Source of the DNA: Paraspadella gotoi | Lineage: Eukaryota; Animalia; Chaetognatha | Direction of reading: 5' to 3' | NCBI GenBank assembly: GCA_051294375.1 | Contig: CM119267.1 | Location: 1,879,368-1,943,367, forward strand | DNA length: 64,000 nucleotides | Shown here: positions 1 to 64,000 of the stretch, piece by piece | Layout of the letters: the number at the start of each line of letters is the position of its first letter | Position numbering within the stretch: the stretch's first letter is position 1 | Position numbers and translations under genes: made by a program | Notes under the pieces: model-generated | What the model was told of the DNA's origin: nothing | The model's input: only the letters and a program-made list of their open reading frames with translations | The model's database searches: none

Positions 1-1039
1 CGAAGTAGCGCATAAATCTCCAATTGAGCGATTTCAGAGAGCGCGACATCTACAGGGCTCGAGCTCGAGAGCCTTTGTATGGTGCTCTCGACTGAGAGAA
101 GAGAGAGAGACAACGAGCCATAAGGTATGTAGCTTCAGCAGATATGAGAGTGAGGAGTACGCGACGAGAGAATGGATGTTAGAAGAGCAGAGGAGAGTGT
201 AGTACGTATAGAAGGAACCGAGAGAGAAGCAGAGATACTAAGAGAGATTCTCTTGTCTATAGTATTTGAATGTCTGGAGCCGAGGGAGTCGTTAACACAC
301 GATCTTTAATATACCCAATCGAATTAGAACTACAGCGGTGTGTACAAGAAATAAAAGGCTAGGATCAACGGTATATAAAACTGAGTCGATAGTATGTTCG
401 TACAGATACATCTATTAGCATCAATCATGCTTTAGAATTATGTTTTTTGAGTTATTGTCGTATATATTGACACGTCTGTCTGAGACTATAATATCAATTA
501 ATATGTAATGAAAATATACAAATGCCAAAAAGAATTTATGAACGAGAAAACACCTAATATGCTATGTATATTTATTATCAAATGTATCCCAGATCAAATA
601 GACACAAGAGAGAAGATTTTTTTGAACTCTCCAATCTTTCTTACACGAATCGATTATGTGCCAATTAGAACTTGTTAACCGTGGACGTCACCAGGACTTC
701 AATTTTAATTTCAAGTTTACGAGACACGCGCGCGCCGACCATGGCTTCCATCTCTCGGCCTCTATGGACTCAGTACGCCCGACGCTCTCTCATCAAACGA
801 CTTGCGAAAACTCGTATAAGAGAGAGTAGTCCGTAATATATCTTGTATGAGCAGTAAGAAAATATTTGGAATGAGAAATCGTGTCACAAAAAAACAATCG
901 ATAAACTCTCGTCGTCCTGTCGCTAGTTCTGTCCTGTCGCTCGAGAAATCGCTTCCTTAAGCTAAACACGAAGAGAGCGCGAACAGAGTCTGTACTGCAT
1001 AGTTAATTGATATTTTTACTAAATCTGTCAAACTCGAGC

Positions 1040-4000
1040 AGCTTTGTCCACTTTTTTTTGTTCTTTCCCTTTAAAAATGTTTTCTAACGACTTAGAAGAT
1101 GTAGTAAAGAGAAAGAATTATTTTGAGAGTCAATCAGTCTTTAACTCTTTTAAAGAAAAAAAAACATTGCTTCATGATTAATAATAATTGCATTGTAATA
1201 TACATGAGGAAATATTATCTCTCCACCCAACCTCTTATCTTCCTTCTCTCCTTAGTACCTGTACACCGATACAATGCTCTTGCGTGTTTCGGGAAATGAG
1301 AAAGTGTCAAACAAACCAGACGTCGCCGTCGTAATCTTTCGTTCTGCCTCTTGTTTTTTCATCTGTTCTTTTTTTTTTCATCCCTCTTATTTCCCGCTCT
1401 GTTATCAATGGAAATTTTACGCTGTTTCTTGATAGCGCGTTCAAATTTGTTTAATTATATAAAACCGTCCACTGTAAAAATATTGATAGTATCTGTTCTG
1501 TTAGCTAGTAACGTATTCGAGTCTCGGCTATTAGAACAGAAAATTTCTATCAATTTATCCTACAAATATACGGGAACTAATCAGAGATCAAAAAATTTGT
1601 CACACAAGTAGATTATAATTCTTGTTAATTGTTAATTATCATGTTGTGACGAAGTTAGTTCAAAGAAATTAATTCAACAGAGATTACTAGGGTGCACTTA
1701 AGGACAGTCCTATTTCAGAAATTCCCGATGGAGGTCGCTAAGCATTTTAAAAATTGTGCAAAGTAAATGATAATGCTCTTTTCGAGTGAAATGATGACGG
1801 TCTAAAGAGATGAGCGCGATTTTCGCGCGTGCACACAAACATAGTAAATGCCCTTCCACGGACTACGGTATCATAAGTGCCACACAGATAAAGGGTGTTT
1901 CATGTTTCGCTTATAAAAGATCCACAGAGTAGAAGGTACAAATCTAAAATGGTAAAAGAGAGAAGATTTGTCCACCCACGAATCGTATCAAGATGAATGC
2001 GAGAGAGCGGGGGGTCAGCAAGAAGGTGAGAAGAGGATCAGTTTGCACACGGAAAAATGGAATAGACTTTAGGCAGATATTTCCAGTTTGATATTAAGAG
2101 TAATAATAACGCTGAGAACGTGACCGTGCAGGAGACGGAAAGTAAGTATTTGCACAATATTATAAAGTATTTGCTGCATTCTATAAATCGGAACGAGCAG
2201 AATTCTTCAAAGGTAGGACGCAAAACAGCCTTTGTTTTACTCGTGAATAAATTGATTAGTTCCTCCCATGTCTATTATTCTTCTCTCACTCGTTTCCGGT
2301 GGTCCAAAAGACGGCATATCCATTTTCAGCTTTCTATGTCTGGCAAAAAGATCCACTGCAAAAATCATGCAAAAACTTAAATCACTAAAAACTCAATAAA
2401 ATACTTGATTTACTCACAAGTATTAGGTCACAAGGAGTTCTATTGATCGTAGCTCACCCTACACTAGTAGCTGCCTACAAAATCTCTGATTTTTATGACC
2501 TCCCAAGTGGAGATCTACTTCCGCTGATCTAAAAAACCGATAAACGAAAAAAAAAAAAGAATTTCGTGTTTTTAGATAATGTTTTTTTCTTCAAAAAAAG
2601 TGATGTCGGGTTTAGATTCTTGCCACACTACAAGCGGCTAAGTTAAGGTTACTAAGGAACAAAATTTTCTCATATATTCCTTTCGGTCCTTTTACACCGA
2701 GTTGATGCCAATACATTGTAAAATATCTTACGCTTTTTTTCTTTCTTTCCTTCCTTCCTCTCGTGCTTCCTTCTCTTCCCTCCTCTTCCTTCCTTCTTCC
2801 TTCGCTTCCTTCCCCTCTCCTTCCTTTCCTAAGAAATCCTTCTACCTGGTTTCCCTTCCTTCCCTTTTCATCCTTCCTTCCAACCTTTATTTTTAAGCTA
2901 TTTACGCTTCCTGGGGCATTCTGCTTTCTCTCTGAAACTCGAAATTCTCACCTCTTCTCTTCCCCTTCTCTCGCCTCATCACGGCTCTCTCTGGGTCACC
3001 TCACTCTCCTTCGCGTCGGCCGATATGTCCTTATCTATGTATTTCTTCCTCAATTCGTCCTTTCACAATGACAATGCGCATTCTCCCAATAAGTGCGGCA
3101 TCCGCCCTTTTCCCCTGCCTTTGCACCATCTCTAACATTCGTCCCTCCTCTCTTCTCTCTTCGCGCATTAATGCTTTACTTTATGATTTCCTCTCTTCAT
3201 TCTCTTCAACTGCACCCGTCCTTTCCACTCTATCACTCGCATTCTTTCCTTTTTACATCCTTGTCCTTCCTCGCTGCGTCCCTTTCGCCGCTCTTCCTTT
3301 CCTTTTTCCCCCCCCTTTTGGGTCGCTCTTTTCTTCAACCTCCCATTTTTCTTTGCATCTTCTCCGTTTTCCCAATCAGCCTCTCTTCTTCTCTCATCAC
3401 TTCTGCCGCGTCTCCTTGTTCTTTCTCGTCGCCGCGGATCCCTCTTTTCGTGGTCTTCTTCCAGTCGCCGCTGGGCCAGTGGTTCCGCCCGAGTTGAGAG
3501 GGAATGTGAGAGACAGAAAGAGCGAGAGAGAGAAGAGAAGAGAGAGAGAGAGAGAGAGAGAGAAGGGAGAGAGAGAGAGAGAGAGGACAGAAAAGTATGA
3601 GCAGAGACAGAGAGAGGTGAGAGAGAGAGACCGGTAGAGAGAGGGGTACGCACTATTACTAAATTCATTCGCTAACTTAAATGCAACTGTTTCTTGTTAG
3701 CTTTCAATCACTAGACAGCGAATTAATTTCTCTAACCAGCAACACTTTTCTTTTCCTTTTCCCTCATATCCAACATCATCACATTCAATCATTCAACTCT
3801 TACTCAATCAAATCAATCATTCTCATTAATTACAATCATATCAGATACACGCAGCGCTATCAATGTATATTGTCTCTAAAGATCGCTGCTTGAGAGATCA
3901 TTTTTTTTGATCAGAGAGGAGAGAGAGAGAGATAAGAGAGAAAGAGAGAGAGAGGGAATCGAAGGGGAGACGGCGCAGAGAAATACTTGTGCGGGGTTCA

Positions 4001-5950
4001 AATGCGTTTTTTTTTCGCTTTGTTCCTTTGTTTCTTTTCTACCTCACCTCCACGTTTTCTTGCCTTGTTTCTCTTTTGTTTTTTCTCTCGTCATTATTTT
4101 CCTTTTTTTTTGCCTGTTATTTTAAAATGAATTTTTGCGTATCGAAATTCGCGCGTCGAGAGAAAAAGAAATTTGAGATGGAGAGAATGGAATCCGCCTG
4201 CGTCGGCGCCTTTCGACGAAAGTGTGCGATTTGGGTCCGATGAAGGCAGAATTCTTGTTCTGATGCTGATTTGGTCCATCGGAATACGTCCCGCGCCTCC
4301 TCTCGACGCTCGACGCCGATTGGTCCGGATGCAGGGATTCCTTTCTTCCCCCCCATAAAAATAAGGAATGCGAGGGGAATCTAATACAAAACAAGATGAT
4401 CGGAGAAAGGTAAAACAGCACAACTATAGAAATGATATTCTAAGAAACTTGGAAAAGGGAGAAATGCTGAAAAAAAGGGGTGACTTTAAGAAAGGCGGTC
4501 TGGGGGGTTGAGAAAGTTTGGGGTCTGGAAGAAGACAAGAATGCTAAAGGGGATGGGATCTTGAGATTCGTCGGGTCCTGGATCATCTCGAAATTCTTCT
4601 CGCGGGCGTCGGACCAGATTTTTTTGGGTTATAAAAAACAGCAGCAAAAAAAATCTGAAAATTAATTATTTTTATATTCGGAAATATCTCTAAGTTATAA
4701 TGTGTTTACTTCGTTAAGAACAAATTGTTGTAAATTTCCAAGCTAACGTAAAATATCGGCATACACAAAATCTAATTCATAAATTGAAATAATATACAAT
4801 AAACAGAGAGAGAGCGCTTACTTTCTTAACGAGGAACAACATGTTTATCTGTATTTGAAAAAGATGTTTACGGTTGATTTGAGAATGTTATTCAATGTAT
4901 AATTAAGGGCGTAGGTGAAAGAGTTACATACGAAAATTCTAGTAAAGAGTCAATTATGAACAACTGATACACTATCAGCTGGAAACAGGTATATTTGTAA
5001 AAAAAAATTAATTTTATGTTTTTAATTTCGCAGTAGCTATATTTTATATAGTACTATCTATATAAAATCGAACAAAGTATTTTAAATAGGCTTTTCTTAA
5101 TTTTGATTGCAAAGATTTAGACATTCCTCGTGCAAAAGTTGGTAAGAGGAGAAAAATATAAATCTTTTTTTGTTTATTCATGAAGTGGGAGGGTTAAAAA
5201 TTAAAAACTATATTTAGATATATAAAAAGTTAATTTTCAGTCTTAATAATAGCTTTTTTCCCTAATATTTTGACACCACTAATGAGGAATTTTTCAAGAA
5301 GTATATTTCTGTTTCATCAACTTTTTATGACGAATCCAAATCTGCAAAGAGATATCTTTAAAAAAAACTGTTTTGATTTTTTAACATTTATTGGTTTTAG
5401 TACTAGGAGGTTAATAAATATGCCTACACTGACAGTAAATGTGAAAAAAATTATTATAAAAAAAGTATTTATTACAACCATAAATGTTCAATTAAGTAAT
5501 AGAACATATGGTGTTGCATCGGTCCTGCACATTTTAAAGAAGTTTTAATTAAAGGTTAAATTTAGAATTTGTACTCCACGAGACACTTAATCGATATACT
5601 ATTCTCACTTTCCTAATTATAAAAGAGAACATATAACTCAAATGTGGAATCGAATGGTATATCTCTTCGACTGTTATAATGGAAATCACAGTCTAGTGAA
5701 TATTTCTAACCTCTCACTTCCACGTCTCTGATCCATTCTTGTATTGTATAAAATATTGTCAGTTAGTATTTTTTTAGGATTTATTTCTGTTCTAATGGTC
5801 AGTTGCCAGCGCTCTCTCTCTCTCTCTCTCACTCTTTCTCTTTTCTTTCTCTCTTTAATTGTTCTTGTTTTTCTTCCTTCGCTCATTCATAAAAATGTCA
5901 ACTTGTTCATCATTTTTTTTCTTTTCGTTTAACATCGATCCACGTGAAAA
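1040..5950 (+). repeat. ~5-kb segment duplicated (noisily) at ~13510-18420
   Basis: Collinear anchors: 'tttgtccacttttttttgttctttccctttaaa' (~1043) vs ~13511; 'aaaaaaaacattgc...taataat...gcattgtaatatacatgag' (1157 vs 13607); 'aaaaaccgataaac...aaaaaagtga...gtcggtttagattcttgc' (2530-2625 vs 14628-14720); 'ctgggccagt' (3471 vs 14915); 'ctgaaaa(a)ttaattatttttatattcggaaa' (4655 vs 16648). Many indels between copies. Confidence 0.75.
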
Positions 5951-8900
5951 ATTTCCGAAGCGCCAGAGAGTAATTCGAATTAAATATCACCAATAAACAA
6001 AATCATCCCGCTTTTATCTCATAAGACAAAAATATTCACGAACCGATATATTCTTCTTTCTCTCTAACATGCCTACCCCGCGTTCCCTGCCTCCCGTCTT
6101 GTCTTCGCTGCTCTCTCTTCTTGTTACTTCTCTCCTCTTCTCCTGGCCTCAATGCCTTTGTATGTGGACAATAAGAACAGATTTACGCCAAACAGCTGGG
6201 AGACTTTGTACAAAAAACATCATGTTTTTCTCACTAGACAAATATCGCCATTATCGTGGGCGTGAGGAGGACCGGGATTAAAGTAGTCTAGTGCACTACC
6301 AAAACTCTGATTCTTCAAAAGCTCTTCGATTTTAGAATTTGATTTCTTCTGATGAGGTATTTGAAAAGGTGAATTGCAAAGTTCACATCATTTCCTCTAT
6401 TTTCTCTTAAAATCACGACTTTTTACGCTCGTTTTATACACTGCTATTACTCTCACTCCCTACTTTTTTTTGTGTTAAAATCATCAATTATAATACTATT
6501 GCTATTCTTCCGTTTTTTTCAACTTTCTCAACAAGACTTCGTTTCTCTGGTTCCTGACGTTTTTGTCGTTCGTTCGTCGTCGTCTGTTCATTTCTTTTCT
6601 ATTGACATTCTTTACTTTCTTATTATTGTCGCCTCTGTCTCTTTTCATCTTTCCTGTTCTGAGTTCTGGCGTATAGTCGCTACATCCGCACTTCCTCTTA
6701 TCCCTAGCGATTACGATCAGGAGATCGCCGTTCCACGGCTAATTTTCGAGAATTACACGTCTAAATAGACGGCAACGCACATCCGATTTCCTCCTCCCGC
6801 ATTTGGCCAGATCTCTTTCCTGCCATGACTTCCCTCTACCTCTACCTCTCGCTCCCGACTCAGAGAATTGCTACCTACCCATCTCGAACATAGACGACCT
6901 TAATTCCCCCTCCTCCTCCCTCACAGCACTCGGATCTTCGACTCTCCTCCCTCTCCGCTTCGCAGGAGGCGGGGAAGTCATAGAAGATTATCTCCTTCGT
7001 CCTTCGCGCGATTCCAAGCATTGTCCTCCCTGCCTCCCTACTCCTCTCTTCATCTCTCCTAGCTCAACTACACGCTCCTTGATCCTTACCTCTCCACCTC
7101 GTCGGCCTCCCTGTGTCCCCCATCTACCCCTTTCCCCCTCTCTTCACGTTCCTCCTTCTCGGTTCAAGTTTTGCTCTCCATACCTCGTCGGTGGTCGATC
7201 ATGGTGATGCGTCCAACATAAATCTGACGTAGTCGTCATTTAAAGTCCGTGTTCAGATATGACGGAGTCTATTTTCCTCGTACGGAGCCCGACACACATA
7301 ACTTACTATTCGGCACTAATTTGCGACAAATGAGCCTTTCTACGATATAATTACTATCAGAAGATCATCCTCTCTCCTTCAACCATCACACACATCGGCA
7401 ATCGCGTCTCTCCTACGGAAGGTAAAAAGAGAGAGATAAATCTTTGATTAATCTTTTCTTGCTCATTTGAATTATCATCTAGTATGTATCTTCGTCCTCG
7501 ATTTCCGACTTTTAATCCGACTGTATCGTCTTCTATCAATTACTAATCCCACAGTATCTCTTCTATCTCCCCCCCTCCTCGACGATCAATCCTTGGGGTA
7601 TATCGTTTTTTTCGTACTTTTCTTTCATTCTGTCGTCTTTTCATCTCCAATATCGGAATCGAGTTCGCGTTCCCTTTTATTTTTATTCTCGAAAGTGAAC
7701 GCGATTCTTCGTCGCTAGATGGGGATTTGCGATCTTGGCGCTCAAACTCAGCGAATGGGAGCGACCATTGTGTGATGTGACAGTGATGTCGACGATCGAC
7801 GACGACGACAGACGCGCGAGACGATTTTTGGAAGTGAACGAATGCTGTATTTTATTTTCGGCAGTGAATAGATTACAGTTACGAGCGTAAAGTCTTTTAA
7901 AAATAGATAATATTCAACTTTCTTCACCTTTAATCCTCATCAAAAATCACGAATTCTAAAAAATCGAAGCTTTTAAGATCAGATTTTGCCTTACTACTTT
8001 AATTCGGTCCCTCACGCCCGATAAAATTAAAACATTTATCCCGCTTGTAAATCTTTTTTTTTTTGTAAAATTTCTCGTATTAATAGATTTTGAGTATAAT
8101 TTTTTTTTTTCAATTATATTTTTTAAGTCTCTGTCTGGTTTTTTTTTTTTCGTTATAGACAAGGGCGACGGTCATATAAAATTCTGTAATATTTTGAAAA
8201 TTTATTTCTTTTTTTTTAATCTTCTATGAGCGCCGATAAGTAGCGGATAGGAGGAAAGGCAGGATTTAGTACGGATTATGTGAATCTCAGAGGGGACATG
8301 ACAACGACTAGTACGCATTGTTGCTTTTTTTCTTAACGTCGAGATCGTGAACCACACTCTCATCCAGATGAAAGAAACAAAACAAAAACGACAGTACCTA
8401 GAATAGATCTCCGGCGATCGTATGCCTAGCATCGCTGGCTGCCTTCCACATCCGCGACCCTCTCCGCCATTTTACTTTTCCGAACTGATACATTACGTCT
8501 GGTTATTATAGCTTTTACCTAAATCCCCTTTTCCCTTCCCCTTCTTCTCCCGCTTCACTCGAATCATACCCATTTCCGTCCGCCTTCCCTTAAGGTTCGA
8601 TGCAGACGAGTCTGGTACTCAATATTCATCTCTCTTCATCTTCCTCGGCTCTGCGGCTCGGTTTTTTCTTTCATACGCACATCCCCGTCTCATTCTCCTC
8701 TCATCTCTCAGGGTGCTCTTCACATCCAACACGGCACACATCAATTCTTCCCCTGCTCTCTCTGCCCTCTTCCTCTCTCTCTCTCTGGGCTCTTCCTCTC
8801 ATCTGCGGCGGCATGCGTAAATATTTGACCCCCTCCCGCACAATATTTCTCCCCGTGCTCACTCTCCCGCCTAACTATCCCACCTTTATCAAATCACTTC

Positions 8901-11900
8901 CCTCTTCTCTCTCTTTCTCTCTTATCTACCTCCTCCTCTCTCTCTATCCCTCTCTCTCTCTTCTTCTCCTCTTCTTCTCCTCTCCAGAGCTAAAATAAGT
9001 TTCCCTTAGGAGAGGGAAGTTTGCGTGGTCGACGACCCGAAACGAAGGAACTCTGCGACTGTCGGCCATTCTGGTAAGAACTACTGCAGGCAGGAGATGA
9101 TTTCAGGTGGAAAGACACAAGGAAGACCGCGAAGTTTGAGAGTATGCCCTCTGCTCTGGAAACGGAGAGAGATTGCAAAAAAGGGGCGTGAAAAAGAAAA
9201 AAGGATCCCTAAAAAGGCTCGGGGGGGAGGAAAAGAAGCGCCAAGACACGGGTGAGAATTAATATCACAGGACAAGGATTATTTTTCGAGTGAGAAAGGG
9301 ATCGTCGTCGACCAATCAGATCAGGTCTAAACAAAACCAATCCGTCCACCAATCTTCACTCAAATATCATGTATAACGAGGAAATCTGCATCGAACTCGA
9401 CTCCCGTCTACTGTCTCTCCTGTCCTAGTCCCTTTGCGTGTCTTGTCCGTCTCTTGATCTTACGATTCGGCATAAGGACGGCGGACCGGTCCCGTCCTCA
9501 ACCTTAGCAAAATGTGTAAAATGATTCACCGAGGTAATTACTCGGTGTGGAAATTTGATGGATAAGATAGGAGAATTTGAATGTATAGTTGTGGAATTGA
9601 AATTTTGTGTGGGGTAGGGAAGTGTGTGCAATTTAGAAGCTCACTGTGGATATAATTGTGAAACAGTTTAAAATAGTGGGGGAACAGAAACGAGAAAAAG
9701 AAAAATATAGGAGACTAGAATTTACTAAGATGTCAAATTTAGAACACCACAGGCAGTGAAAGGGGGATTAACTCTGCCCATACGACTGTGGTGATTGGGT
9801 GGGCGGATCCGAACTTGAAATGTATTTGGTCGGTAGAACAGAACCAGTGTGTGATTAATCTGGAAGCAGAGAAAATACTCAAGTTTACGTATTTGGGTCA
9901 TATTGTGTCTTTGACACAGGACACTGAATGAAGTACATAGAAAGAACATATCGCGCGCGCGGCGATCCTGGCCGCGAGGTGACCAGACTCGAGCTCAGAC
10001 AGTGTGGTAGAAGAGGACAAAAAAAGGATTAGTTGGGGATAAGCATATGCTACCCAGAACTAATTGAGTTCAGACAATGGGTTGAAAGGAAAAATTAGGA
10101 AAGAAAGGAAAGAACAAAGGAAGAAGCGAAAGGAACCAAAGACCCAGGAACAAGCAGTAAGGAAGGAAGGATAGGCACAGCGAAGAAGGATAGGAAGAAG
10201 GCAAGGTAAATAGTGTAAGGAAGGGCAAGGTAAGGAATGGAAAGATACTAAGCGGCGAAAAAAAGCGTTAAGATATAATTTTCAGATTGCATAAACTCGC
10301 GAAAGAGACCTCGAGATGAATTATTATAGGAAGTAGAAATTTTGATTCGTCTGTTCTTTGGGGCAATTAGAGTTTTTTGACCGCTAGTAGAAGGGATCAC
10401 GGATTTATTCATCGACAATGTAGGTATTTGCCATAATGTCACACGATATGGCAAGCGGTATTTTGCCCGAAAACGTGGCAAATAATTAAATATTAATCAG
10501 AAATAATGAGGATATTCTGCCCGAAAAAAAGAATAACATATAATATTCAAAACTCACTCGCTTACATTTAATTAATTTATGATCCCGTACTCGTTTACAA
10601 AAAATATGTAGTTGTGCAGCTCCTTTCGTGCAACGACTTCTTCACGACCTGTCTTTGTGACGTACATGCTATTCTCTCTGGATTGACACGATTCGTCTCT
10701 CGTTTTATTTTTCCCCGTTTAACTGGACAAAAATAAACCTTTTACATGATGCCAGTGAAAAAAGACTTTAGTACGTGCTGCGCTTCCGCTGATCACTACG
10801 AAAGAATAATTTTAAGGAACAACCTCGGAATGAGATTAATCCCCCGTTTTAAATAATTCGTTTTAATAGTAAACTGTACAAATCCTTTGCAACGTCGTAC
10901 AATTTTGATGCGGTCCGAAGTTTTGAATATTCAAACAGACCTATTACCTAATCGTTTTAAACTCACGATGCAGTCAAAATTTAAGACGACTCTCAATTAC
11001 GAAACAGGTAGAGAGTGCCCAATAAAAAGGTGAAAAATAGGATTAAGGTGTCATACGTGGCACGACGAACCGCAGATAAGACGAATCAGACTTACTGATA
11101 TAACGACCGCACAGATAATTCTTAAACTGTATAATCGCTGGAATCAAAAGCTGTACTGGTGCCCGACAACGACAGTGAGAGTTCGTGGGGAGCCAGATCA
11201 CGAGTGGCATTTGTTTGACCTCCAAACTTGTTTGTCTTCTCTGCTCTCTCGAACGTTATCCAATACACATGAAAACCATCTCTCCTTTCCTCCTACTCTC
11301 TCTCTCTCTCTCTCGTGTTCGGTGCTAAAAAAAACAACAACCACGATCTCAGCTTGATCGATAGCCGCATAGCGCGCACACGATCGCACGACCCGCACCG
11401 ACGCACGATCGATCTGGATTCATTTCTTTCCTCCCAAATTCTCGCTCCTCAAATTTTTCTTCTCGATTTTCTCAAGTCGTTTGCGGCCGTACGAACTGGA
11501 GACTGCGCGCGGGCCCGCCACCGCCCCCTCTTCGTATCTGCATCCCGGTCCGCGTCCGGTTGTTGGCAATCTGAGCTGTGAGACTTAGCTGACGACTCTG
11601 CAATGGTCCTAGCGGATAAAATCAACAATATAGCGTCTGCTCCGGTTCTTTAAATTCATTTTCAATATTCACTTCTATTTTTCGTCCAGCGATAAACAAA
11701 AATACTCTTCATCCAAAAAACACCAAAGATGCTTGTAGGAATATTCTTGGTATCACTCGGAACAACCTTTAGTTTATCGTATACATTTCTACCGCAGCTC
11801 AATTCAGTTCTGAATATATTGTTTTTTGCTTAATTTCTTTCTTATCTGCTCTATAATATAACAAAAAAAATTTTTGTAGTCTTAGGTCTGCTCGGTGTTC

Positions 11901-13283
11901 TCCTTTCTGTTTTGTTTTTGAACTGGTTTCGGTATTGTTCATTATACTATTCTTCTATTTTTCCGCTGTCGCGCGGCGGAAAAAGAAAAAGAAAAGAAAA
12001 AGGGAAAAATATGTAAAAGAAGAGCGGAATGTTTTATTGTTCTCACCTTTAACACTGTGAGCTACAGGTGACTCAGACGACTGTGATCCGGAAAGGGCGA
12101 CGAGAATGCACTGGCGGAAAATATCGAACTTCGTCGAGACTCCGCATACCCTCTGATCCGAGTGGTTATCTCTGCTTACAACTTCCTTCAGACGTACGAG
12201 TGTATGATCATAACACAGGAATCAGCTACTGTCATCCACATTAAGAGAAACTCTCACATGCATAATCGAAAACCACTTTCACTTTTCGAGCGAGAGAATT
12301 CAAGTAAATTGAAATTCATGTGATTACATGTGATTCGTTTGAAGAGAGAAGACGAGAGAGCAGCAGATAGAGAGAAGCATGAATCAGAGAATCAAGCGCA
12401 ATCGAAGAAGGAGATCAGTCGCCAGAGAAGAAGGGAGAGAAAGACATAAATTAGAATCGAACGATCAAAGAACTTCGCAACGTGTCAACGAAGGGCACGA
12501 GTAGACGACAGATCGTACAGTGACATGACAGTGAGGAGAGACGAGAGAGAGAGAGACCAAAGACACAGCAGTGACAGAGCGATTTCTTCTCATTCAATAC
12601 GAGGGCAGCGAAGATTATCTTCTTGTGTGCGTCACCGTCAATAAGAAATAGCAATGATGCTAGCATCCTCTTTGCGAAGAGAGAGAGAAAGAGGACTGAG
12701 ATGAGAAGAGGAAGGAAGAGAGAGGAAAGAGGAGAGAGAGAGGAGAGAGAAGAGAGTGAAAGAGAGATAGAGCAGCAGGAGAGAGATCGAGAACGAGGAG
12801 ACGAGAGAGCAGACATGATGAGAACGATCGAGAGTGTTAGACGGATCGAGAGAGTGAGAGCGGGGGGGTGGCCATTGGGATGAGAGAGGAGCGAGAGAGA
12901 ACGAAAGCAGAGACCCATCGAGAGAGAGAATGAGAAGATAGGTGCATAATCTAAGCATATTGGGCTGCGTCTGGACTTTTTCCTTTTTTCTGTTTTATTT
13001 TCTTTTCTTTTCGTCCTTTCCTTTTAAGAGAGCCTTCAAGGTATTTATTTTAATTTCCGCGAAAGATGTTTATTCCCACATTGAACAACTGTGTACATGA
13101 ATAAGGCTAGTCATGTTTTGTGTGTAATGTCGAAACATTTTTCATCATGTTTATTAATATTATTAGCTTGTAAATTTGAATTTCTTTTATTACTTTCATT
13201 TAAAAAAAAAAGCCAAAAAATTATGACGGAAAAAAAAAGAGAAAAAAAGAAAAATAAGAAAAAAAGATTTTTTGACTTTTTTA

Positions 13284-13444
13284 CAGGAATAAGTTTGATT
13301 GTTTGTGACTAAGATTTATTTATTTCAGTTTAGAAACGGACATGTTTCGGCTTTGATCACAAGCCTTCATCAGCGTTGACAGATTTGTCCGTTTCTAAAC
13401 TGAAATAAATAAATCGTTGTCACAAACAATCAAACTTATTCCTG
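13284..13444. repeat. Short hairpin element: 59-bp inverted arms around a hammerhead core (Penelope-like inverted pLTR-type footprint)
   Basis: 13284-13342 (caggaataagtttgattgtttgtgac...gatttatttatttcagtttagaaacggaca) is the reverse complement of 13386-13444 with 2 mismatches; the arm contains AATAAA. Confidence 0.85.
13335..13377 (-). ncRNA. Minimal type I hammerhead ribozyme
   Basis: Minus strand reads aacg-CTGATGA-a-GGCTT-gtgatca-AAGCC-GAAAC-ATGTC-cgtt: intact CUGAUGA and GAAA boxes, 5-bp helix II, palindromic ACATGT helix III, GUC cleavage triplet, 4-bp helix I (aacg/cgtt). Confidence 0.8.
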
Positions 13445-14807
13445 CAAATTCCTAAAGCAACGAAACGAAAGGATTACGCAATAATGACATTTTTACAAAA
13501 ATCGTCATCGTTTGTCACTTTTTTTGTCTTTTCCCTTTAAATGTTTTCTACGACTTAAAAGTTAAGAAAAAATTTATTATTTTCCTCACTTTAATCTCTT
13601 TTAAAGAAAAAAAACATTGCTCATAATTAATAATAATGCATTGTAATATACATGAGAAAATCTTACCCAACCCTACTCTCTTTACTTTACCCAATGCGCT
13701 TTGGAAATGAGAGTTCAAAAACCAAGCGCCAATTTTTTTTCTTTTTTTTTTTCTTTCTTTTTTTTTTTTATTCCCTCTGTTATCATGAATTCGTGTTTCT
13801 TGAACTTTTCATGTTTTATAAAACCAGAAATGAAGTCTGTTTGTACTAGTTTCGATTCTGCATAACGAAAATCTATCATTTTCCCCCAAAAAGGAATAAT
13901 AAAAAAAATTCAAAATGAATTTAATTCTTAATTTTATTCTTTTTGTGAGGTTCAGTCAGTTATATCCAGGACGCTTCAATTCATATTCGCTACAAATGTG
14001 CAAGTAAAGATAATGCTGGAGAAAATATGCGTTAAAAATGCCGTTTTGCGTCAAAGACTAAATGCCCCCAAGGTTCAAAGGCGATGGGTCAGTTCAAAGT
14101 CAAAATAGGTCACAATCTAATTGGAAGAAGTTTCCCCACAGGGGGCAGGAGGTGAGAAAGACAGTTTTCAAACAGACAATAAAAATTTGGAAGATATTTC
14201 CGTTGAAACAAGTTCTGTGAGCCTCAGAGACTAAAATTATTTTCATTTAATATTTGCGCTTTAAAGGAAGACAGAATTAAAAAAAAGAGAGAGGATTTTT
14301 TTTGTTTTCTTCTGCTCACCGTCAGTTTTCTCCTTGTTTTCTTTTTGTTNNNNNNNNNNNNNNNNNNNNNNNNNCTTCAAGTAACTATACAGCCGTTTAT
14401 CGTGAATAAATATATTATTCCTCCATGTCTATTATCTTCTCTGGTTTTCCAAAGACGAGGAATCCGATTTTCAGCTTTCAGTCAAAAATCCACTGCAAAA
14501 TCATTGGAACCTTAAACCTAAACTAATAAAATACTTGATTTACTACAGAGTTAGGAAAGTCTATTGATCTGACTCCAAGAAGTAGTCCACTGTTATACTC
14601 CCAAGTGAGAGTCTACTTCCTCTGATTAAAAAACCGATAAACACAGAAAAAAAAAAGAAATTTTCGGTTTTTAATAATGTTTTTTCTTCAAAAAAAGTGA
14701 GTCGGTTTAGATTCTTGCAACTACCAGCGCAAGATTTACGTTTAACAACTGAATTCTCTTCCTTCAAGAAACATGGTCTTCATCACAATCGCTTTTGAAT
14801 CGAAAAT

Positions 14808-14811
<4 letters not shown>

Positions 14812-14870
<59 letters not shown>
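14812..14870. repeat. (CT)n/(AG)n microsatellite (one of many in 1-33.5 kb)
   Basis: Perfect CT dinucleotide run; similar AG/CT and purine-rich tracts at ~3520-3640, 12690-12930, 20660-21070, 30320-30420, 32200-33290. Confidence 0.95.
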
Positions 14871-14874
<4 letters not shown>

Positions 14875-17800
14875 GGCGTCCCTCTTTCGTGTAAATCTTC
14901 CTTTCCAGCCACGGCTGGGCCAGTTGGGTTCCCCCGAGTTAGAGGAGGGATTGAGAGACAGGAGAGCCGAGAGAGAGAGAGGAAGAGGAGAAAGAGAGAG
15001 ATAAACGACCAGACGGAGTGAAGCGAGAGAGAGAGGAAGAGAGTGGACAGACATAGAGACGATCGTACCGAGACGACGAGGAGAGAGTATGAAGGAGGAC
15101 AGAGGAGAAGAAAGGAGGAGGAAATTGGAAATTATGCCAAAAGACATGAAGGTTATTCTTTCTTAGTTTTTGGATGAGTATTTTGGCGAGGGCAAGACGA
15201 TTCTGTATTCAAGGAGCAAAACAAAAACCTGACTTGTTGATGAGTGCGAGGATGGAAGATTTGATTGGAGAGCTATAAAAAACGAGTGCAAAAAATTATG
15301 GCAAAAGATATTAAGAGTTGAAAGAGGAGAAATCAACAAAATTCGCTGAGAGTCGACAGAGCAGAGAGAGCCGAACGGAGCGAGAGAGAGGAAGCAGGGA
15401 CAAATAAATACACTAACTTAAATCATGTCTTCTTTCTCTACTTTCGAATCAACCTACCAATAAATTCTCAACCAACCTTTTCCGTTCTCTTCTCCTCAAT
15501 CAACTCAATCAATCAATTCAATCAATCAATCCACCTCCAATCAGATCAATCACATCAAAATCAATTCACTATCCAATCCACCGCCCCTTCACTCATATCG
15601 CCTAACTCATTTAATTTCTCTTAAAATCTCCGGCGCTCTTCATTTTTTATCGGCTTTTTCTTGTTTTTTCTTTCTCTCCCTCAGTTTCTCCTTTGTTTTA
15701 GTTTTCTCATCTTTAATTTCTTCTACTATGTGTTTTTATTTCTCTCTCAATCTTTTCCTCTTTTTTTTCCTGTTATTTAACATGAAAATTTTTGAGCTGG
15801 TACCTCCGCACCTAACGTCGAAATGATTGCAATCAAAACACAATAGAATTAATTGAGTTCCACATTAGTCATTTTAGGCATCGGGATAGGAATTGAATGA
15901 GCGAAGCCCCGCCGCGTCGGCAATCCGGCCTTCGACTGTCGATTGGTCCGATGAAAGCGAATTCTTTCTACGTGCTGATTCGTCCATCCATCCACCCGCC
16001 CGACCTTGAGCCTTCCTCCGAGACACCTGCTCCGACGCCCGATTGGTTTTCGAGTGATTAGCCGACTTGAAAAGAATCCGAGAAAATTCCAATTTATCTC
16101 CTAACCACCACCCCAAAAAAATAAGGAATCGAGGGACAGAATCCTTAAAACAAAAACCAAGACAGTAAGAGAAGAAAAAACCTAACTGGAATCCTAATAG
16201 CTTGTAACAACTACCAAAACTTAATCTCCAGTTTATCGTAAGACAAATCAGAAGATTAATATGTTCGCCAGTTTGAGTGAGGTAAAATGTCGGGAGTGAA
16301 TGCCTGAAAAATAAAACGGTGCACCCTCTCGTACAAGCGCCCACATCGCTTGGAGTACAAAAATAATCTTTGCCTCTTATCATTTGTTCACAGGTCATTT
16401 GGCCAATTTCGGGCGGCGGTTGAGAAACGTTTGGGCGCGGTTCGGAAGAGACAGAGATGCCTTCATAAAAATTGGGAATGATTGGATTATCCTGTGTGAG
16501 TTCGTCGGGATCCATGGAATCATCTCGAAATCTCATGGGGTCACTCAGATTCCATTTTCGTCCTTGGCATCGATTTTCGTCGGACTCTGTATTATTTTTG
16601 AGGGTTTAAAATATACAGAAGCTTAGAATAACAAAAAGAAGAAAAATCTGAAAAAATTAATTATTTTATATTCGGAAAATCTTAAGTATAATGTGTGATT
16701 TACTTCTTAACGAACCAAATTGTTTGTATTCAGCACTAGTAAAATATTGGAGTAGCACGAAATCATAATTCATAAATTGATAAAATAATCTTTATTACCG
16801 GAATTAGCGAAAAAACTTAGGCTACATTTTCTTAAAAAGAAAAGTTTAATTTTTAAAAAAATACCTTGTTAGTGTCTTGTTTTGAAATAGGTGAGTTATA
16901 CTTGATTTTTTTTTTATTCATAAGATTTGTGCCAAATAGATAATAATATTATTAAGCCGAGTAGTGAAATTGTTTTAACATACGAAAGATTTCTAATAAT
17001 GATTCAAAGGTGTATGCACGACAACATACATTCCAGTGACATCAAACTTACATGTTCGTAACAAAAAAAAATTCATTATTGCTATTTTATGTCTTTTTAT
17101 TTAATTCTCATTCGCAGCTAGGCCCTTACAATTCAAATACAGAATTATGTTGTACTATTCCTTAAAAATCGAAAATTTTAAATAGGCTTTTATCGTTAAT
17201 TTTAAAATTTTTTGATTGCAGATTTGAATTCCTGTCAAAAGTTGGCTACACAGAAAATAATAAATCTTTATTTATTTTTTTTTTTGTACCGTTACTGTTG
17301 GTTTCAAAAATTCTTTCTCTTGTTGGATCATTAGGTAAAATTAAAAAAAAAAACTATATTTCCAACCTATACTAAAACTGTTGTCAATTTTTCAGCTTAA
17401 GATTTTAGATAGCTTTTTATTCCTTCTTAATTTGTGAATCCCTACTATATGAAGGTTACATAGCTCTTTTCAAAAAAGGTCTACTACGCTCTTATATTTT
17501 CTTTTATTCCTGCAACCTTTTCTCGCTTTCTCGCTTTTAATTGCTCATCTCTCGAATCCTAAATCCCGTGCCGTGCCAAAAAATAATCCCATTCTTTAAA
17601 AACGAACTGTTTTCTTTTGACTCATACTCTTCTCGTTTCAGATCCACATCTTAGTGGTATTCTGGCTCTGCTCTTCCTAGACATCATCGACATCCTGTAG
17701 TTATATTTCTCTCTCTCTTACTTACTCCGTAATCATACTACTATTGTGCTCTCTCTCTGCTTGTCTCTCTCTCCTAGCGACAATCCTCATCTCTTCGTGT

Positions 17801-18514
17801 TCTTATCATAGGCCGTAAATTTTGAAAAATTATTAATAAGTTTTATATATCACACTATTTGTTTTCTTTTTTAGATTTTATAATTGTCTCTGTTCTTTAT
17901 CCTTTTTTCTCTAGAATTGTCTATATCTATTTTAATATATTTTTTAAGTTATAGATTTAGATATTTTCTATCTACTCACAAAGTCAAAGTTTCTGTGTAC
18001 TGTTATATCTCATTTTAAAAGAGACGAAAACATTAAACTCAAAATGTGGAGAATCGAATGGAACCGAAATGGAATCAAGTAGGAAAATTCTACCCACCTT
18101 GTGCTCTGATTACGCACTCTCACTGATACAAATGTGATGTAATGCGTCATATAAAAAGAAGCGAGTAGGAAATTTTTTGTTTAAAGTAAGTGTCATTCTG
18201 CTAATGCGTCGAAGATCAGGGATCTGCGTCAGTACTCGATCTTATCTACTCACTCTGTCACTCGTGTTACTTTCTCTCCTTTACTTGTTCTTGTTTCTTT
18301 TTGAGAAAACTCAATACTAATGAAAGTCAACTTATCTACCTTGATTTTTATTCTTATTTTCTTTAACTCGATTCCTAATGAAAAAAGATTTACGGGCACA
18401 AATGAAATATCGAATTATAACCATAATCATCCAGAATAAGAAAAGTATATATCATTACTCCTCCAGTGAATTAGGAATACCTGAAACCAGCTAAACATAT
18501 TGAGACCTTGAGAC

Positions 18515-19543
18515 TCTTCTCTCTCATCTTTTCCTCTTTTTTTTCCTGTTATTTTAAATGAATTTTTGCGTCGAAATCTCGAGAGAAAAGAAAATTGAGA
18601 TGAGATGAATGGAAGCCGCCGTCGCTCGACGCCGATTGGTCCGATGAGCGAATTCTTTTCTCGATGCTGATTGGTCCAATCGACGCCGCCTCCTCTCGAC
18701 GCTCGACGCCGATTGGTCGAGAATCCTTTCTCCCCCCCAAAAAAATAAGGAATCGAGGGGAATCTAAACAAACAAGATGATCGAAAGGTAAACAAACAAA
18801 CTATAGAAATGATAATTTAAGAAAGTGGAAAAGGAAATGCTGAAAAAAAGGTGACTTTTAGAAGGCGGCTGGGGGGTTGAGAAAGTTTGGGGTCTGGAAG
18901 AGACAGAGATGCTAAAGGGGATGGGATCTTGAGATTCGTCGGGTCCATGGATCATCTCGAAATTCTCTCGGGGCGTCGGACCTGATTTTTTGGGGGTTGA
19001 AAAAACAGAAGCAAAAAAATCTGAAAAATTAATTATTTTATATTCGGAAAAATCTTTAAGTATAATGTGTTTACTTTCTTTAAGAACAAATTGTTGTATT
19101 CAGCACGTAAAATATGGCATACACACAATCATAATTCATAAATTGAAATAATATTACAATACAAAACTTGCTTTTACAGAAAGGTTTATCTGTTTTGAAA
19201 AGTTATTCGATTTAGATTTTCATGTATATATCTCATTAAAAGAGAAACATAAACTCAAAATATGGAATCGAATGGAACAGAAATGGAATCAAGCTCTCTC
19301 TTTGGTCGAGACCCGAATGAAATCGGCTAATAGGCGGATGGGTTTCCATCCGCTAGGAAATTCTACCCACTTTTCTGATCCACTTGTATTGTATAAATAG
19401 CAGTAGATTTTGTATAGGATTATTCTGTCTAATGGTCAGCGACCAGTCTCTCTCTCTCTCTCACTCTTTCTCTTTCTCTCTCTCTTTACTTGTTTTTGTT
19501 CTTCTTCTTCCTCATCATAAAAGTCAACTTTTTTCTTTTTTTT
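18515..19543 (+). repeat. ~1-kb repeated unit 'X' with multiple ATTGG (CCAAT) boxes; other copies at ~4080-5950, ~15760-18420, ~22930-24088
   Basis: Shared text 'ttttcctgttattttaaa(a)tgaatttttgcgt...gccgattggtccgatga...gattcgtcgggtcc...ttaattatttttatattcggaaa...aagtcaactt' in all four copies. Confidence 0.85.
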
Positions 19544-20080
19544 GTGGGAGATGAGGAGGGAGAGAAGAGAGAGAGACAGAGAGAGACGAGAAAAGAGAGA
19601 GAGAGATGAATGAGAGAGAGAGAGGAAAAGAAGAGACAGAGAGAGAGGAAAGAGAGATTTAGATAGAGATGAGAAAGAGAGAGAGAGAGAGAGGAGAGAG
19701 AGAGATGAGAGAGCGAGACAACCATCGATTGAACTCAATGTAATCATTTAATGAACATTCACTTGGACGTGATAAACATTCATAAACCACCGTTTTATTT
19801 CGAATAATGAGACAGCGAAACCCTCGTTTCGTTTAACTTGTCTTGCCTTACTTTTCGTCGTCATTTATCGTCGTATATGTCGTCGTCATCTTAATCTAAT
19901 TTCACAATTTTAATGACTTTAATGATTCATTATGAATTAACATCATTCAAAACTTAATTAAAAACATTTTTTTTTTTGTTCAAAATATTTTTTTAATTGT
20001 TTTTGTGACTTCTTTTATTCTTTCTTTCTTTCTTTCTTTCCTTTCTTTCTTCTTTTCTCTTTCTTTCTCTTTTCTTTTTT

Positions 20081-20112
<32 letters not shown>

Positions 20113-20210
20113 GTCTTTCTTCTTTTTCATTCTTTCTTTCTTTCCATCTCTCATTTTCCCCTCAGACTTTCTCAGTATTCCAGATCCAACGTTTTTGAGA
20201 ATTTTTGCTC

Positions 20211-20241
<31 letters not shown>

Positions 20242-21274
20242 GAAATATTTTGGATTAAGTTTCACAAAAATTTTCACACCGAAAATAATGTAGGAGTAAA
20301 ATTTGCTGGAAGGAAACTGGAACGCAAGATGTAGAAAGTAACCGTGCAGTGTTTATTGTGAATTGGATAAATGGAAGGAAAGGTGAGGATGGGTAGGAGA
20401 CTGACTGTGAGACCACTTGTACTGTTGGCTGAGTCAAGCTCAGTCTAGTAAAAGCGTGAATGTGAAAAAATTTCAGTCAAAATTCAATAAAGAAAAAAAA
20501 AAACGGAGCTAAATCGTTTCTCTCGCCATCGAGACGTCGTCGTCGTCGTCGGTCGTCGTCGTACTCTTAGTGCGACGCCTCCTCCATCTTCCTCAACTTT
20601 CGTCGCCATGACAACCCAATTTGCGAACCTCGTCTGGGCGCCGTTCTCTTTAAAAGAGGGAAGAAAGATAGTAGGAAGGAAAGGAACAGAGAGGGGAAGG
20701 AAGGAAGGAGGAAAGGAGAGAGGGAAGAGAAGGAAGGGAGGAAGGAAAGAGAGGAGGAAGGAAAGGGAAGGGAGGGAAAGGAAAGACGAGGGGAAAGAAG
20801 GAAGGGAGGAAAAGGAAAAGAGAGGAGGAAGCGAAGGAAGGGAGGAAAGGAAGACGAGGGGAAAGAAGGAAGGTGAGGAAAGGAAGAGAGGAGGAAAAAG
20901 GAGCAGGGAGGAAGAAAGAGAGGAGGAAAAGAGGAAGGGAGGAAAGGAAAGGGGAAAAGAGGGGGAAAGAAGGAAGGGAGGAAAAGAAAGAGAGGAGGAA
21001 AGGAAGATGGAAGGAAAGCGAAATAGAGGGAAGGAAGGAAGGAGGAAAGGAATGGAAAAGCAGAAAGAAACAAGGAAATGTTTTCAATTTGTAAAATAAA
21101 ACTATAAATACGATCCGTCATCTAATTTTAAGATGAACCATTTCGTTTCTCTCTATTCTCTCTCTCTCTCTTTTTTGATCAAGACAACGGATGATCGGAC
21201 TTAATCCCATGGGGATTTCTTCTTGCTTAAAGTACCATAAGCGATGCGTGAACAAATCGTCCACCTCTCTCTCG

Positions 21275-21327
<53 letters not shown>

Positions 21328-22757
21328 TCTCTCTCTCCTCTCCTGCTTTCCCGTAACCATCCCCGAAAACGATAGCTCCCTCTGATTGGTCAGGCCCTCG
21401 CTTTTCCTCGCTTCTGATTGCCGACAAAAAAAAAAGATAAAAAACGCTCTTAGGTTTAGGATTCTCGTGAGGACGACCAGATATACGCGTTAGTCTGTCG
21501 GAAGGTCCGTGTTCTGTCGTCCGTTTTCGGTCCGTCTCTCAGTCGGTTAAATGTGTCTGTCGGTTGGGTCGGCTGGTGGTTTTCGGTCGGTCCGTCTGTA
21601 TGTGTATATGTTTGTGGTTTTTGTTCTTTTCTCTTCTCCCTACAAACGCTGATGAGCGGAATTTATTGCCAGAGAGCGTCACCTCAACTCAGTAATAAAT
21701 ATCGACTTCTTGACCTGACCAATCATCAAATCGTTGAGTCTTAATTAACAAATCAATACTGAGCATCTTGACCATCTGATTGACCAAATCAGCGGAATCT
21801 CGTCAACGTCTTAATTCGAGTCGACGGAAAGTCGTCTAAATCGTCGTCGTAGTCAGTCGTCGATCGTCACGGCAGTCTGATTGGTCGATGGATGGTATTT
21901 CGTCGAAATCTATTATTGGCTAATCGGTGGTTCATCGTCAGAATCTAATTGGCGGATTTATTGACTTCATTGACTCTCTCATTGGCCTGATCTCTCGGCG
22001 AAGTTAAGAATTCGAAATTCGCCCCAAATTTTTGAAACGATGACGAATTCAGTTCTGGTTGGAGTCGTCGTCGTCTTCAGCTGTCGTTTTGTGTGTAGTG
22101 TTGTTGTTGTTTTCGTTGCGTTGTTGTGTGCTGATTGAAATCTCATTGTGAGAAAGAGAAAGGAAAAAAAAAAAGTTTTGGCGAATTTCGAAAAAGATCT
22201 CGGAGGGGGTGAGGGGAGACGAGAGAGAGCAGGAAGAGGAGAGAGACGAGAGAGAGAGAGACGAGAGAGATGAGCAGAAGAGAGAGAGACAGGGCGAAGA
22301 GGGGGCCGAAGAGAAAATGCCGTCACACTGAACGAAAGAATGACGTCAGATTTATGGTGGATCGCATCACCATGACGGACCGACAGGATGGGAGCAAAAC
22401 TACCCGAGAAGGAGGAGTGAAGGGAGGCGGGAGGGAGGGGGAAAGGAAGAATAGGGAGGAAGGAAGGTGAAGGTTGAGGGAGAAGGAAGGGGAGAGGGTA
22501 GCGATTAGCGAAATAGGAAAAGAGGAAAAAGGAAAAAAAGGGGAAAAAAGGGAAAAAGGAAAAAGGGAGGGTTGTAGAGGTCAATGGGTTTGCAAGCGAT
22601 AGTTTTTGCAAAGTCAGGTGGCCGGTATGCACAACAAGCAGGCGAGGAGGAGCAGGAAGGAGGAGTAGGAGGAGGCAGAGAGAAGAATATCGGATGCAGG
22701 ATATAAATCGAATGATTTGGCGAAATTTTTCATGGCATCGAAGTTAAAAGAAAAGAA
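19544..22757 (+). repeat. Left arm of ~3.2-kb inverted duplication
   Basis: Reverse complement of 24089-27247; ORF track gives identical mirrored peptides (21979..22632- = 24214..24867+; 21553..21744+ = 25102..25293-), centre ~23423. Confidence 0.92.
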
Positions 22758-24088
22758 NNNNNNNNNNNNNNNNNNNNNNNNNAAGAGAGAGAAACGGAAA
22801 TGGTTCCATCTTAAATTAGAGACTGATCTGTATTTATAGATTTTATTTTACAATTGAACATTTCCTTGTTTCTTCTCTTTTTCCATTCCTTTCCTCCCTT
22901 CCTTNNNNNNNNNNNNNNNNNNNNNNNNNAAAAAAAAGAGAGAGGATTTTTTTTGTTTTCTTCTGCTCACCGTCAGTTTTCTCCTTGTTTTCTTTTTGTT
23001 TCTCTCTCGTCATCTTTCCTCTTTTTCCTGTTATTTTAAATGATTTTTTGCGTCGAAATCTCGAGAGAAAAGAAATTGAGATGAGATGAACTGGAAGCCG
23101 CGTCGCTCGACGCCGATTGGTCCGATGAGCGAATACTTTTCTTCGATGGCTGATTGGTCAATCGACGCCACCTCCTCCTGTCGAGCTCGCGGGCCGTTGG
23201 GTCGAGAATGCCTTTCTCCCCCCCCAAAAAGAAATAAGGAATGAGGGGAATCTCAACCAACAAGATGATCGAAGGTAAACAAACAAACAATATAGAAATG
23301 AATAATCTTAAGAAAGTGGAAAAGGATAATGCTGAAATAAAAGGGTGACTTTTAGAAAAGGCGGCTGGGGGGGTTTGAGAAAAGTTTGGGGTCTGGGTTG
23401 AGACACGAGATGGCTTAAGGGGATGGGATTCTTGAGATTCGTCGGGTCCATATGGATGCATCTCGAAATTCTCGTCGGGGCGTCGGACCTCGATTTTTGG
23501 GGGTTGAAAAAAAAGAAGCAAAAAAATCGTGAAAAATTAATTATTTTATATTCGGAAAAATCTTTAAGTATAATGTGTTTACTTTCTTAAGAACAAATTG
23601 TTGTATTCAGCACGTAAAATATGGCAGTAGCACGACAATCATAATTCATAAATTGAAAATAATATTACAATACCAAACTTGCTTTTATGCGTTACAGAAA
23701 GGTTTTCTGTTTTGAAAAGTTATTCGATTTAGATTTTCATGTATACTATCTCATTAAAAGAGAACATGAAACTCAAGAATATGGAATCGTGGAACAGAAA
23801 TGGAATCAAGCTCTCGTCTTTGGTCGAGACCCGAATGAAATCGGATAATAAGGACGGATAGGGTTCCATCCTGCTAGTGAAATCTTCTATACCCACTTTT
23901 TCTGGGATCCACTTGTATTGTTAAAAATAGCAGTAAGAATTTTGTATAGGAGTTATTCTGTCTAATGTCAGCGACGCAGCTCTCTCCTCTCGTCTCTCAC
24001 TCTTTCCTTTCCTCTTTCTCTCTCTCCTTTACTTGTTTTTGTTCTTCTTCTTCCGTCATCATAAAAAGTCCACTTTTTTCTTTTTTTT

Positions 24089-25518
24089 TTCTTTTCTTTT
24101 AACTTCGATGCCATGAAAAATTTCGCCAAATCATTCGATTTATATCCTGCATCCGATATTCTTCTCTCTGCCTCCTCCTACTCCTCCTTCCTGCTCCTCC
24201 TCGCCTGCTTGTTGTGCATACCGGCCACCTGACTTTGCAAAAACTATCGCTTGCAAACCCATTGACCTCTACAACCCTCCCTTTTTCCTTTTTCCCTTTT
24301 TTCCCCTTTTTTTCCTTTTTCCTCTTTTCCTATTTCGCTAATCGCTACCCTCTCCCCTTCCTTCTCCCTCAACCTTCACCTTCCTTCCTCCCTATTCTTC
24401 CTTTCCCCCTCCCTCCCGCCTCCCTTCACTCCTCCTTCTCGGGTAGTTTTGCTCCCATCCTGTCGGTCCGTCATGGTGATGCGATCCACCATAAATCTGA
24501 CGTCATTCTTTCGTTCAGTGTGACGGCATTTTCTCTTCGGCCCCCTCTTCGCCCTGTCTCTCTCTCTTCTGCTCATCTCTCTCGTCTCTCTCTCTCTCGT
24601 CTCTCTCCTCTTCCTGCTCTCTCTCGTCTCCCCTCACCCCCTCCGAGATCTTTTTCGAAATTCGCCAAAACTTTTTTTTTTTCCTTTCTCTTTCTCACAA
24701 TGAGATTTCAATCAGCACACAACAACGCAACGAAAACAACAACAACACTACACACAAAACGACAGCTGAAGACGACGACGACTCCAACCAGAACTGAATT
24801 CGTCATCGTTTCAAAAATTTGGGGCGAATTTCGAATTCTTAACTTCGCCGAGAGATCAGGCCAATGAGAGAGTCAATGAAGTCAATAAATCCGCCAATTA
24901 GATTCTGACGATGAACCACCGATTAGCCAATAATAGATTTCGACGAAATACCATCCATCGACCAATCAGACTGCCGTGACGATCGACGACTGACTACGAC
25001 GACGATTTAGACGACTTTCCGTCGACTCGAATTAAGACGTTGACGAGATTCCGCTGATTTGGTCAATCAGATGGTCAAGATGCTCAGTATTGATTTGTTA
25101 ATTAAGACTCAACGATTTGATGATTGGTCAGGTCAAGAAGTCGATATTTATTACTGAGTTGAGGTGACGCTCTCTGGCAATAAATTCCGCTCATCAGCGT
25201 TTGTAGGGAGAAGAGAAAAGAACAAAAACCACAAACATATACACATACAGACGGACCGACCGAAAACCACCAGCCGACCCAACCGACAGACACATTTAAC
25301 CGACTGAGAGACGGACCGAAAACGGACGACAGAACACGGACCTTCCGACAGACTAACGCGTATATCTGGTCGTCCTCACGAGAATCCTAAACCTAAGAGC
25401 GTTTTTTATCTTTTTTTTTTGTCGGCAATCAGAAGCGAGGAAAAGCGAGGGCCTGACCAATCAGAGGGAGCTATCGTTTTCGGGGATGGTTACGGGAAAG
25501 CAGGAGAGGAGAGAGAGA

Positions 25519-25571
<53 letters not shown>

Positions 25572-26532
25572 CGAGAGAGAGGTGGACGATTTGTTCACGC
25601 ATCGCTTATGGTACTTTAAGCAAGAAGAAATCCCCATGGGATTAAGTCCGATCATCCGTTGTCTTGATCAAAAAAGAGAGAGAGAGAGAATAGAGAGAAA
25701 CGAAATGGTTCATCTTAAAATTAGATGACGGATCGTATTTATAGTTTTATTTTACAAATTGAAAACATTTCCTTGTTTCTTTCTGCTTTTCCATTCCTTT
25801 CCTCCTTCCTTCCTTCCCTCTATTTCGCTTTCCTTCCATCTTCCTTTCCTCCTCTCTTTCTTTTCCTCCCTTCCTTCTTTCCCCCTCTTTTCCCCTTTCC
25901 TTTCCTCCCTTCCTCTTTTCCTCCTCTCTTTCTTCCTCCCTGCTCCTTTTTCCTCCTCTCTTCCTTTCCTCACCTTCCTTCTTTCCCCTCGTCTTCCTTT
26001 CCTCCCTTCCTTCGCTTCCTCCTCTCTTTTCCTTTTCCTCCCTTCCTTCTTTCCCCTCGTCTTTCCTTTCCCTCCCTTCCCTTTCCTTCCTCCCCTCTCT
26101 TTCCTTTCCTCCCTTCCTTCTTTCTTCCCTCTTTAAAGAGACGCCCAGACGAGGTTCGAAATTGGGTTGTCATGGCGACGAAAGTTGAGGAAGATGGAGG
26201 AGGCGTCCACTAAGAGTACGACGACGACGACGACGACGACGACGTCCTCGGATGGCGAGAGAAACGATTTACTCGTTTTTTTTTTCTTTTTTGAATTTTG
26301 ACTGAAATTTTTTCACAATTCACGCTTTACTAGACTGAGCTTGACTCAGCAACAGTCAATGTGGTCTCACAGTCAGTCTCCTACCCATCTCACCTTCTTC
26401 ATTTATCCAATTCACAAAAACCACTCACGGTTACTTTCACATCTGCGTTCCAGTTTTTCCTTCACAAATTTTCACTCTTACATTATTTTCGGTGTGAAGA
26501 ATTTTTTGTGAAACTTAATCCCAAAATATTTC

Positions 26533-26563
<31 letters not shown>

Positions 26564-26661
26564 GAGCAAAAATTCTCAAAAACGTTGGATCTGGAATACT
26601 GAGAAAGTCTGAGGGGAAAATGAGAGATGGAAAGAAAGAAAGAATGAAAAAGAAGAAAGAC

Positions 26662-26693
<32 letters not shown>

Positions 26694-27247
26694 AAAAAAG
26701 AAAAGAGAAAGAAAGAGAAAAGAAGAAAGAAAGGAAAGAAAGAAAGAAAGAAAGAATAAAAGAAGTCACAAAAACAATTAAAAAAATATTTTGAACAAAA
26801 AAAAAAATGTTTTTAATTAAGTTTTGAATGATGTTAATTCATAATGAATCATTAAAGTCATTAAAATTGTGAAATTAGATTAAGATGACGACGACATATA
26901 CGACGATAAAGAGCGAATAAGGCATAGACGAAGTTTAACTACAACGAGGGTTTCGCTGTCTCATTATTCTGAAATTAAAACGGTGGTTTATGAATGTTTA
27001 TCACGTCCAAGTGAAATGTTTCATTTAAATGATTTCATCATTGGAGTTCAATCGATGGGTTGTCTCGCTCTCTCTCTCTCTCTCTCTCCTCTCTCCTCTC
27101 TTTCTCTCTTATCCATCTCTATCTCAATCTCTCTTTCCTCTCTTCTCTGTCTCCCTTTCTTTTCTCTCTCTCTCTCTCATTCTAATCTCTCTTCTTCTTT
27201 CTCGTCTCTCTCTGTCTCTCTCTCTTCTCTCCCTCCTCATCTCCCAC
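24089..27247 (-). repeat. Right arm of ~3.2-kb inverted duplication
   Basis: Mirror of 19544-22757; ends at the 25-N gap 27248-27272. Confidence 0.92.
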
Positions 27248-27737
27248 NNNNNNNNNNNNNNNNNNNNNNNNNTTGCATTTATAAAAGCAATGGTCTAAAA
27301 TTTTTGGTAAGCCGTTGAATTTGATGTTGCTATTATTATTGCCTTCATCTTTTTTACTATTTTTGATCTTAGTTAGCTTTTTGTTGGAGGGTCAAGGGTT
27401 ATGGTTTCAGATACAGATATGTCCAGTAGTGTTTACTATGCGCACAATATACCCAAGTAGTATCTCAATTAATTTGGAATCTTCAGGAAACATTTTAAAA
27501 GGACAATAATTCAGCACTGAGACCGTTTTCGCCACGTATTTTTCATGTGTTCACTATACGCACGAAAATGACTCGACGATAATGACGACGAAAGTAAGCA
27601 TAGACAAGTTAACTACAACGAGGGTTTCGCTGTTCATTATTCTCGAAATTAAAACGGTGGTTTATGAATGTTTATCACGTCCAAGTGAATGTTTCATTAA
27701 ATGATTCATCATTGAGTTCAATCGATGGGTTGTCTCG

Positions 27738-27768
<31 letters not shown>

Positions 27769-28559
27769 TCTCTCTTTTCATCTCTATCAATCTCTCTTTT
27801 CTCTCTCTGTCTCTTCTTTCCCTCTTTCTCTCATCTCTCTCTCTCTTTTCTCGTCTCTCTCTATTCTCTCTTCTTCTTTCTCTCTCTCTCTGTCTCTCTC
27901 TCTCTCTCTCTCTCCTCTCTACTTTCTCTCTCTCTCCTGTTTCTTTATGTGTCTCTGTCTCTTTTCCACTTCTCTCCCCCACTCTGGTATTCATTTAAGG
28001 TAGAGAATAAAATCCTCTTGTTTTCTTTTTCCCCGAAGGAAAAACAGAAAACAAAATTCTTCTAAACAGGATAAAGAAAATATCGAGTCGCTGTATGAGA
28101 AGAGATGAGTGGAGAGAGAGAGAGGAGACGCAGAGACTGAGATCGAGGGACAATGATAGAGAGAAGACTGATATACAATCTTCATGATGATGAGGAGAGA
28201 GAGAGAGTTCAGGATAAGTCGAGCAGAGGAGGGATGGAAAACAAGTTTGAGCAAACAATGCCAGATCTGCCCACGATCATTTGCGGGAAGCAGCTGATCA
28301 GATAATTAATTAATTAATTAATTTATATTAATTTTTTTATTCGTGTCAAAATTGTTTTCCACTTTGTCTCGCCTCTCAATCTCAAAACAACAATCTTGAT
28401 CATAAAATTAATTAATTAATTAATTATTTATTAATATTTAATTAATGCAGCTTGAATTGACATTTAATAGAAAAATATAAAAGAACATAATCAAATAGTG
28501 AAAAAGATTGTTTGTTTTTCCCATTTTAACTAATTTCCACATAGACGATTCCATCGAAA

Positions 28560-28880
28560 CTTGATTTCCAGCTTAATCACACACTTTTCTACCCAAATAC
28601 AAAATTTCAAGTCGATCGCCCCATCCACTCATGAGTAATTGGTGTTCAATTAGTAAACTATATTTTTTTGTTTTTTTCCATTTAAACTTCATATCCAGCT
28701 CAATCACACACTTCCCTACCCACACACAAAATTTCATTCCAATCCATCCATCAAATCACGAGTAATTGGTGATATTTGCTAAGGTGGGACGGACGGACGG
28801 ACGGACAGACAGAAAGGCAGACAGACAGACGGATCGATCGATGATCTGACATGATATGAGTGAAGATTGGGGGGAGGTAG
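28560..28880 (+). repeat. Dispersed repeat with internal direct repeat and (GACG/GACA)n tract; DINE-1/Helitron-like non-autonomous element candidate
   Basis: 'aatcacacactt..ctaccca...caaaatttca....atcc...gagtaattggtg' occurs twice (~28575, ~28702), followed by ggacggacggacggacagacag; a noisy inverted copy lies at ~9340-9880. Family assignment is by resemblance only. Confidence 0.45.
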
Positions 28881-29357
28881 ACCGACGGACCGACAAAGTG
28901 AATTATAGAGTCGGAATCTGCTGATAAAGAGATCCTGCTAAAAAGGGAAAAGCGGGAGAGATGAGAGGAATGTATCTGGGACGATGCCCCTGAAGAGGAG
29001 ATTGAGACGAGACGATAGAAGAGAGAGAGAAGGCTTACGAAGAATCGAGGAGAGAATAGAGAGAGAGGTCCACTTGGCGAAGGCTCTATCGTTCGGGTTC
29101 CGCGGCAGCGCTGCTGTTCCCTGATCATATCGGACTTTCCAGGGATTTAAAAAAAAAAAATAGAAAAAAAACCTTTTAACAAAGAACAAAGTTAATAATT
29201 TGCTTTTCCGTCGATTCACCACCCTTTTGAGCCCTTAACACCCCACTTCAGAACGACTACGAGAGAGAGAGAGAGAGAGAGAGAGTTGAGTATCCTTCTT
29301 CATCAAATCTTGGTTCCTTAAAGATTAAGGGGAGTATCTTGAACGGAACCGCCCTTC

Positions 29358-29465
29358 TCTTTTAACTTTTCTTTTAACTTATCTTTTAACTTATCTTTTA
29401 ACTTCTCTTTTAACATATCTTTTAACTTCTCTTTTAACTTATCTTTTAACTTATTTTTTAACTCA
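29358..29465. repeat. 12-bp minisatellite (TCTTTTAACTTA)n, ~9 copies
   Basis: Directly visible tandem units. Confidence 0.9.
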
Positions 29466-29498
29466 TATCTTTTTATACCAGTTGATCCAATTTTTCAA

Positions 29499-29650
29499 GT
29501 TGACCAAATTATGCTCGTTGAACAAATTATGCCCGTTGAACAAATTATGCCAGTTGACCAAATTATGTCAGTTGACCAAATTATGCATGTCTACAGTTTG
29601 ATCTTAGATCTCAGATCAAATTATGCAAGTTGACCAAGTTATGCAAGTTG
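29499..29650. repeat. 18-bp minisatellite (GTTGAMCAAATTATGCNN)n, ~7 copies with one interruption
   Basis: gttgaccaaattatgctc/gttgaacaaattatgccc/gttgaacaaattatgcca/gttgaccaaattatgtca/... Confidence 0.9.
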
Positions 29651-31231
29651 GTATACGCGCAGCTACAGCCTACTGGTAATGATCAAAAATAATTAATTGA
29701 TTCTATAGGAATTTTCATAGATTATTAAAAGTCCTGTTATCGCATTTTGTTATGTTGCATTAGTGATGATCTGTTAGATCAACAAATTGAAAGTCAAAAC
29801 GAAATTATCTGTGATTTATTATCGGATTAGCCTTATTAACCTGGTAAATTATCGTAGGCAGATCCGAGATTGTTGATGCAAACTTGTTTTACAAAATTCT
29901 CTAAGTCAAAAAATTGCAACAAAAAAACCCTATAATTTAAAGCTGTAAATTATTAAGTTATTATATTATATACATTTTTTATTTGATATTACTTTAATAT
30001 GAATCAATATCACCGCCTAAATTTTAATTTGAATAACAAGTAGACGAAGCGGATTCGATAACGATTTCGGACATCAAAGCGCGAAGTGTGATTGTCTGAG
30101 CGAAAATGTGATAAAATGGGAGGAGGAGAAAAAGTGTGAATTCTGACTTCAGGAGGCGGAAAGAGTGAAAACTGTGAAAACTTTGATACAATCACGGTTC
30201 TTCTTTTCGGTGAAACAAACGTAAAATTAAATTCTTTTTTACTTCCATCAGTGAAAAGGAAAATAAAAGTGTAAGTTTATCAGGGAAACTTTAATACAGG
30301 AGGCCGAGGGGAGAGAGGGGTAGGGAAGAGAGAGAGGAGAGAGAGAAGAGAGAGAGAGAGTAGTAGAGAGGAGAGAGAGAGAGAGAGAAGAGAAGAGAGA
30401 GAGGAGAGAGAGAGAGAGAGCTGAACTCCCTCGAGGGAGGAGAGTGCCTCAGAGCGGAGCGGCGAAAAGGAGTCGAGGTGTAGCCGGGGGTGAAGGGGAG
30501 GTGGCCGGGTGGGAAGGTGGCAGGAGTGAGGACCTGGTGGAGGAATGGGGAAGGTGGCAGTGGGTGGCAAGGGTAGGGAGGTGGCAGGGCGGGAGTGCAA
30601 AGGATTTGGTGGAGACTGTCCGAATTGCAAAGGGAATTCGGCCGCGGGTTTTGACACCGACCGACTGAGGGCGGCGCAGCTTAAAAGGAATGCTGTTAAT
30701 AGACATAATGCCACTGGTCTCATGTTCGAGACATAATATCTCATGTTATACGAACGTGATCGTCCTATCAGTCGTTGGCTCTGACGAAAATATAACAAAT
30801 AAATTCGAGGCAAGTTTCGAATTAAAAATTAAATTACAAAGCTTTTTTTCGATTGAAATTTTTTTTTCACTAATAAATTCGTGACTTTGAAAAAAAATTT
30901 TCGTTTTGTTTCTTTAAAAATTCGAATTTACGAAGTTTCCTTGATTTTGGTTCTTTGTTTTTTGTTTTTTTTGTTCGTTTTTTTATTTTTTTTTCGTATC
31001 AGAAATTGAATAAGTAACGTGGTTTGTTTTTTTTTTTAGTTTTAAAATAGAATATCCTACTTTGGTTCTAACTAGTATTTAAATAATTAATTTTAATTAA
31101 CTACTTAATTAAATCATTTACAATAATTTATTTTAACGTTTTATTGTTTGGCTTTGGACATCATTTTTTCCATTTAACTTTATCATTGTTCAGTTATCAT
31201 TGTCTTTTTGCTGTTTGAATAAATTTTAGAG

Positions 31232-31405
31232 TAATAAGAAACAAAATCCGTTGGTACAGCAAATTTAGTTTTTATTTATAGATGGCAACATGTTTTCGAC
31301 CGTCTTATTCATTAGCTGGTGACAGACTCGTAAATAAGAGTCGAAACCATGTCCATTATAATAAAACGTAAATTGCGTGTTAGCAACGGATTTTTTGCGT
31401 TATTA
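31232..31405 (+). ncRNA. Second hairpin element with degenerate hammerhead core (31316-31353)
   Basis: CTGGTGA-ca-GACTC-gtaaataa-GAGTC-GAAAC-CATGTC on + strand; imperfect inverted arms (aaaatccgttg...gttttat...acatgttttcgac..tcttatt vs aataagagtcgaaac.atgt...ataaaac...caacggatttt). The core has an A>G change and an extra C. Confidence 0.55.
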
Positions 31406-34400
31406 CCATCATTTATTATCAAAATGACTTTCCGTTCCAAAAATTGTAATACCCACTACTATATAATTGAAATATCGGAAAAAAATTGAAAAATACGCAA
31501 TTGTTTGATAACTAAAATAAATAATAAATAAATAAATGACACAATGTGGCGAACTAATTAAATTTTCTGACTTAAAAAAAAAAAATTGTTAAAAATTTAA
31601 AAAGAATTTATTGTAAAAGTAAATCCTTCTAAAGATAGCCTGCTTGTTTGATCTGTTCGAGTTTCTGCTGCGAGATCATGTTGGTTTCGTCGGTTCTAGG
31701 TTTCTGTTTTTTTCTTTCCTCTCTCCGCATTACAAGCGACGAGCGCTGCGGTTCGCTTTTCCCGCGAAAATCTCCGACGCAAATCAACTTACATGTCCTG
31801 AAATTAATTTTCTTGCTCAAGCGGATTCAAATTTAACATAAGGAAATGAACCCAGAGGCCAGGACCAAGACTTGTCTGCTGGCCGGCGGGCATGAGGGTC
31901 TCGACTCTCTCTCTCTTCTCTCACATCTCTGTCTTCATCTCTCCTTCGTTCTCTCCATCTCTCTCTCTCCTTACCTCTCCTCTAAACCGGCGAAAAACCG
32001 CCTCCCTCATTCTCTACTTTCCTTCACTTTTTTCCGCTTCTTCTCTTCTTTTCGCTCCAAATGTTTCCTTCCCTTCTCTTTTTTTTATTTCTGTTTCTTC
32101 TCTCCTTTTTTTAATATTATATTTATTTTCTTTATACTACTTTTCCCCAGTTTAGTTTTCTCATTCCTTTTTTTCTTCCTTCCTTTTTTCTCCGCTAAAT
32201 TTTCTCCCCTACTCTAATGCCTTTTTTTCCCCTTTCCTCTCTCTACATCCTTTTCTTTCCTTCCCTCCCTCTTAATCGCTTTCTTTCCTTTCCTCCTCTC
32301 TAATCCTTTTCTTCCTTTCCTCACTCTCTAATCTCTTTCTTTCCTTTTTTTCCTTCATCTTTAGCACCTTGTATGCTTATAAAACTAATTCCGGGAACTC
32401 CTCTTTTTCTTTTCTCTACTCATGTTTCCCACTTACCCTCCCTTTCTCTCTTCTTTCGCTCTCTCTTCCTATTCTCTTGCTTCTCTCTTCAACCTCTCTC
32501 TTCCCCTTTCCGCACTCCTTCCTTTCCTCTCTCTTACTCTCTCCCCACCTCTGCTCTTTCCCCTTTCCCCAGATGTAACTCACTCCTTCTCTCCTTATCC
32601 TCTCCTCTTCCTCACCTCCCCCATCTCTCTCTTTACCCTTTCCCCACTCGCTTCCCTTTCCTCTCTCTTCCTCTCTCCCCCACCTGCTCCTCTTTCTCCT
32701 CATTTCCCCCCCTACGGGTCTCAAAGACTCCCGTTATGGCCATCGTAAACTTTAATTGGCTACAATTACAATTCTCGTCTCCGGGCAACAAATGCCCGGG
32801 GGGAGACCGTACGCGCCACCGAGTCCAGTTAACTGCGACGAAAGACCCAACTTTTGGGGAGGGGGCCGGTTAGAAGGGAGGGGGTATTTGGGGGGGCAAG
32901 TTATAGGGTAGGGGTTAAAAGGGGGTCTGTAGGCCAGGGGGAAAGAAAAGGAAGAGAGGTAAATGAAAAGAAAAAAAAGGGGGAAGATGGAGAGGAAGAA
33001 AAAGTGAGCAAAAGAGAGGAGGAAAAGGAGATGAAAGAGGAGGAAAGGAGATAGGAGATAAAGAGAAAGGAAAGAGAGAAAGGAATAGAGGAGAATAAAA
33101 AAGAAGAGGAAAGGAGATAGGCGATAAAGAGAAAGGAAAAGAGAGAAAAAGGTAGAGGAGATAAAAAGAGGAGGAAAGAAGATAGGAGATAGAGAAAGGA
33201 AAAGAGAAGAAACGGATAGAGGATTAAAAGAAAGAGAAAAGGAGATAAAGAGAAACTAAATAGGAGGAAGGAGAGAAGCTGTACTCAGAAGGAAAAGTGC
33301 AGTTTAGATTTATCTCTCGTTCCAGTTTCTATGCGCCAGAAGACTTTAGTCGGGAACAAAATTGGATGGCAATTATGGCCGATTTAGACTTAGTTTATTT
33401 GCTATTTATGAATAAAGGTTGAATATGCGAAACAAGTAAAAAATATATATGATTTAACGAACAATTGTTTATATTCTGCTCTCTCTTCGTCTCATGATCT
33501 CATCTTCTCTCGGTCGGCTTCGTCTCTCTATCTCTCAAGCTCTGCTCTCTCTACCTCTCTACTCTCTCCTCTTCCTCGTCTGCTCTATCTGAATATTGAT
33601 GCACAGTGACAAAAGAGGTGACGCGACCGTCATTGTTATGTAAATCTTAAGATCGAACCGCGATACGTTCGGCTCGAAACCGCCGACACGACAATGCGTC
33701 GGCAATTGGCAATTGCCATTGTGTCGGCAACGCGTCCGGCGATCGAAAGAGGGCGCGGCCCATCCGGCGAGTGACGCGGGGTTGACACGAGCGTGACAGG
33801 AGCGTGACACGAAGAAACCCGAGTCTGAGTCAAACCTGTCAAAAGTTCCTTTCATCTTTTGCATCAAAAGATTTGAAATTGAGAAAGATTTTTACAATTT
33901 GATTTAAAAAAAAATTTAAAAAAAAAAGATTTTTTTTCTGTCATTTTTTTAAAATATTTTTTTTTTCTTTTCTTTTGTATTTTTTAAACTTTTCTTTCTG
34001 TCCCTTTTTTTTAATTTCATTTTTTCTTTCTGTTTTTTCTTTCTTTCTTTCTTGCCGATGTCTCTCCAACTTATTAATTTTTAAGTCATCTTATGTCAAT
34101 TTCAGTCGTTTTACGTCGCTTTTTTTATGTCACTTGACGTCATCTAACACTAATTTATCTTTTCATATTTTCTTTATTAAATATTCTTACCTTTTTCGAT
34201 ATCCTTCGTTCAAAAACATTTGTCTCAAGGTCAGTCGCTGTCCGTGAGTCAGTCGCTCCTTACCCATCGAGCTTGATGTATTTCTTCGTCTTTGTGAAGA
34301 CTCACAGTAGTTTTTACTGTCCAGATTTTTGACTTTTGTCGTCCGACGTCGCGAACCGAGGTGTCCATCTAATGCCTTTTGTCCCTTCACAGATCCCAGT

Positions 34401-35944
34401 CCTCTGACGACCACACGCTTCTTGTCCAGTAACATTCTTGTTTTTTCGCGGAGCAGCTCTTTTAGTTTACTTTTAGATCGGTCGGTCAGGTAAATTCTGC
34501 CATCCGGTCTGGTCCACTACGGTAAATTCTCAAATATGGCATATAATCTGCAGTCGGTTGCTCCATTTTGTTAAGAACGAAAAAACATCAAAATCTAAAG
34601 TGACCTGCTTGCGCCCGCCTTCCAGGAAATCTTAAAAACTATATAAGAGATACAAAGGACGAAGAAGGGGATAATAGGTACGTGTCAGAGCACCGACAAA
34701 AATTCTTAGACATACTTGCCTATCCTGATGAGTCCATCACTCACTTTCCGGTGCATGACTGTCACAAACTTCCTCCGGAAGACGTACATTTCACTCCTCC
34801 TCGTGTTATTCGACGTGTCATCACTGTTATTATTATTAACGCCATTCCGATCATGAACGTCATCTACCCTTGCCGGTTCCGAGTCATACGTCCATCACTT
34901 TCATCGTACTGTCCGATCATGCGGTCATCATTTCTGGTACGATTCAAACGTATGTACGTTCTTACTATGTGAGTCAAGATTCAAGAACTCGTTCAACTCA
35001 TGACGTTTAAGAGATCATAGACGTCAACATCTCAGCCCATGACGTCACCAATCCTTTCTCTCTCAATTTCAACATATGATGCAAGATATAAGAATCACCC
35101 TAAGCAATGAGAAGTAACAATGGATATATTTGAGAACTGTTATATCTCTTGACTTTCATTAAATCCTTTATCATTATTAGACTGAAATGAATTAAACAAT
35201 TGTGGCTGAAATAAAAGTGGATCATTTGTTTTTTCCTTAATTGCTTGAGATTGAAAATGCTCTCGCGGATATTTGTAGAAGAAAAAACAAAAGATAAAAG
35301 CGAACTTCCATTTATAATATTTTTTTTGGAAGCAACTTTATATTTCACTTGTCTTATTTAGCTATCTCATATTTATTGACGAAACTCATTAATCTAATTT
35401 TTTTAATGTTTAAACTAAAGATTTATGTAACTAATTTTATTAATTAATTAATTTTGAAAAACGAGAAGTTTATTTTACAACAAAGCTAAACATTTTTTTG
35501 TTAATGAACGAAATTTAGTTCAGTTTTCCNNNNNNNNNNGAGTCAAATCGTCGAAGATAGCTGTATTAATAAAATACAAATTTAATTATTTAATGTATTA
35601 ATAACGATATAAGATAAAGAACACTGAGCAATGTAAATTTTTTTTATCCACTGACCTTGGATCTCCTTTAGGCGTTCAATAATTACTTTGTTTGGCCGAG
35701 GTGGTGGTACCGGAGGAGCTTTTTTTGGCCTCATCATCGTTGTCTTCTTTGTCTTTAAAAAAAGTAGAGAAAAGAAATATTAAGTACTAATATGTTTACG
35801 TATTACTAAAAATACCCAAAGCATTAATTTGAAATTTTGGTGATATATGTATTTAATTAAACCGATTAATTTGAACGCGATAATAGAACCTAAAACTAAA
35901 CCTGCTATTAATCTATCTAGTCTAATCATATATTAAACTAATAA

Positions 35945-37441
35945 CTAACTCTGTTTACCTTTTATTGAAGACAATCTATCAAGTTTTATGTAACAAGTCC
36001 TAAGTTGTTTTCCGCTTCTTAATGTTAAGATATTACTCTCTACCATTTCCTCTTTTTCTTCAGTTTCACCATTTTCTTCGCCACAAATCACGCACTCCAT
36101 CCTTTCATCCTCTTTTTCCGTCTCTTCCACCGTACTGTCTGGATATTCATCTACTTCATCGCAGATTTGAAATTCATTCTCAACCGCCTTATCAACGCTG
36201 TCCTCATCTTCCATTGTATTCGTTAAATTATTCCTAACTTTTTCTATAACTGAGTGTAATCTGACCTTTTTGTCTTCCACTTCGTTTTCAATCCCCACCA
36301 TCTCATTTTCTTGTTCCTTTTCATCTATGATAATTACTCTACTGTTGCCACTTTCTTTGTTGCCGGTGAATAGTCGTGAGTAATTTTTCATATTCATTTG
36401 TAACGATGGAAAAGCAACATCGTTGTTGTTGTTGTTGGTCGCCGTCTCTTGTTGTTGACGCTCCATTTCTTCTAACTTTTTTTTTTCATTTTCTTCTCTG
36501 GCTTTGATCTGACATGTTAATAGTTTTGTAACCTTTCTCTTTTTCTTAAGTAATTCTTTCTTCTGTTCTTTTACCATCTCTTCCTCTAATTGTATTCTCT
36601 TAAGATAATTACTAAACTCATTTTCATAATTTAATGTTTTCATTTGTTTTTCCGTCATTTGTTCCAAGTTTTGTAACGGAGTGGTTGAAAGAAGTGTAGT
36701 AGCAATGGAAGATGGTGAATGATGTATCGTCATTCCTGCTGTTGTTTGCTGAGTTGTTGGCGTTGAAATAATCGCGCTCGGTTGTTTATCAATTGCGTTT
36801 TCTTTTAGAGGTGTTGCTTGATAGTTGTTATTGTTGATGTTCGGCAAAGGATGTCGAACGATAGATGGAGCTGATTGCAAGATAGATGGAGGTGATTGCA
36901 AGATAGTAGGACGAGGCGAAGTAAAAATGATAGATGGCGCTGCTTTCGTTGAATGAGAGAGAGAGATAGATTGAGCAGAAGGCTGTTTTAATTTTTGAGA
37001 AAAGATGATCTGTTTCGTTTGTAAGGTTGCTATCAAGTTCTCTTGTTGCCTAATCTTTTCATTTTGCTGATTAAGCATCATTGACTGCTGATTGATTTGT
37101 TGAATTTGTTGGTTTTGTATTTTTTTCAAATGCAAAATTTCCTCCTGTCTCATTTCTTCTCTCTTATTAGTTGTAAGGTAAATTGCAAAGTTTTTACCAA
37201 TATCTCTCACGCAAGGCGGATTTGTTGGTATAAAACGCCTAGAATTTCTTAATACCATCTCCGTTCCTCCATATATCCCCCATTGTAAAGTTGGTTGCAC
37301 CTCGTTTTTAGGGCTTGCGAATACAGGGGTTAGTATCGCGGTATTAAATTCTAGGGGTGAGGCAATAATCGACCCTGATTCTTGAACCGTCACCTGATTT
37401 CCTTGTGCTTCCTTGTTATCTTGTTGTTGTCTGGAATCCAT
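35945..37441 (-). CDS. Orphan 498-aa Q/N/T-rich, coiled-coil and acidic protein with a C-terminal CxxC; probably part of the element
   Basis: Long uninterrupted ORF in AT-rich DNA; ATG 80 bp from the ATPase ATG (divergent). Possible 3' intron 35958->35753 adding DKEDNDDEAKKSS... Confidence 0.7.
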   Translation of the reverse strand: MDSRQQQDNKEAQGNQVTVQESGSIIASPLEFNTAILTPVFASPKNEVQPTLQWGIYGGTEMVLRNSRRFIPTNPPCVRDIGKNFAIYLTTNKREEMRQEEILHLKKIQNQQIQQINQQSMMLNQQNEKIRQQENLIATLQTKQIIFSQKLKQPSAQSISLSHSTKAAPSIIFTSPRPTILQSPPSILQSAPSIVRHPLPNINNNNYQATPLKENAIDKQPSAIISTPTTQQTTAGMTIHHSPSSIATTLLSTTPLQNLEQMTEKQMKTLNYENEFSNYLKRIQLEEEMVKEQKKELLKKKRKVTKLLTCQIKAREENEKKKLEEMERQQQETATNNNNNDVAFPSLQMNMKNYSRLFTGNKESGNSRVIIIDEKEQENEMVGIENEVEDKKVRLHSVIEKVRNNLTNTMEDEDSVDKAVENEFQICDEVDEYPDSTVEETEKEDERMECVICGEENGETEEKEEMVESNILTLRSGKQLRTCYIKLDRLSSIKGKQS

Positions 37442-37521
37442 TCCTAAAAAAAAATATTAACATATTGCGAGTGATCATATATAATAAATGGTTTTCCTTA
37501 TATCTTATCATTTTAAAAAAA

Positions 37522-38345
37522 ATGGAATCACTATCGAATAAAAACATTTTTGACGCTAACATAATTACTCCGTTTTGCATGTTAGCGGTCGGTTCTTCAA
37601 ATTCAGGTTCATAGAAACTAGTTAATTATTTATCACTACTTAAAAAACATGTTGTTGTTTTTTTTTACAGGAAAAACTACATTTGTTTCAAATCTCATAA
37701 AACACAGCGGGGAGATAGTCGACCAACCATTTGGAAAAATACTAATCTGCCATCAAGCGAACGGAGACAATTATAACAACGACAACTTTCCGGCGCCTCT
37801 TTCCATCAAGGAGCGCCATCGCTGGAGCAAGTGGAAGATCTTGCCGAAACTCCAAACAGCGTCTTGATCTGCGACGACTTGGACAACTCGGCCGATCTGA
37901 ACTACGACCTCTTGCAGCGCATTTTTTGCGTAATCTCGCATCACTCGGTATGACATAAAAATTAATATAAATATCATTAGATTGTTGATTAACTTTATTT
38001 TTATTGTTTTTTTACTTTAGAGACTAAACTGCATCTTCATACTTCATAATCTTTATTCGAGACAAAATCCAGTTTTGAGGACTCTAAATTTAAACGCCTC
38101 TTATCTCGTCTTGACCAAGTTCTCCCGCGATCGAAGCGTCTTTCAAGTTTTAGGAAGACAACTGTATCCTGACAAGCCCAACCTGCTCGTCGAGTGTTAC
38201 GTCACAATCAAGAAAACTCGGAACATCAGTTTCCTTATCTATTGATCGATTGTCATCCCCATAGCAAGTCGAAACGTTAAAGATCAGATCGCGGATCTTT
38301 CCCTTCGAGGCGCCCTCTGTTATTTACAGAAGCAAGACGTCGTGA
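37522..38345 (+). CDS. Polinton DNA-packaging ATPase (A32/FtsK-like), 3 exons: 37522-37606, 37671-37947, 38021-38345; small frameshifts
   Basis: Spliced: ...LAVGSSNSG|KTTFVSNL (Walker A), VLICDDLD (Walker B), ISHHS|RLNCIFILHNLY, RTLNLNASYLVLTKFSRDRS..QVLGRQLYP, PYLLIDCHP, KIRSRIFP. Introns 37607-37670 (gttcat...ttacag) and 37948-38020 (gtatga...ctttag). Confidence 0.9.
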
Positions 38346-38719
38346 TGAAGCCACGGAACAATCTGGCCGCCAGAGAGCGTTTCGCCACCCAGTTTCCGCT
38401 TCTAAAAAAAGTTAACAAACTCCCGCGCAAACATCAAAAAGCATTTTGGCGTTCAAAAAAATCGAACGAAGCCTGCGTATGTCTCAGCGAAATATGCTTG
38501 AACGTTCTCAAGCGTAACATACCGGTAACCGGAAGTCAGTTATCTCGATTACGCCCATATAAGAAGCAGATGCACGCTCTCTCTCTCAGAAGTTCGCCCA
38601 TGAAACACCGAAAGCGAATCGTACAAAAAGGAGGCATGTTGTCTACCCTGATTTCCTTACTAGCTCCCTCTATCATCAGCCTCATCGTCGAAGCGGTCGC
38701 CAGAAAGAAAAAGAAATAA
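38345..38719 (+). CDS. Small basic Polinton virion/core protein ending in QKGG plus hydrophobic amphipathic helix
   Basis: CLSEICLNVLKRNIPVT..QLSRLRPYKK...RKRIVQKGGMLSTLISLLAP matches the small conserved Maverick gene that follows the ATPase; ATG overlaps the ATPase stop (TGATG). Confidence 0.75.
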   Translation: MKPRNNLAARERFATQFPLLKKVNKLPRKHQKAFWRSKKSNEACVCLSEICLNVLKRNIPVTGSQLSRLRPYKKQMHALSLRSSPMKHRKRIVQKGGMLSTLISLLAPSIISLIVEAVARKKKK

Positions 38720-38722
38720 ACG

Positions 38723-39673
38723 ATGTCGTCGAAGCCGTTGAGATACGCGGAGCGCATGTTTCTCGTTTCCGCAAAGGATTTGAAAAAACTCGGTTACAAC
38801 GTCCCTCCCACCGTCTCCTCCAATCACATCGTCGATTCCTTCGCCCCTAACCCTTCGCCGATTCCACCCAAGAACGTCAACATTCCCGAAGATTGTTACA
38901 TGGTTGACTTTAACAGCGAGTTTCTCAAGTCTAAGAAGCTCGCGGAGAACTTGGTGGAGAGCGATTGGAGGGGATTGGAATCGAGAATATCGCCGCTGAT
39001 CGAAAACATTAGCAAGGATCGATTGATGCGAAACAGAGACAGAATTAAAAGCGAAATTCTTTCTCTCAATGGAGTAGAGATAAAAAAAGATAGAGTTTTC
39101 GTGGATGACGTTTCGGTGGGCGACGTCGATGAAATCTCTAATCACTTGTCGTACACAAAGTCCATCTCCCCCGATCAAATTCAAAATTATTTGTTTTGGT
39201 TGAAAGATCAGAAGCCATCGAAAGAAGATGTCTCTCTCCCCGAGGACGTCAAAGAGATTCCTCAAACTTCGATAAAATTAGATTCCTCACCCGTCGTTAA
39301 AAAATCTGGCGTCATTTCGACGCCGGTTAAAAAGGCGGGAATCTCTCAGACTCCAACCAAGAGAATTAACGCCCTATCTTCAACGCCGGTCAAGAAANNN
39401 NNNNNNNCCGGAACGCCCGTTAAAAGACCGGCGCCGTCTTCACCCGCGGTCACCACTCCGGTTAAGAAGATCTCTACCCCTACCAGAAGAGAGGAACCGA
39501 AAAAGAAGACCGGGAGCCCCTTTAAAAAGAAAGTCACGACAACGACAACGACGTTAAAAAAAGCGCCGACGATCACTTCTCCGCCCAAAACTAGATCCAG
39601 AAAAAAGACGGTAGATACGGAGGATGTCCAACAAAAGAAAAAAGCTCNNNNNNNNNNATACCTCAGTCTCTGA
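38723..39673 (+). CDS. 316-aa protein with K/P/T-rich tail carrying repeated S/T-P-x-K/R motifs
   Basis: Open ORF between the small virion gene and the integrase; STPVKK, QTPTKR, STPVKK, GTPVKR, TTPVKK, STPTRR, GSPFKK, TSPPKT; two 10-N gaps. Confidence 0.75.
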   Translation: MSSKPLRYAERMFLVSAKDLKKLGYNVPPTVSSNHIVDSFAPNPSPIPPKNVNIPEDCYMVDFNSEFLKSKKLAENLVESDWRGLESRISPLIENISKDRLMRNRDRIKSEILSLNGVEIKKDRVFVDDVSVGDVDEISNHLSYTKSISPDQIQNYLFWLKDQKPSKEDVSLPEDVKEIPQTSIKLDSSPVVKKSGVISTPVKKAGISQTPTKRINALSSTPVKKXXXXGTPVKRPAPSSPAVTTPVKKISTPTRREEPKKKTGSPFKKKVTTTTTTLKKAPTITSPPKTRSRKKTVDTEDVQQKKKAXXXXYLSL

Positions 39674-40793
39674 CAAAGAGAGAAAGAACAAAACGATAGG
39701 CGACATTTACTACGACGCGAAACATCCGGCAGGCTTTTCCACCGTATCCAGAGTATTTCAAGCTGCTCGTCGACGAGACCCATCCATCGTCAAGTCTGAC
39801 ATACAANNNNNNNNNNGCGCCCAAAGAGTATTTACTAATTATAAACGCCCCCCTAAAAAGCTATTCAGAAAATATTACGTTTTGAGACGAAATTCTGAAT
39901 TCAGCATCGATTTAGTCGACGTTCAAGCCTTGAAGACCCGTTCCAACGGGTTTGCCTACTTTTTATCTTGCGTAGATGCCTTTAGCAAATGGGGATGGTG
40001 TCGTCCGTTAAAAACAAAGACCGCTTCCGAAGTCGCTTCCGCTTTCGCTTCCATCATTGAAGACAATGGTTTTCAAGCCCCTGACTTGATAGTCATGGAT
40101 CGGGGCAGAGAGTGGAGCGGAAACTTTGCCAGATTGATGGAGGCGCTGGAGATCGAGGTCGTATACCCGCCCAGCGGAATGAAGGCTCCGTTGGTCGAAT
40201 CATTCAACTCGACCATAGAATCTTATCTTTACAGAGTCATGTACGCCATGTCCGACTGGAATTTCGTCAAGTATCTTCAACCCTGCGTCAGCGCCTACAA
40301 CGCTCGTCCTCGAGCGTCGCTTTTTGGAATGTCACCTGCCTCGGCCCATCGAGCCTCGAACGAGAACGAACTGAGAGAGAAGTATTTGAAAGCCCGTCTC
40401 GCCCATCGCGCTAAATACGCCGGCCGTCGCCCAATTTTTAAGGTCGGTCAGTCAGTCAAAAGAGTTTTGAAGCGGGGTCCATTTTCGCGAGGATACGCTC
40501 AACGTTTTCAGGATCAAATTTTTCGCATCTCTCGCGTACAGCGAACGGTGCCTCCAACGTATAAATTAGAAAACTCGCGAAAGACGTACTACGATCATCA
40601 GCTGGTCGCCGCCAAAGAACCTAATCGCCCTCGAGAAAAACGTTACTTTGTAATTAAAACGCGCAAAACCGACGGTAGAAAATTAAGGTCTGGAAATCGT
40701 TCCGGTCAGTCGACCAGCTACTTGGTCAGATCGAGCGACTCGGATCGCGGGCGTTGGATGAGTCAGGAAGATGTCGATCGCCTCGTTGACTGA
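39624..40793 (+). CDS. Polinton retroviral-type (RVE, DDE) integrase with C-terminal SH3/GPY-F-like and degenerate chromo-like region; true start probably near the N gap at 39648
   Basis: IYYDAKHPAGFS; FSIDLVDV (D1); SCVDAFSKWGWCRPLKTKTASEV; IVMDRGREW (D2); LVESFNSTI (E); FKVGQSV...FSRGY...PPTYKL; YLVR...RWMSQEDV. Confidence 0.93.
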   Translation: MSNKRKKLXXXXTSVSDKERKNKTIGDIYYDAKHPAGFSTVSRVFQAARRRDPSIVKSDIQXXXXAQRVFTNYKRPPKKLFRKYYVLRRNSEFSIDLVDVQALKTRSNGFAYFLSCVDAFSKWGWCRPLKTKTASEVASAFASIIEDNGFQAPDLIVMDRGREWSGNFARLMEALEIEVVYPPSGMKAPLVESFNSTIESYLYRVMYAMSDWNFVKYLQPCVSAYNARPRASLFGMSPASAHRASNENELREKYLKARLAHRAKYAGRRPIFKVGQSVKRVLKRGPFSRGYAQRFQDQIFRISRVQRTVPPTYKLENSRKTYYDHQLVAAKEPNRPREKRYFVIKTRKTDGRKLRSGNRSGQSTSYLVRSSDSDRGRWMSQEDVDRLVD

Positions 40794-41796
40794 TTCCGAC
40801 TTTTACGTCATGATGAGTAGCGACGGAGTCGATGACAGCTTCGTAGAGGGCAACGTCAGCGGAGATTTTCGTCTTCGTTTACCGGATCCCATTCAACTGG
40901 ACGGCGGAGTTTGGGAATGCGCCTTATTAGAATTCAGTTACATTAATCATATCTATAATGTACTCAACCCTGAGGAAAACTATATATTAATTTTCGACTG
41001 GCTTTACAAAATATCCGACGACCCGCCCATCCCAATTTGGGGAAATTTCACCTGGATTAAAATCCCTAATGGCAACTATCGAACCGGCGATCAACTCTGT
41101 CAAACTTTGAACAAATTATTGACAAAAGCGGTTCCTCGCCTCAACGACGTNNNNNNNNNNAATTCCATCAACAGAAAAATATCGTACAAGATCGCCAACG
41201 AGTACGTCACCTTAAAAATTGTCGGCCCCGTTCTCTTTCTCATGGGAGTTAACACGGAACCCGCGAATGAAAAATACTTCATAATTGGTAAAACGAAACG
41301 GGGTGATAAGTACGATTATCAATACGTCAACACCGACGGAAAGACGGTCAAGGAAATNNNNNNNNNNGACAATCCAAATGTCGTTTTAGTCAGCGCTAAT
41401 GACGACAAGGATGGGGAGATGGAGTTGGTGGTGCAAATGGAAATAAGCACGGCCCTGATGGTATATTGCAACTTCCTTCGACGTTGGAGAGTCAGCAATT
41501 CTTACAGCTCTTTATTGAAGATTGTGCCCCTAGAAAGACCCAAGGAAGAAGAAGCCCCATCTCGCAAACTGTTTCACATCAAATCGCCCATATATTTGGA
41601 AGTGGAAAGGAAGCACTTGGACGTCCTGCACATGTCCATCAAAAATTTCTTTGGTCAAACCATAGTTTTTCAAGTGAGTCTAGGCATTTTTTTTTCTATA
41701 AAAACTCAAAGTTATTAACTTTTTTTTTTATTTCAATCGCAGGAAGGATTGACTTGGGCCTTACTTCATTTCCGTCGAAAAATACCGAGATATTAA
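40771..41796 (+). CDS. Minor capsid/penton (single jelly-roll), 2 exons: 40771-41673, 41743-41796
   Basis: N-term DFYVMMSSD...NVSGDFRLRLPDPIQLDGGVWECALLEFSY; LMVYCN...SLLKIVP...PIYLEV; splicing out 41674-41742 (gtgagt...tcgcag) restores the typical C-terminus IVFQ|EGLTWALLHFRR. Confidence 0.88.
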
Positions 41797-41804
41797 AAAA
41801 AAAA

Positions 41805-42296
41805 ATGTCGGACATAAACTTTCTCCATTTACCGTTTCATCGATCCGCTCCCTCTAGAGGCGCCGTCTATCCTCTTCGTCGTCTGGCGCCTTCTCATCCG
41901 TATCAAGCGGTGGGCGGGGGAGTGTCGAACGTTTTCGCTCGTTTAGCTAAATTTATAGTACCGTTCTTTAAAAAGGGAGTATCTTTGGTCAAACCGGCTA
42001 TTAAAGCGGCCGCACCAGCGGTGAAAAAAACTTTGAAACGAACCGGCGACGCCTTAGCCAAGGAAGCCGTTTCTTCTGGCATTTCCGCCTTGACCGACTT
42101 AACGACCGGACAGTCGCCTAAGAAATCTATAAAGAGAGGAGCGGATCGCGCCAAGGGAGTGGTCAAGGATAATCCTAACCGCACCAAGCGTTCGACTGTC
42201 AGAAGGCCTTGTGACGGCGCACTCCACGCCTGCTTTGGAACAAGAGAGCCCGTCAATAATAAAAAAAAAAAAAATAAAAAAACAATACTTAATTAA
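41805..42296 (+). CDS. Basic virion protein with GG/GxG motif followed by an amphipathic helix (adenovirus pVI/pX-like analogue); 3' end probably frameshifted, may extend to ~42395
   Basis: YQAVGGGVSNVFARLAKFIVPFFKKG...KTLKRTGDALAKEAVSSG; typical Maverick position between penton and major capsid. Confidence 0.75.
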   Translation: MSDINFLHLPFHRSAPSRGAVYPLRRLAPSHPYQAVGGGVSNVFARLAKFIVPFFKKGVSLVKPAIKAAAPAVKKTLKRTGDALAKEAVSSGISALTDLTTGQSPKKSIKRGADRAKGVVKDNPNRTKRSTVRRPCDGALHACFGTREPVNNKKKKNKKTILN

Positions 42297-42405
42297 CCAA
42301 GGCAAGACGCTCTCTCAACAAGGGAAAAACGGCAAAGGATCAAGAAAAAAACGTAAAAAGATTTAACTCCTCGCTTCAAAAATATCCTTTATTAATAAAA
42401 AAAAG

Positions 42406-44100
42406 ATGGAAGATAAACTTTTTCGCGCGGGCAGGCATTAAGAGAGGCCGAGCCTTGCGTGGAAGAGCGCCCCTGAACGTCTTCGAAGGCGTCTCACTAA
42501 TCCATCCTTATACTTAACCTATCCCATACCACTCTCTGCTCTCCTGATCTGCGACACTAATCAGCATGCGATCGACATGCATCCTCACTGTCTACGTACT
42601 AACAAATCTAACGCCGTACTGTCAAGGGAATACGATGCGGTCTACCACATTACTAATTCACTGTACGAATCGCCGCAGCATCACACCTCCCGACTGCGCC
42701 CTAACAAGAAGCACCGGCCCTACAGTACGTCCCATCCCTCACTGTTTCACGGGCAACGAGGCCGTTGTATCACGAGAGCAGTCCCTATCACGCGTTAGTT
42801 TCTGCGACCAATTCGCTGTGACATCGCCGAACAGCAATACCATTCTTGTTCGATCTTCCTCCCTGCAGCGAGTTTTCTAGATATGAACGGATCTTTTTTT
42901 CATCGTCGATCTCTCGATAACTACAAGGCCGGATGCGCAAATTCCGCGAAGTAACAGACGCCGCCACTAGCGTTGGCTATAATCAATAACGTTTTCTTCT
43001 TCGATCTTTGAAAGCGTGACCTTTAAAATACAATTCCAGAAAACCTGAGCGATAATTTTCACCTACGCCTTTTCCTCATACTTCAACACGGCTTCTCAAT
43101 TAACTCGTGCGGAGGCTCAAGCTAAGTTATCCGTCGGGATGGGATCTGGACGACAATTTTCGCGGCGAACGAAGCTGCAGGCCGCCGGCAACAAATTCCG
43201 CCTTCAAGACACGCTCTCAATGGTTTGGCCGCGAAATTTGGTCAGGTTGATCGGATTCGTCAATCACGCGGCATGTGGAATCAAAATAAATTACTGGGAT
43301 TCCGCAAGTCAACGCCTCTCTCGACGTTTGTTCGTAACAAAGATAATTTTGTGTCTACTTAACGCGGGGCGACCACCCTCGGACTTTAAGTTGAATCTGA
43401 AACAAATGAGGCTCTACTGAGAAAAGTTGGTGTTTACCTTCGATCAATTGAGTATTCGAACGCCGAACTCGCCACTCAGAGCCGCCAAGTATACGTTGCG
43501 ATCTAACTCGACTCGCGCATTACCATAGCGGCGGTCGATGAGAAGACGGCGCCAGTTCGAATCGGTTTTCCCCTTCCAACATTTTTCCAGATTTCATACT
43601 CTGTTGCTTCATCGAGACCGAAAACTACCATCGGAAGCTTTCGCTAAAAATCCTTTAATTTTGAAAACTTTTCCTTCAATCTCTCGAAGCTGGTCGTCGA
43701 GTCGGAAATCTACCTCCAATTGGCATTTGGCATAGTCGTTGAGTTTCTCCAAGACCTCCAAGGAGAGAGGACTTCGCCCTCGCCTATTACCATCTTTTCG
43801 AGTCGGACCTTTCTAAAATTGAACGTGGTTTGCCCATAACTCAAAAGATGTTCGCCGACGGGGGGTACGCCATATACGTCATGTCCAACGTCCGGTAAAC
43901 GGACCGTTTCGCCGATCACCGTGCTCCCCGACAGATCGTCAATTCGCGGATCGAGGTTGTTGATGTTTCTTCGGCCGATACACTAATCAGCTTGCCCCGC
44001 TCTCTGCTATCTACATGGTAAAGCCCTATTCTCACAGACATACAAAAGCTTGACCCTCCTTCTTGTTCAGCGAGATAAGCGGCACGTATTTCGCTGGATT
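42406..44100 (+). pseudogene. Major capsid protein (double jelly-roll, hexon-like); heavily frameshifted in this assembly
   Basis: Fragments in changing frames: PLNVFEG (~42471), LAIINN..SIFESVTFKI (~42970-43030), FTYAFSSYFNT (~43057), NIFPDFILCCF (~43577), EAFAKNPLILK (~43635). These resemble the Polinton MCP motifs NNxLHSLF, YPYRAYIE, LPxxIIIGFV and KNPFNF. Confidence 0.72.
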
Positions 44101-44137
44101 CACGCGTCAGGCTCACCAAAGACTTTTAAAAAAAAAA

Positions 44138-44700
44138 ATGGATTCGAGTCGGATGAATAAAATTGACCGCAGTCGGATCCTCTACGGTAGCGCAATCTAC
44201 GGTGGCATTTTTGCGCCTCTATACTACTCCCCCCCTCAGTCGAACCGTCGATCGTCTTTACGAATTTGGACCCCGATTAAATTTGAGGCTCGCATTGGCT
44301 TATTGTTTGCAATGCCGACGAGCATAGATACTTCGTCATGGACGCTTCGGGCGATTCGCGCGATCGATTTAAACCCCCCCCCTTATCTTTCGCCGATCGA
44401 ATAAAAAACCATAGTTTATTCCAACGTGGGTCATTCAGTCGGAACAAACTCAAACTTGCTTCGCTCATTGTCTTGGTCTTTTTACTCTTTCTGGCTAGAG
44501 GGATGTCGGCCGAGAGGGATCGTCGAGGAGGTCTACGATTTATCCCCGGGTCACGGATACCATGGAACACGATTTTAATCGCCACTCTACTGAATCAGAT
44601 CGTTTGGACGCCGAAGACGGACGAATCGTGCCATTTTTCGCCCGCCCCAATAATTACTAGTAAAGACTATAAAGCAAAGACATGTCGATCGAAGAGATAA
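44138..44700 (+). pseudogene. Adenain-like cysteine maturation protease; frameshifted
   Basis: YGGIFA, NLDP, GSHWLIV (His, 44287-44307), YFVMDASG (Asp), QSEQTQTCFAHCL (Gln/Cys, 44436-44474); directly after the MCP. Confidence 0.75.
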
Positions 44701-46907
44701 ATAAATAAAAAAATGGCTAAAAGCAAAGAAAGGTGGAGCAGCGACGGGCGTCGTAATAAAAGGACGCAATTTTTGGTGGAAAAAAGAAAAAAATGCGGAA
44801 AAAAGGAAAAAAATGCAAACTGCGGAAGACGCAAGCAAGAGGGCCAAAAAAAAAATGTCACGGAATTACGCAATGACAATATGTCTAGACTAGACTTGTA
44901 CAAAAAAAACTTGATTGAGATTTTGAACATTAAAACGTTACTCACCGATATTTCTCTCTCTCTCTCTCTCTCTGTCTTCGATGATGACGATGATTAGATT
45001 TTGGAGGGACAGCGACGGGATGCGAAGCTTCTATTCTTTCTTTATCTTTAACTTAACTGTTAAAAAAAAGGGAGAGAGAAAAAAAAATAAAATTCATCAA
45101 AAAAAAAATGGTCTAAACTGCGGGGCGCTGAGTGAGCGCCGATCTCGATTGAGCGAAAGAGAGAGATATCGCTTCATCGAAAACTTTTTTCCATTTCTCT
45201 CTCTCTCTCTCTCCCCCCCTTTTTTTTTTCTTACCCATTATCTAAACCAAACATCGCCGTCGCCTCTCACAATATCGCGGCGACATTAAAAAAAAAAATA
45301 AATCGGCGGCAAATTTTTTTTTTTAAAATTTCGATAGTATATTTTACCGATCACATCGATATATCTCTCTCACTTCAATCTCCGAGAGACGACGCCTTTC
45401 TACCATCGGCAAAAAAAAAAAAAAGGAAAAAAATGTCCTCAATTTTTTTCGTTTTCCGTCGGTGAGAGGATATCGATTTCGTGCCACTCAAATCTAGAGG
45501 ACCATCTCCGTTCAAAATTAAAGAAAAACGGATTAAATTGGAAAACGATCCTCATAAGAGCCATTTGGCTAAAGCAGTGGGGAATGGCGGGCTCTTAGGT
45601 CGAACGCTTACCATTTGCTGACGAGGCGAACTTCGCTTACCTCGAGAATCGACTAATAAATGATGGGGGTCCAGAACATTTCGCGGAGTCGAGCCACGGT
45701 TTAAGCATTACTAAGCGATAGATGAGGCGATAATAGTCGCTCTGTTCCGAAACGATTCCAAATGGTGCGACTATCTGCCGAGAGTGGCGGTGGAACGAGC
45801 TTCGCGTTTGTAGATGCAAACGACGGCAAGGGGCGTTTCCCCAATCTCCGTGCACCACGGGACGCCCCTGGAAAATCGGACAACGGGTGCCCCATAACGG
45901 TGGTCCTTCGGTTCCTGGAGCCAGAAATTTTCGTACATTGAGGTTAGTTTTTTTTTTTTTTCTCTCATATATATTTTTTTTTAAAAATAAACCAAAAACC
46001 TTTTTAACTCGCCTTTTATGTCTCTTCGTCTCTCTCTCTCTCTATTTTTTTTTCTATTCAGCATTTTATCTCATCAAACCGTCACGGCCTGCTCTCCTGA
46101 GGACTCGAACCGTCTGCTTGACGATTGAATCAGGAGTCGCCGGCGAGAGAAGAGATGAGCCGATCCTGGGAGAATTCGTCTCGGCGTTTTGCCGGGTTCC
46201 GGGTTCGGGGAGAGGCCTAAATCTCTCCTGATAAACGCCGCGATCAATTCGAACCGCGGCGGTCGGGCGTCCTTCCGACGCCGGCTCTTCCTCGGAAACT
46301 TTCCTTCGTGGTCGAGCGGGTGATGGAGTGTACGAAGAAGAAAAGTCAGTAAGCGCCAAGAATAGAAATCGTGGCTGTCACCTCTCTGTCTTCTTTGTCT
46401 TTTCTTCCTCCACCTATTATCCTCCTCCCTTTCCTACTCCTCTCCCATCTTATTCAACTCCTCGCTCGCTCCTCTCCTCCCCCTCCCTCCTCCTCCTAAC
46501 CATTCTACCGGCACCGACGAAAAGGCCAAGGGGATCGAAGAGAAAGGACCGTCCGTCGACAGAGCCGACCTATGACGAGCGACGACGGCACGACGACAGC
46601 CACTCAGAAGGAGAGGAGAAGAAACAACGGAGGGAAAAAGAAGACAAAAAAAAACGAAGAAGAAAAAACGAGAAGAAGAAGGAAGAAGTGGCCAATGTTA
46701 TTGCGATCAACTTTGAATCTGTTTAAAACGATATATCTTTTTGAAATCTGTTTAAAACATATCATTTTTCTCTATCTCTTTCGCTGTCTAACTTTAATAG
46801 ATCTTCTCTCTCTCTTCCTCTCTCTTATCTCTTTTGGTGCGAAACGAAAAAAATAATTTTTATAATAACAATTTAATTAATGTACAATACAATACATTAA
46901 TTTAATG

Positions 46908-49900
46908 TTATAATTTCCTTTTTTCTTCTTTTTTTTCTCGAACAATGAGCTGCCCCAACGATCCCGGGCGCGATAATCGGCGCCAGAGCCAGGGACCCGC
47001 AAATTTAGACAGCCAGAATCTCTTTGTCGTCCGAAGCGGCGGCACGCTCTTGTTCTTGAACGAGGCGTTTTGGAGGTAAATTTTCAGATCCTGTGTTGAG
47101 CTGCCTCTGAGTCCCGTTCTTGACGGGAACGAGAGTTTTTCAAGGAATTCTAAAGATATCGTGATTCAGTTGGGTTTTTTGATCGTGGCTCGGCATGTCT
47201 CCCTTGGCCCGAAATCTCTTGCGCTCGTCTTCGACTTTGCGTGCCGCGCAAAAGCGCGCACGCAAGTCCTCTCGGCGCGCGCACGCTTTGCGTGCCGCAG
47301 GGGGGGATCGCACCTCTCGCTGCAGCGGCTTGTTCAGCCTGCGCAGCGGTGAGTCGCCGCGGCTTGGTCAGCCCGCGGCTAATGTTTTCCGGAGGAAGAA
47401 GATTCGCGTTTCTTCTTCTCTCTTCTTCTCTCTTTCTTCTTCTTCTTCTTTAGCCTCGGAGTCGGAGGATGCATGACTGAAGTCACTGACGTCGAGAAGA
47501 AAAGTTTTTCGGTCTCCAAATTGGCGCATTTTTCAAGAAAGTCGTCGCCAATCGGCATTCGCCGATCGAAACTCGAGGGGTCGAGGAGGCGAGGAGAGGG
47601 AAGCAACTGCCCCGAACGTACGTGATACGACTCTATATCTCCGCGCCACCGTCTCTGCGCCCGGGAGGAGGTCGGAGGTAAAATCGTCCTCGGTCGTCTC
47701 GTCATCAGTCGTCGTGCTTTTAGCGTCGGCCTGATCTCAGGGGGCGGGTTGGACCGGCTCGTCGAGCACGGAAACGGCGTAAATTTCGGGCAGCAATGTT
47801 ACAAGCTGCTAATTTATCGTCTGCTTTCCGCCAATGTTCGTCTACGAAAGAGAGAAAGAGAAAGAAAGAGAGAGGATTGAGGAGGAGAAAAAGTTGTTGT
47901 AAAACAAGTTAAAAATGAAAATGCGAAAGAAGAAAAAGAAGAGAGAGAGCAGAGAGAGAGAAAAAGTTACTTTTGAAAAAACACGACCCTGGCTTCGGAT
48001 TTCTCTCTCTGTAAGCCAAAAGAATCGAACGCTTTTCGCAGGCGGCGTTGTTGACAAAGACGAGGATGCTCCAAGGGATATACGCTGGTGTCCAACATTC
48101 CGACCACTTGCCGAGGATCTCGCCAAAGTTGGATCGTTGCGCGTCTCCTTTGGCGATACTCAATGACAACAAACCGCCGTCCGTGGTCCGTGCGAACGAA
48201 ACGACCTCGGGTCTCCCCTCGCAATCCGGAAACACCCTCTTGACGCCTTCGCCCCCCCATAGGTAAAATCTGCCATCAGCAGCTTGCTAGCGTCCAATAT
48301 GGCGACGCCACCGAATGATCGGCGAGAAGTTTTGCCTTGACTCGCGCCAACTTGACGACTGGCCAAATTCGGCGAAACGACGTTGAACCGAGTGAAAGTC
48401 TACTCTGGACGACCAGCTTGGGAGAGGTCGTCGGTGAACTCCGGACGCAGCTTGACGGTTTGACAAAGAGCCAAGCGATTCATTATCGGTATCGATCCTG
48501 CGGGCGATGACGATCGGTTAGTTACATTATTAATTATTAGCTTTAATTATTAACTATTAGTTTAATGTATTAATTTATTAGTTAATTATTAATCTAAATT
48601 ATCTAATTAATTAGTTAATTAAAATTCCTAACTCCGAAACAGGAATTGCACACACACTTGAGAAGCGTCTTTCATGAAGGAAGTTTTCGCCAGTCTTTCT
48701 CTCGCGGCGTGGGAAATGAATCGCACGAAATCCTTCTATTAAAACGGGCTTTTCTGTCTGTACATTCGATCGCCGCAATGAAAGGGTCGCTGAGTTCCGA
48801 CCAAACGACAGGGCGAAAGCGAGACTCTCTCTAGTCAAAAAGTATCTCTCTATGTCCAGTCAAGCAGGCTATCAACTTTTCCGTTCAACGCCCACTCTGT
48901 GAATTCGTACTTTCGTAGCCAGGGAGACGACTAACGGACTGAGTCTCGGAGTGCGAAGCTCTCTTTCTTCGGGGAGAATTGGGAAAGTCTTTTCATGGCG
49001 TGATGAAGATTGCTCCGGAGGGTTGCGCAGATCGACTTCGAGAATCAAGCCTTCGCCATCTTTCGTCCCGACGCGTGCACATTGCGCGCCAATTTCCGGG
49101 CCGTACAACTCGCTTCGAATCTCTTTACCAAACGATCATTGGACACGAAGCGTAACCGGGCGTTAAGGTAAGGCCAACCGCGGACAACTGGCGTACCGTA
49201 ATAAACGAACAGGATGTGAATAAAATTTGTTTTTTTTTTTTGCCCCGCTCTTTTTTATTCCCCATTCTATTCTTACAGATTGTATGCGCGTCCACGTGAA
49301 CGATCAAACGCGTCGCCGAAAATTCTGGGGATCGTCGTCGTTGCTTAGCCGGATTCGTTCGGACGACACCGGAAAAAAAATCGTGAGTTGAACGGGGAAA
49401 CGAACCCTCCCCCTATAAAGGACGCAGAGATATGTTAATTATCATTAGATTTTTTTTTTTTTTTTTTTTGGGTTTGTTAATTTATCTCTTCTACCTGAGC
49501 CATGGGATTCGAAGGCTAAAAAATTCTTGACGAGTTTTTTAAGTAGAAAATGAAGCTTCTATTTCCCAGAGAATTGAAAGCATGATGTCTTGAACTGAGA
49601 GAGACGCAGAAAATAAATATAAATAAATAAATACATAAATATCTCTTTCTCTTATCTTTCCTCATCTTAATCGCCAGCTTCCGCTGACGTAATAGGCTGC
49701 GGTTCGAGATTGAAAGTTTTGTCTGTCATCACACCTGCTAGTTCGAAACTATATCACAGAGAAATAGAGAATCCAGTTCTATAAAAAATAGAAATAAATA
49801 AAATTGCGCCCCTCTTATTTCTTAATGAATTTATATATATATATATTCTCACGTGTAAATAACAGATATTCGCCAGAGTGTCGAAGCGACGAAGGCGCTC

Positions 49901-52900
49901 CCAGATCCTCAATTATCTCGAGTATTCCTCTTCGGATATCAATCGCTGCCGCCATCTTCGTTCGAAATTATTTCTCTCTTCGGTGCGGGTCGCGAAAAGG
50001 CGAGGTATCGTTTCAAAACGTCTCGAGACTGATGTAATTGAAGGGCCATGGTCATCTTGAACGCATGACAGGTCCGATCAGACTCTCGCGCCTGAAAAGG
50101 AATCGATTGACGTGAGCGTTAAGTCATGCGGAAACTATGATCGCGGGTGGACTCTTGCCTCGACAAGTTGCGCCAAACCTCTCCTCTCGACGCGCCGCAA
50201 ATGAACAATGTATTTTGAAGCATTCTTTCGCCCGCGAATCCACGATATTTTCCCAGGGATCTGTTATCAAAAATTGTAAGAGTCCGGATGGTCAAGTAGC
50301 GATTTTTGTGGCAATCGCAACGAAAAAACCTCAAGCCTCTTTCGCCCTCATCATCCGTCTCTATTTTCGTCGTCGTCGTCGTCGTCGTCGTCGTTTCATC
50401 GTCGTCTTCGTCTTCTCGTCCCTCGTCGTCGACGCGCCTTCCGTTCTCGTACCACTCGATCGGTAACAATGATCGCACAAAAAAGTTGATGTCCAGCGGG
50501 TGTGAAAGGCGTTGCCCTTGGCCAATTACGTTGCCGATGTTTCTAGACCATCTTTGTTGGCTCCCACGCGCAGGCTTGAGAATGAGATTTGGGTCAAACC
50601 TTTCCGGCGCCTGATTAAAAAAAAAATTTTGTAAAGATGAGTCGAAAGATGAAAACGGCAATGCTTTCTTACTTTTGATGGAAAGCTACATTATCCATTT
50701 GCCCGATGATTGGTTTTTTGCGCGTTACAAAATCAGTAATGTGCTTTGAAACGTATGACTCCGAGCGATGATCGTGATGTCGCGTAACCTTTTCACCCTC
50801 CAGATTTCTCTTTTTGCCATGAAGAAGACCAAAAATCGGACCAGCTCAAGTTGAATGTCGATTCGGCTCTTCGTTCATCACCCATTGGGAAGTTCTGTCG
50901 CAACAAAGCGCGATGATGATCGGAGTCCAGGCGCGGCCCGTTGAAGGAAGCGAAGACCCGGCGTTCGTCTCCCACGTATTTTCTCACGGGAAAGTCGTCC
51001 GAGGGTAGGGAAGATTTAATCTTATCGGCGAAGCTGATGCCGATAACTTGGTCCGATATTTCTTTCGCATCCTTGATCCTTGTTTACCAAGGATGATATT
51101 TGTTTGGCAATTTGAGCAACTATCTTAGCGTGAAGACTTTTCATGAGGACAGGAAATCTTATCCAAGACAATCGGCCTCATCGCTCTTCATTTCTTTTAT
51201 CTCCCTCTTCTCTAGGAACCGTGTGAACTGGACAGACATCTCGTCCTCAATATCGACGCGTAGGCCGACAGTAAGCTCAACTCGGCGTGAAAAAAATTTT
51301 CCTGCGCGTCATAATGCCAACATTAAGTTCCTTCCGGTGATTAAGTTTCTAATTGGGCCGTCGCCGTACTTCTCGCCCGCCCATAAACGGAGTGAGCCGA
51401 AAACGTCGACGACTAAAGCGTGCTAAAGCAGGGACACTTTGATGCACAACGAACGACTTCCGTGCGATATTACCAAGACTGCGAAGAAGTAGTCGAGAAA
51501 GGTTGGTTATAGAAACCAGATGTCGTTCGCTATACTTGAAACGTTGTATCTTACATGCTCGATTCTTTTTTTAATTATTAAAAGATTACAAACTTTTAAT
51601 ATCCATTGGAACAGATTCGTTCTTATATAGAGACTTCTGCTACGGTATATATATTCTTTCTAATCCTTTAATCCCCACCTTCTTTTTAAAAATTGCATAA
51701 ACGTTGATGCATAAATCGAGATTGAGTCTCTCGACGTGCGCAAAGGTGTTGGGCGTGGCCGGACAAGGTACTTGTTCTAAATTAATTCTATGCTGATATT
51801 TTCTGTAACTACTTTCTAATTCAGGGTGACTGCGAGGTTTATACAGGCATGCCAGAAGAGCCAACTTCAAGCATATGGGGCTGCGCGATTTCACATTTAC
51901 GACACATTTTTTATGAAGTAACCATTTAGGGGTAGGGAAGTGATGACCAAAAAGAGTCGTCTTTCCAGAATTTGGATAAAAACCCGCCAAGGTCAAGTCG
52001 GCTCGCTCAATTTTTGAATAGGAAATGTTAGACCCCATTTCGACTCTGTCGGATATTTGATTATACAGTTTAGCCAACATGGTCGATAAGATTTTCATGA
52101 TGCTGTCGCTCTCGTATATCACGACGCTTCTTTGATCGAAAAAGAAAGAAATGTAGTTGTCGTCTCTTTCGTTATAAAACTTGACGGAAAAGCATAAATG
52201 AATCTTTTAAAATCTTTCTCTTTTTCAGTTCTTTCTTTATTATCGGTAAAATTTCTTTCTTCAAGTGTCTAGTCTCTATCTCGTATGTTTCTGTGGCGAG
52301 AGAGGCACGAGTGAGAGAGAGAGAGAGAGCCACTGTGTGATAGAGAGAGAGAATGGTGAGACATGAGTTGGAACAAAAACTCCAGACGACGAGGACCAAG
52401 GAGATGAAAAGGAGGAAAGGAAGAGGAAGAGGAGGAGAAAGAAAATAGAAAAAGGAAAAGGAAAAAAGAAAAACAAAGGGAAAAGAAGGTTGAGATTAAA
52501 TGACAGACGGGAGAGGAAAGGAAAAGAAATAGCATTTTTAACGATTTTTATTATTTCCCACACTCCGCGAGAGATCGATCCAAGGTACACCAATATACTT
52601 CAGAATCTATCGTCATCCGAATAGCCTCATATGGCTATTAATATCCTGTCACCATTCCATCGCACGTTCCTAAGCAGAGAATACTTGAAGACGGAACCTC
52701 ATCCTAGTCTATTCATCTCTCTGACTGCGTCTAAATTTCTTCTAGAATTAGTCTATCGTCCCATACGTCAAATCGTTCGACCTCAGAAGACGTATCTTTA
52801 TCGTGGTTCTCCCTAGAGACATAGCTCGCCTCACCGGACCTCTTTCTCTCTCCCAGTACTCACTTCGGCAGGTCTCTCTCGATCGTGACACTGCTGAGCC

Positions 52901-53880
52901 CTAGAGCCATTTTCCTCTCATCGTCTTGATGAGTAGAGCAAAATTCCGCCACCCATGCTCTTTCCTGCCCTACATTCTCTAGCTTCTCGTTCAACCTCTT
53001 CTCCCTCCTGCTCTCCTATATCTAATACGTGCTCTCCTCATGTCGTCACAGCCTGCTCTCCTGCTCAAATCTCCTCACTCCGCACACTTCTGTTCTGGAC
53101 CATTCGTCTTCTCTCTCCCCCTGCTCGCTTCTCGGTCGTCTTTTCGAGGCTGACAGTTGAAACTTGACCTCCGTTCATCTTGTCTCGTCCGTCTCTCTCT
53201 TCCTCCTCTTCTTCTCCTCCTCTCTCTCTCTTCCTCTCCTCTCCTCCTCACCTCTCTCCTCTCGCTGTTCGATCTCCTTGTCCCGTACCGGCGGGGTCTG
53301 TTGCACATCGTGACCAAGACGAGTAAGGAAGCTGGCTCCGCCCCTCTGCGGATGCGGATGAAGAACGAGCCCTTGCCTGAGGACGTGTGCGCCCTATGGC
53401 ACAGGGCTCTCCCAGCGTCTAGCTGCTCGCATGAAAACCTCTCGTAACGGTCGGATCGGTCCTCGAGAGATTCTCGGAGGCGATGCGCGAAAGCAGCGTA
53501 GTTGAACGAGGCGAGTGGCGTTATAAGAAGATCGCGCGCCGATCTTCGCGGCAAGCGTCCGCCGATGGCTATGAGGAACAGCCCTGAAGGAGCTCCGCGC
53601 TAGGCCGTCGAAGCGGAAACGTCCAACTCCATATGGAAAATAACATGGCCAGAGCTGGGCTTGTGGGGAAGAGGGCGTCTATGGTGCGGGAACTGTTTGC
53701 TCTCTCCGACGACGATCCTCTTGCTTGGTTCGGACTACCTGACTTTCTCGTTATTCTCTTCCTCGCCAACTCAAGTCGTAAGCTCGGCTCTCCATTCGTT
53801 CGATCCCTCGAGGCTCCTCCGGTTTGCATCGCCGATAAGCGTTCCGAATAAGTGATATCGCCTCCTCTGAAGTAATAGAA
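46908..53880 (-). pseudogene. Protein-primed family B DNA polymerase, copy A (full extent, multi-intron, many indels)
   Basis: N-term KKCVVNVKSRSPICLKLALLA (51640..52122); GLILEVDL (48872..49108); motif B CNSCFG (~48634-48650); VAILDASKLLMADFTY; motif C TD-TDG with indel (~48177-48193); MLDTSVYPLEHP; RAKG (~47205); DDKRFWLS...SLAL (~47030-46985). Extra introns ~48498-48632 and ~47842-47970. Confidence 0.88.
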
Positions 53881-55680
53881 TAATAGTATCTGAAAATGGT
53901 AAAAAAAAAAAATAGTCATTAGAGAAACAATTTAAATTTCTATTCTTTCTTCAGACATTACCTAACGAAGAATTCAATTCTATTTTTGCCCATACTGCAG
54001 AATAAACTCGGCCGAAAGATAGACAATATCTGTTCCGTTAAAAATAACAACGGTGGTTATTAGTTCAGTGTTAGATAGACATCGAGTAACACATATAAGT
54101 CTCAGTCAGAGCGTATAACTCTACGGTTGAACCTCACAAACATTGGAAATAACAACAACTCGAAGAACACCACCACAAAATGAAATCTCCACAAAGTACC
54201 ACTCTTAAGTAGATCTAAATGATCTTCGGACGTCCACTGATTCTTACTCTGAGTCCTAACGTAATTTTTTTAACGTTACATTGATATTTCTACTCGGAAG
54301 GAGCGGAGCGCTCTATCCAGTGAGCGCACGTGCACCATTTCGAGCATACAAGTTTGTAAAAAACGGATAAAGAGATCTCTATCGTTATTTGACTTTTCGT
54401 TTTACCATTAAATCAATTATATGAAGTGGCATAATCATTCAAGAATCTTTATCAAATCAAGCTGATTTGTGATGTTAAATGAGGCTCGAAGCTGCCCATC
54501 AATGTTATCTAGGATGTTGAGTATCACTACTAATGGTACTCTGCACTTACGCAACGTAGAAATACCATATCTCTCAAATCTTTTAATTTTTAGCATTTGA
54601 ATTAAGAACCCTGGCAATATATGCAGGTCAATAGGATCAACAGAAATTTTTTTTCTTTATTGGACAAGTGAGAAACGAAATCGTAGTTATCTCAAATTAT
54701 ACCATCAGTGAAATAATAAATACACTAATAATATATTATATATAATATAAATATATATATGTCGTTTATTTCGAATTCAGTATGATTCAGTACAGTTCAA
54801 GTGAACATCAAGCAATCACTTAGGTCTAGAAAAACATACAAATATGTGACAAAGAACAAAGGATATAATATATGGAGTATTATGATCATCTGTAACCAAA
54901 AAAGAACCATTCTCTTACCTGAGTCCATCGACCCTCCGCTTCCTCTCGCAGTACCACTCCTCGCGCTCCATCCCGACATTCCATACTTCCTCGTCCACGT
55001 CTCCCACTCTCTTTCTTCTTCCCGTAACAAGACAATCCAGAGTCGGTCCTGTTGACCGCCACTTCTTCACATACTGCTCCATCTCCTCTCAGAAGAAATT
55101 GTCGCACGCTCTTCTCTTCGGACACGAGATCTACTCCAGCATGGACAAATCTATGGTTTTCTGCTCCCATTTAGGGCTCTATATGTTAGGTCCTTTCGGA
55201 TGCATACGTTTTCCCGGGTTCCGTTTCAAAAAATGGAGATAGAAGAGAACAGAGAGAGAAGTAGTGGAGCAAAGAGGACGTGCTTGATATATGATAAAAA
55301 TCCTAACTCTGATAGATGCGCGAAGTGCTGCGAGGACTAAAAATTAATGTAGAGGTGAGAGAGTGTGAGAGTGTGTGTGTGCGTATCTGCTCGTAACAGT
55401 GAAGTACAGGAATTTATGCCGATCGACTCTAGTGTCCCGAGATCCTCTCTTTCGTCCCTCCAATTATTTCATAAACGCGTCTGAAAAGATCAGATAGGTT
55501 CTGCGTGCGCGCCCGAATATCTGTAAAGTGATTGTTAGCTTTTTCATCTTCCGCTTTCGCATACTAGCAGTATTGCGATAGCAGAATTCTAACCTAACAG
55601 ATACCAATCGTATCAGGCCGAGAGATTGACAGTTTTTTTATCGACGATATTTATCAACAAAAGAGAGTCGAAGTAAACTA
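49165..55680 (+). repeat. Direct duplication of 59625-64000 (this copy noisier and inflated by junk between ~52.3 and 55.4 kb)
   Basis: Collinear identity from 'ggtaaggccaa' (49167 vs 59625) through PolB exons and introns to 'ataaacgcgtctgaaaagatc' (55471 vs 63828) and 'gtaaactag'. Confidence 0.9.
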
Positions 55681-55797
55681 GATTGATAGTCAGTATGAAG
55701 AATATAGCTTGGATCCAGACCAAAGTTTACATAACCCAAATATTGATTTTATAACAAATATCAAGAGCTTAGATTGTATATGATTAGCCATCTGTTG

Positions 55798-56625
55798 TTA
55801 ACGGAAAACATTGAATAAAGATATAAAGAGATCAAATTTTGAAGGTACCACTTGTAAGATCGGATACAATGATAAAGAATAACCTTGATAAAAACGACAG
55901 CTACAATTCCCTTCGTAGGGATCGGAATAAAAAATATGTGGTGATTTAGTATTACAAAGCTTATTAACTTCTTTCTGCCAGTGTAGATGATATCGACAAA
56001 ATAAGTTTTTATTGTCATCCTTAAAAATATTTTTGTGGGCGATGGAATCGTATCGCCATGACATACCCTCGTCGTTTAAAAGAGTAGAAAGCGAAAGACA
56101 CGCGTCGTATCGATTAAACCATTCGCAAAAATGATGCAATTCTCGGCCAATCGCGCAAAGAATGATAAACATGTCCTTGGGCAGGTGATCGCGGTAATCT
56201 TGCTCCGGAGAAAAAACAAACTGAGTTAATTTCAAACCGGTAAGAACGTCCGGGATGGTAGTAACAGATCTGACGACTTGCTCCATGGAGACGTACAAAA
56301 GTTGAAGGTTCGGTGCCGAAGAGAGACTCATGATTCTCACGATGTCTCGCTTAACTCTGAGCCAGCGCAAAGGAGGGTCGAAACCGTAACGAAGAAACGT
56401 CGCGTTAGCCAGTTCGGTCGAATGATGAAGAGGATAAAAGTTTTCGTGGAAGATTCGATCGGCAGTCGTTAAAGTCTGCAAAAGACGCTTGACTAAAAAG
56501 CCATAGTGCGATTTGTGATAGTTTCGAGGAGGGGGTGAAACTTTAAGACCCGACCCCGGCGTTAAGTACCACTTATCTTTGTCCGAGTCATCTTCGCATA
56601 GTTCATCTTCCATGGAGTCGTTCAT
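55798..56625 (-). CDS. Orphan 275-aa protein with acidic N-terminus and Cys/His-rich C-terminus
   Basis: Clean, non-low-complexity ORF, same strand as PolB, inside the element; no motif recognised. Confidence 0.7.
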   Translation of the reverse strand: MNDSMEDELCEDDSDKDKWYLTPGSGLKVSPPPRNYHKSHYGFLVKRLLQTLTTADRIFHENFYPLHHSTELANATFLRYGFDPPLRWLRVKRDIVRIMSLSSAPNLQLLYVSMEQVVRSVTTIPDVLTGLKLTQFVFSPEQDYRDHLPKDMFIILCAIGRELHHFCEWFNRYDACLSLSTLLNDEGMSWRYDSIAHKNIFKDDNKNLFCRYHLHWQKEVNKLCNTKSPHIFYSDPYEGNCSCRFYQGYSLSLYPILQVVPSKFDLFISLFNVFR

Positions 56626-56796
56626 CTTGTTTAATCAACCTAAACGATTAAGCACCCAGCGCGCGCGCATTGATTATTTAATGAAGCATCGCAGTAAAAA
56701 TGATAACATATTTTTTTTTTAAATTCAATCAACCATCGTTTAGATACATAACTTTTTTTTCATTTTTTCTTCTTATAAAAAAAGAAGAAAAAAGTT

Positions 56797-57720
56797 TTAC
56801 ATGGCCTTGAGAATTTTTTTGACCAACTTAAGCAACCCTCTAAACTCGTCGGCGGATAAAGAAAGCCCGGCCAAATTTGACGTGACGAAAAGAAGCCCGA
56901 GCGCGTTGTCGAAAAAGTAAGGCCTTAAAGCGACATTGGCCTTTGACGTTTCATCCTTTGACTTGTAAACGCTAAGGGATATCCCCAAGCTTTCCGTGAT
57001 GGCGTAGCGAGGCCCGTTGACAATGTCGGCAACATCGCTCAGACTCTCCAGCTTATTCAACTCGTCTTGAATGCGAACCTCATAGAGTTGAACCAAACGC
57101 TCCATCTCGTTCTTGTTGAGAACGACGCGAGTGACCGGCTCAATCGCCCGAGATTTAGACGATAAAGAGTAACCGGTACCCCCGTCAGGAGCAGACGACG
57201 ACCCCGCGCCATTTTGAGAAGGAACGAATCTTTCCTTGTGGACCACGATACCGTTGTTGTCCGAAGCGAGAGTGACCATTACGTAAGTCGAAAGGGTCCA
57301 GTAATCGCTGGGCGTCAACTTGGCGCTGCGATGCATGTCGTCGAGTCCTCCCCCTTCGCGCAAAGTCGGCTGACGAAGGAGAGCCTGCGGTCTAAAAAAA
57401 TATTTTTTTATTTACTTTTCTTTCTCTCTTTCTTTCGTCGGTTGTTTTTACAATTACCTCTTGCAAGGCTTTTTACCACCGCCGCTCGGAGACGCCGAGA
57501 CGTTAAAAGGCCCTGATGATGATGATGATGATGCGTGGGCGCCAATAGCCTCGTCTTCGCCAAATTGCTGATTCGACTGGTGTTCTTCGATGTAAAGGTC
57601 ATCGTCATCGTCATTCATCATATATACTAACTGGCGTCTAATTAAATACATGATAATTTTTTTATTTTTTAAAAAATAAACAAACGAAAAAAACTTACCT
57701 TTTCGCTTTGTCCCGTTCAT
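56797..57720 (-). CDS. Tandem PC4-like ssDNA-binding protein, 3 exons (57720-57699, 57626-57458, 57391-56797)
   Basis: GT-AG introns 57698-57627 and 57457-57392 join MNGTKRK|VYMMNDDDD...KPCK|RPQALL... in frame. C-terminal repeat ISLSVYK...NVALRPYFFD...AGLSLSADEFRGLLKLVKKI resembles PC4 (VDIRxY...GISLxxxQWxxL); an earlier repeat ends in RVVLNKNEMERL. Confidence 0.6.
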
Positions 57721-57754
57721 CTTTGAGCTGTTTGACCTCTCTTCTCAAATCGAT

Positions 57755-58372
57755 CAACTCCTTTTGAGTGTCTCGTAAAACCCCGCAAGGAAGAGAATGG
57801 TAGAATCTTTGTTTTGAATTTCAATTCTAAAAAGATTTATTATATTAATACATAATATAAATAATATATGTATATATATATTACTTGTTTTTATCTAGGA
57901 CTTTGAAGGAGTTTTCAAAACTTCTGGCCCTGGCGTAAGTCGTAAATTTATATTCGTGACAAATTTCACACAAAGTGATAAACTGTATAAAGAAAAAGAT
58001 ATTTTTTACTATTGCAATATCAAAGAGAAAAAAAATATAATTACCGAAATACGGCAAATGGCGCAGGTAGGATTTTTGGTAGAAATAATTTTGTCAAAAC
58101 AAAGAGAACACAATGGTGACCTAATAATTAATTAATTAGTTAATTAGTTAATTAAACAAACGTATAAAAGAAAGTGTCATTATGCTCATTTGTTTTTTTT
58201 ATAATAAAATTACGCGCTCTCATGGACATTTAAAAAACTAAAATAAAAAGATTTATGTTCAAAAAGTTACTTGAACGCAACATATATTTTACTATTTTGT
58301 TTAAATTCCGTGAAACAAATTGGGCAATTTAGAAAAAGAAGAATCTCCGTTAAATTGTGAAAAATCCTCCAT
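57755..58372 (-). CDS. Spliced RING-finger-like protein (not in ORF track)
   Basis: LNCPICFTEF (~58330-58300), H..ES (~58222), PLCSLCFDKIISTKNPTCAICRIS (58120-58045), then FITLCEICHE; introns 58213-58121, 58044-57983, 57884-57827; one homopolymer indel needed near the ATG at 58372. Confidence 0.6.
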
Positions 58373-58891
58373 ATAAAAAAGAAAGAAGAAAAGTTAGAAA
58401 AAAGAAGAATACGATCGACGTAGATCCGAGATTCAAAAGTCATTTTCTTTTATAGGTAAGAACATTGCAAAATATAACCTCACCTAGTTGAATGAGAAAT
58501 GACCAAGTAAATAAAATAATTTTACTAGCTCTCGATAATCTTTTCAGTGTAAATAGGCGAGTAAAAAAAAAATTCTTTTAACTGGCCAAAAAAAATAATC
58601 TCTTATCAATGATTTTTTTAAATTAAAGTCCGGTTTATTTCTAGTTAGGACTTCTTTCTCTTTTTCGTCTTCTTCTCTGTCTCTGTCTCTGTCTCTTCTC
58701 TTTCAAATTTTTATCATATAATGATGAAACACAACCTTTTTTGTAGTGTGTTTTTTCCTGGGGATCGTAAAGGCAGCAAATAGGACCCGAAGACGTGAGT
58801 AATTGTCTTATTTTAAATTTACATACTAAAAAGGAACAGAATAATTAGGTAAAAAACAATGGGCCTGGTGATTTACTGCCGCCGTGGAAAC

Positions 58892-59017
58892 GGCCGTCGT
58901 CGACGACGCCATTGATCACAACGACATCAAGCAGGCCGTCGTCAACGACACCATTAATCACAACGACATCAAGCAGGCCGTCGTCAACGACACCATTAAT
59001 CACAACGACATCAAGCA
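58892..59017 (+). repeat. 42-bp tandem repeat x3 (would encode AVVNDTINHNDIKQ)
   Basis: ggccgtcgtcaacgacaccattaatcacaacgacatcaagca x3. Confidence 0.9.
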
Positions 59018-59125
59018 CCTCGACTAAAAGACCGACAAAAACTACGATTAAATAACGAGTCCAACGACATCAACAACACTACAAACAAAATCACGACAAA
59101 TGATCGACTCGATAAAACAACGACA

Positions 59126-59524
59126 ATGGCAACAGCAACAACAAGTAAAATGAAACAACAACAAACCGAACGAGATAATACAGAAACAAAGATGTCATCA
59201 ACAAAGCCAACAATGACAATAACAACGACCGAGAAAAAAAACACAACGACATGGAGTCACAAACAAACGATGACAATGACGAGGCCAACGACGATGACAA
59301 TGAGACCAACGACGATAACAACGACGATGACAATGACGGAGCAAAGCCCGACAACGACGACCGAGAATAAAACCACAACGACGATGACAATGACGGAGCA
59401 AAGTCCGACAACTACGACCGAGAATAAAACCACAAGTATGATGACAATGACGAGGCCAATGACAACGACGACCGAGAATAAAACCACAACGACAACGACG
59501 ATGACAAATCCAAATACAATGACA
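59126..59524 (+). CDS. Thr-rich mucin-like ORF with 57-bp (19-aa) repeats, truncated by gap
   Basis: TTMTMTEQSPTTTTENKTT repeats; open up to the 100-N gap; could be non-coding minisatellite. Confidence 0.35.
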
Positions 59525-59624
59525 NNNNNNNNNNNNNNNNNNNNNNNNNNNNNNNNNNNNNNNNNNNNNNNNNNNNNNNNNNNNNNNNNNNNNNNNNNNN
59601 NNNNNNNNNNNNNNNNNNNNNNNN
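59525..59624. other. 100-N scaffold gap separating the two PolB copies
   Basis: Exactly 100 N. Confidence 0.98.
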
Positions 59625-62600
59625 GGTAAGGCCAAGCGACTGGCGTAACCGTAACTAAAAGAAAAAATGTGAATAAAAAAATTTTTTTTTTTGCTTTTTT
59701 TTATTCCCATTCCTTCTTACAGATTATTGGCGTCCACGTGAACGATCAAACGCGCCGGAAATTCTGGATCGTCGTCGTTGTAGCCGACTTCGTTCGATGA
59801 ACCGGAAAAATATCGTGAGTTGACGGAAACGAACCCTCCCCTAATAAAAGAAAGAGAGAGATTAGTTAATTATCATGATTTTTTTTTTTGTTCTCACTCT
59901 CTACCTGAGCATGGATTCAAAGGCTAAAAATTCTTGACGAGTTTTAGTAGAAAATAACTCTATTTTCACCCCCGAGAATTGAAGCATGATGTCTTGACTG
60001 AGAGAGAGAGAGAGAATAAAAAGAGGAATAAATAAATAAATAAATAAATATCTCTTTTCTCTATCTTTCCTCACTTAATCGCCGCTCCGCTGACGTAATA
60101 GGCGGGGTTGAGATTGAAGTTTTGTCTGTTCATCGCCCTATAGTTTTCGAATATATCCCCGAGAAATAGAGAATCCAGTTCCTAAAAAAAAAAATAAATA
60201 TATTACACCCTTATTTCACAATGAAATTATATATATATTCTCACGTTGTAAAATAACAGATATTCGCCCAGAGTGTCGAAGCCGAAGGCGTCCCAGATCC
60301 TCAATATCTCCGAGTATTCCTCTTCGGATATCAATCGCTGCCGCATCTCGTCGAAATATTTCTCTCTCGGTGGCGGGCGAGTATCGTTCAACGTCTCGAG
60401 ACTGATGTAATTGAAGGGCATGGTCATCTTGAACGTGATCAGGTCGATCAGACTCTCGCGCGAAAAGGAATCGATGACGTGAGCGTAAGTCATGGGAAAA
60501 ATGATCGCGGGGTGACTCTTGCCTCGACAAAGTTCGCAAGCCTCCCTCTCGACGCCGCCGCAAATGGAACAATGTATCTTGAAGCACTCTTCCGCCCGCG
60601 AATCCACGAGATTTCCCAGGGAGGTTATCAAAAACTTGTAAGAGTCTCGAATGGTCAAGGTAGCGATTTTGTCGAAATCGCAACGAAAAAACCTCAAGCC
60701 TCTTTCGCCGTCATCATCGTCTCCATTGTCGTCGTCGTCGTCATCGTCGTCGCTTTCATCGTCGTCTTCGTCTTCTTCGTCCTCGTCGTCGACCGCGCCT
60801 TCGTTCTCGTCCACTCGATCGGAACAATGATCGCACAAAAGTTGATGTCCAACGTGTGAAAGGCGTTGCCTTGGCCAATACGTTGCGGATGTTTTTGACC
60901 ATCTTGTTGGCTTCCTTCAACGCGCAGGCTTGAAGAATGGAGATTGGCGTCAAACTTTCCGGCGCTGATAAAAAAAAGAAATAAATTGTAAAGACGATCG
61001 AAAGATGAAAACGAATTTGTTTCTTACTTGTGAAAATACATTATCCATTTGCCCGATGATTGGTTTTTTTTTGCGTTACAATCAAGTGTGCCTTTGAAAC
61101 GTATGACCCCGAGCGATGATCGTGATGTCGCGTAACCTTTTCACCCTCCAAGATTCTCTTTTTGCAGAAGAAACAAAATTCGGCCCAGCTCAAAGTCGAT
61201 TCGATCGGCTTCGGTCATCACCATGGGAACGTTCTGTCGCAACAAAGCGCCGATGATGATCGAGTCCAGGGGGCCCGTTGAAGGAAGCAAAGACCGGCGT
61301 CGTCTCCCAGGTATTTTCTCACGGGAAAGTCGTCGAGGGGGGGAAGATTTAATCTTATAGGCGAAGCTGATGGCCGATAACTGGTCCGATATTTCTTCTC
61401 GATCCTTGATCTTTTACAAGGATGATATTTGTTGCAATTTGAGCAACTTTTAGCGTGAAGACTTTGATGAGGAAATCTTATCCAAGACCAATCGGCCTCA
61501 TCGCTCTCATTTCTTATCTCCCTCTCTCTAGGAACCGTGTGAACTGGAAGACATCTCGTCTCAAATCGGCGTAGGCGACAAAGTCAAACTCGGCGTGAAA
61601 AAAATTTTCCTGCGCGTCTAATGCAAAATAGTTCCTTCCGGGGGATAAGTTTCTATTGGGCCGTCGCCGTCTCTCGCCCGCATAACGAGAGTGAAGCGAA
61701 AACGTCGACGACGAAAGCGTGCTAAAGAGACACTTGATGCAAACGAAACGACTTCCGTGCGATTTACCAAACTGCGAAGAAGTTAGTCGAGAAAGGTTGG
61801 TTATGGAAACAAGATGCGTTGAACGTTGTTCTTGTCGATTCTTTTTTTAATTATTAAAAGATTACAAACTTTAATTCCTGAAACGTCGTTTCTTTTAGAG
61901 ACTCTGTACGGATATATTATTCTTCTAATCCTTTTCCACCTTCTTTTTAAAAATTGCATAAACGTTGATGCATAAATCGAGATTGAGTCTCTCGACGTGC
62001 GAAAGGTGTTGGGCGTGGCCGGACAAGGTACTTGTCTAAATTAATTCTTGCTGATATTTTCTGTAATACTTTCTAATTCAGGGTGACTGCGAGGTTTATA
62101 CAGGCATGCCAGAAGAGCCAACTTCAAGCATATGGGGCTGCGCGATTTCACTTTACGACACATTTTTTATGAAGTAACCATTTAGGGGTAGGGAAGTGAT
62201 GACCAAAAAGAGTCGTCTTTCCAGAATTTGGATAAAAACCGCCAAGGTCAAGTCGGCTCGCTCAATTTTTGATAGGAAATGTTGAGCATTTCAACTTGTC
62301 GGATATTTGATTATACAGTTTAGCCAACATGGTCGATAAGATTTTCATGATGCTGTCGCTCTCGTATATCACGACGCTTCTTTGATCGAAAAAGAAAGAA
62401 ATGTAGTTGTCGTCTCTTTCGTTATAAAACTTGACGGAAAAGCATAAATGAATCTTTAAAATCTTTCTCTTTTTCAGTTCTTTCTTTACTATCGGTAAAA
62501 TTTCTTTCTTCAAGTGTCTGGTCTCTATCTCGTATGTTTTGTGCGAGTGACGGGCCCCGTCGTCCAAAGGAACCAATTGAATGTTTACCAATACATTTCT

Positions 62601-63443
62601 CTTAAATTTTTTACATTTCACGTCGAAGCGAGAATACTTTGGTCTTCCATCGTCCTCGTCCTCCGCGTCTATTTCCTGAATTTCATCGTCGTCGTCATCG
62701 TCGTCGTCGTCGTCGACCTTAGACGATGGTCCCGCTCCTACCGACTTCTCCTTTTCCATACTCCACGTCGATCTCTTTCGAGATGGACCAGAGATTTCGT
62801 CCGATCTCTGAGAGCGACCCCCACCCATCATAACGCGAGGAAGCGTCGTCGTCAAATCCACCGACGACTCTGGCGAATCGTTTCCCAGTCGTCGTCGAGG
62901 CGAAAGAAACCAACTCGTCGTCGTCGTCGTCTCTCTCTCCTCCTTCTCCCTCTCCTCTTTCGCTCTTTCCTCTTCCTTCTCTCTTTCGCGTCGATCCTTC
63001 GATGACGTCGTCGTCGGACCGATGGTCGTCAATAGACGCGAAGACGAGTAAGGAGCTGGCCGCTGATGCGATGGAAGCGGCTGAGGAGGCGATGGAGGCG
63101 AGCGCCGATAAAACCTCTCGTAACGGTGGATCGGTCTCGAGAGATTCTCGGAGGCGATGCGCGAAAGCAGCCGTTGACGAGGCGTTAGTCGCGATTGCGG
63201 AGGCGGCGAGCTTGAAACGCGAGAGCTCCGAGGCTCGAAGGGAAACGTCAATCTTGGAACGAACGGCGGTGGTTGGGGAAGAGGGGGTGGGGGAAAGTTT
63301 GTCTCTTCGACGACGTCCTCTTCTGTTCGGCATGATTTCTCGTTGTTCTTTCCTCGCCAACTCAAGTCTAAGGGTCTCGAATCGTCGTCCCGAGGCTCCT
63401 CCGGTTTGCGGCCAAGGTCGAAAAGAAATTGCCTTCTTGACAT
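59625..63443 (-). CDS. Protein-primed PolB, copy B (N-terminal two-thirds, cleaner), with five introns: 61027-60965, 60244-60182, 60074-59998, 59904-59841, 59720-59655
   Basis: Spliced: THLVSITNLSRL; YAD(F)E Exo I; RHHDHRSGSYVSKAH (EndoVII-like); MYFHN|AGKFD Exo II; IRDSYKFLITSLGNLV; TLGEYLLFYN|ELDSLFLGDIFENYR Exo III; AAIN|QDIMLQFSGVKIEL; SMLR|GGFVSV; HVDANNL|YGYA motif A. Confidence 0.92.
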
Positions 63444-63602
63444 ATATGATATATCTGAAATGGTAAAAAAAAAAAGTCATTAGAGAAACAATTTAAAGTT
63501 TTCTATTTTTTCTTCCGACATTAAACCCAACGAATAGAATTCAATTCTATTTGCCAATCTGAATAACGAACGCCGAAAGAACATTGTCCGTTAAAATAAC
63601 AA

Positions 63603-63935
63603 CTAGTAGGTTATAGTATTGATAGATGGAATAAGATAACGAAACGTTAAACAATGAACCCCAAAGTGTTTCAAAGAACTGGTAATGATTTCGAGGCAAG
63701 ATTTAATGTGACGAATCTTAACGATGAATCTACTCAAGTCGTCCATCAGGGAGCGCACGACATTTCGATACAAGTTTTTCAGATTTGGATCGATGTCCCG
63801 AGATCTCTCTTCGTCCTCCAATATTTCATAAACGCGTCTGAAAAGATCGATGTTCTCGTGGGCCCGATATCTGTAAGTATTGTACTTTTTCTCTTCAGCT
63901 TCGCATACAGCATAGTTGGTAGAGAGGTTCTCCAA
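63603..63935 (-). CDS. Orphan ~110-aa helical protein upstream of PolB; 5' end may lie outside the window
   Basis: Non-low-complexity ORF with a TTG start; degraded duplicate at ~55430-55620. Confidence 0.5.
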   Translation of the reverse strand: MENLSTNYAVCEAEEKKYNTYRYRAHENIDLFRRVYEILEDEERSRDIDPNLKNLYRNVVRSLMDDLSRFIVKIRHIKSCLEIITSSLKHFGVHCLTFRYLIPSINTITY

Positions 63936-64000
63936 CAGACCGATCAGACGAGAGTTTTGACAGTTTTTTTTATCTCTATTATCGGTCGAGTAAACTAGTT

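What the first reader, a model, noticed from the sequence alone, without database searches (positions are those of the whole stretch)
37522..61027. A heavily intronized Maverick/Polinton virus: about 15 short spliceosomal introns, several splitting catalytic motifs
Seen: GT-AG introns with pyrimidine tracts, mostly 58-77 nt, whose removal restores frame and motifs. ATPase: Walker A SG|KT (37607-37670) and SHHS|R (37948-38020). Penton C-terminus (41674-41742). PolB: Exo II HN|AGKFD (61027-60965), Exo III FYN|ELD (60244-60182), 60074-59998, R|GG (59904-59841), motif A DANNL|YG (59720-59655), after motif B (~48632-48498) and ~47970-47842. Also 2 in the PC4-like and at least 3 in the RING-like gene. 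The five upstream PolB introns occur in both copies. Known: most Polintons have intron-less or intron-poor ORFs, and intronized lineages are uncommon. Inference: extensive intron gain, some at AG|G proto-splice sites, in a lineage adapted to host nuclear expression or export, and invisible to ORF-based virus mining.
Basis: partly seen in the sequence, partly recalled or inferred. Interest (0 to 1): 0.9.

Follow-up and report, generated by a model that had tools for sequence, protein, structure and literature searches.

The report
Intron-split Maverick virus genes
An integrated Maverick/Polinton virus-like element has its packaging ATPase, DNA polymerase and likely minor capsid genes interrupted by short AT-rich GT-AG segments exactly where related proteins run on without a gap, so these are very likely spliceosomal introns that the host would have to splice out, in a group whose core genes are described as intronless.

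Summary
Largely confirmed. All 10 introns given with coordinates have GT..AG ends there. Eight (ATPase 1-2, penton, PolB 1-5; 63-77 nt, 15-27% GC against 35-51% in exons) are backed by homology: alignment with no splice signal opens gaps on them, of the same length in six. PolB 6-7 lie in an error-rich copy; the AT-rich gaps exist, their acceptors are unsure. Four more clean candidates lie in the RING-like gene region, without homologs; 'PC4-like' was not confirmed. Corrections: the two PolB 'copies' are probably one locus assembled twice; introns are uneven (none found in integrase or pX); AG|G in 2 of 10; adaptation to export has no support. Added: 4 of 5 related metagenome loci carry PolB introns, mostly elsewhere (one 1 nt from PolB 5), against 1 of 21 IMG/VR loci, and a diverged family in the same organism shares the ATPase intron-2 acceptor. 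So this is likely an intron-bearing Maverick lineage, not a decayed copy. No introner signature. Splicing itself is unshown. The scan noted a similar element in another genome (e1-7469918). New variant of a known kind.

The parts
37522..38340 (+). Packaging ATPase, three exons; two small frame breaks in the window
   Evidence: profile of 27 Polinton-type ATPases covers columns 9-211 of 215
37607..37670 (+). ATPase intron 1, 64 nt, phase 1, inside Walker A, AG|G context
37948..38020 (+). ATPase intron 2, 73 nt, phase 0; acceptor position shared with a diverged family in the same organism
   Evidence: loose end at 38025 in runs X9 and X1
38345..38719 (+). Small conserved Maverick ORF (called pX here, label recalled), no intron
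   Evidence: aligns ungapped to the L023 ORF after its ATPase
38720..39673 (+). PZ-like ORF (label recalled from gene order), open, no intron seen
   Evidence: order as in L023
39615..40793 (+). Retroviral-like integrase, open frame, no intron found
   Evidence: Pfam rve E 1e-8
40762..41796 (+). Likely minor capsid (penton) gene, two exons
   Evidence: weak homology to L023 6933-7703 at both ends; label by gene order and recalled C-terminal motif
41674..41742 (+). Penton intron, 69 nt, phase 0, in-frame stop inside
41806..44700 (+). Protein-VII-like gene, then expected major capsid and protease; error-rich in the window, no intron-like GC dip
   Evidence: weak profile scores 41, 34, 23
47300..52300 (-). 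PolB, whole gene in the error-rich assembly copy
48498..48632 (-). PolB intron 6 after motif B, about 135 nt, GC 0.21; donor supported, acceptor uncertain
   Evidence: free gap 48631-48489
47842..47970 (-). PolB intron 7, about 129 nt, GC 0.35; probable, ends uncertain
   Evidence: free gap 47991-47861
55798..56634 (-). 278-codon ORF of unknown function, no intron seen
56797..58330 (-). RING-like, coiled-coil, acidic and C-terminal ('PC4-like', unconfirmed) exons, possibly one gene
   Evidence: no homolog found
57983..58044 (-). Candidate intron, 62 nt, GC 0.18
57827..57884 (-). Candidate intron, 58 nt, GC 0.09
57638..57698 (-). Candidate intron, 61 nt, GC 0.13, donor GTAAGT
57392..57457 (-). 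Candidate intron, 66 nt, GC 0.23
59625..62550 (-). PolB 5' two-thirds, cleaner assembly copy beyond a 100-N scaffold gap; probably the same locus as 49167-52303
60965..61027 (-). PolB intron 1, 63 nt, phase 2, Exo II motif
60182..60244 (-). PolB intron 2, 63 nt, phase 0, Exo III motif, three in-frame stops
59998..60074 (-). PolB intron 3, 77 nt, phase 2
59841..59904 (-). PolB intron 4, 64 nt, phase 2, AG|G context
59655..59720 (-). PolB intron 5, 66 nt, phase 2, motif A; 1 nt from an intron in relative L022
63455..63526 (-).
   Evidence: counterpart acceptor at 53890; no homology test

Best explanation
This is an integrated Maverick/Polinton whose ATPase, polymerase, likely penton and RING-like genes are interrupted by short GT-AG segments that are very likely U2-type spliceosomal introns, which the host spliceosome would remove from host-transcribed messages. 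Shown: the segments, their ends, pyrimidine tracts and GC dips, their exact fit to gaps against homologous proteins, and intron-bearing relatives. Inferred: that they are spliced in RNA; that they were gained one by one in an element lineage that stayed functional (the ancestral state is taken as intronless because 20 of 21 IMG/VR PolB genes and published elements lack them); that gain is ongoing and mostly lineage-specific, since positions differ between relatives. The likely mechanism is passive: an element that spends most generations in the host chromosome and is transcribed in the nucleus picks up introns as host genes do, each one tolerated because it splices cleanly, and together they tie replication and packaging to the host spliceosome. 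No benefit to the element needs to be assumed.
For: Free-gap alignments land on 8 of 8 introns in the cleaner sequence, six with identical length (chance product 7e-9 for those six). At PolB intron 2, 12 of 15 aligned relatives show a 21-column gap, 2 end before it. Forbidding introns cuts the ATPase alignment from score 101 to 69 and PolB from 270 to 121. Candidates are strand-biased with the genes: 11 sense, 2 antisense, 2 reversed in 47.3-64 kb (rule written after seeing the introns). Relatives: 4 of 5 metagenome loci have intron-like GT-AG gaps in PolB (L022 94, 114, 78 nt; L024 114; L025 49; L026 61), L022's 78-nt intron is 1 nt from PolB intron 5. A diverged ATPase in the same organism has a different T-rich acceptor ending in AG before the same codon as ATPase intron 2 (loose ends at 38025 and 38067, one contig each in X9 and X1). 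ML tree: window in a 15-row set (SH-aLRT 96) with L022, L024 and other Cys-insert PolBs. Catalytic motifs in the exons are kept and integrase and PZ-like frames are open. Held in 9 runs of 3 studies.
Against: No spliced junction was seen. The one laid run guessed to be RNA (X9) keeps both ATPase introns in one 3.2-kb contig, though that contig also spans the oppositely oriented neighbouring ORF at flat depth and so behaves as DNA. Relative P0008 has a 20-residue segment opposite PolB intron 2; it may be its own read-through intron but no DNA was available. The larger FastTree run did not place the window with the Cys-insert set (support 0 for its sister, branch 1.3), and the tree is a short search without bootstrap. 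My spliced aligner also calls false GT-AG gaps in distant controls (7 further calls among 18 IMG/VR PolBs; many), so its splice mode alone proves little. Most intron positions are not shared with relatives. Branch-point-like YTRAY lies 20-40 nt before the acceptor in only 4 of 10. Terminal repeats were not found, so mobility of this copy is unshown. No host gene was found in the window to compare intron style.
Confidence: 0.85

Rival explanations
1. The segments were gained after this copy became a fixed chromosomal resident (fossil or domesticated), so they describe one host locus and not a mobile lineage.
For: No terminal inverted repeats found; the element is present with few differences in several samples, as a fixed locus would be; most positions are not shared with relatives.
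Against: A diverged family in the same organism shares the ATPase intron-2 acceptor with other intron sequence; PolBs from other samples carry introns, one 1 nt from PolB intron 5; the core gene order matches intronless L023 and motifs are kept.
Confidence: 0.08
2. The introns are recent insertions of an intron-generating transposon (introner), as reported for dinoflagellate Maverick-like elements.
For: Narrow length range (58-77 nt) and many unshared positions; precedent in PMC11957031.
Against: No similarity among the ten introns beyond composition (best z 2.9 of 45 pairs) and junction repeats of only 0-4 nt. An old, eroded introner origin is not excluded.
Confidence: 0.05
3. The segments are not spliced: AT-rich insertions or assembly errors that happen to have GT-AG ends, leaving dead genes.
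For: The window is error-rich in places; no RNA junction seen.
Against: Short-read contigs carry the three segments laid; GT-AG plus pyrimidine tract plus exact phase at 8 of 8 sites is far beyond chance.
Confidence: 0.02

Closest known systems
Vertebrate Mavericks (Barreat and Katzourakis, PMC8097293; passages on 'intron' read)
   Same: Core set of PolB, integrase, ATPase, capsid genes in two modules.
   Different: The paper states that no introns were seen in genes of intact elements; here core genes are split.
Nematode Mavericks (Widen et al., bioRxiv 10.1101/2022.07.12.499685; passages read)
   Same: Invertebrate-type integrated Maverick; introns occur inside the element.
   Different: There the core genes are intronless and introns are in captured cargo genes; here they split ATPase Walker A and PolB motifs.
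Introner-bearing Maverick-Polinton-like elements of dinoflagellates (PMC11957031 first quarter of text read; PMC12166617 passages)
   Same: Intron-type insertions in Polinton-related integrated viruses.
   Different: Those are multi-copy transposon-derived introners, mostly inserted after integration; the introns here are unrelated to each other, with no introner signature, and recur across a lineage.
Adintoviruses / group-I pPolB Polintons (Starrett et al., PMC8502044; passages read; L023 here as example)
   Same: Gene order ATPase, pX, PZ and VII-like, capsid, protease as in L023; PolB of the same type.
   Different: L023 has no introns; the paper's only 'intron' hit concerns a maturase. The window's PolB has a Cys-rich insert shared with intron-bearing relatives.

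Membership tests
Maverick/Polinton | Protein-primed family B DNA polymerase | tested here: met
   722 hits at E<=0.001, Polinton-type full-length relatives; profile columns 28-732 and on to about 1070 of 1149
Maverick/Polinton | Retroviral-like integrase | tested here: met
   Pfam rve E 1e-8; IMG/VR Polinton integrase profile E 9e-47
Maverick/Polinton | A32-like packaging ATPase | tested here: met
   profile of 27 homologs, several annotated PF04665, covers 9-211 of 215
Maverick/Polinton | Major and minor capsid proteins and adenain protease | tested here: inconclusive
   penton weakly similar to the L023 ORF (E 0.019); capsid and protease regions error-rich, weak scores; labels rest on gene order
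Maverick/Polinton | [quoted passage not shown] | tested here: inconclusive
   none in self-comparison; the right end runs into a scaffold gap; no whole genome held
Maverick/Polinton | Intronless core ORFs (as described for vertebrate and nematode elements) | tested here: not met
   this is the point of difference
U2-type spliceosomal intron | GT..AG ends with pyrimidine-rich 3' tract, removal restores homology | tested here: met
   8 of 10 fully; PolB 6 and 7 have uncertain acceptors
U2-type spliceosomal intron | Branch-point motif | tested here: inconclusive
   YTRAY at -20 to -40 in 4 of 10, in AT-rich sequence
U2-type spliceosomal intron | Removed from RNA | not testable with these tools
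   no run on record as RNA was available for this stretch
Introner | Introns similar to each other, with target duplications or terminal repeats | tested here: not met
   45 pairs, best z 2.9; junction repeats 0-4 nt; rest of genome not available

The most novel reading that the evidence does not exclude
A widespread, undescribed branch of Mavericks (marked by a Cys-rich insert in PolB) keeps replicating and packaging while continually gaining host-type spliceosomal introns in its core genes, at mostly different positions in different hosts, with a possible hot spot or 1-nt intron sliding at polymerase motif A. Such elements would be missed or scored as dead by ORF-based virus mining, and would give a natural series with known intronless ancestry for watching non-introner intron gain.
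Probability: 0.55. Interest if true: 0.75.

Novelty: new variant of a known kind. Interest (0 to 1): 0.62.

Why it matters
Surveys treat intronless ORFs as a mark of intact Mavericks (PMC8097293), so intron-bearing elements would be filed as degraded or missed; here ATPase exons get no Pfam hit and relatives sit in databases as truncated ORFs. Because the ancestral genes are intronless, every intron is a gain, which makes these elements a clean test system for how new spliceosomal introns arise without introners. It also implies that this lineage must be transcribed in the nucleus, which bears on whether Mavericks can replicate in cytoplasmic factories of helper viruses. Tempering this: many nuclear DNA viruses and DNA transposons have introns (recalled; CACTA example seen only as a search listing), splicing is not yet shown, and the scan has noted a similar element elsewhere.

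Tried and rejected
Whole-genome look-up: none held, so no copy number, host introns or insertion sites. Host flank: 70 ORFs from 1-35.5 kb gave no Pfam family above its cut-off, no tRNA; host group not identified. Direct homolog searches were poor: integrase 1 hit at 29%, ATPase exon none. Viral-contig scans with the close-relative alignment, L023 penton and L023 capsid found nothing; alignment A1 was too variable to search. PC4-like label: Pfam none, Atlas none, PDB best E 0.28, single-sequence fold pLDDT 35; not adopted. Atlas on the 278-codon ORF: only scores under 0.8. Ungapped flank test failed for PolB 1, 4 (upstream side), 6 and 7 at full-profile scale. GC-rich gaps in PolB (acidic stretch, Cys-rich insert) were rejected as introns because relatives encode them. 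Two larger stretches in the capsid region that DNA contigs skip have non-splice ends and were rejected as introns. Literature: 7 full-text searches showed no paper describing host-type introns in Maverick core genes; Kapitonov and Jurka 2006 was not held, Repbase entries and subscription papers were not searched, and no supplements were read, so prior mention cannot be excluded.
Full report
Setting. The window holds microsatellite-rich host DNA to about 35.5 kb and a Maverick/Polinton from about 35.5 kb on. Plus-strand module: ATPase, small conserved ORF, PZ-like ORF, integrase (Pfam rve), likely penton, VII-like gene, expected capsid and protease; minus-strand module: RING-like gene, a 278-codon ORF and PolB. 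The order follows the intronless relative L023. No whole genome is held. The host is not identified; an invertebrate animal is my inference from the gene set.

Observation. All ten segments with coordinates have GT..AG ends as stated. The eight in cleaner sequence are 63-77 nt, 15-27% GC, with T-rich 3' tracts; flanking exons are 35-51% GC. Each has a stop in at least one frame; four of the eight are not multiples of three.

A read-through of PolB intron 2 with X at stops found 722 relatives; in an alignment of 15 top or selected relatives, 12 show a 21-column gap there, two end earlier, and P0008 has a 20-residue segment of its own. I wrote a frameshift-aware profile-to-DNA aligner and ran it first with free long gaps. 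With a profile of 34 PolBs, gaps fell on all five upstream PolB introns; with 27 ATPases, on both ATPase introns to within 1 nt; with the L023 penton, on the penton intron to within 2 nt. Six gaps had exactly the claimed length; shuffles give this by chance at 3-8% each, 7e-9 together (the six were chosen afterwards). Plain BLASTP put a 23-residue gap at the penton intron. The aligner's splice mode does make false calls in distant controls, so the case rests on the agreement of free gaps, length, phase, GC dip and tract. PolB 6 and 7 show as AT-rich gaps of 143 and 131 nt in the error-rich copy, with ends unresolved. Four further clean candidates of 58-66 nt lie in the RING-like region, three joining open frames in phase, one more upstream of PolB and one uncertain; total about 15, of which 8 are homology-confirmed, 2 probable, the rest sequence-only.

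Corrections. The two PolB copies differ by 143 substitutions and 185 gaps, mostly single extra bases in the left copy, and are separated by a 100-N gap: most likely one locus assembled twice, so the match is not independent support. Short-read contigs agree closely with 35.5-42.2 kb and differ by many small indels further right, so many frame breaks in the window are probably assembly errors. Introns are uneven: none found in integrase, pX or the VII-like gene. AG|G context is in 2 of 10. The PC4-like label could not be confirmed.

RNA. Nine runs from three studies hold the stretch. Four were laid; none shows a GT-AG joint, and the run guessed to be RNA carries both ATPase introns in a contig that also spans the divergent neighbour, as DNA would. 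Splicing is thus neither shown nor refuted.

Lineage. The nearest PolBs share a Cys-rich insert. DNA was obtained for five relatives with an alignment of four such proteins: L022 has three clear introns (94, 114, 78 nt), L024 one at the same place as L022's second, L025 and L026 one each, L023 none. L022's 78-nt intron follows the last codon of motif A's DANNL, 1 nt from the window's PolB intron 5; other positions differ from the window's. Proteins P0005, P0007, P0012, P0018 and P0028 break off or read through at the L022/L024 position (no DNA seen). Of 21 IMG/VR PolB loci fetched with a general alignment, one (L006, 84 nt, GC 0.15) has a convincing intron. In a 42-row ML tree that leaves out the insert columns the window lies in a 15-row set (SH-aLRT 96) with L022, L024 and the Cys-insert proteins, while L025, L026 and L006 lie outside; a 165-row FastTree (9 of 174 rows dropped for low coverage) did not resolve it. 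In the same organism, contigs of a diverged ATPase show a different T-rich acceptor before the codon that starts ATPase exon 3. The ten introns do not resemble each other and lack target duplications, unlike introners.

Mechanism. Shown: interruptions with spliceosomal anatomy that exactly restore homology, in several related elements. Inferred: host RNA polymerase II transcription and U2 splicing; gain from an intronless state while the lineage stayed under selection; mostly independent gains. I favour passive gain in a chromosome-resident element over adaptation, which nothing here tests.

Prior knowledge. Vertebrate intact Mavericks are reported intronless (PMC8097293, passages); nematode core genes intronless with introns in cargo (bioRxiv 2022.07.12.499685, passages); nematode Polinton and adintovirus surveys do not mention spliceosomal introns in their main text (PMC10748475; PMC8502044; term look-ups only); dinoflagellate elements carry introners (PMC11957031); cryptophyte elements carry group I introns (PMC12220804, passages). 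Seven searches found no description of this state, but the library is incomplete and supplements were not read. An unchecked note of this scan reports a similar element in another genome (e1-7469918), found after my own tests.

Verdict: real feature, new variant of a known kind, interest 0.62.

Noticed in passing
L022:1728-1821, 2712-2825, 3119-3196; L024:616-729; L025:487-535; L026:738-798: Intron-bearing Polinton PolB genes in metagenome contigs; L022 and L024 share one intron.
   Followed up: yes
L006:3076-3159: An IMG/VR viral contig whose PolB has an 84-nt GT-AG segment at 15% GC with a T tract, outside the Cys-insert set: likely an independent intron gain.
   Followed up: partly
window 60590-60500 (minus): Cys-rich (zinc-finger-like) insert in the PolB exonuclease region, preceded by an acidic run, shared with the nearest relatives and absent from most Polinton PolBs.
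   Followed up: partly
window 35945-37456 (minus): 503-codon Gln/Thr/Glu-rich ORF head to head with the ATPase, same depth as the element in short reads, no Pfam hit; possible cargo or accessory gene.
   Followed up: partly
window 19864-22757 and 24089-26910: Inverted duplication in the host flank with arms 100% identical over 2010 nt next to N gaps; probably an assembly artefact.
   Followed up: no
window 45118-45057 (minus) and 45943-46061 (plus): Two more intron-like segments in the unannotated region between the two gene modules.
   Followed up: no
window 29342-29656 and 58900-59500: Tandem arrays (12-nt and 18-nt units in the host flank; GTCGTT-rich repeats at the element's right end before the scaffold gap, possibly subterminal).
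   Followed up: no
window 4632, 16626, 18998, 23506: A short dispersed host repeat (about 54 nt core) in four copies.
   Followed up: no
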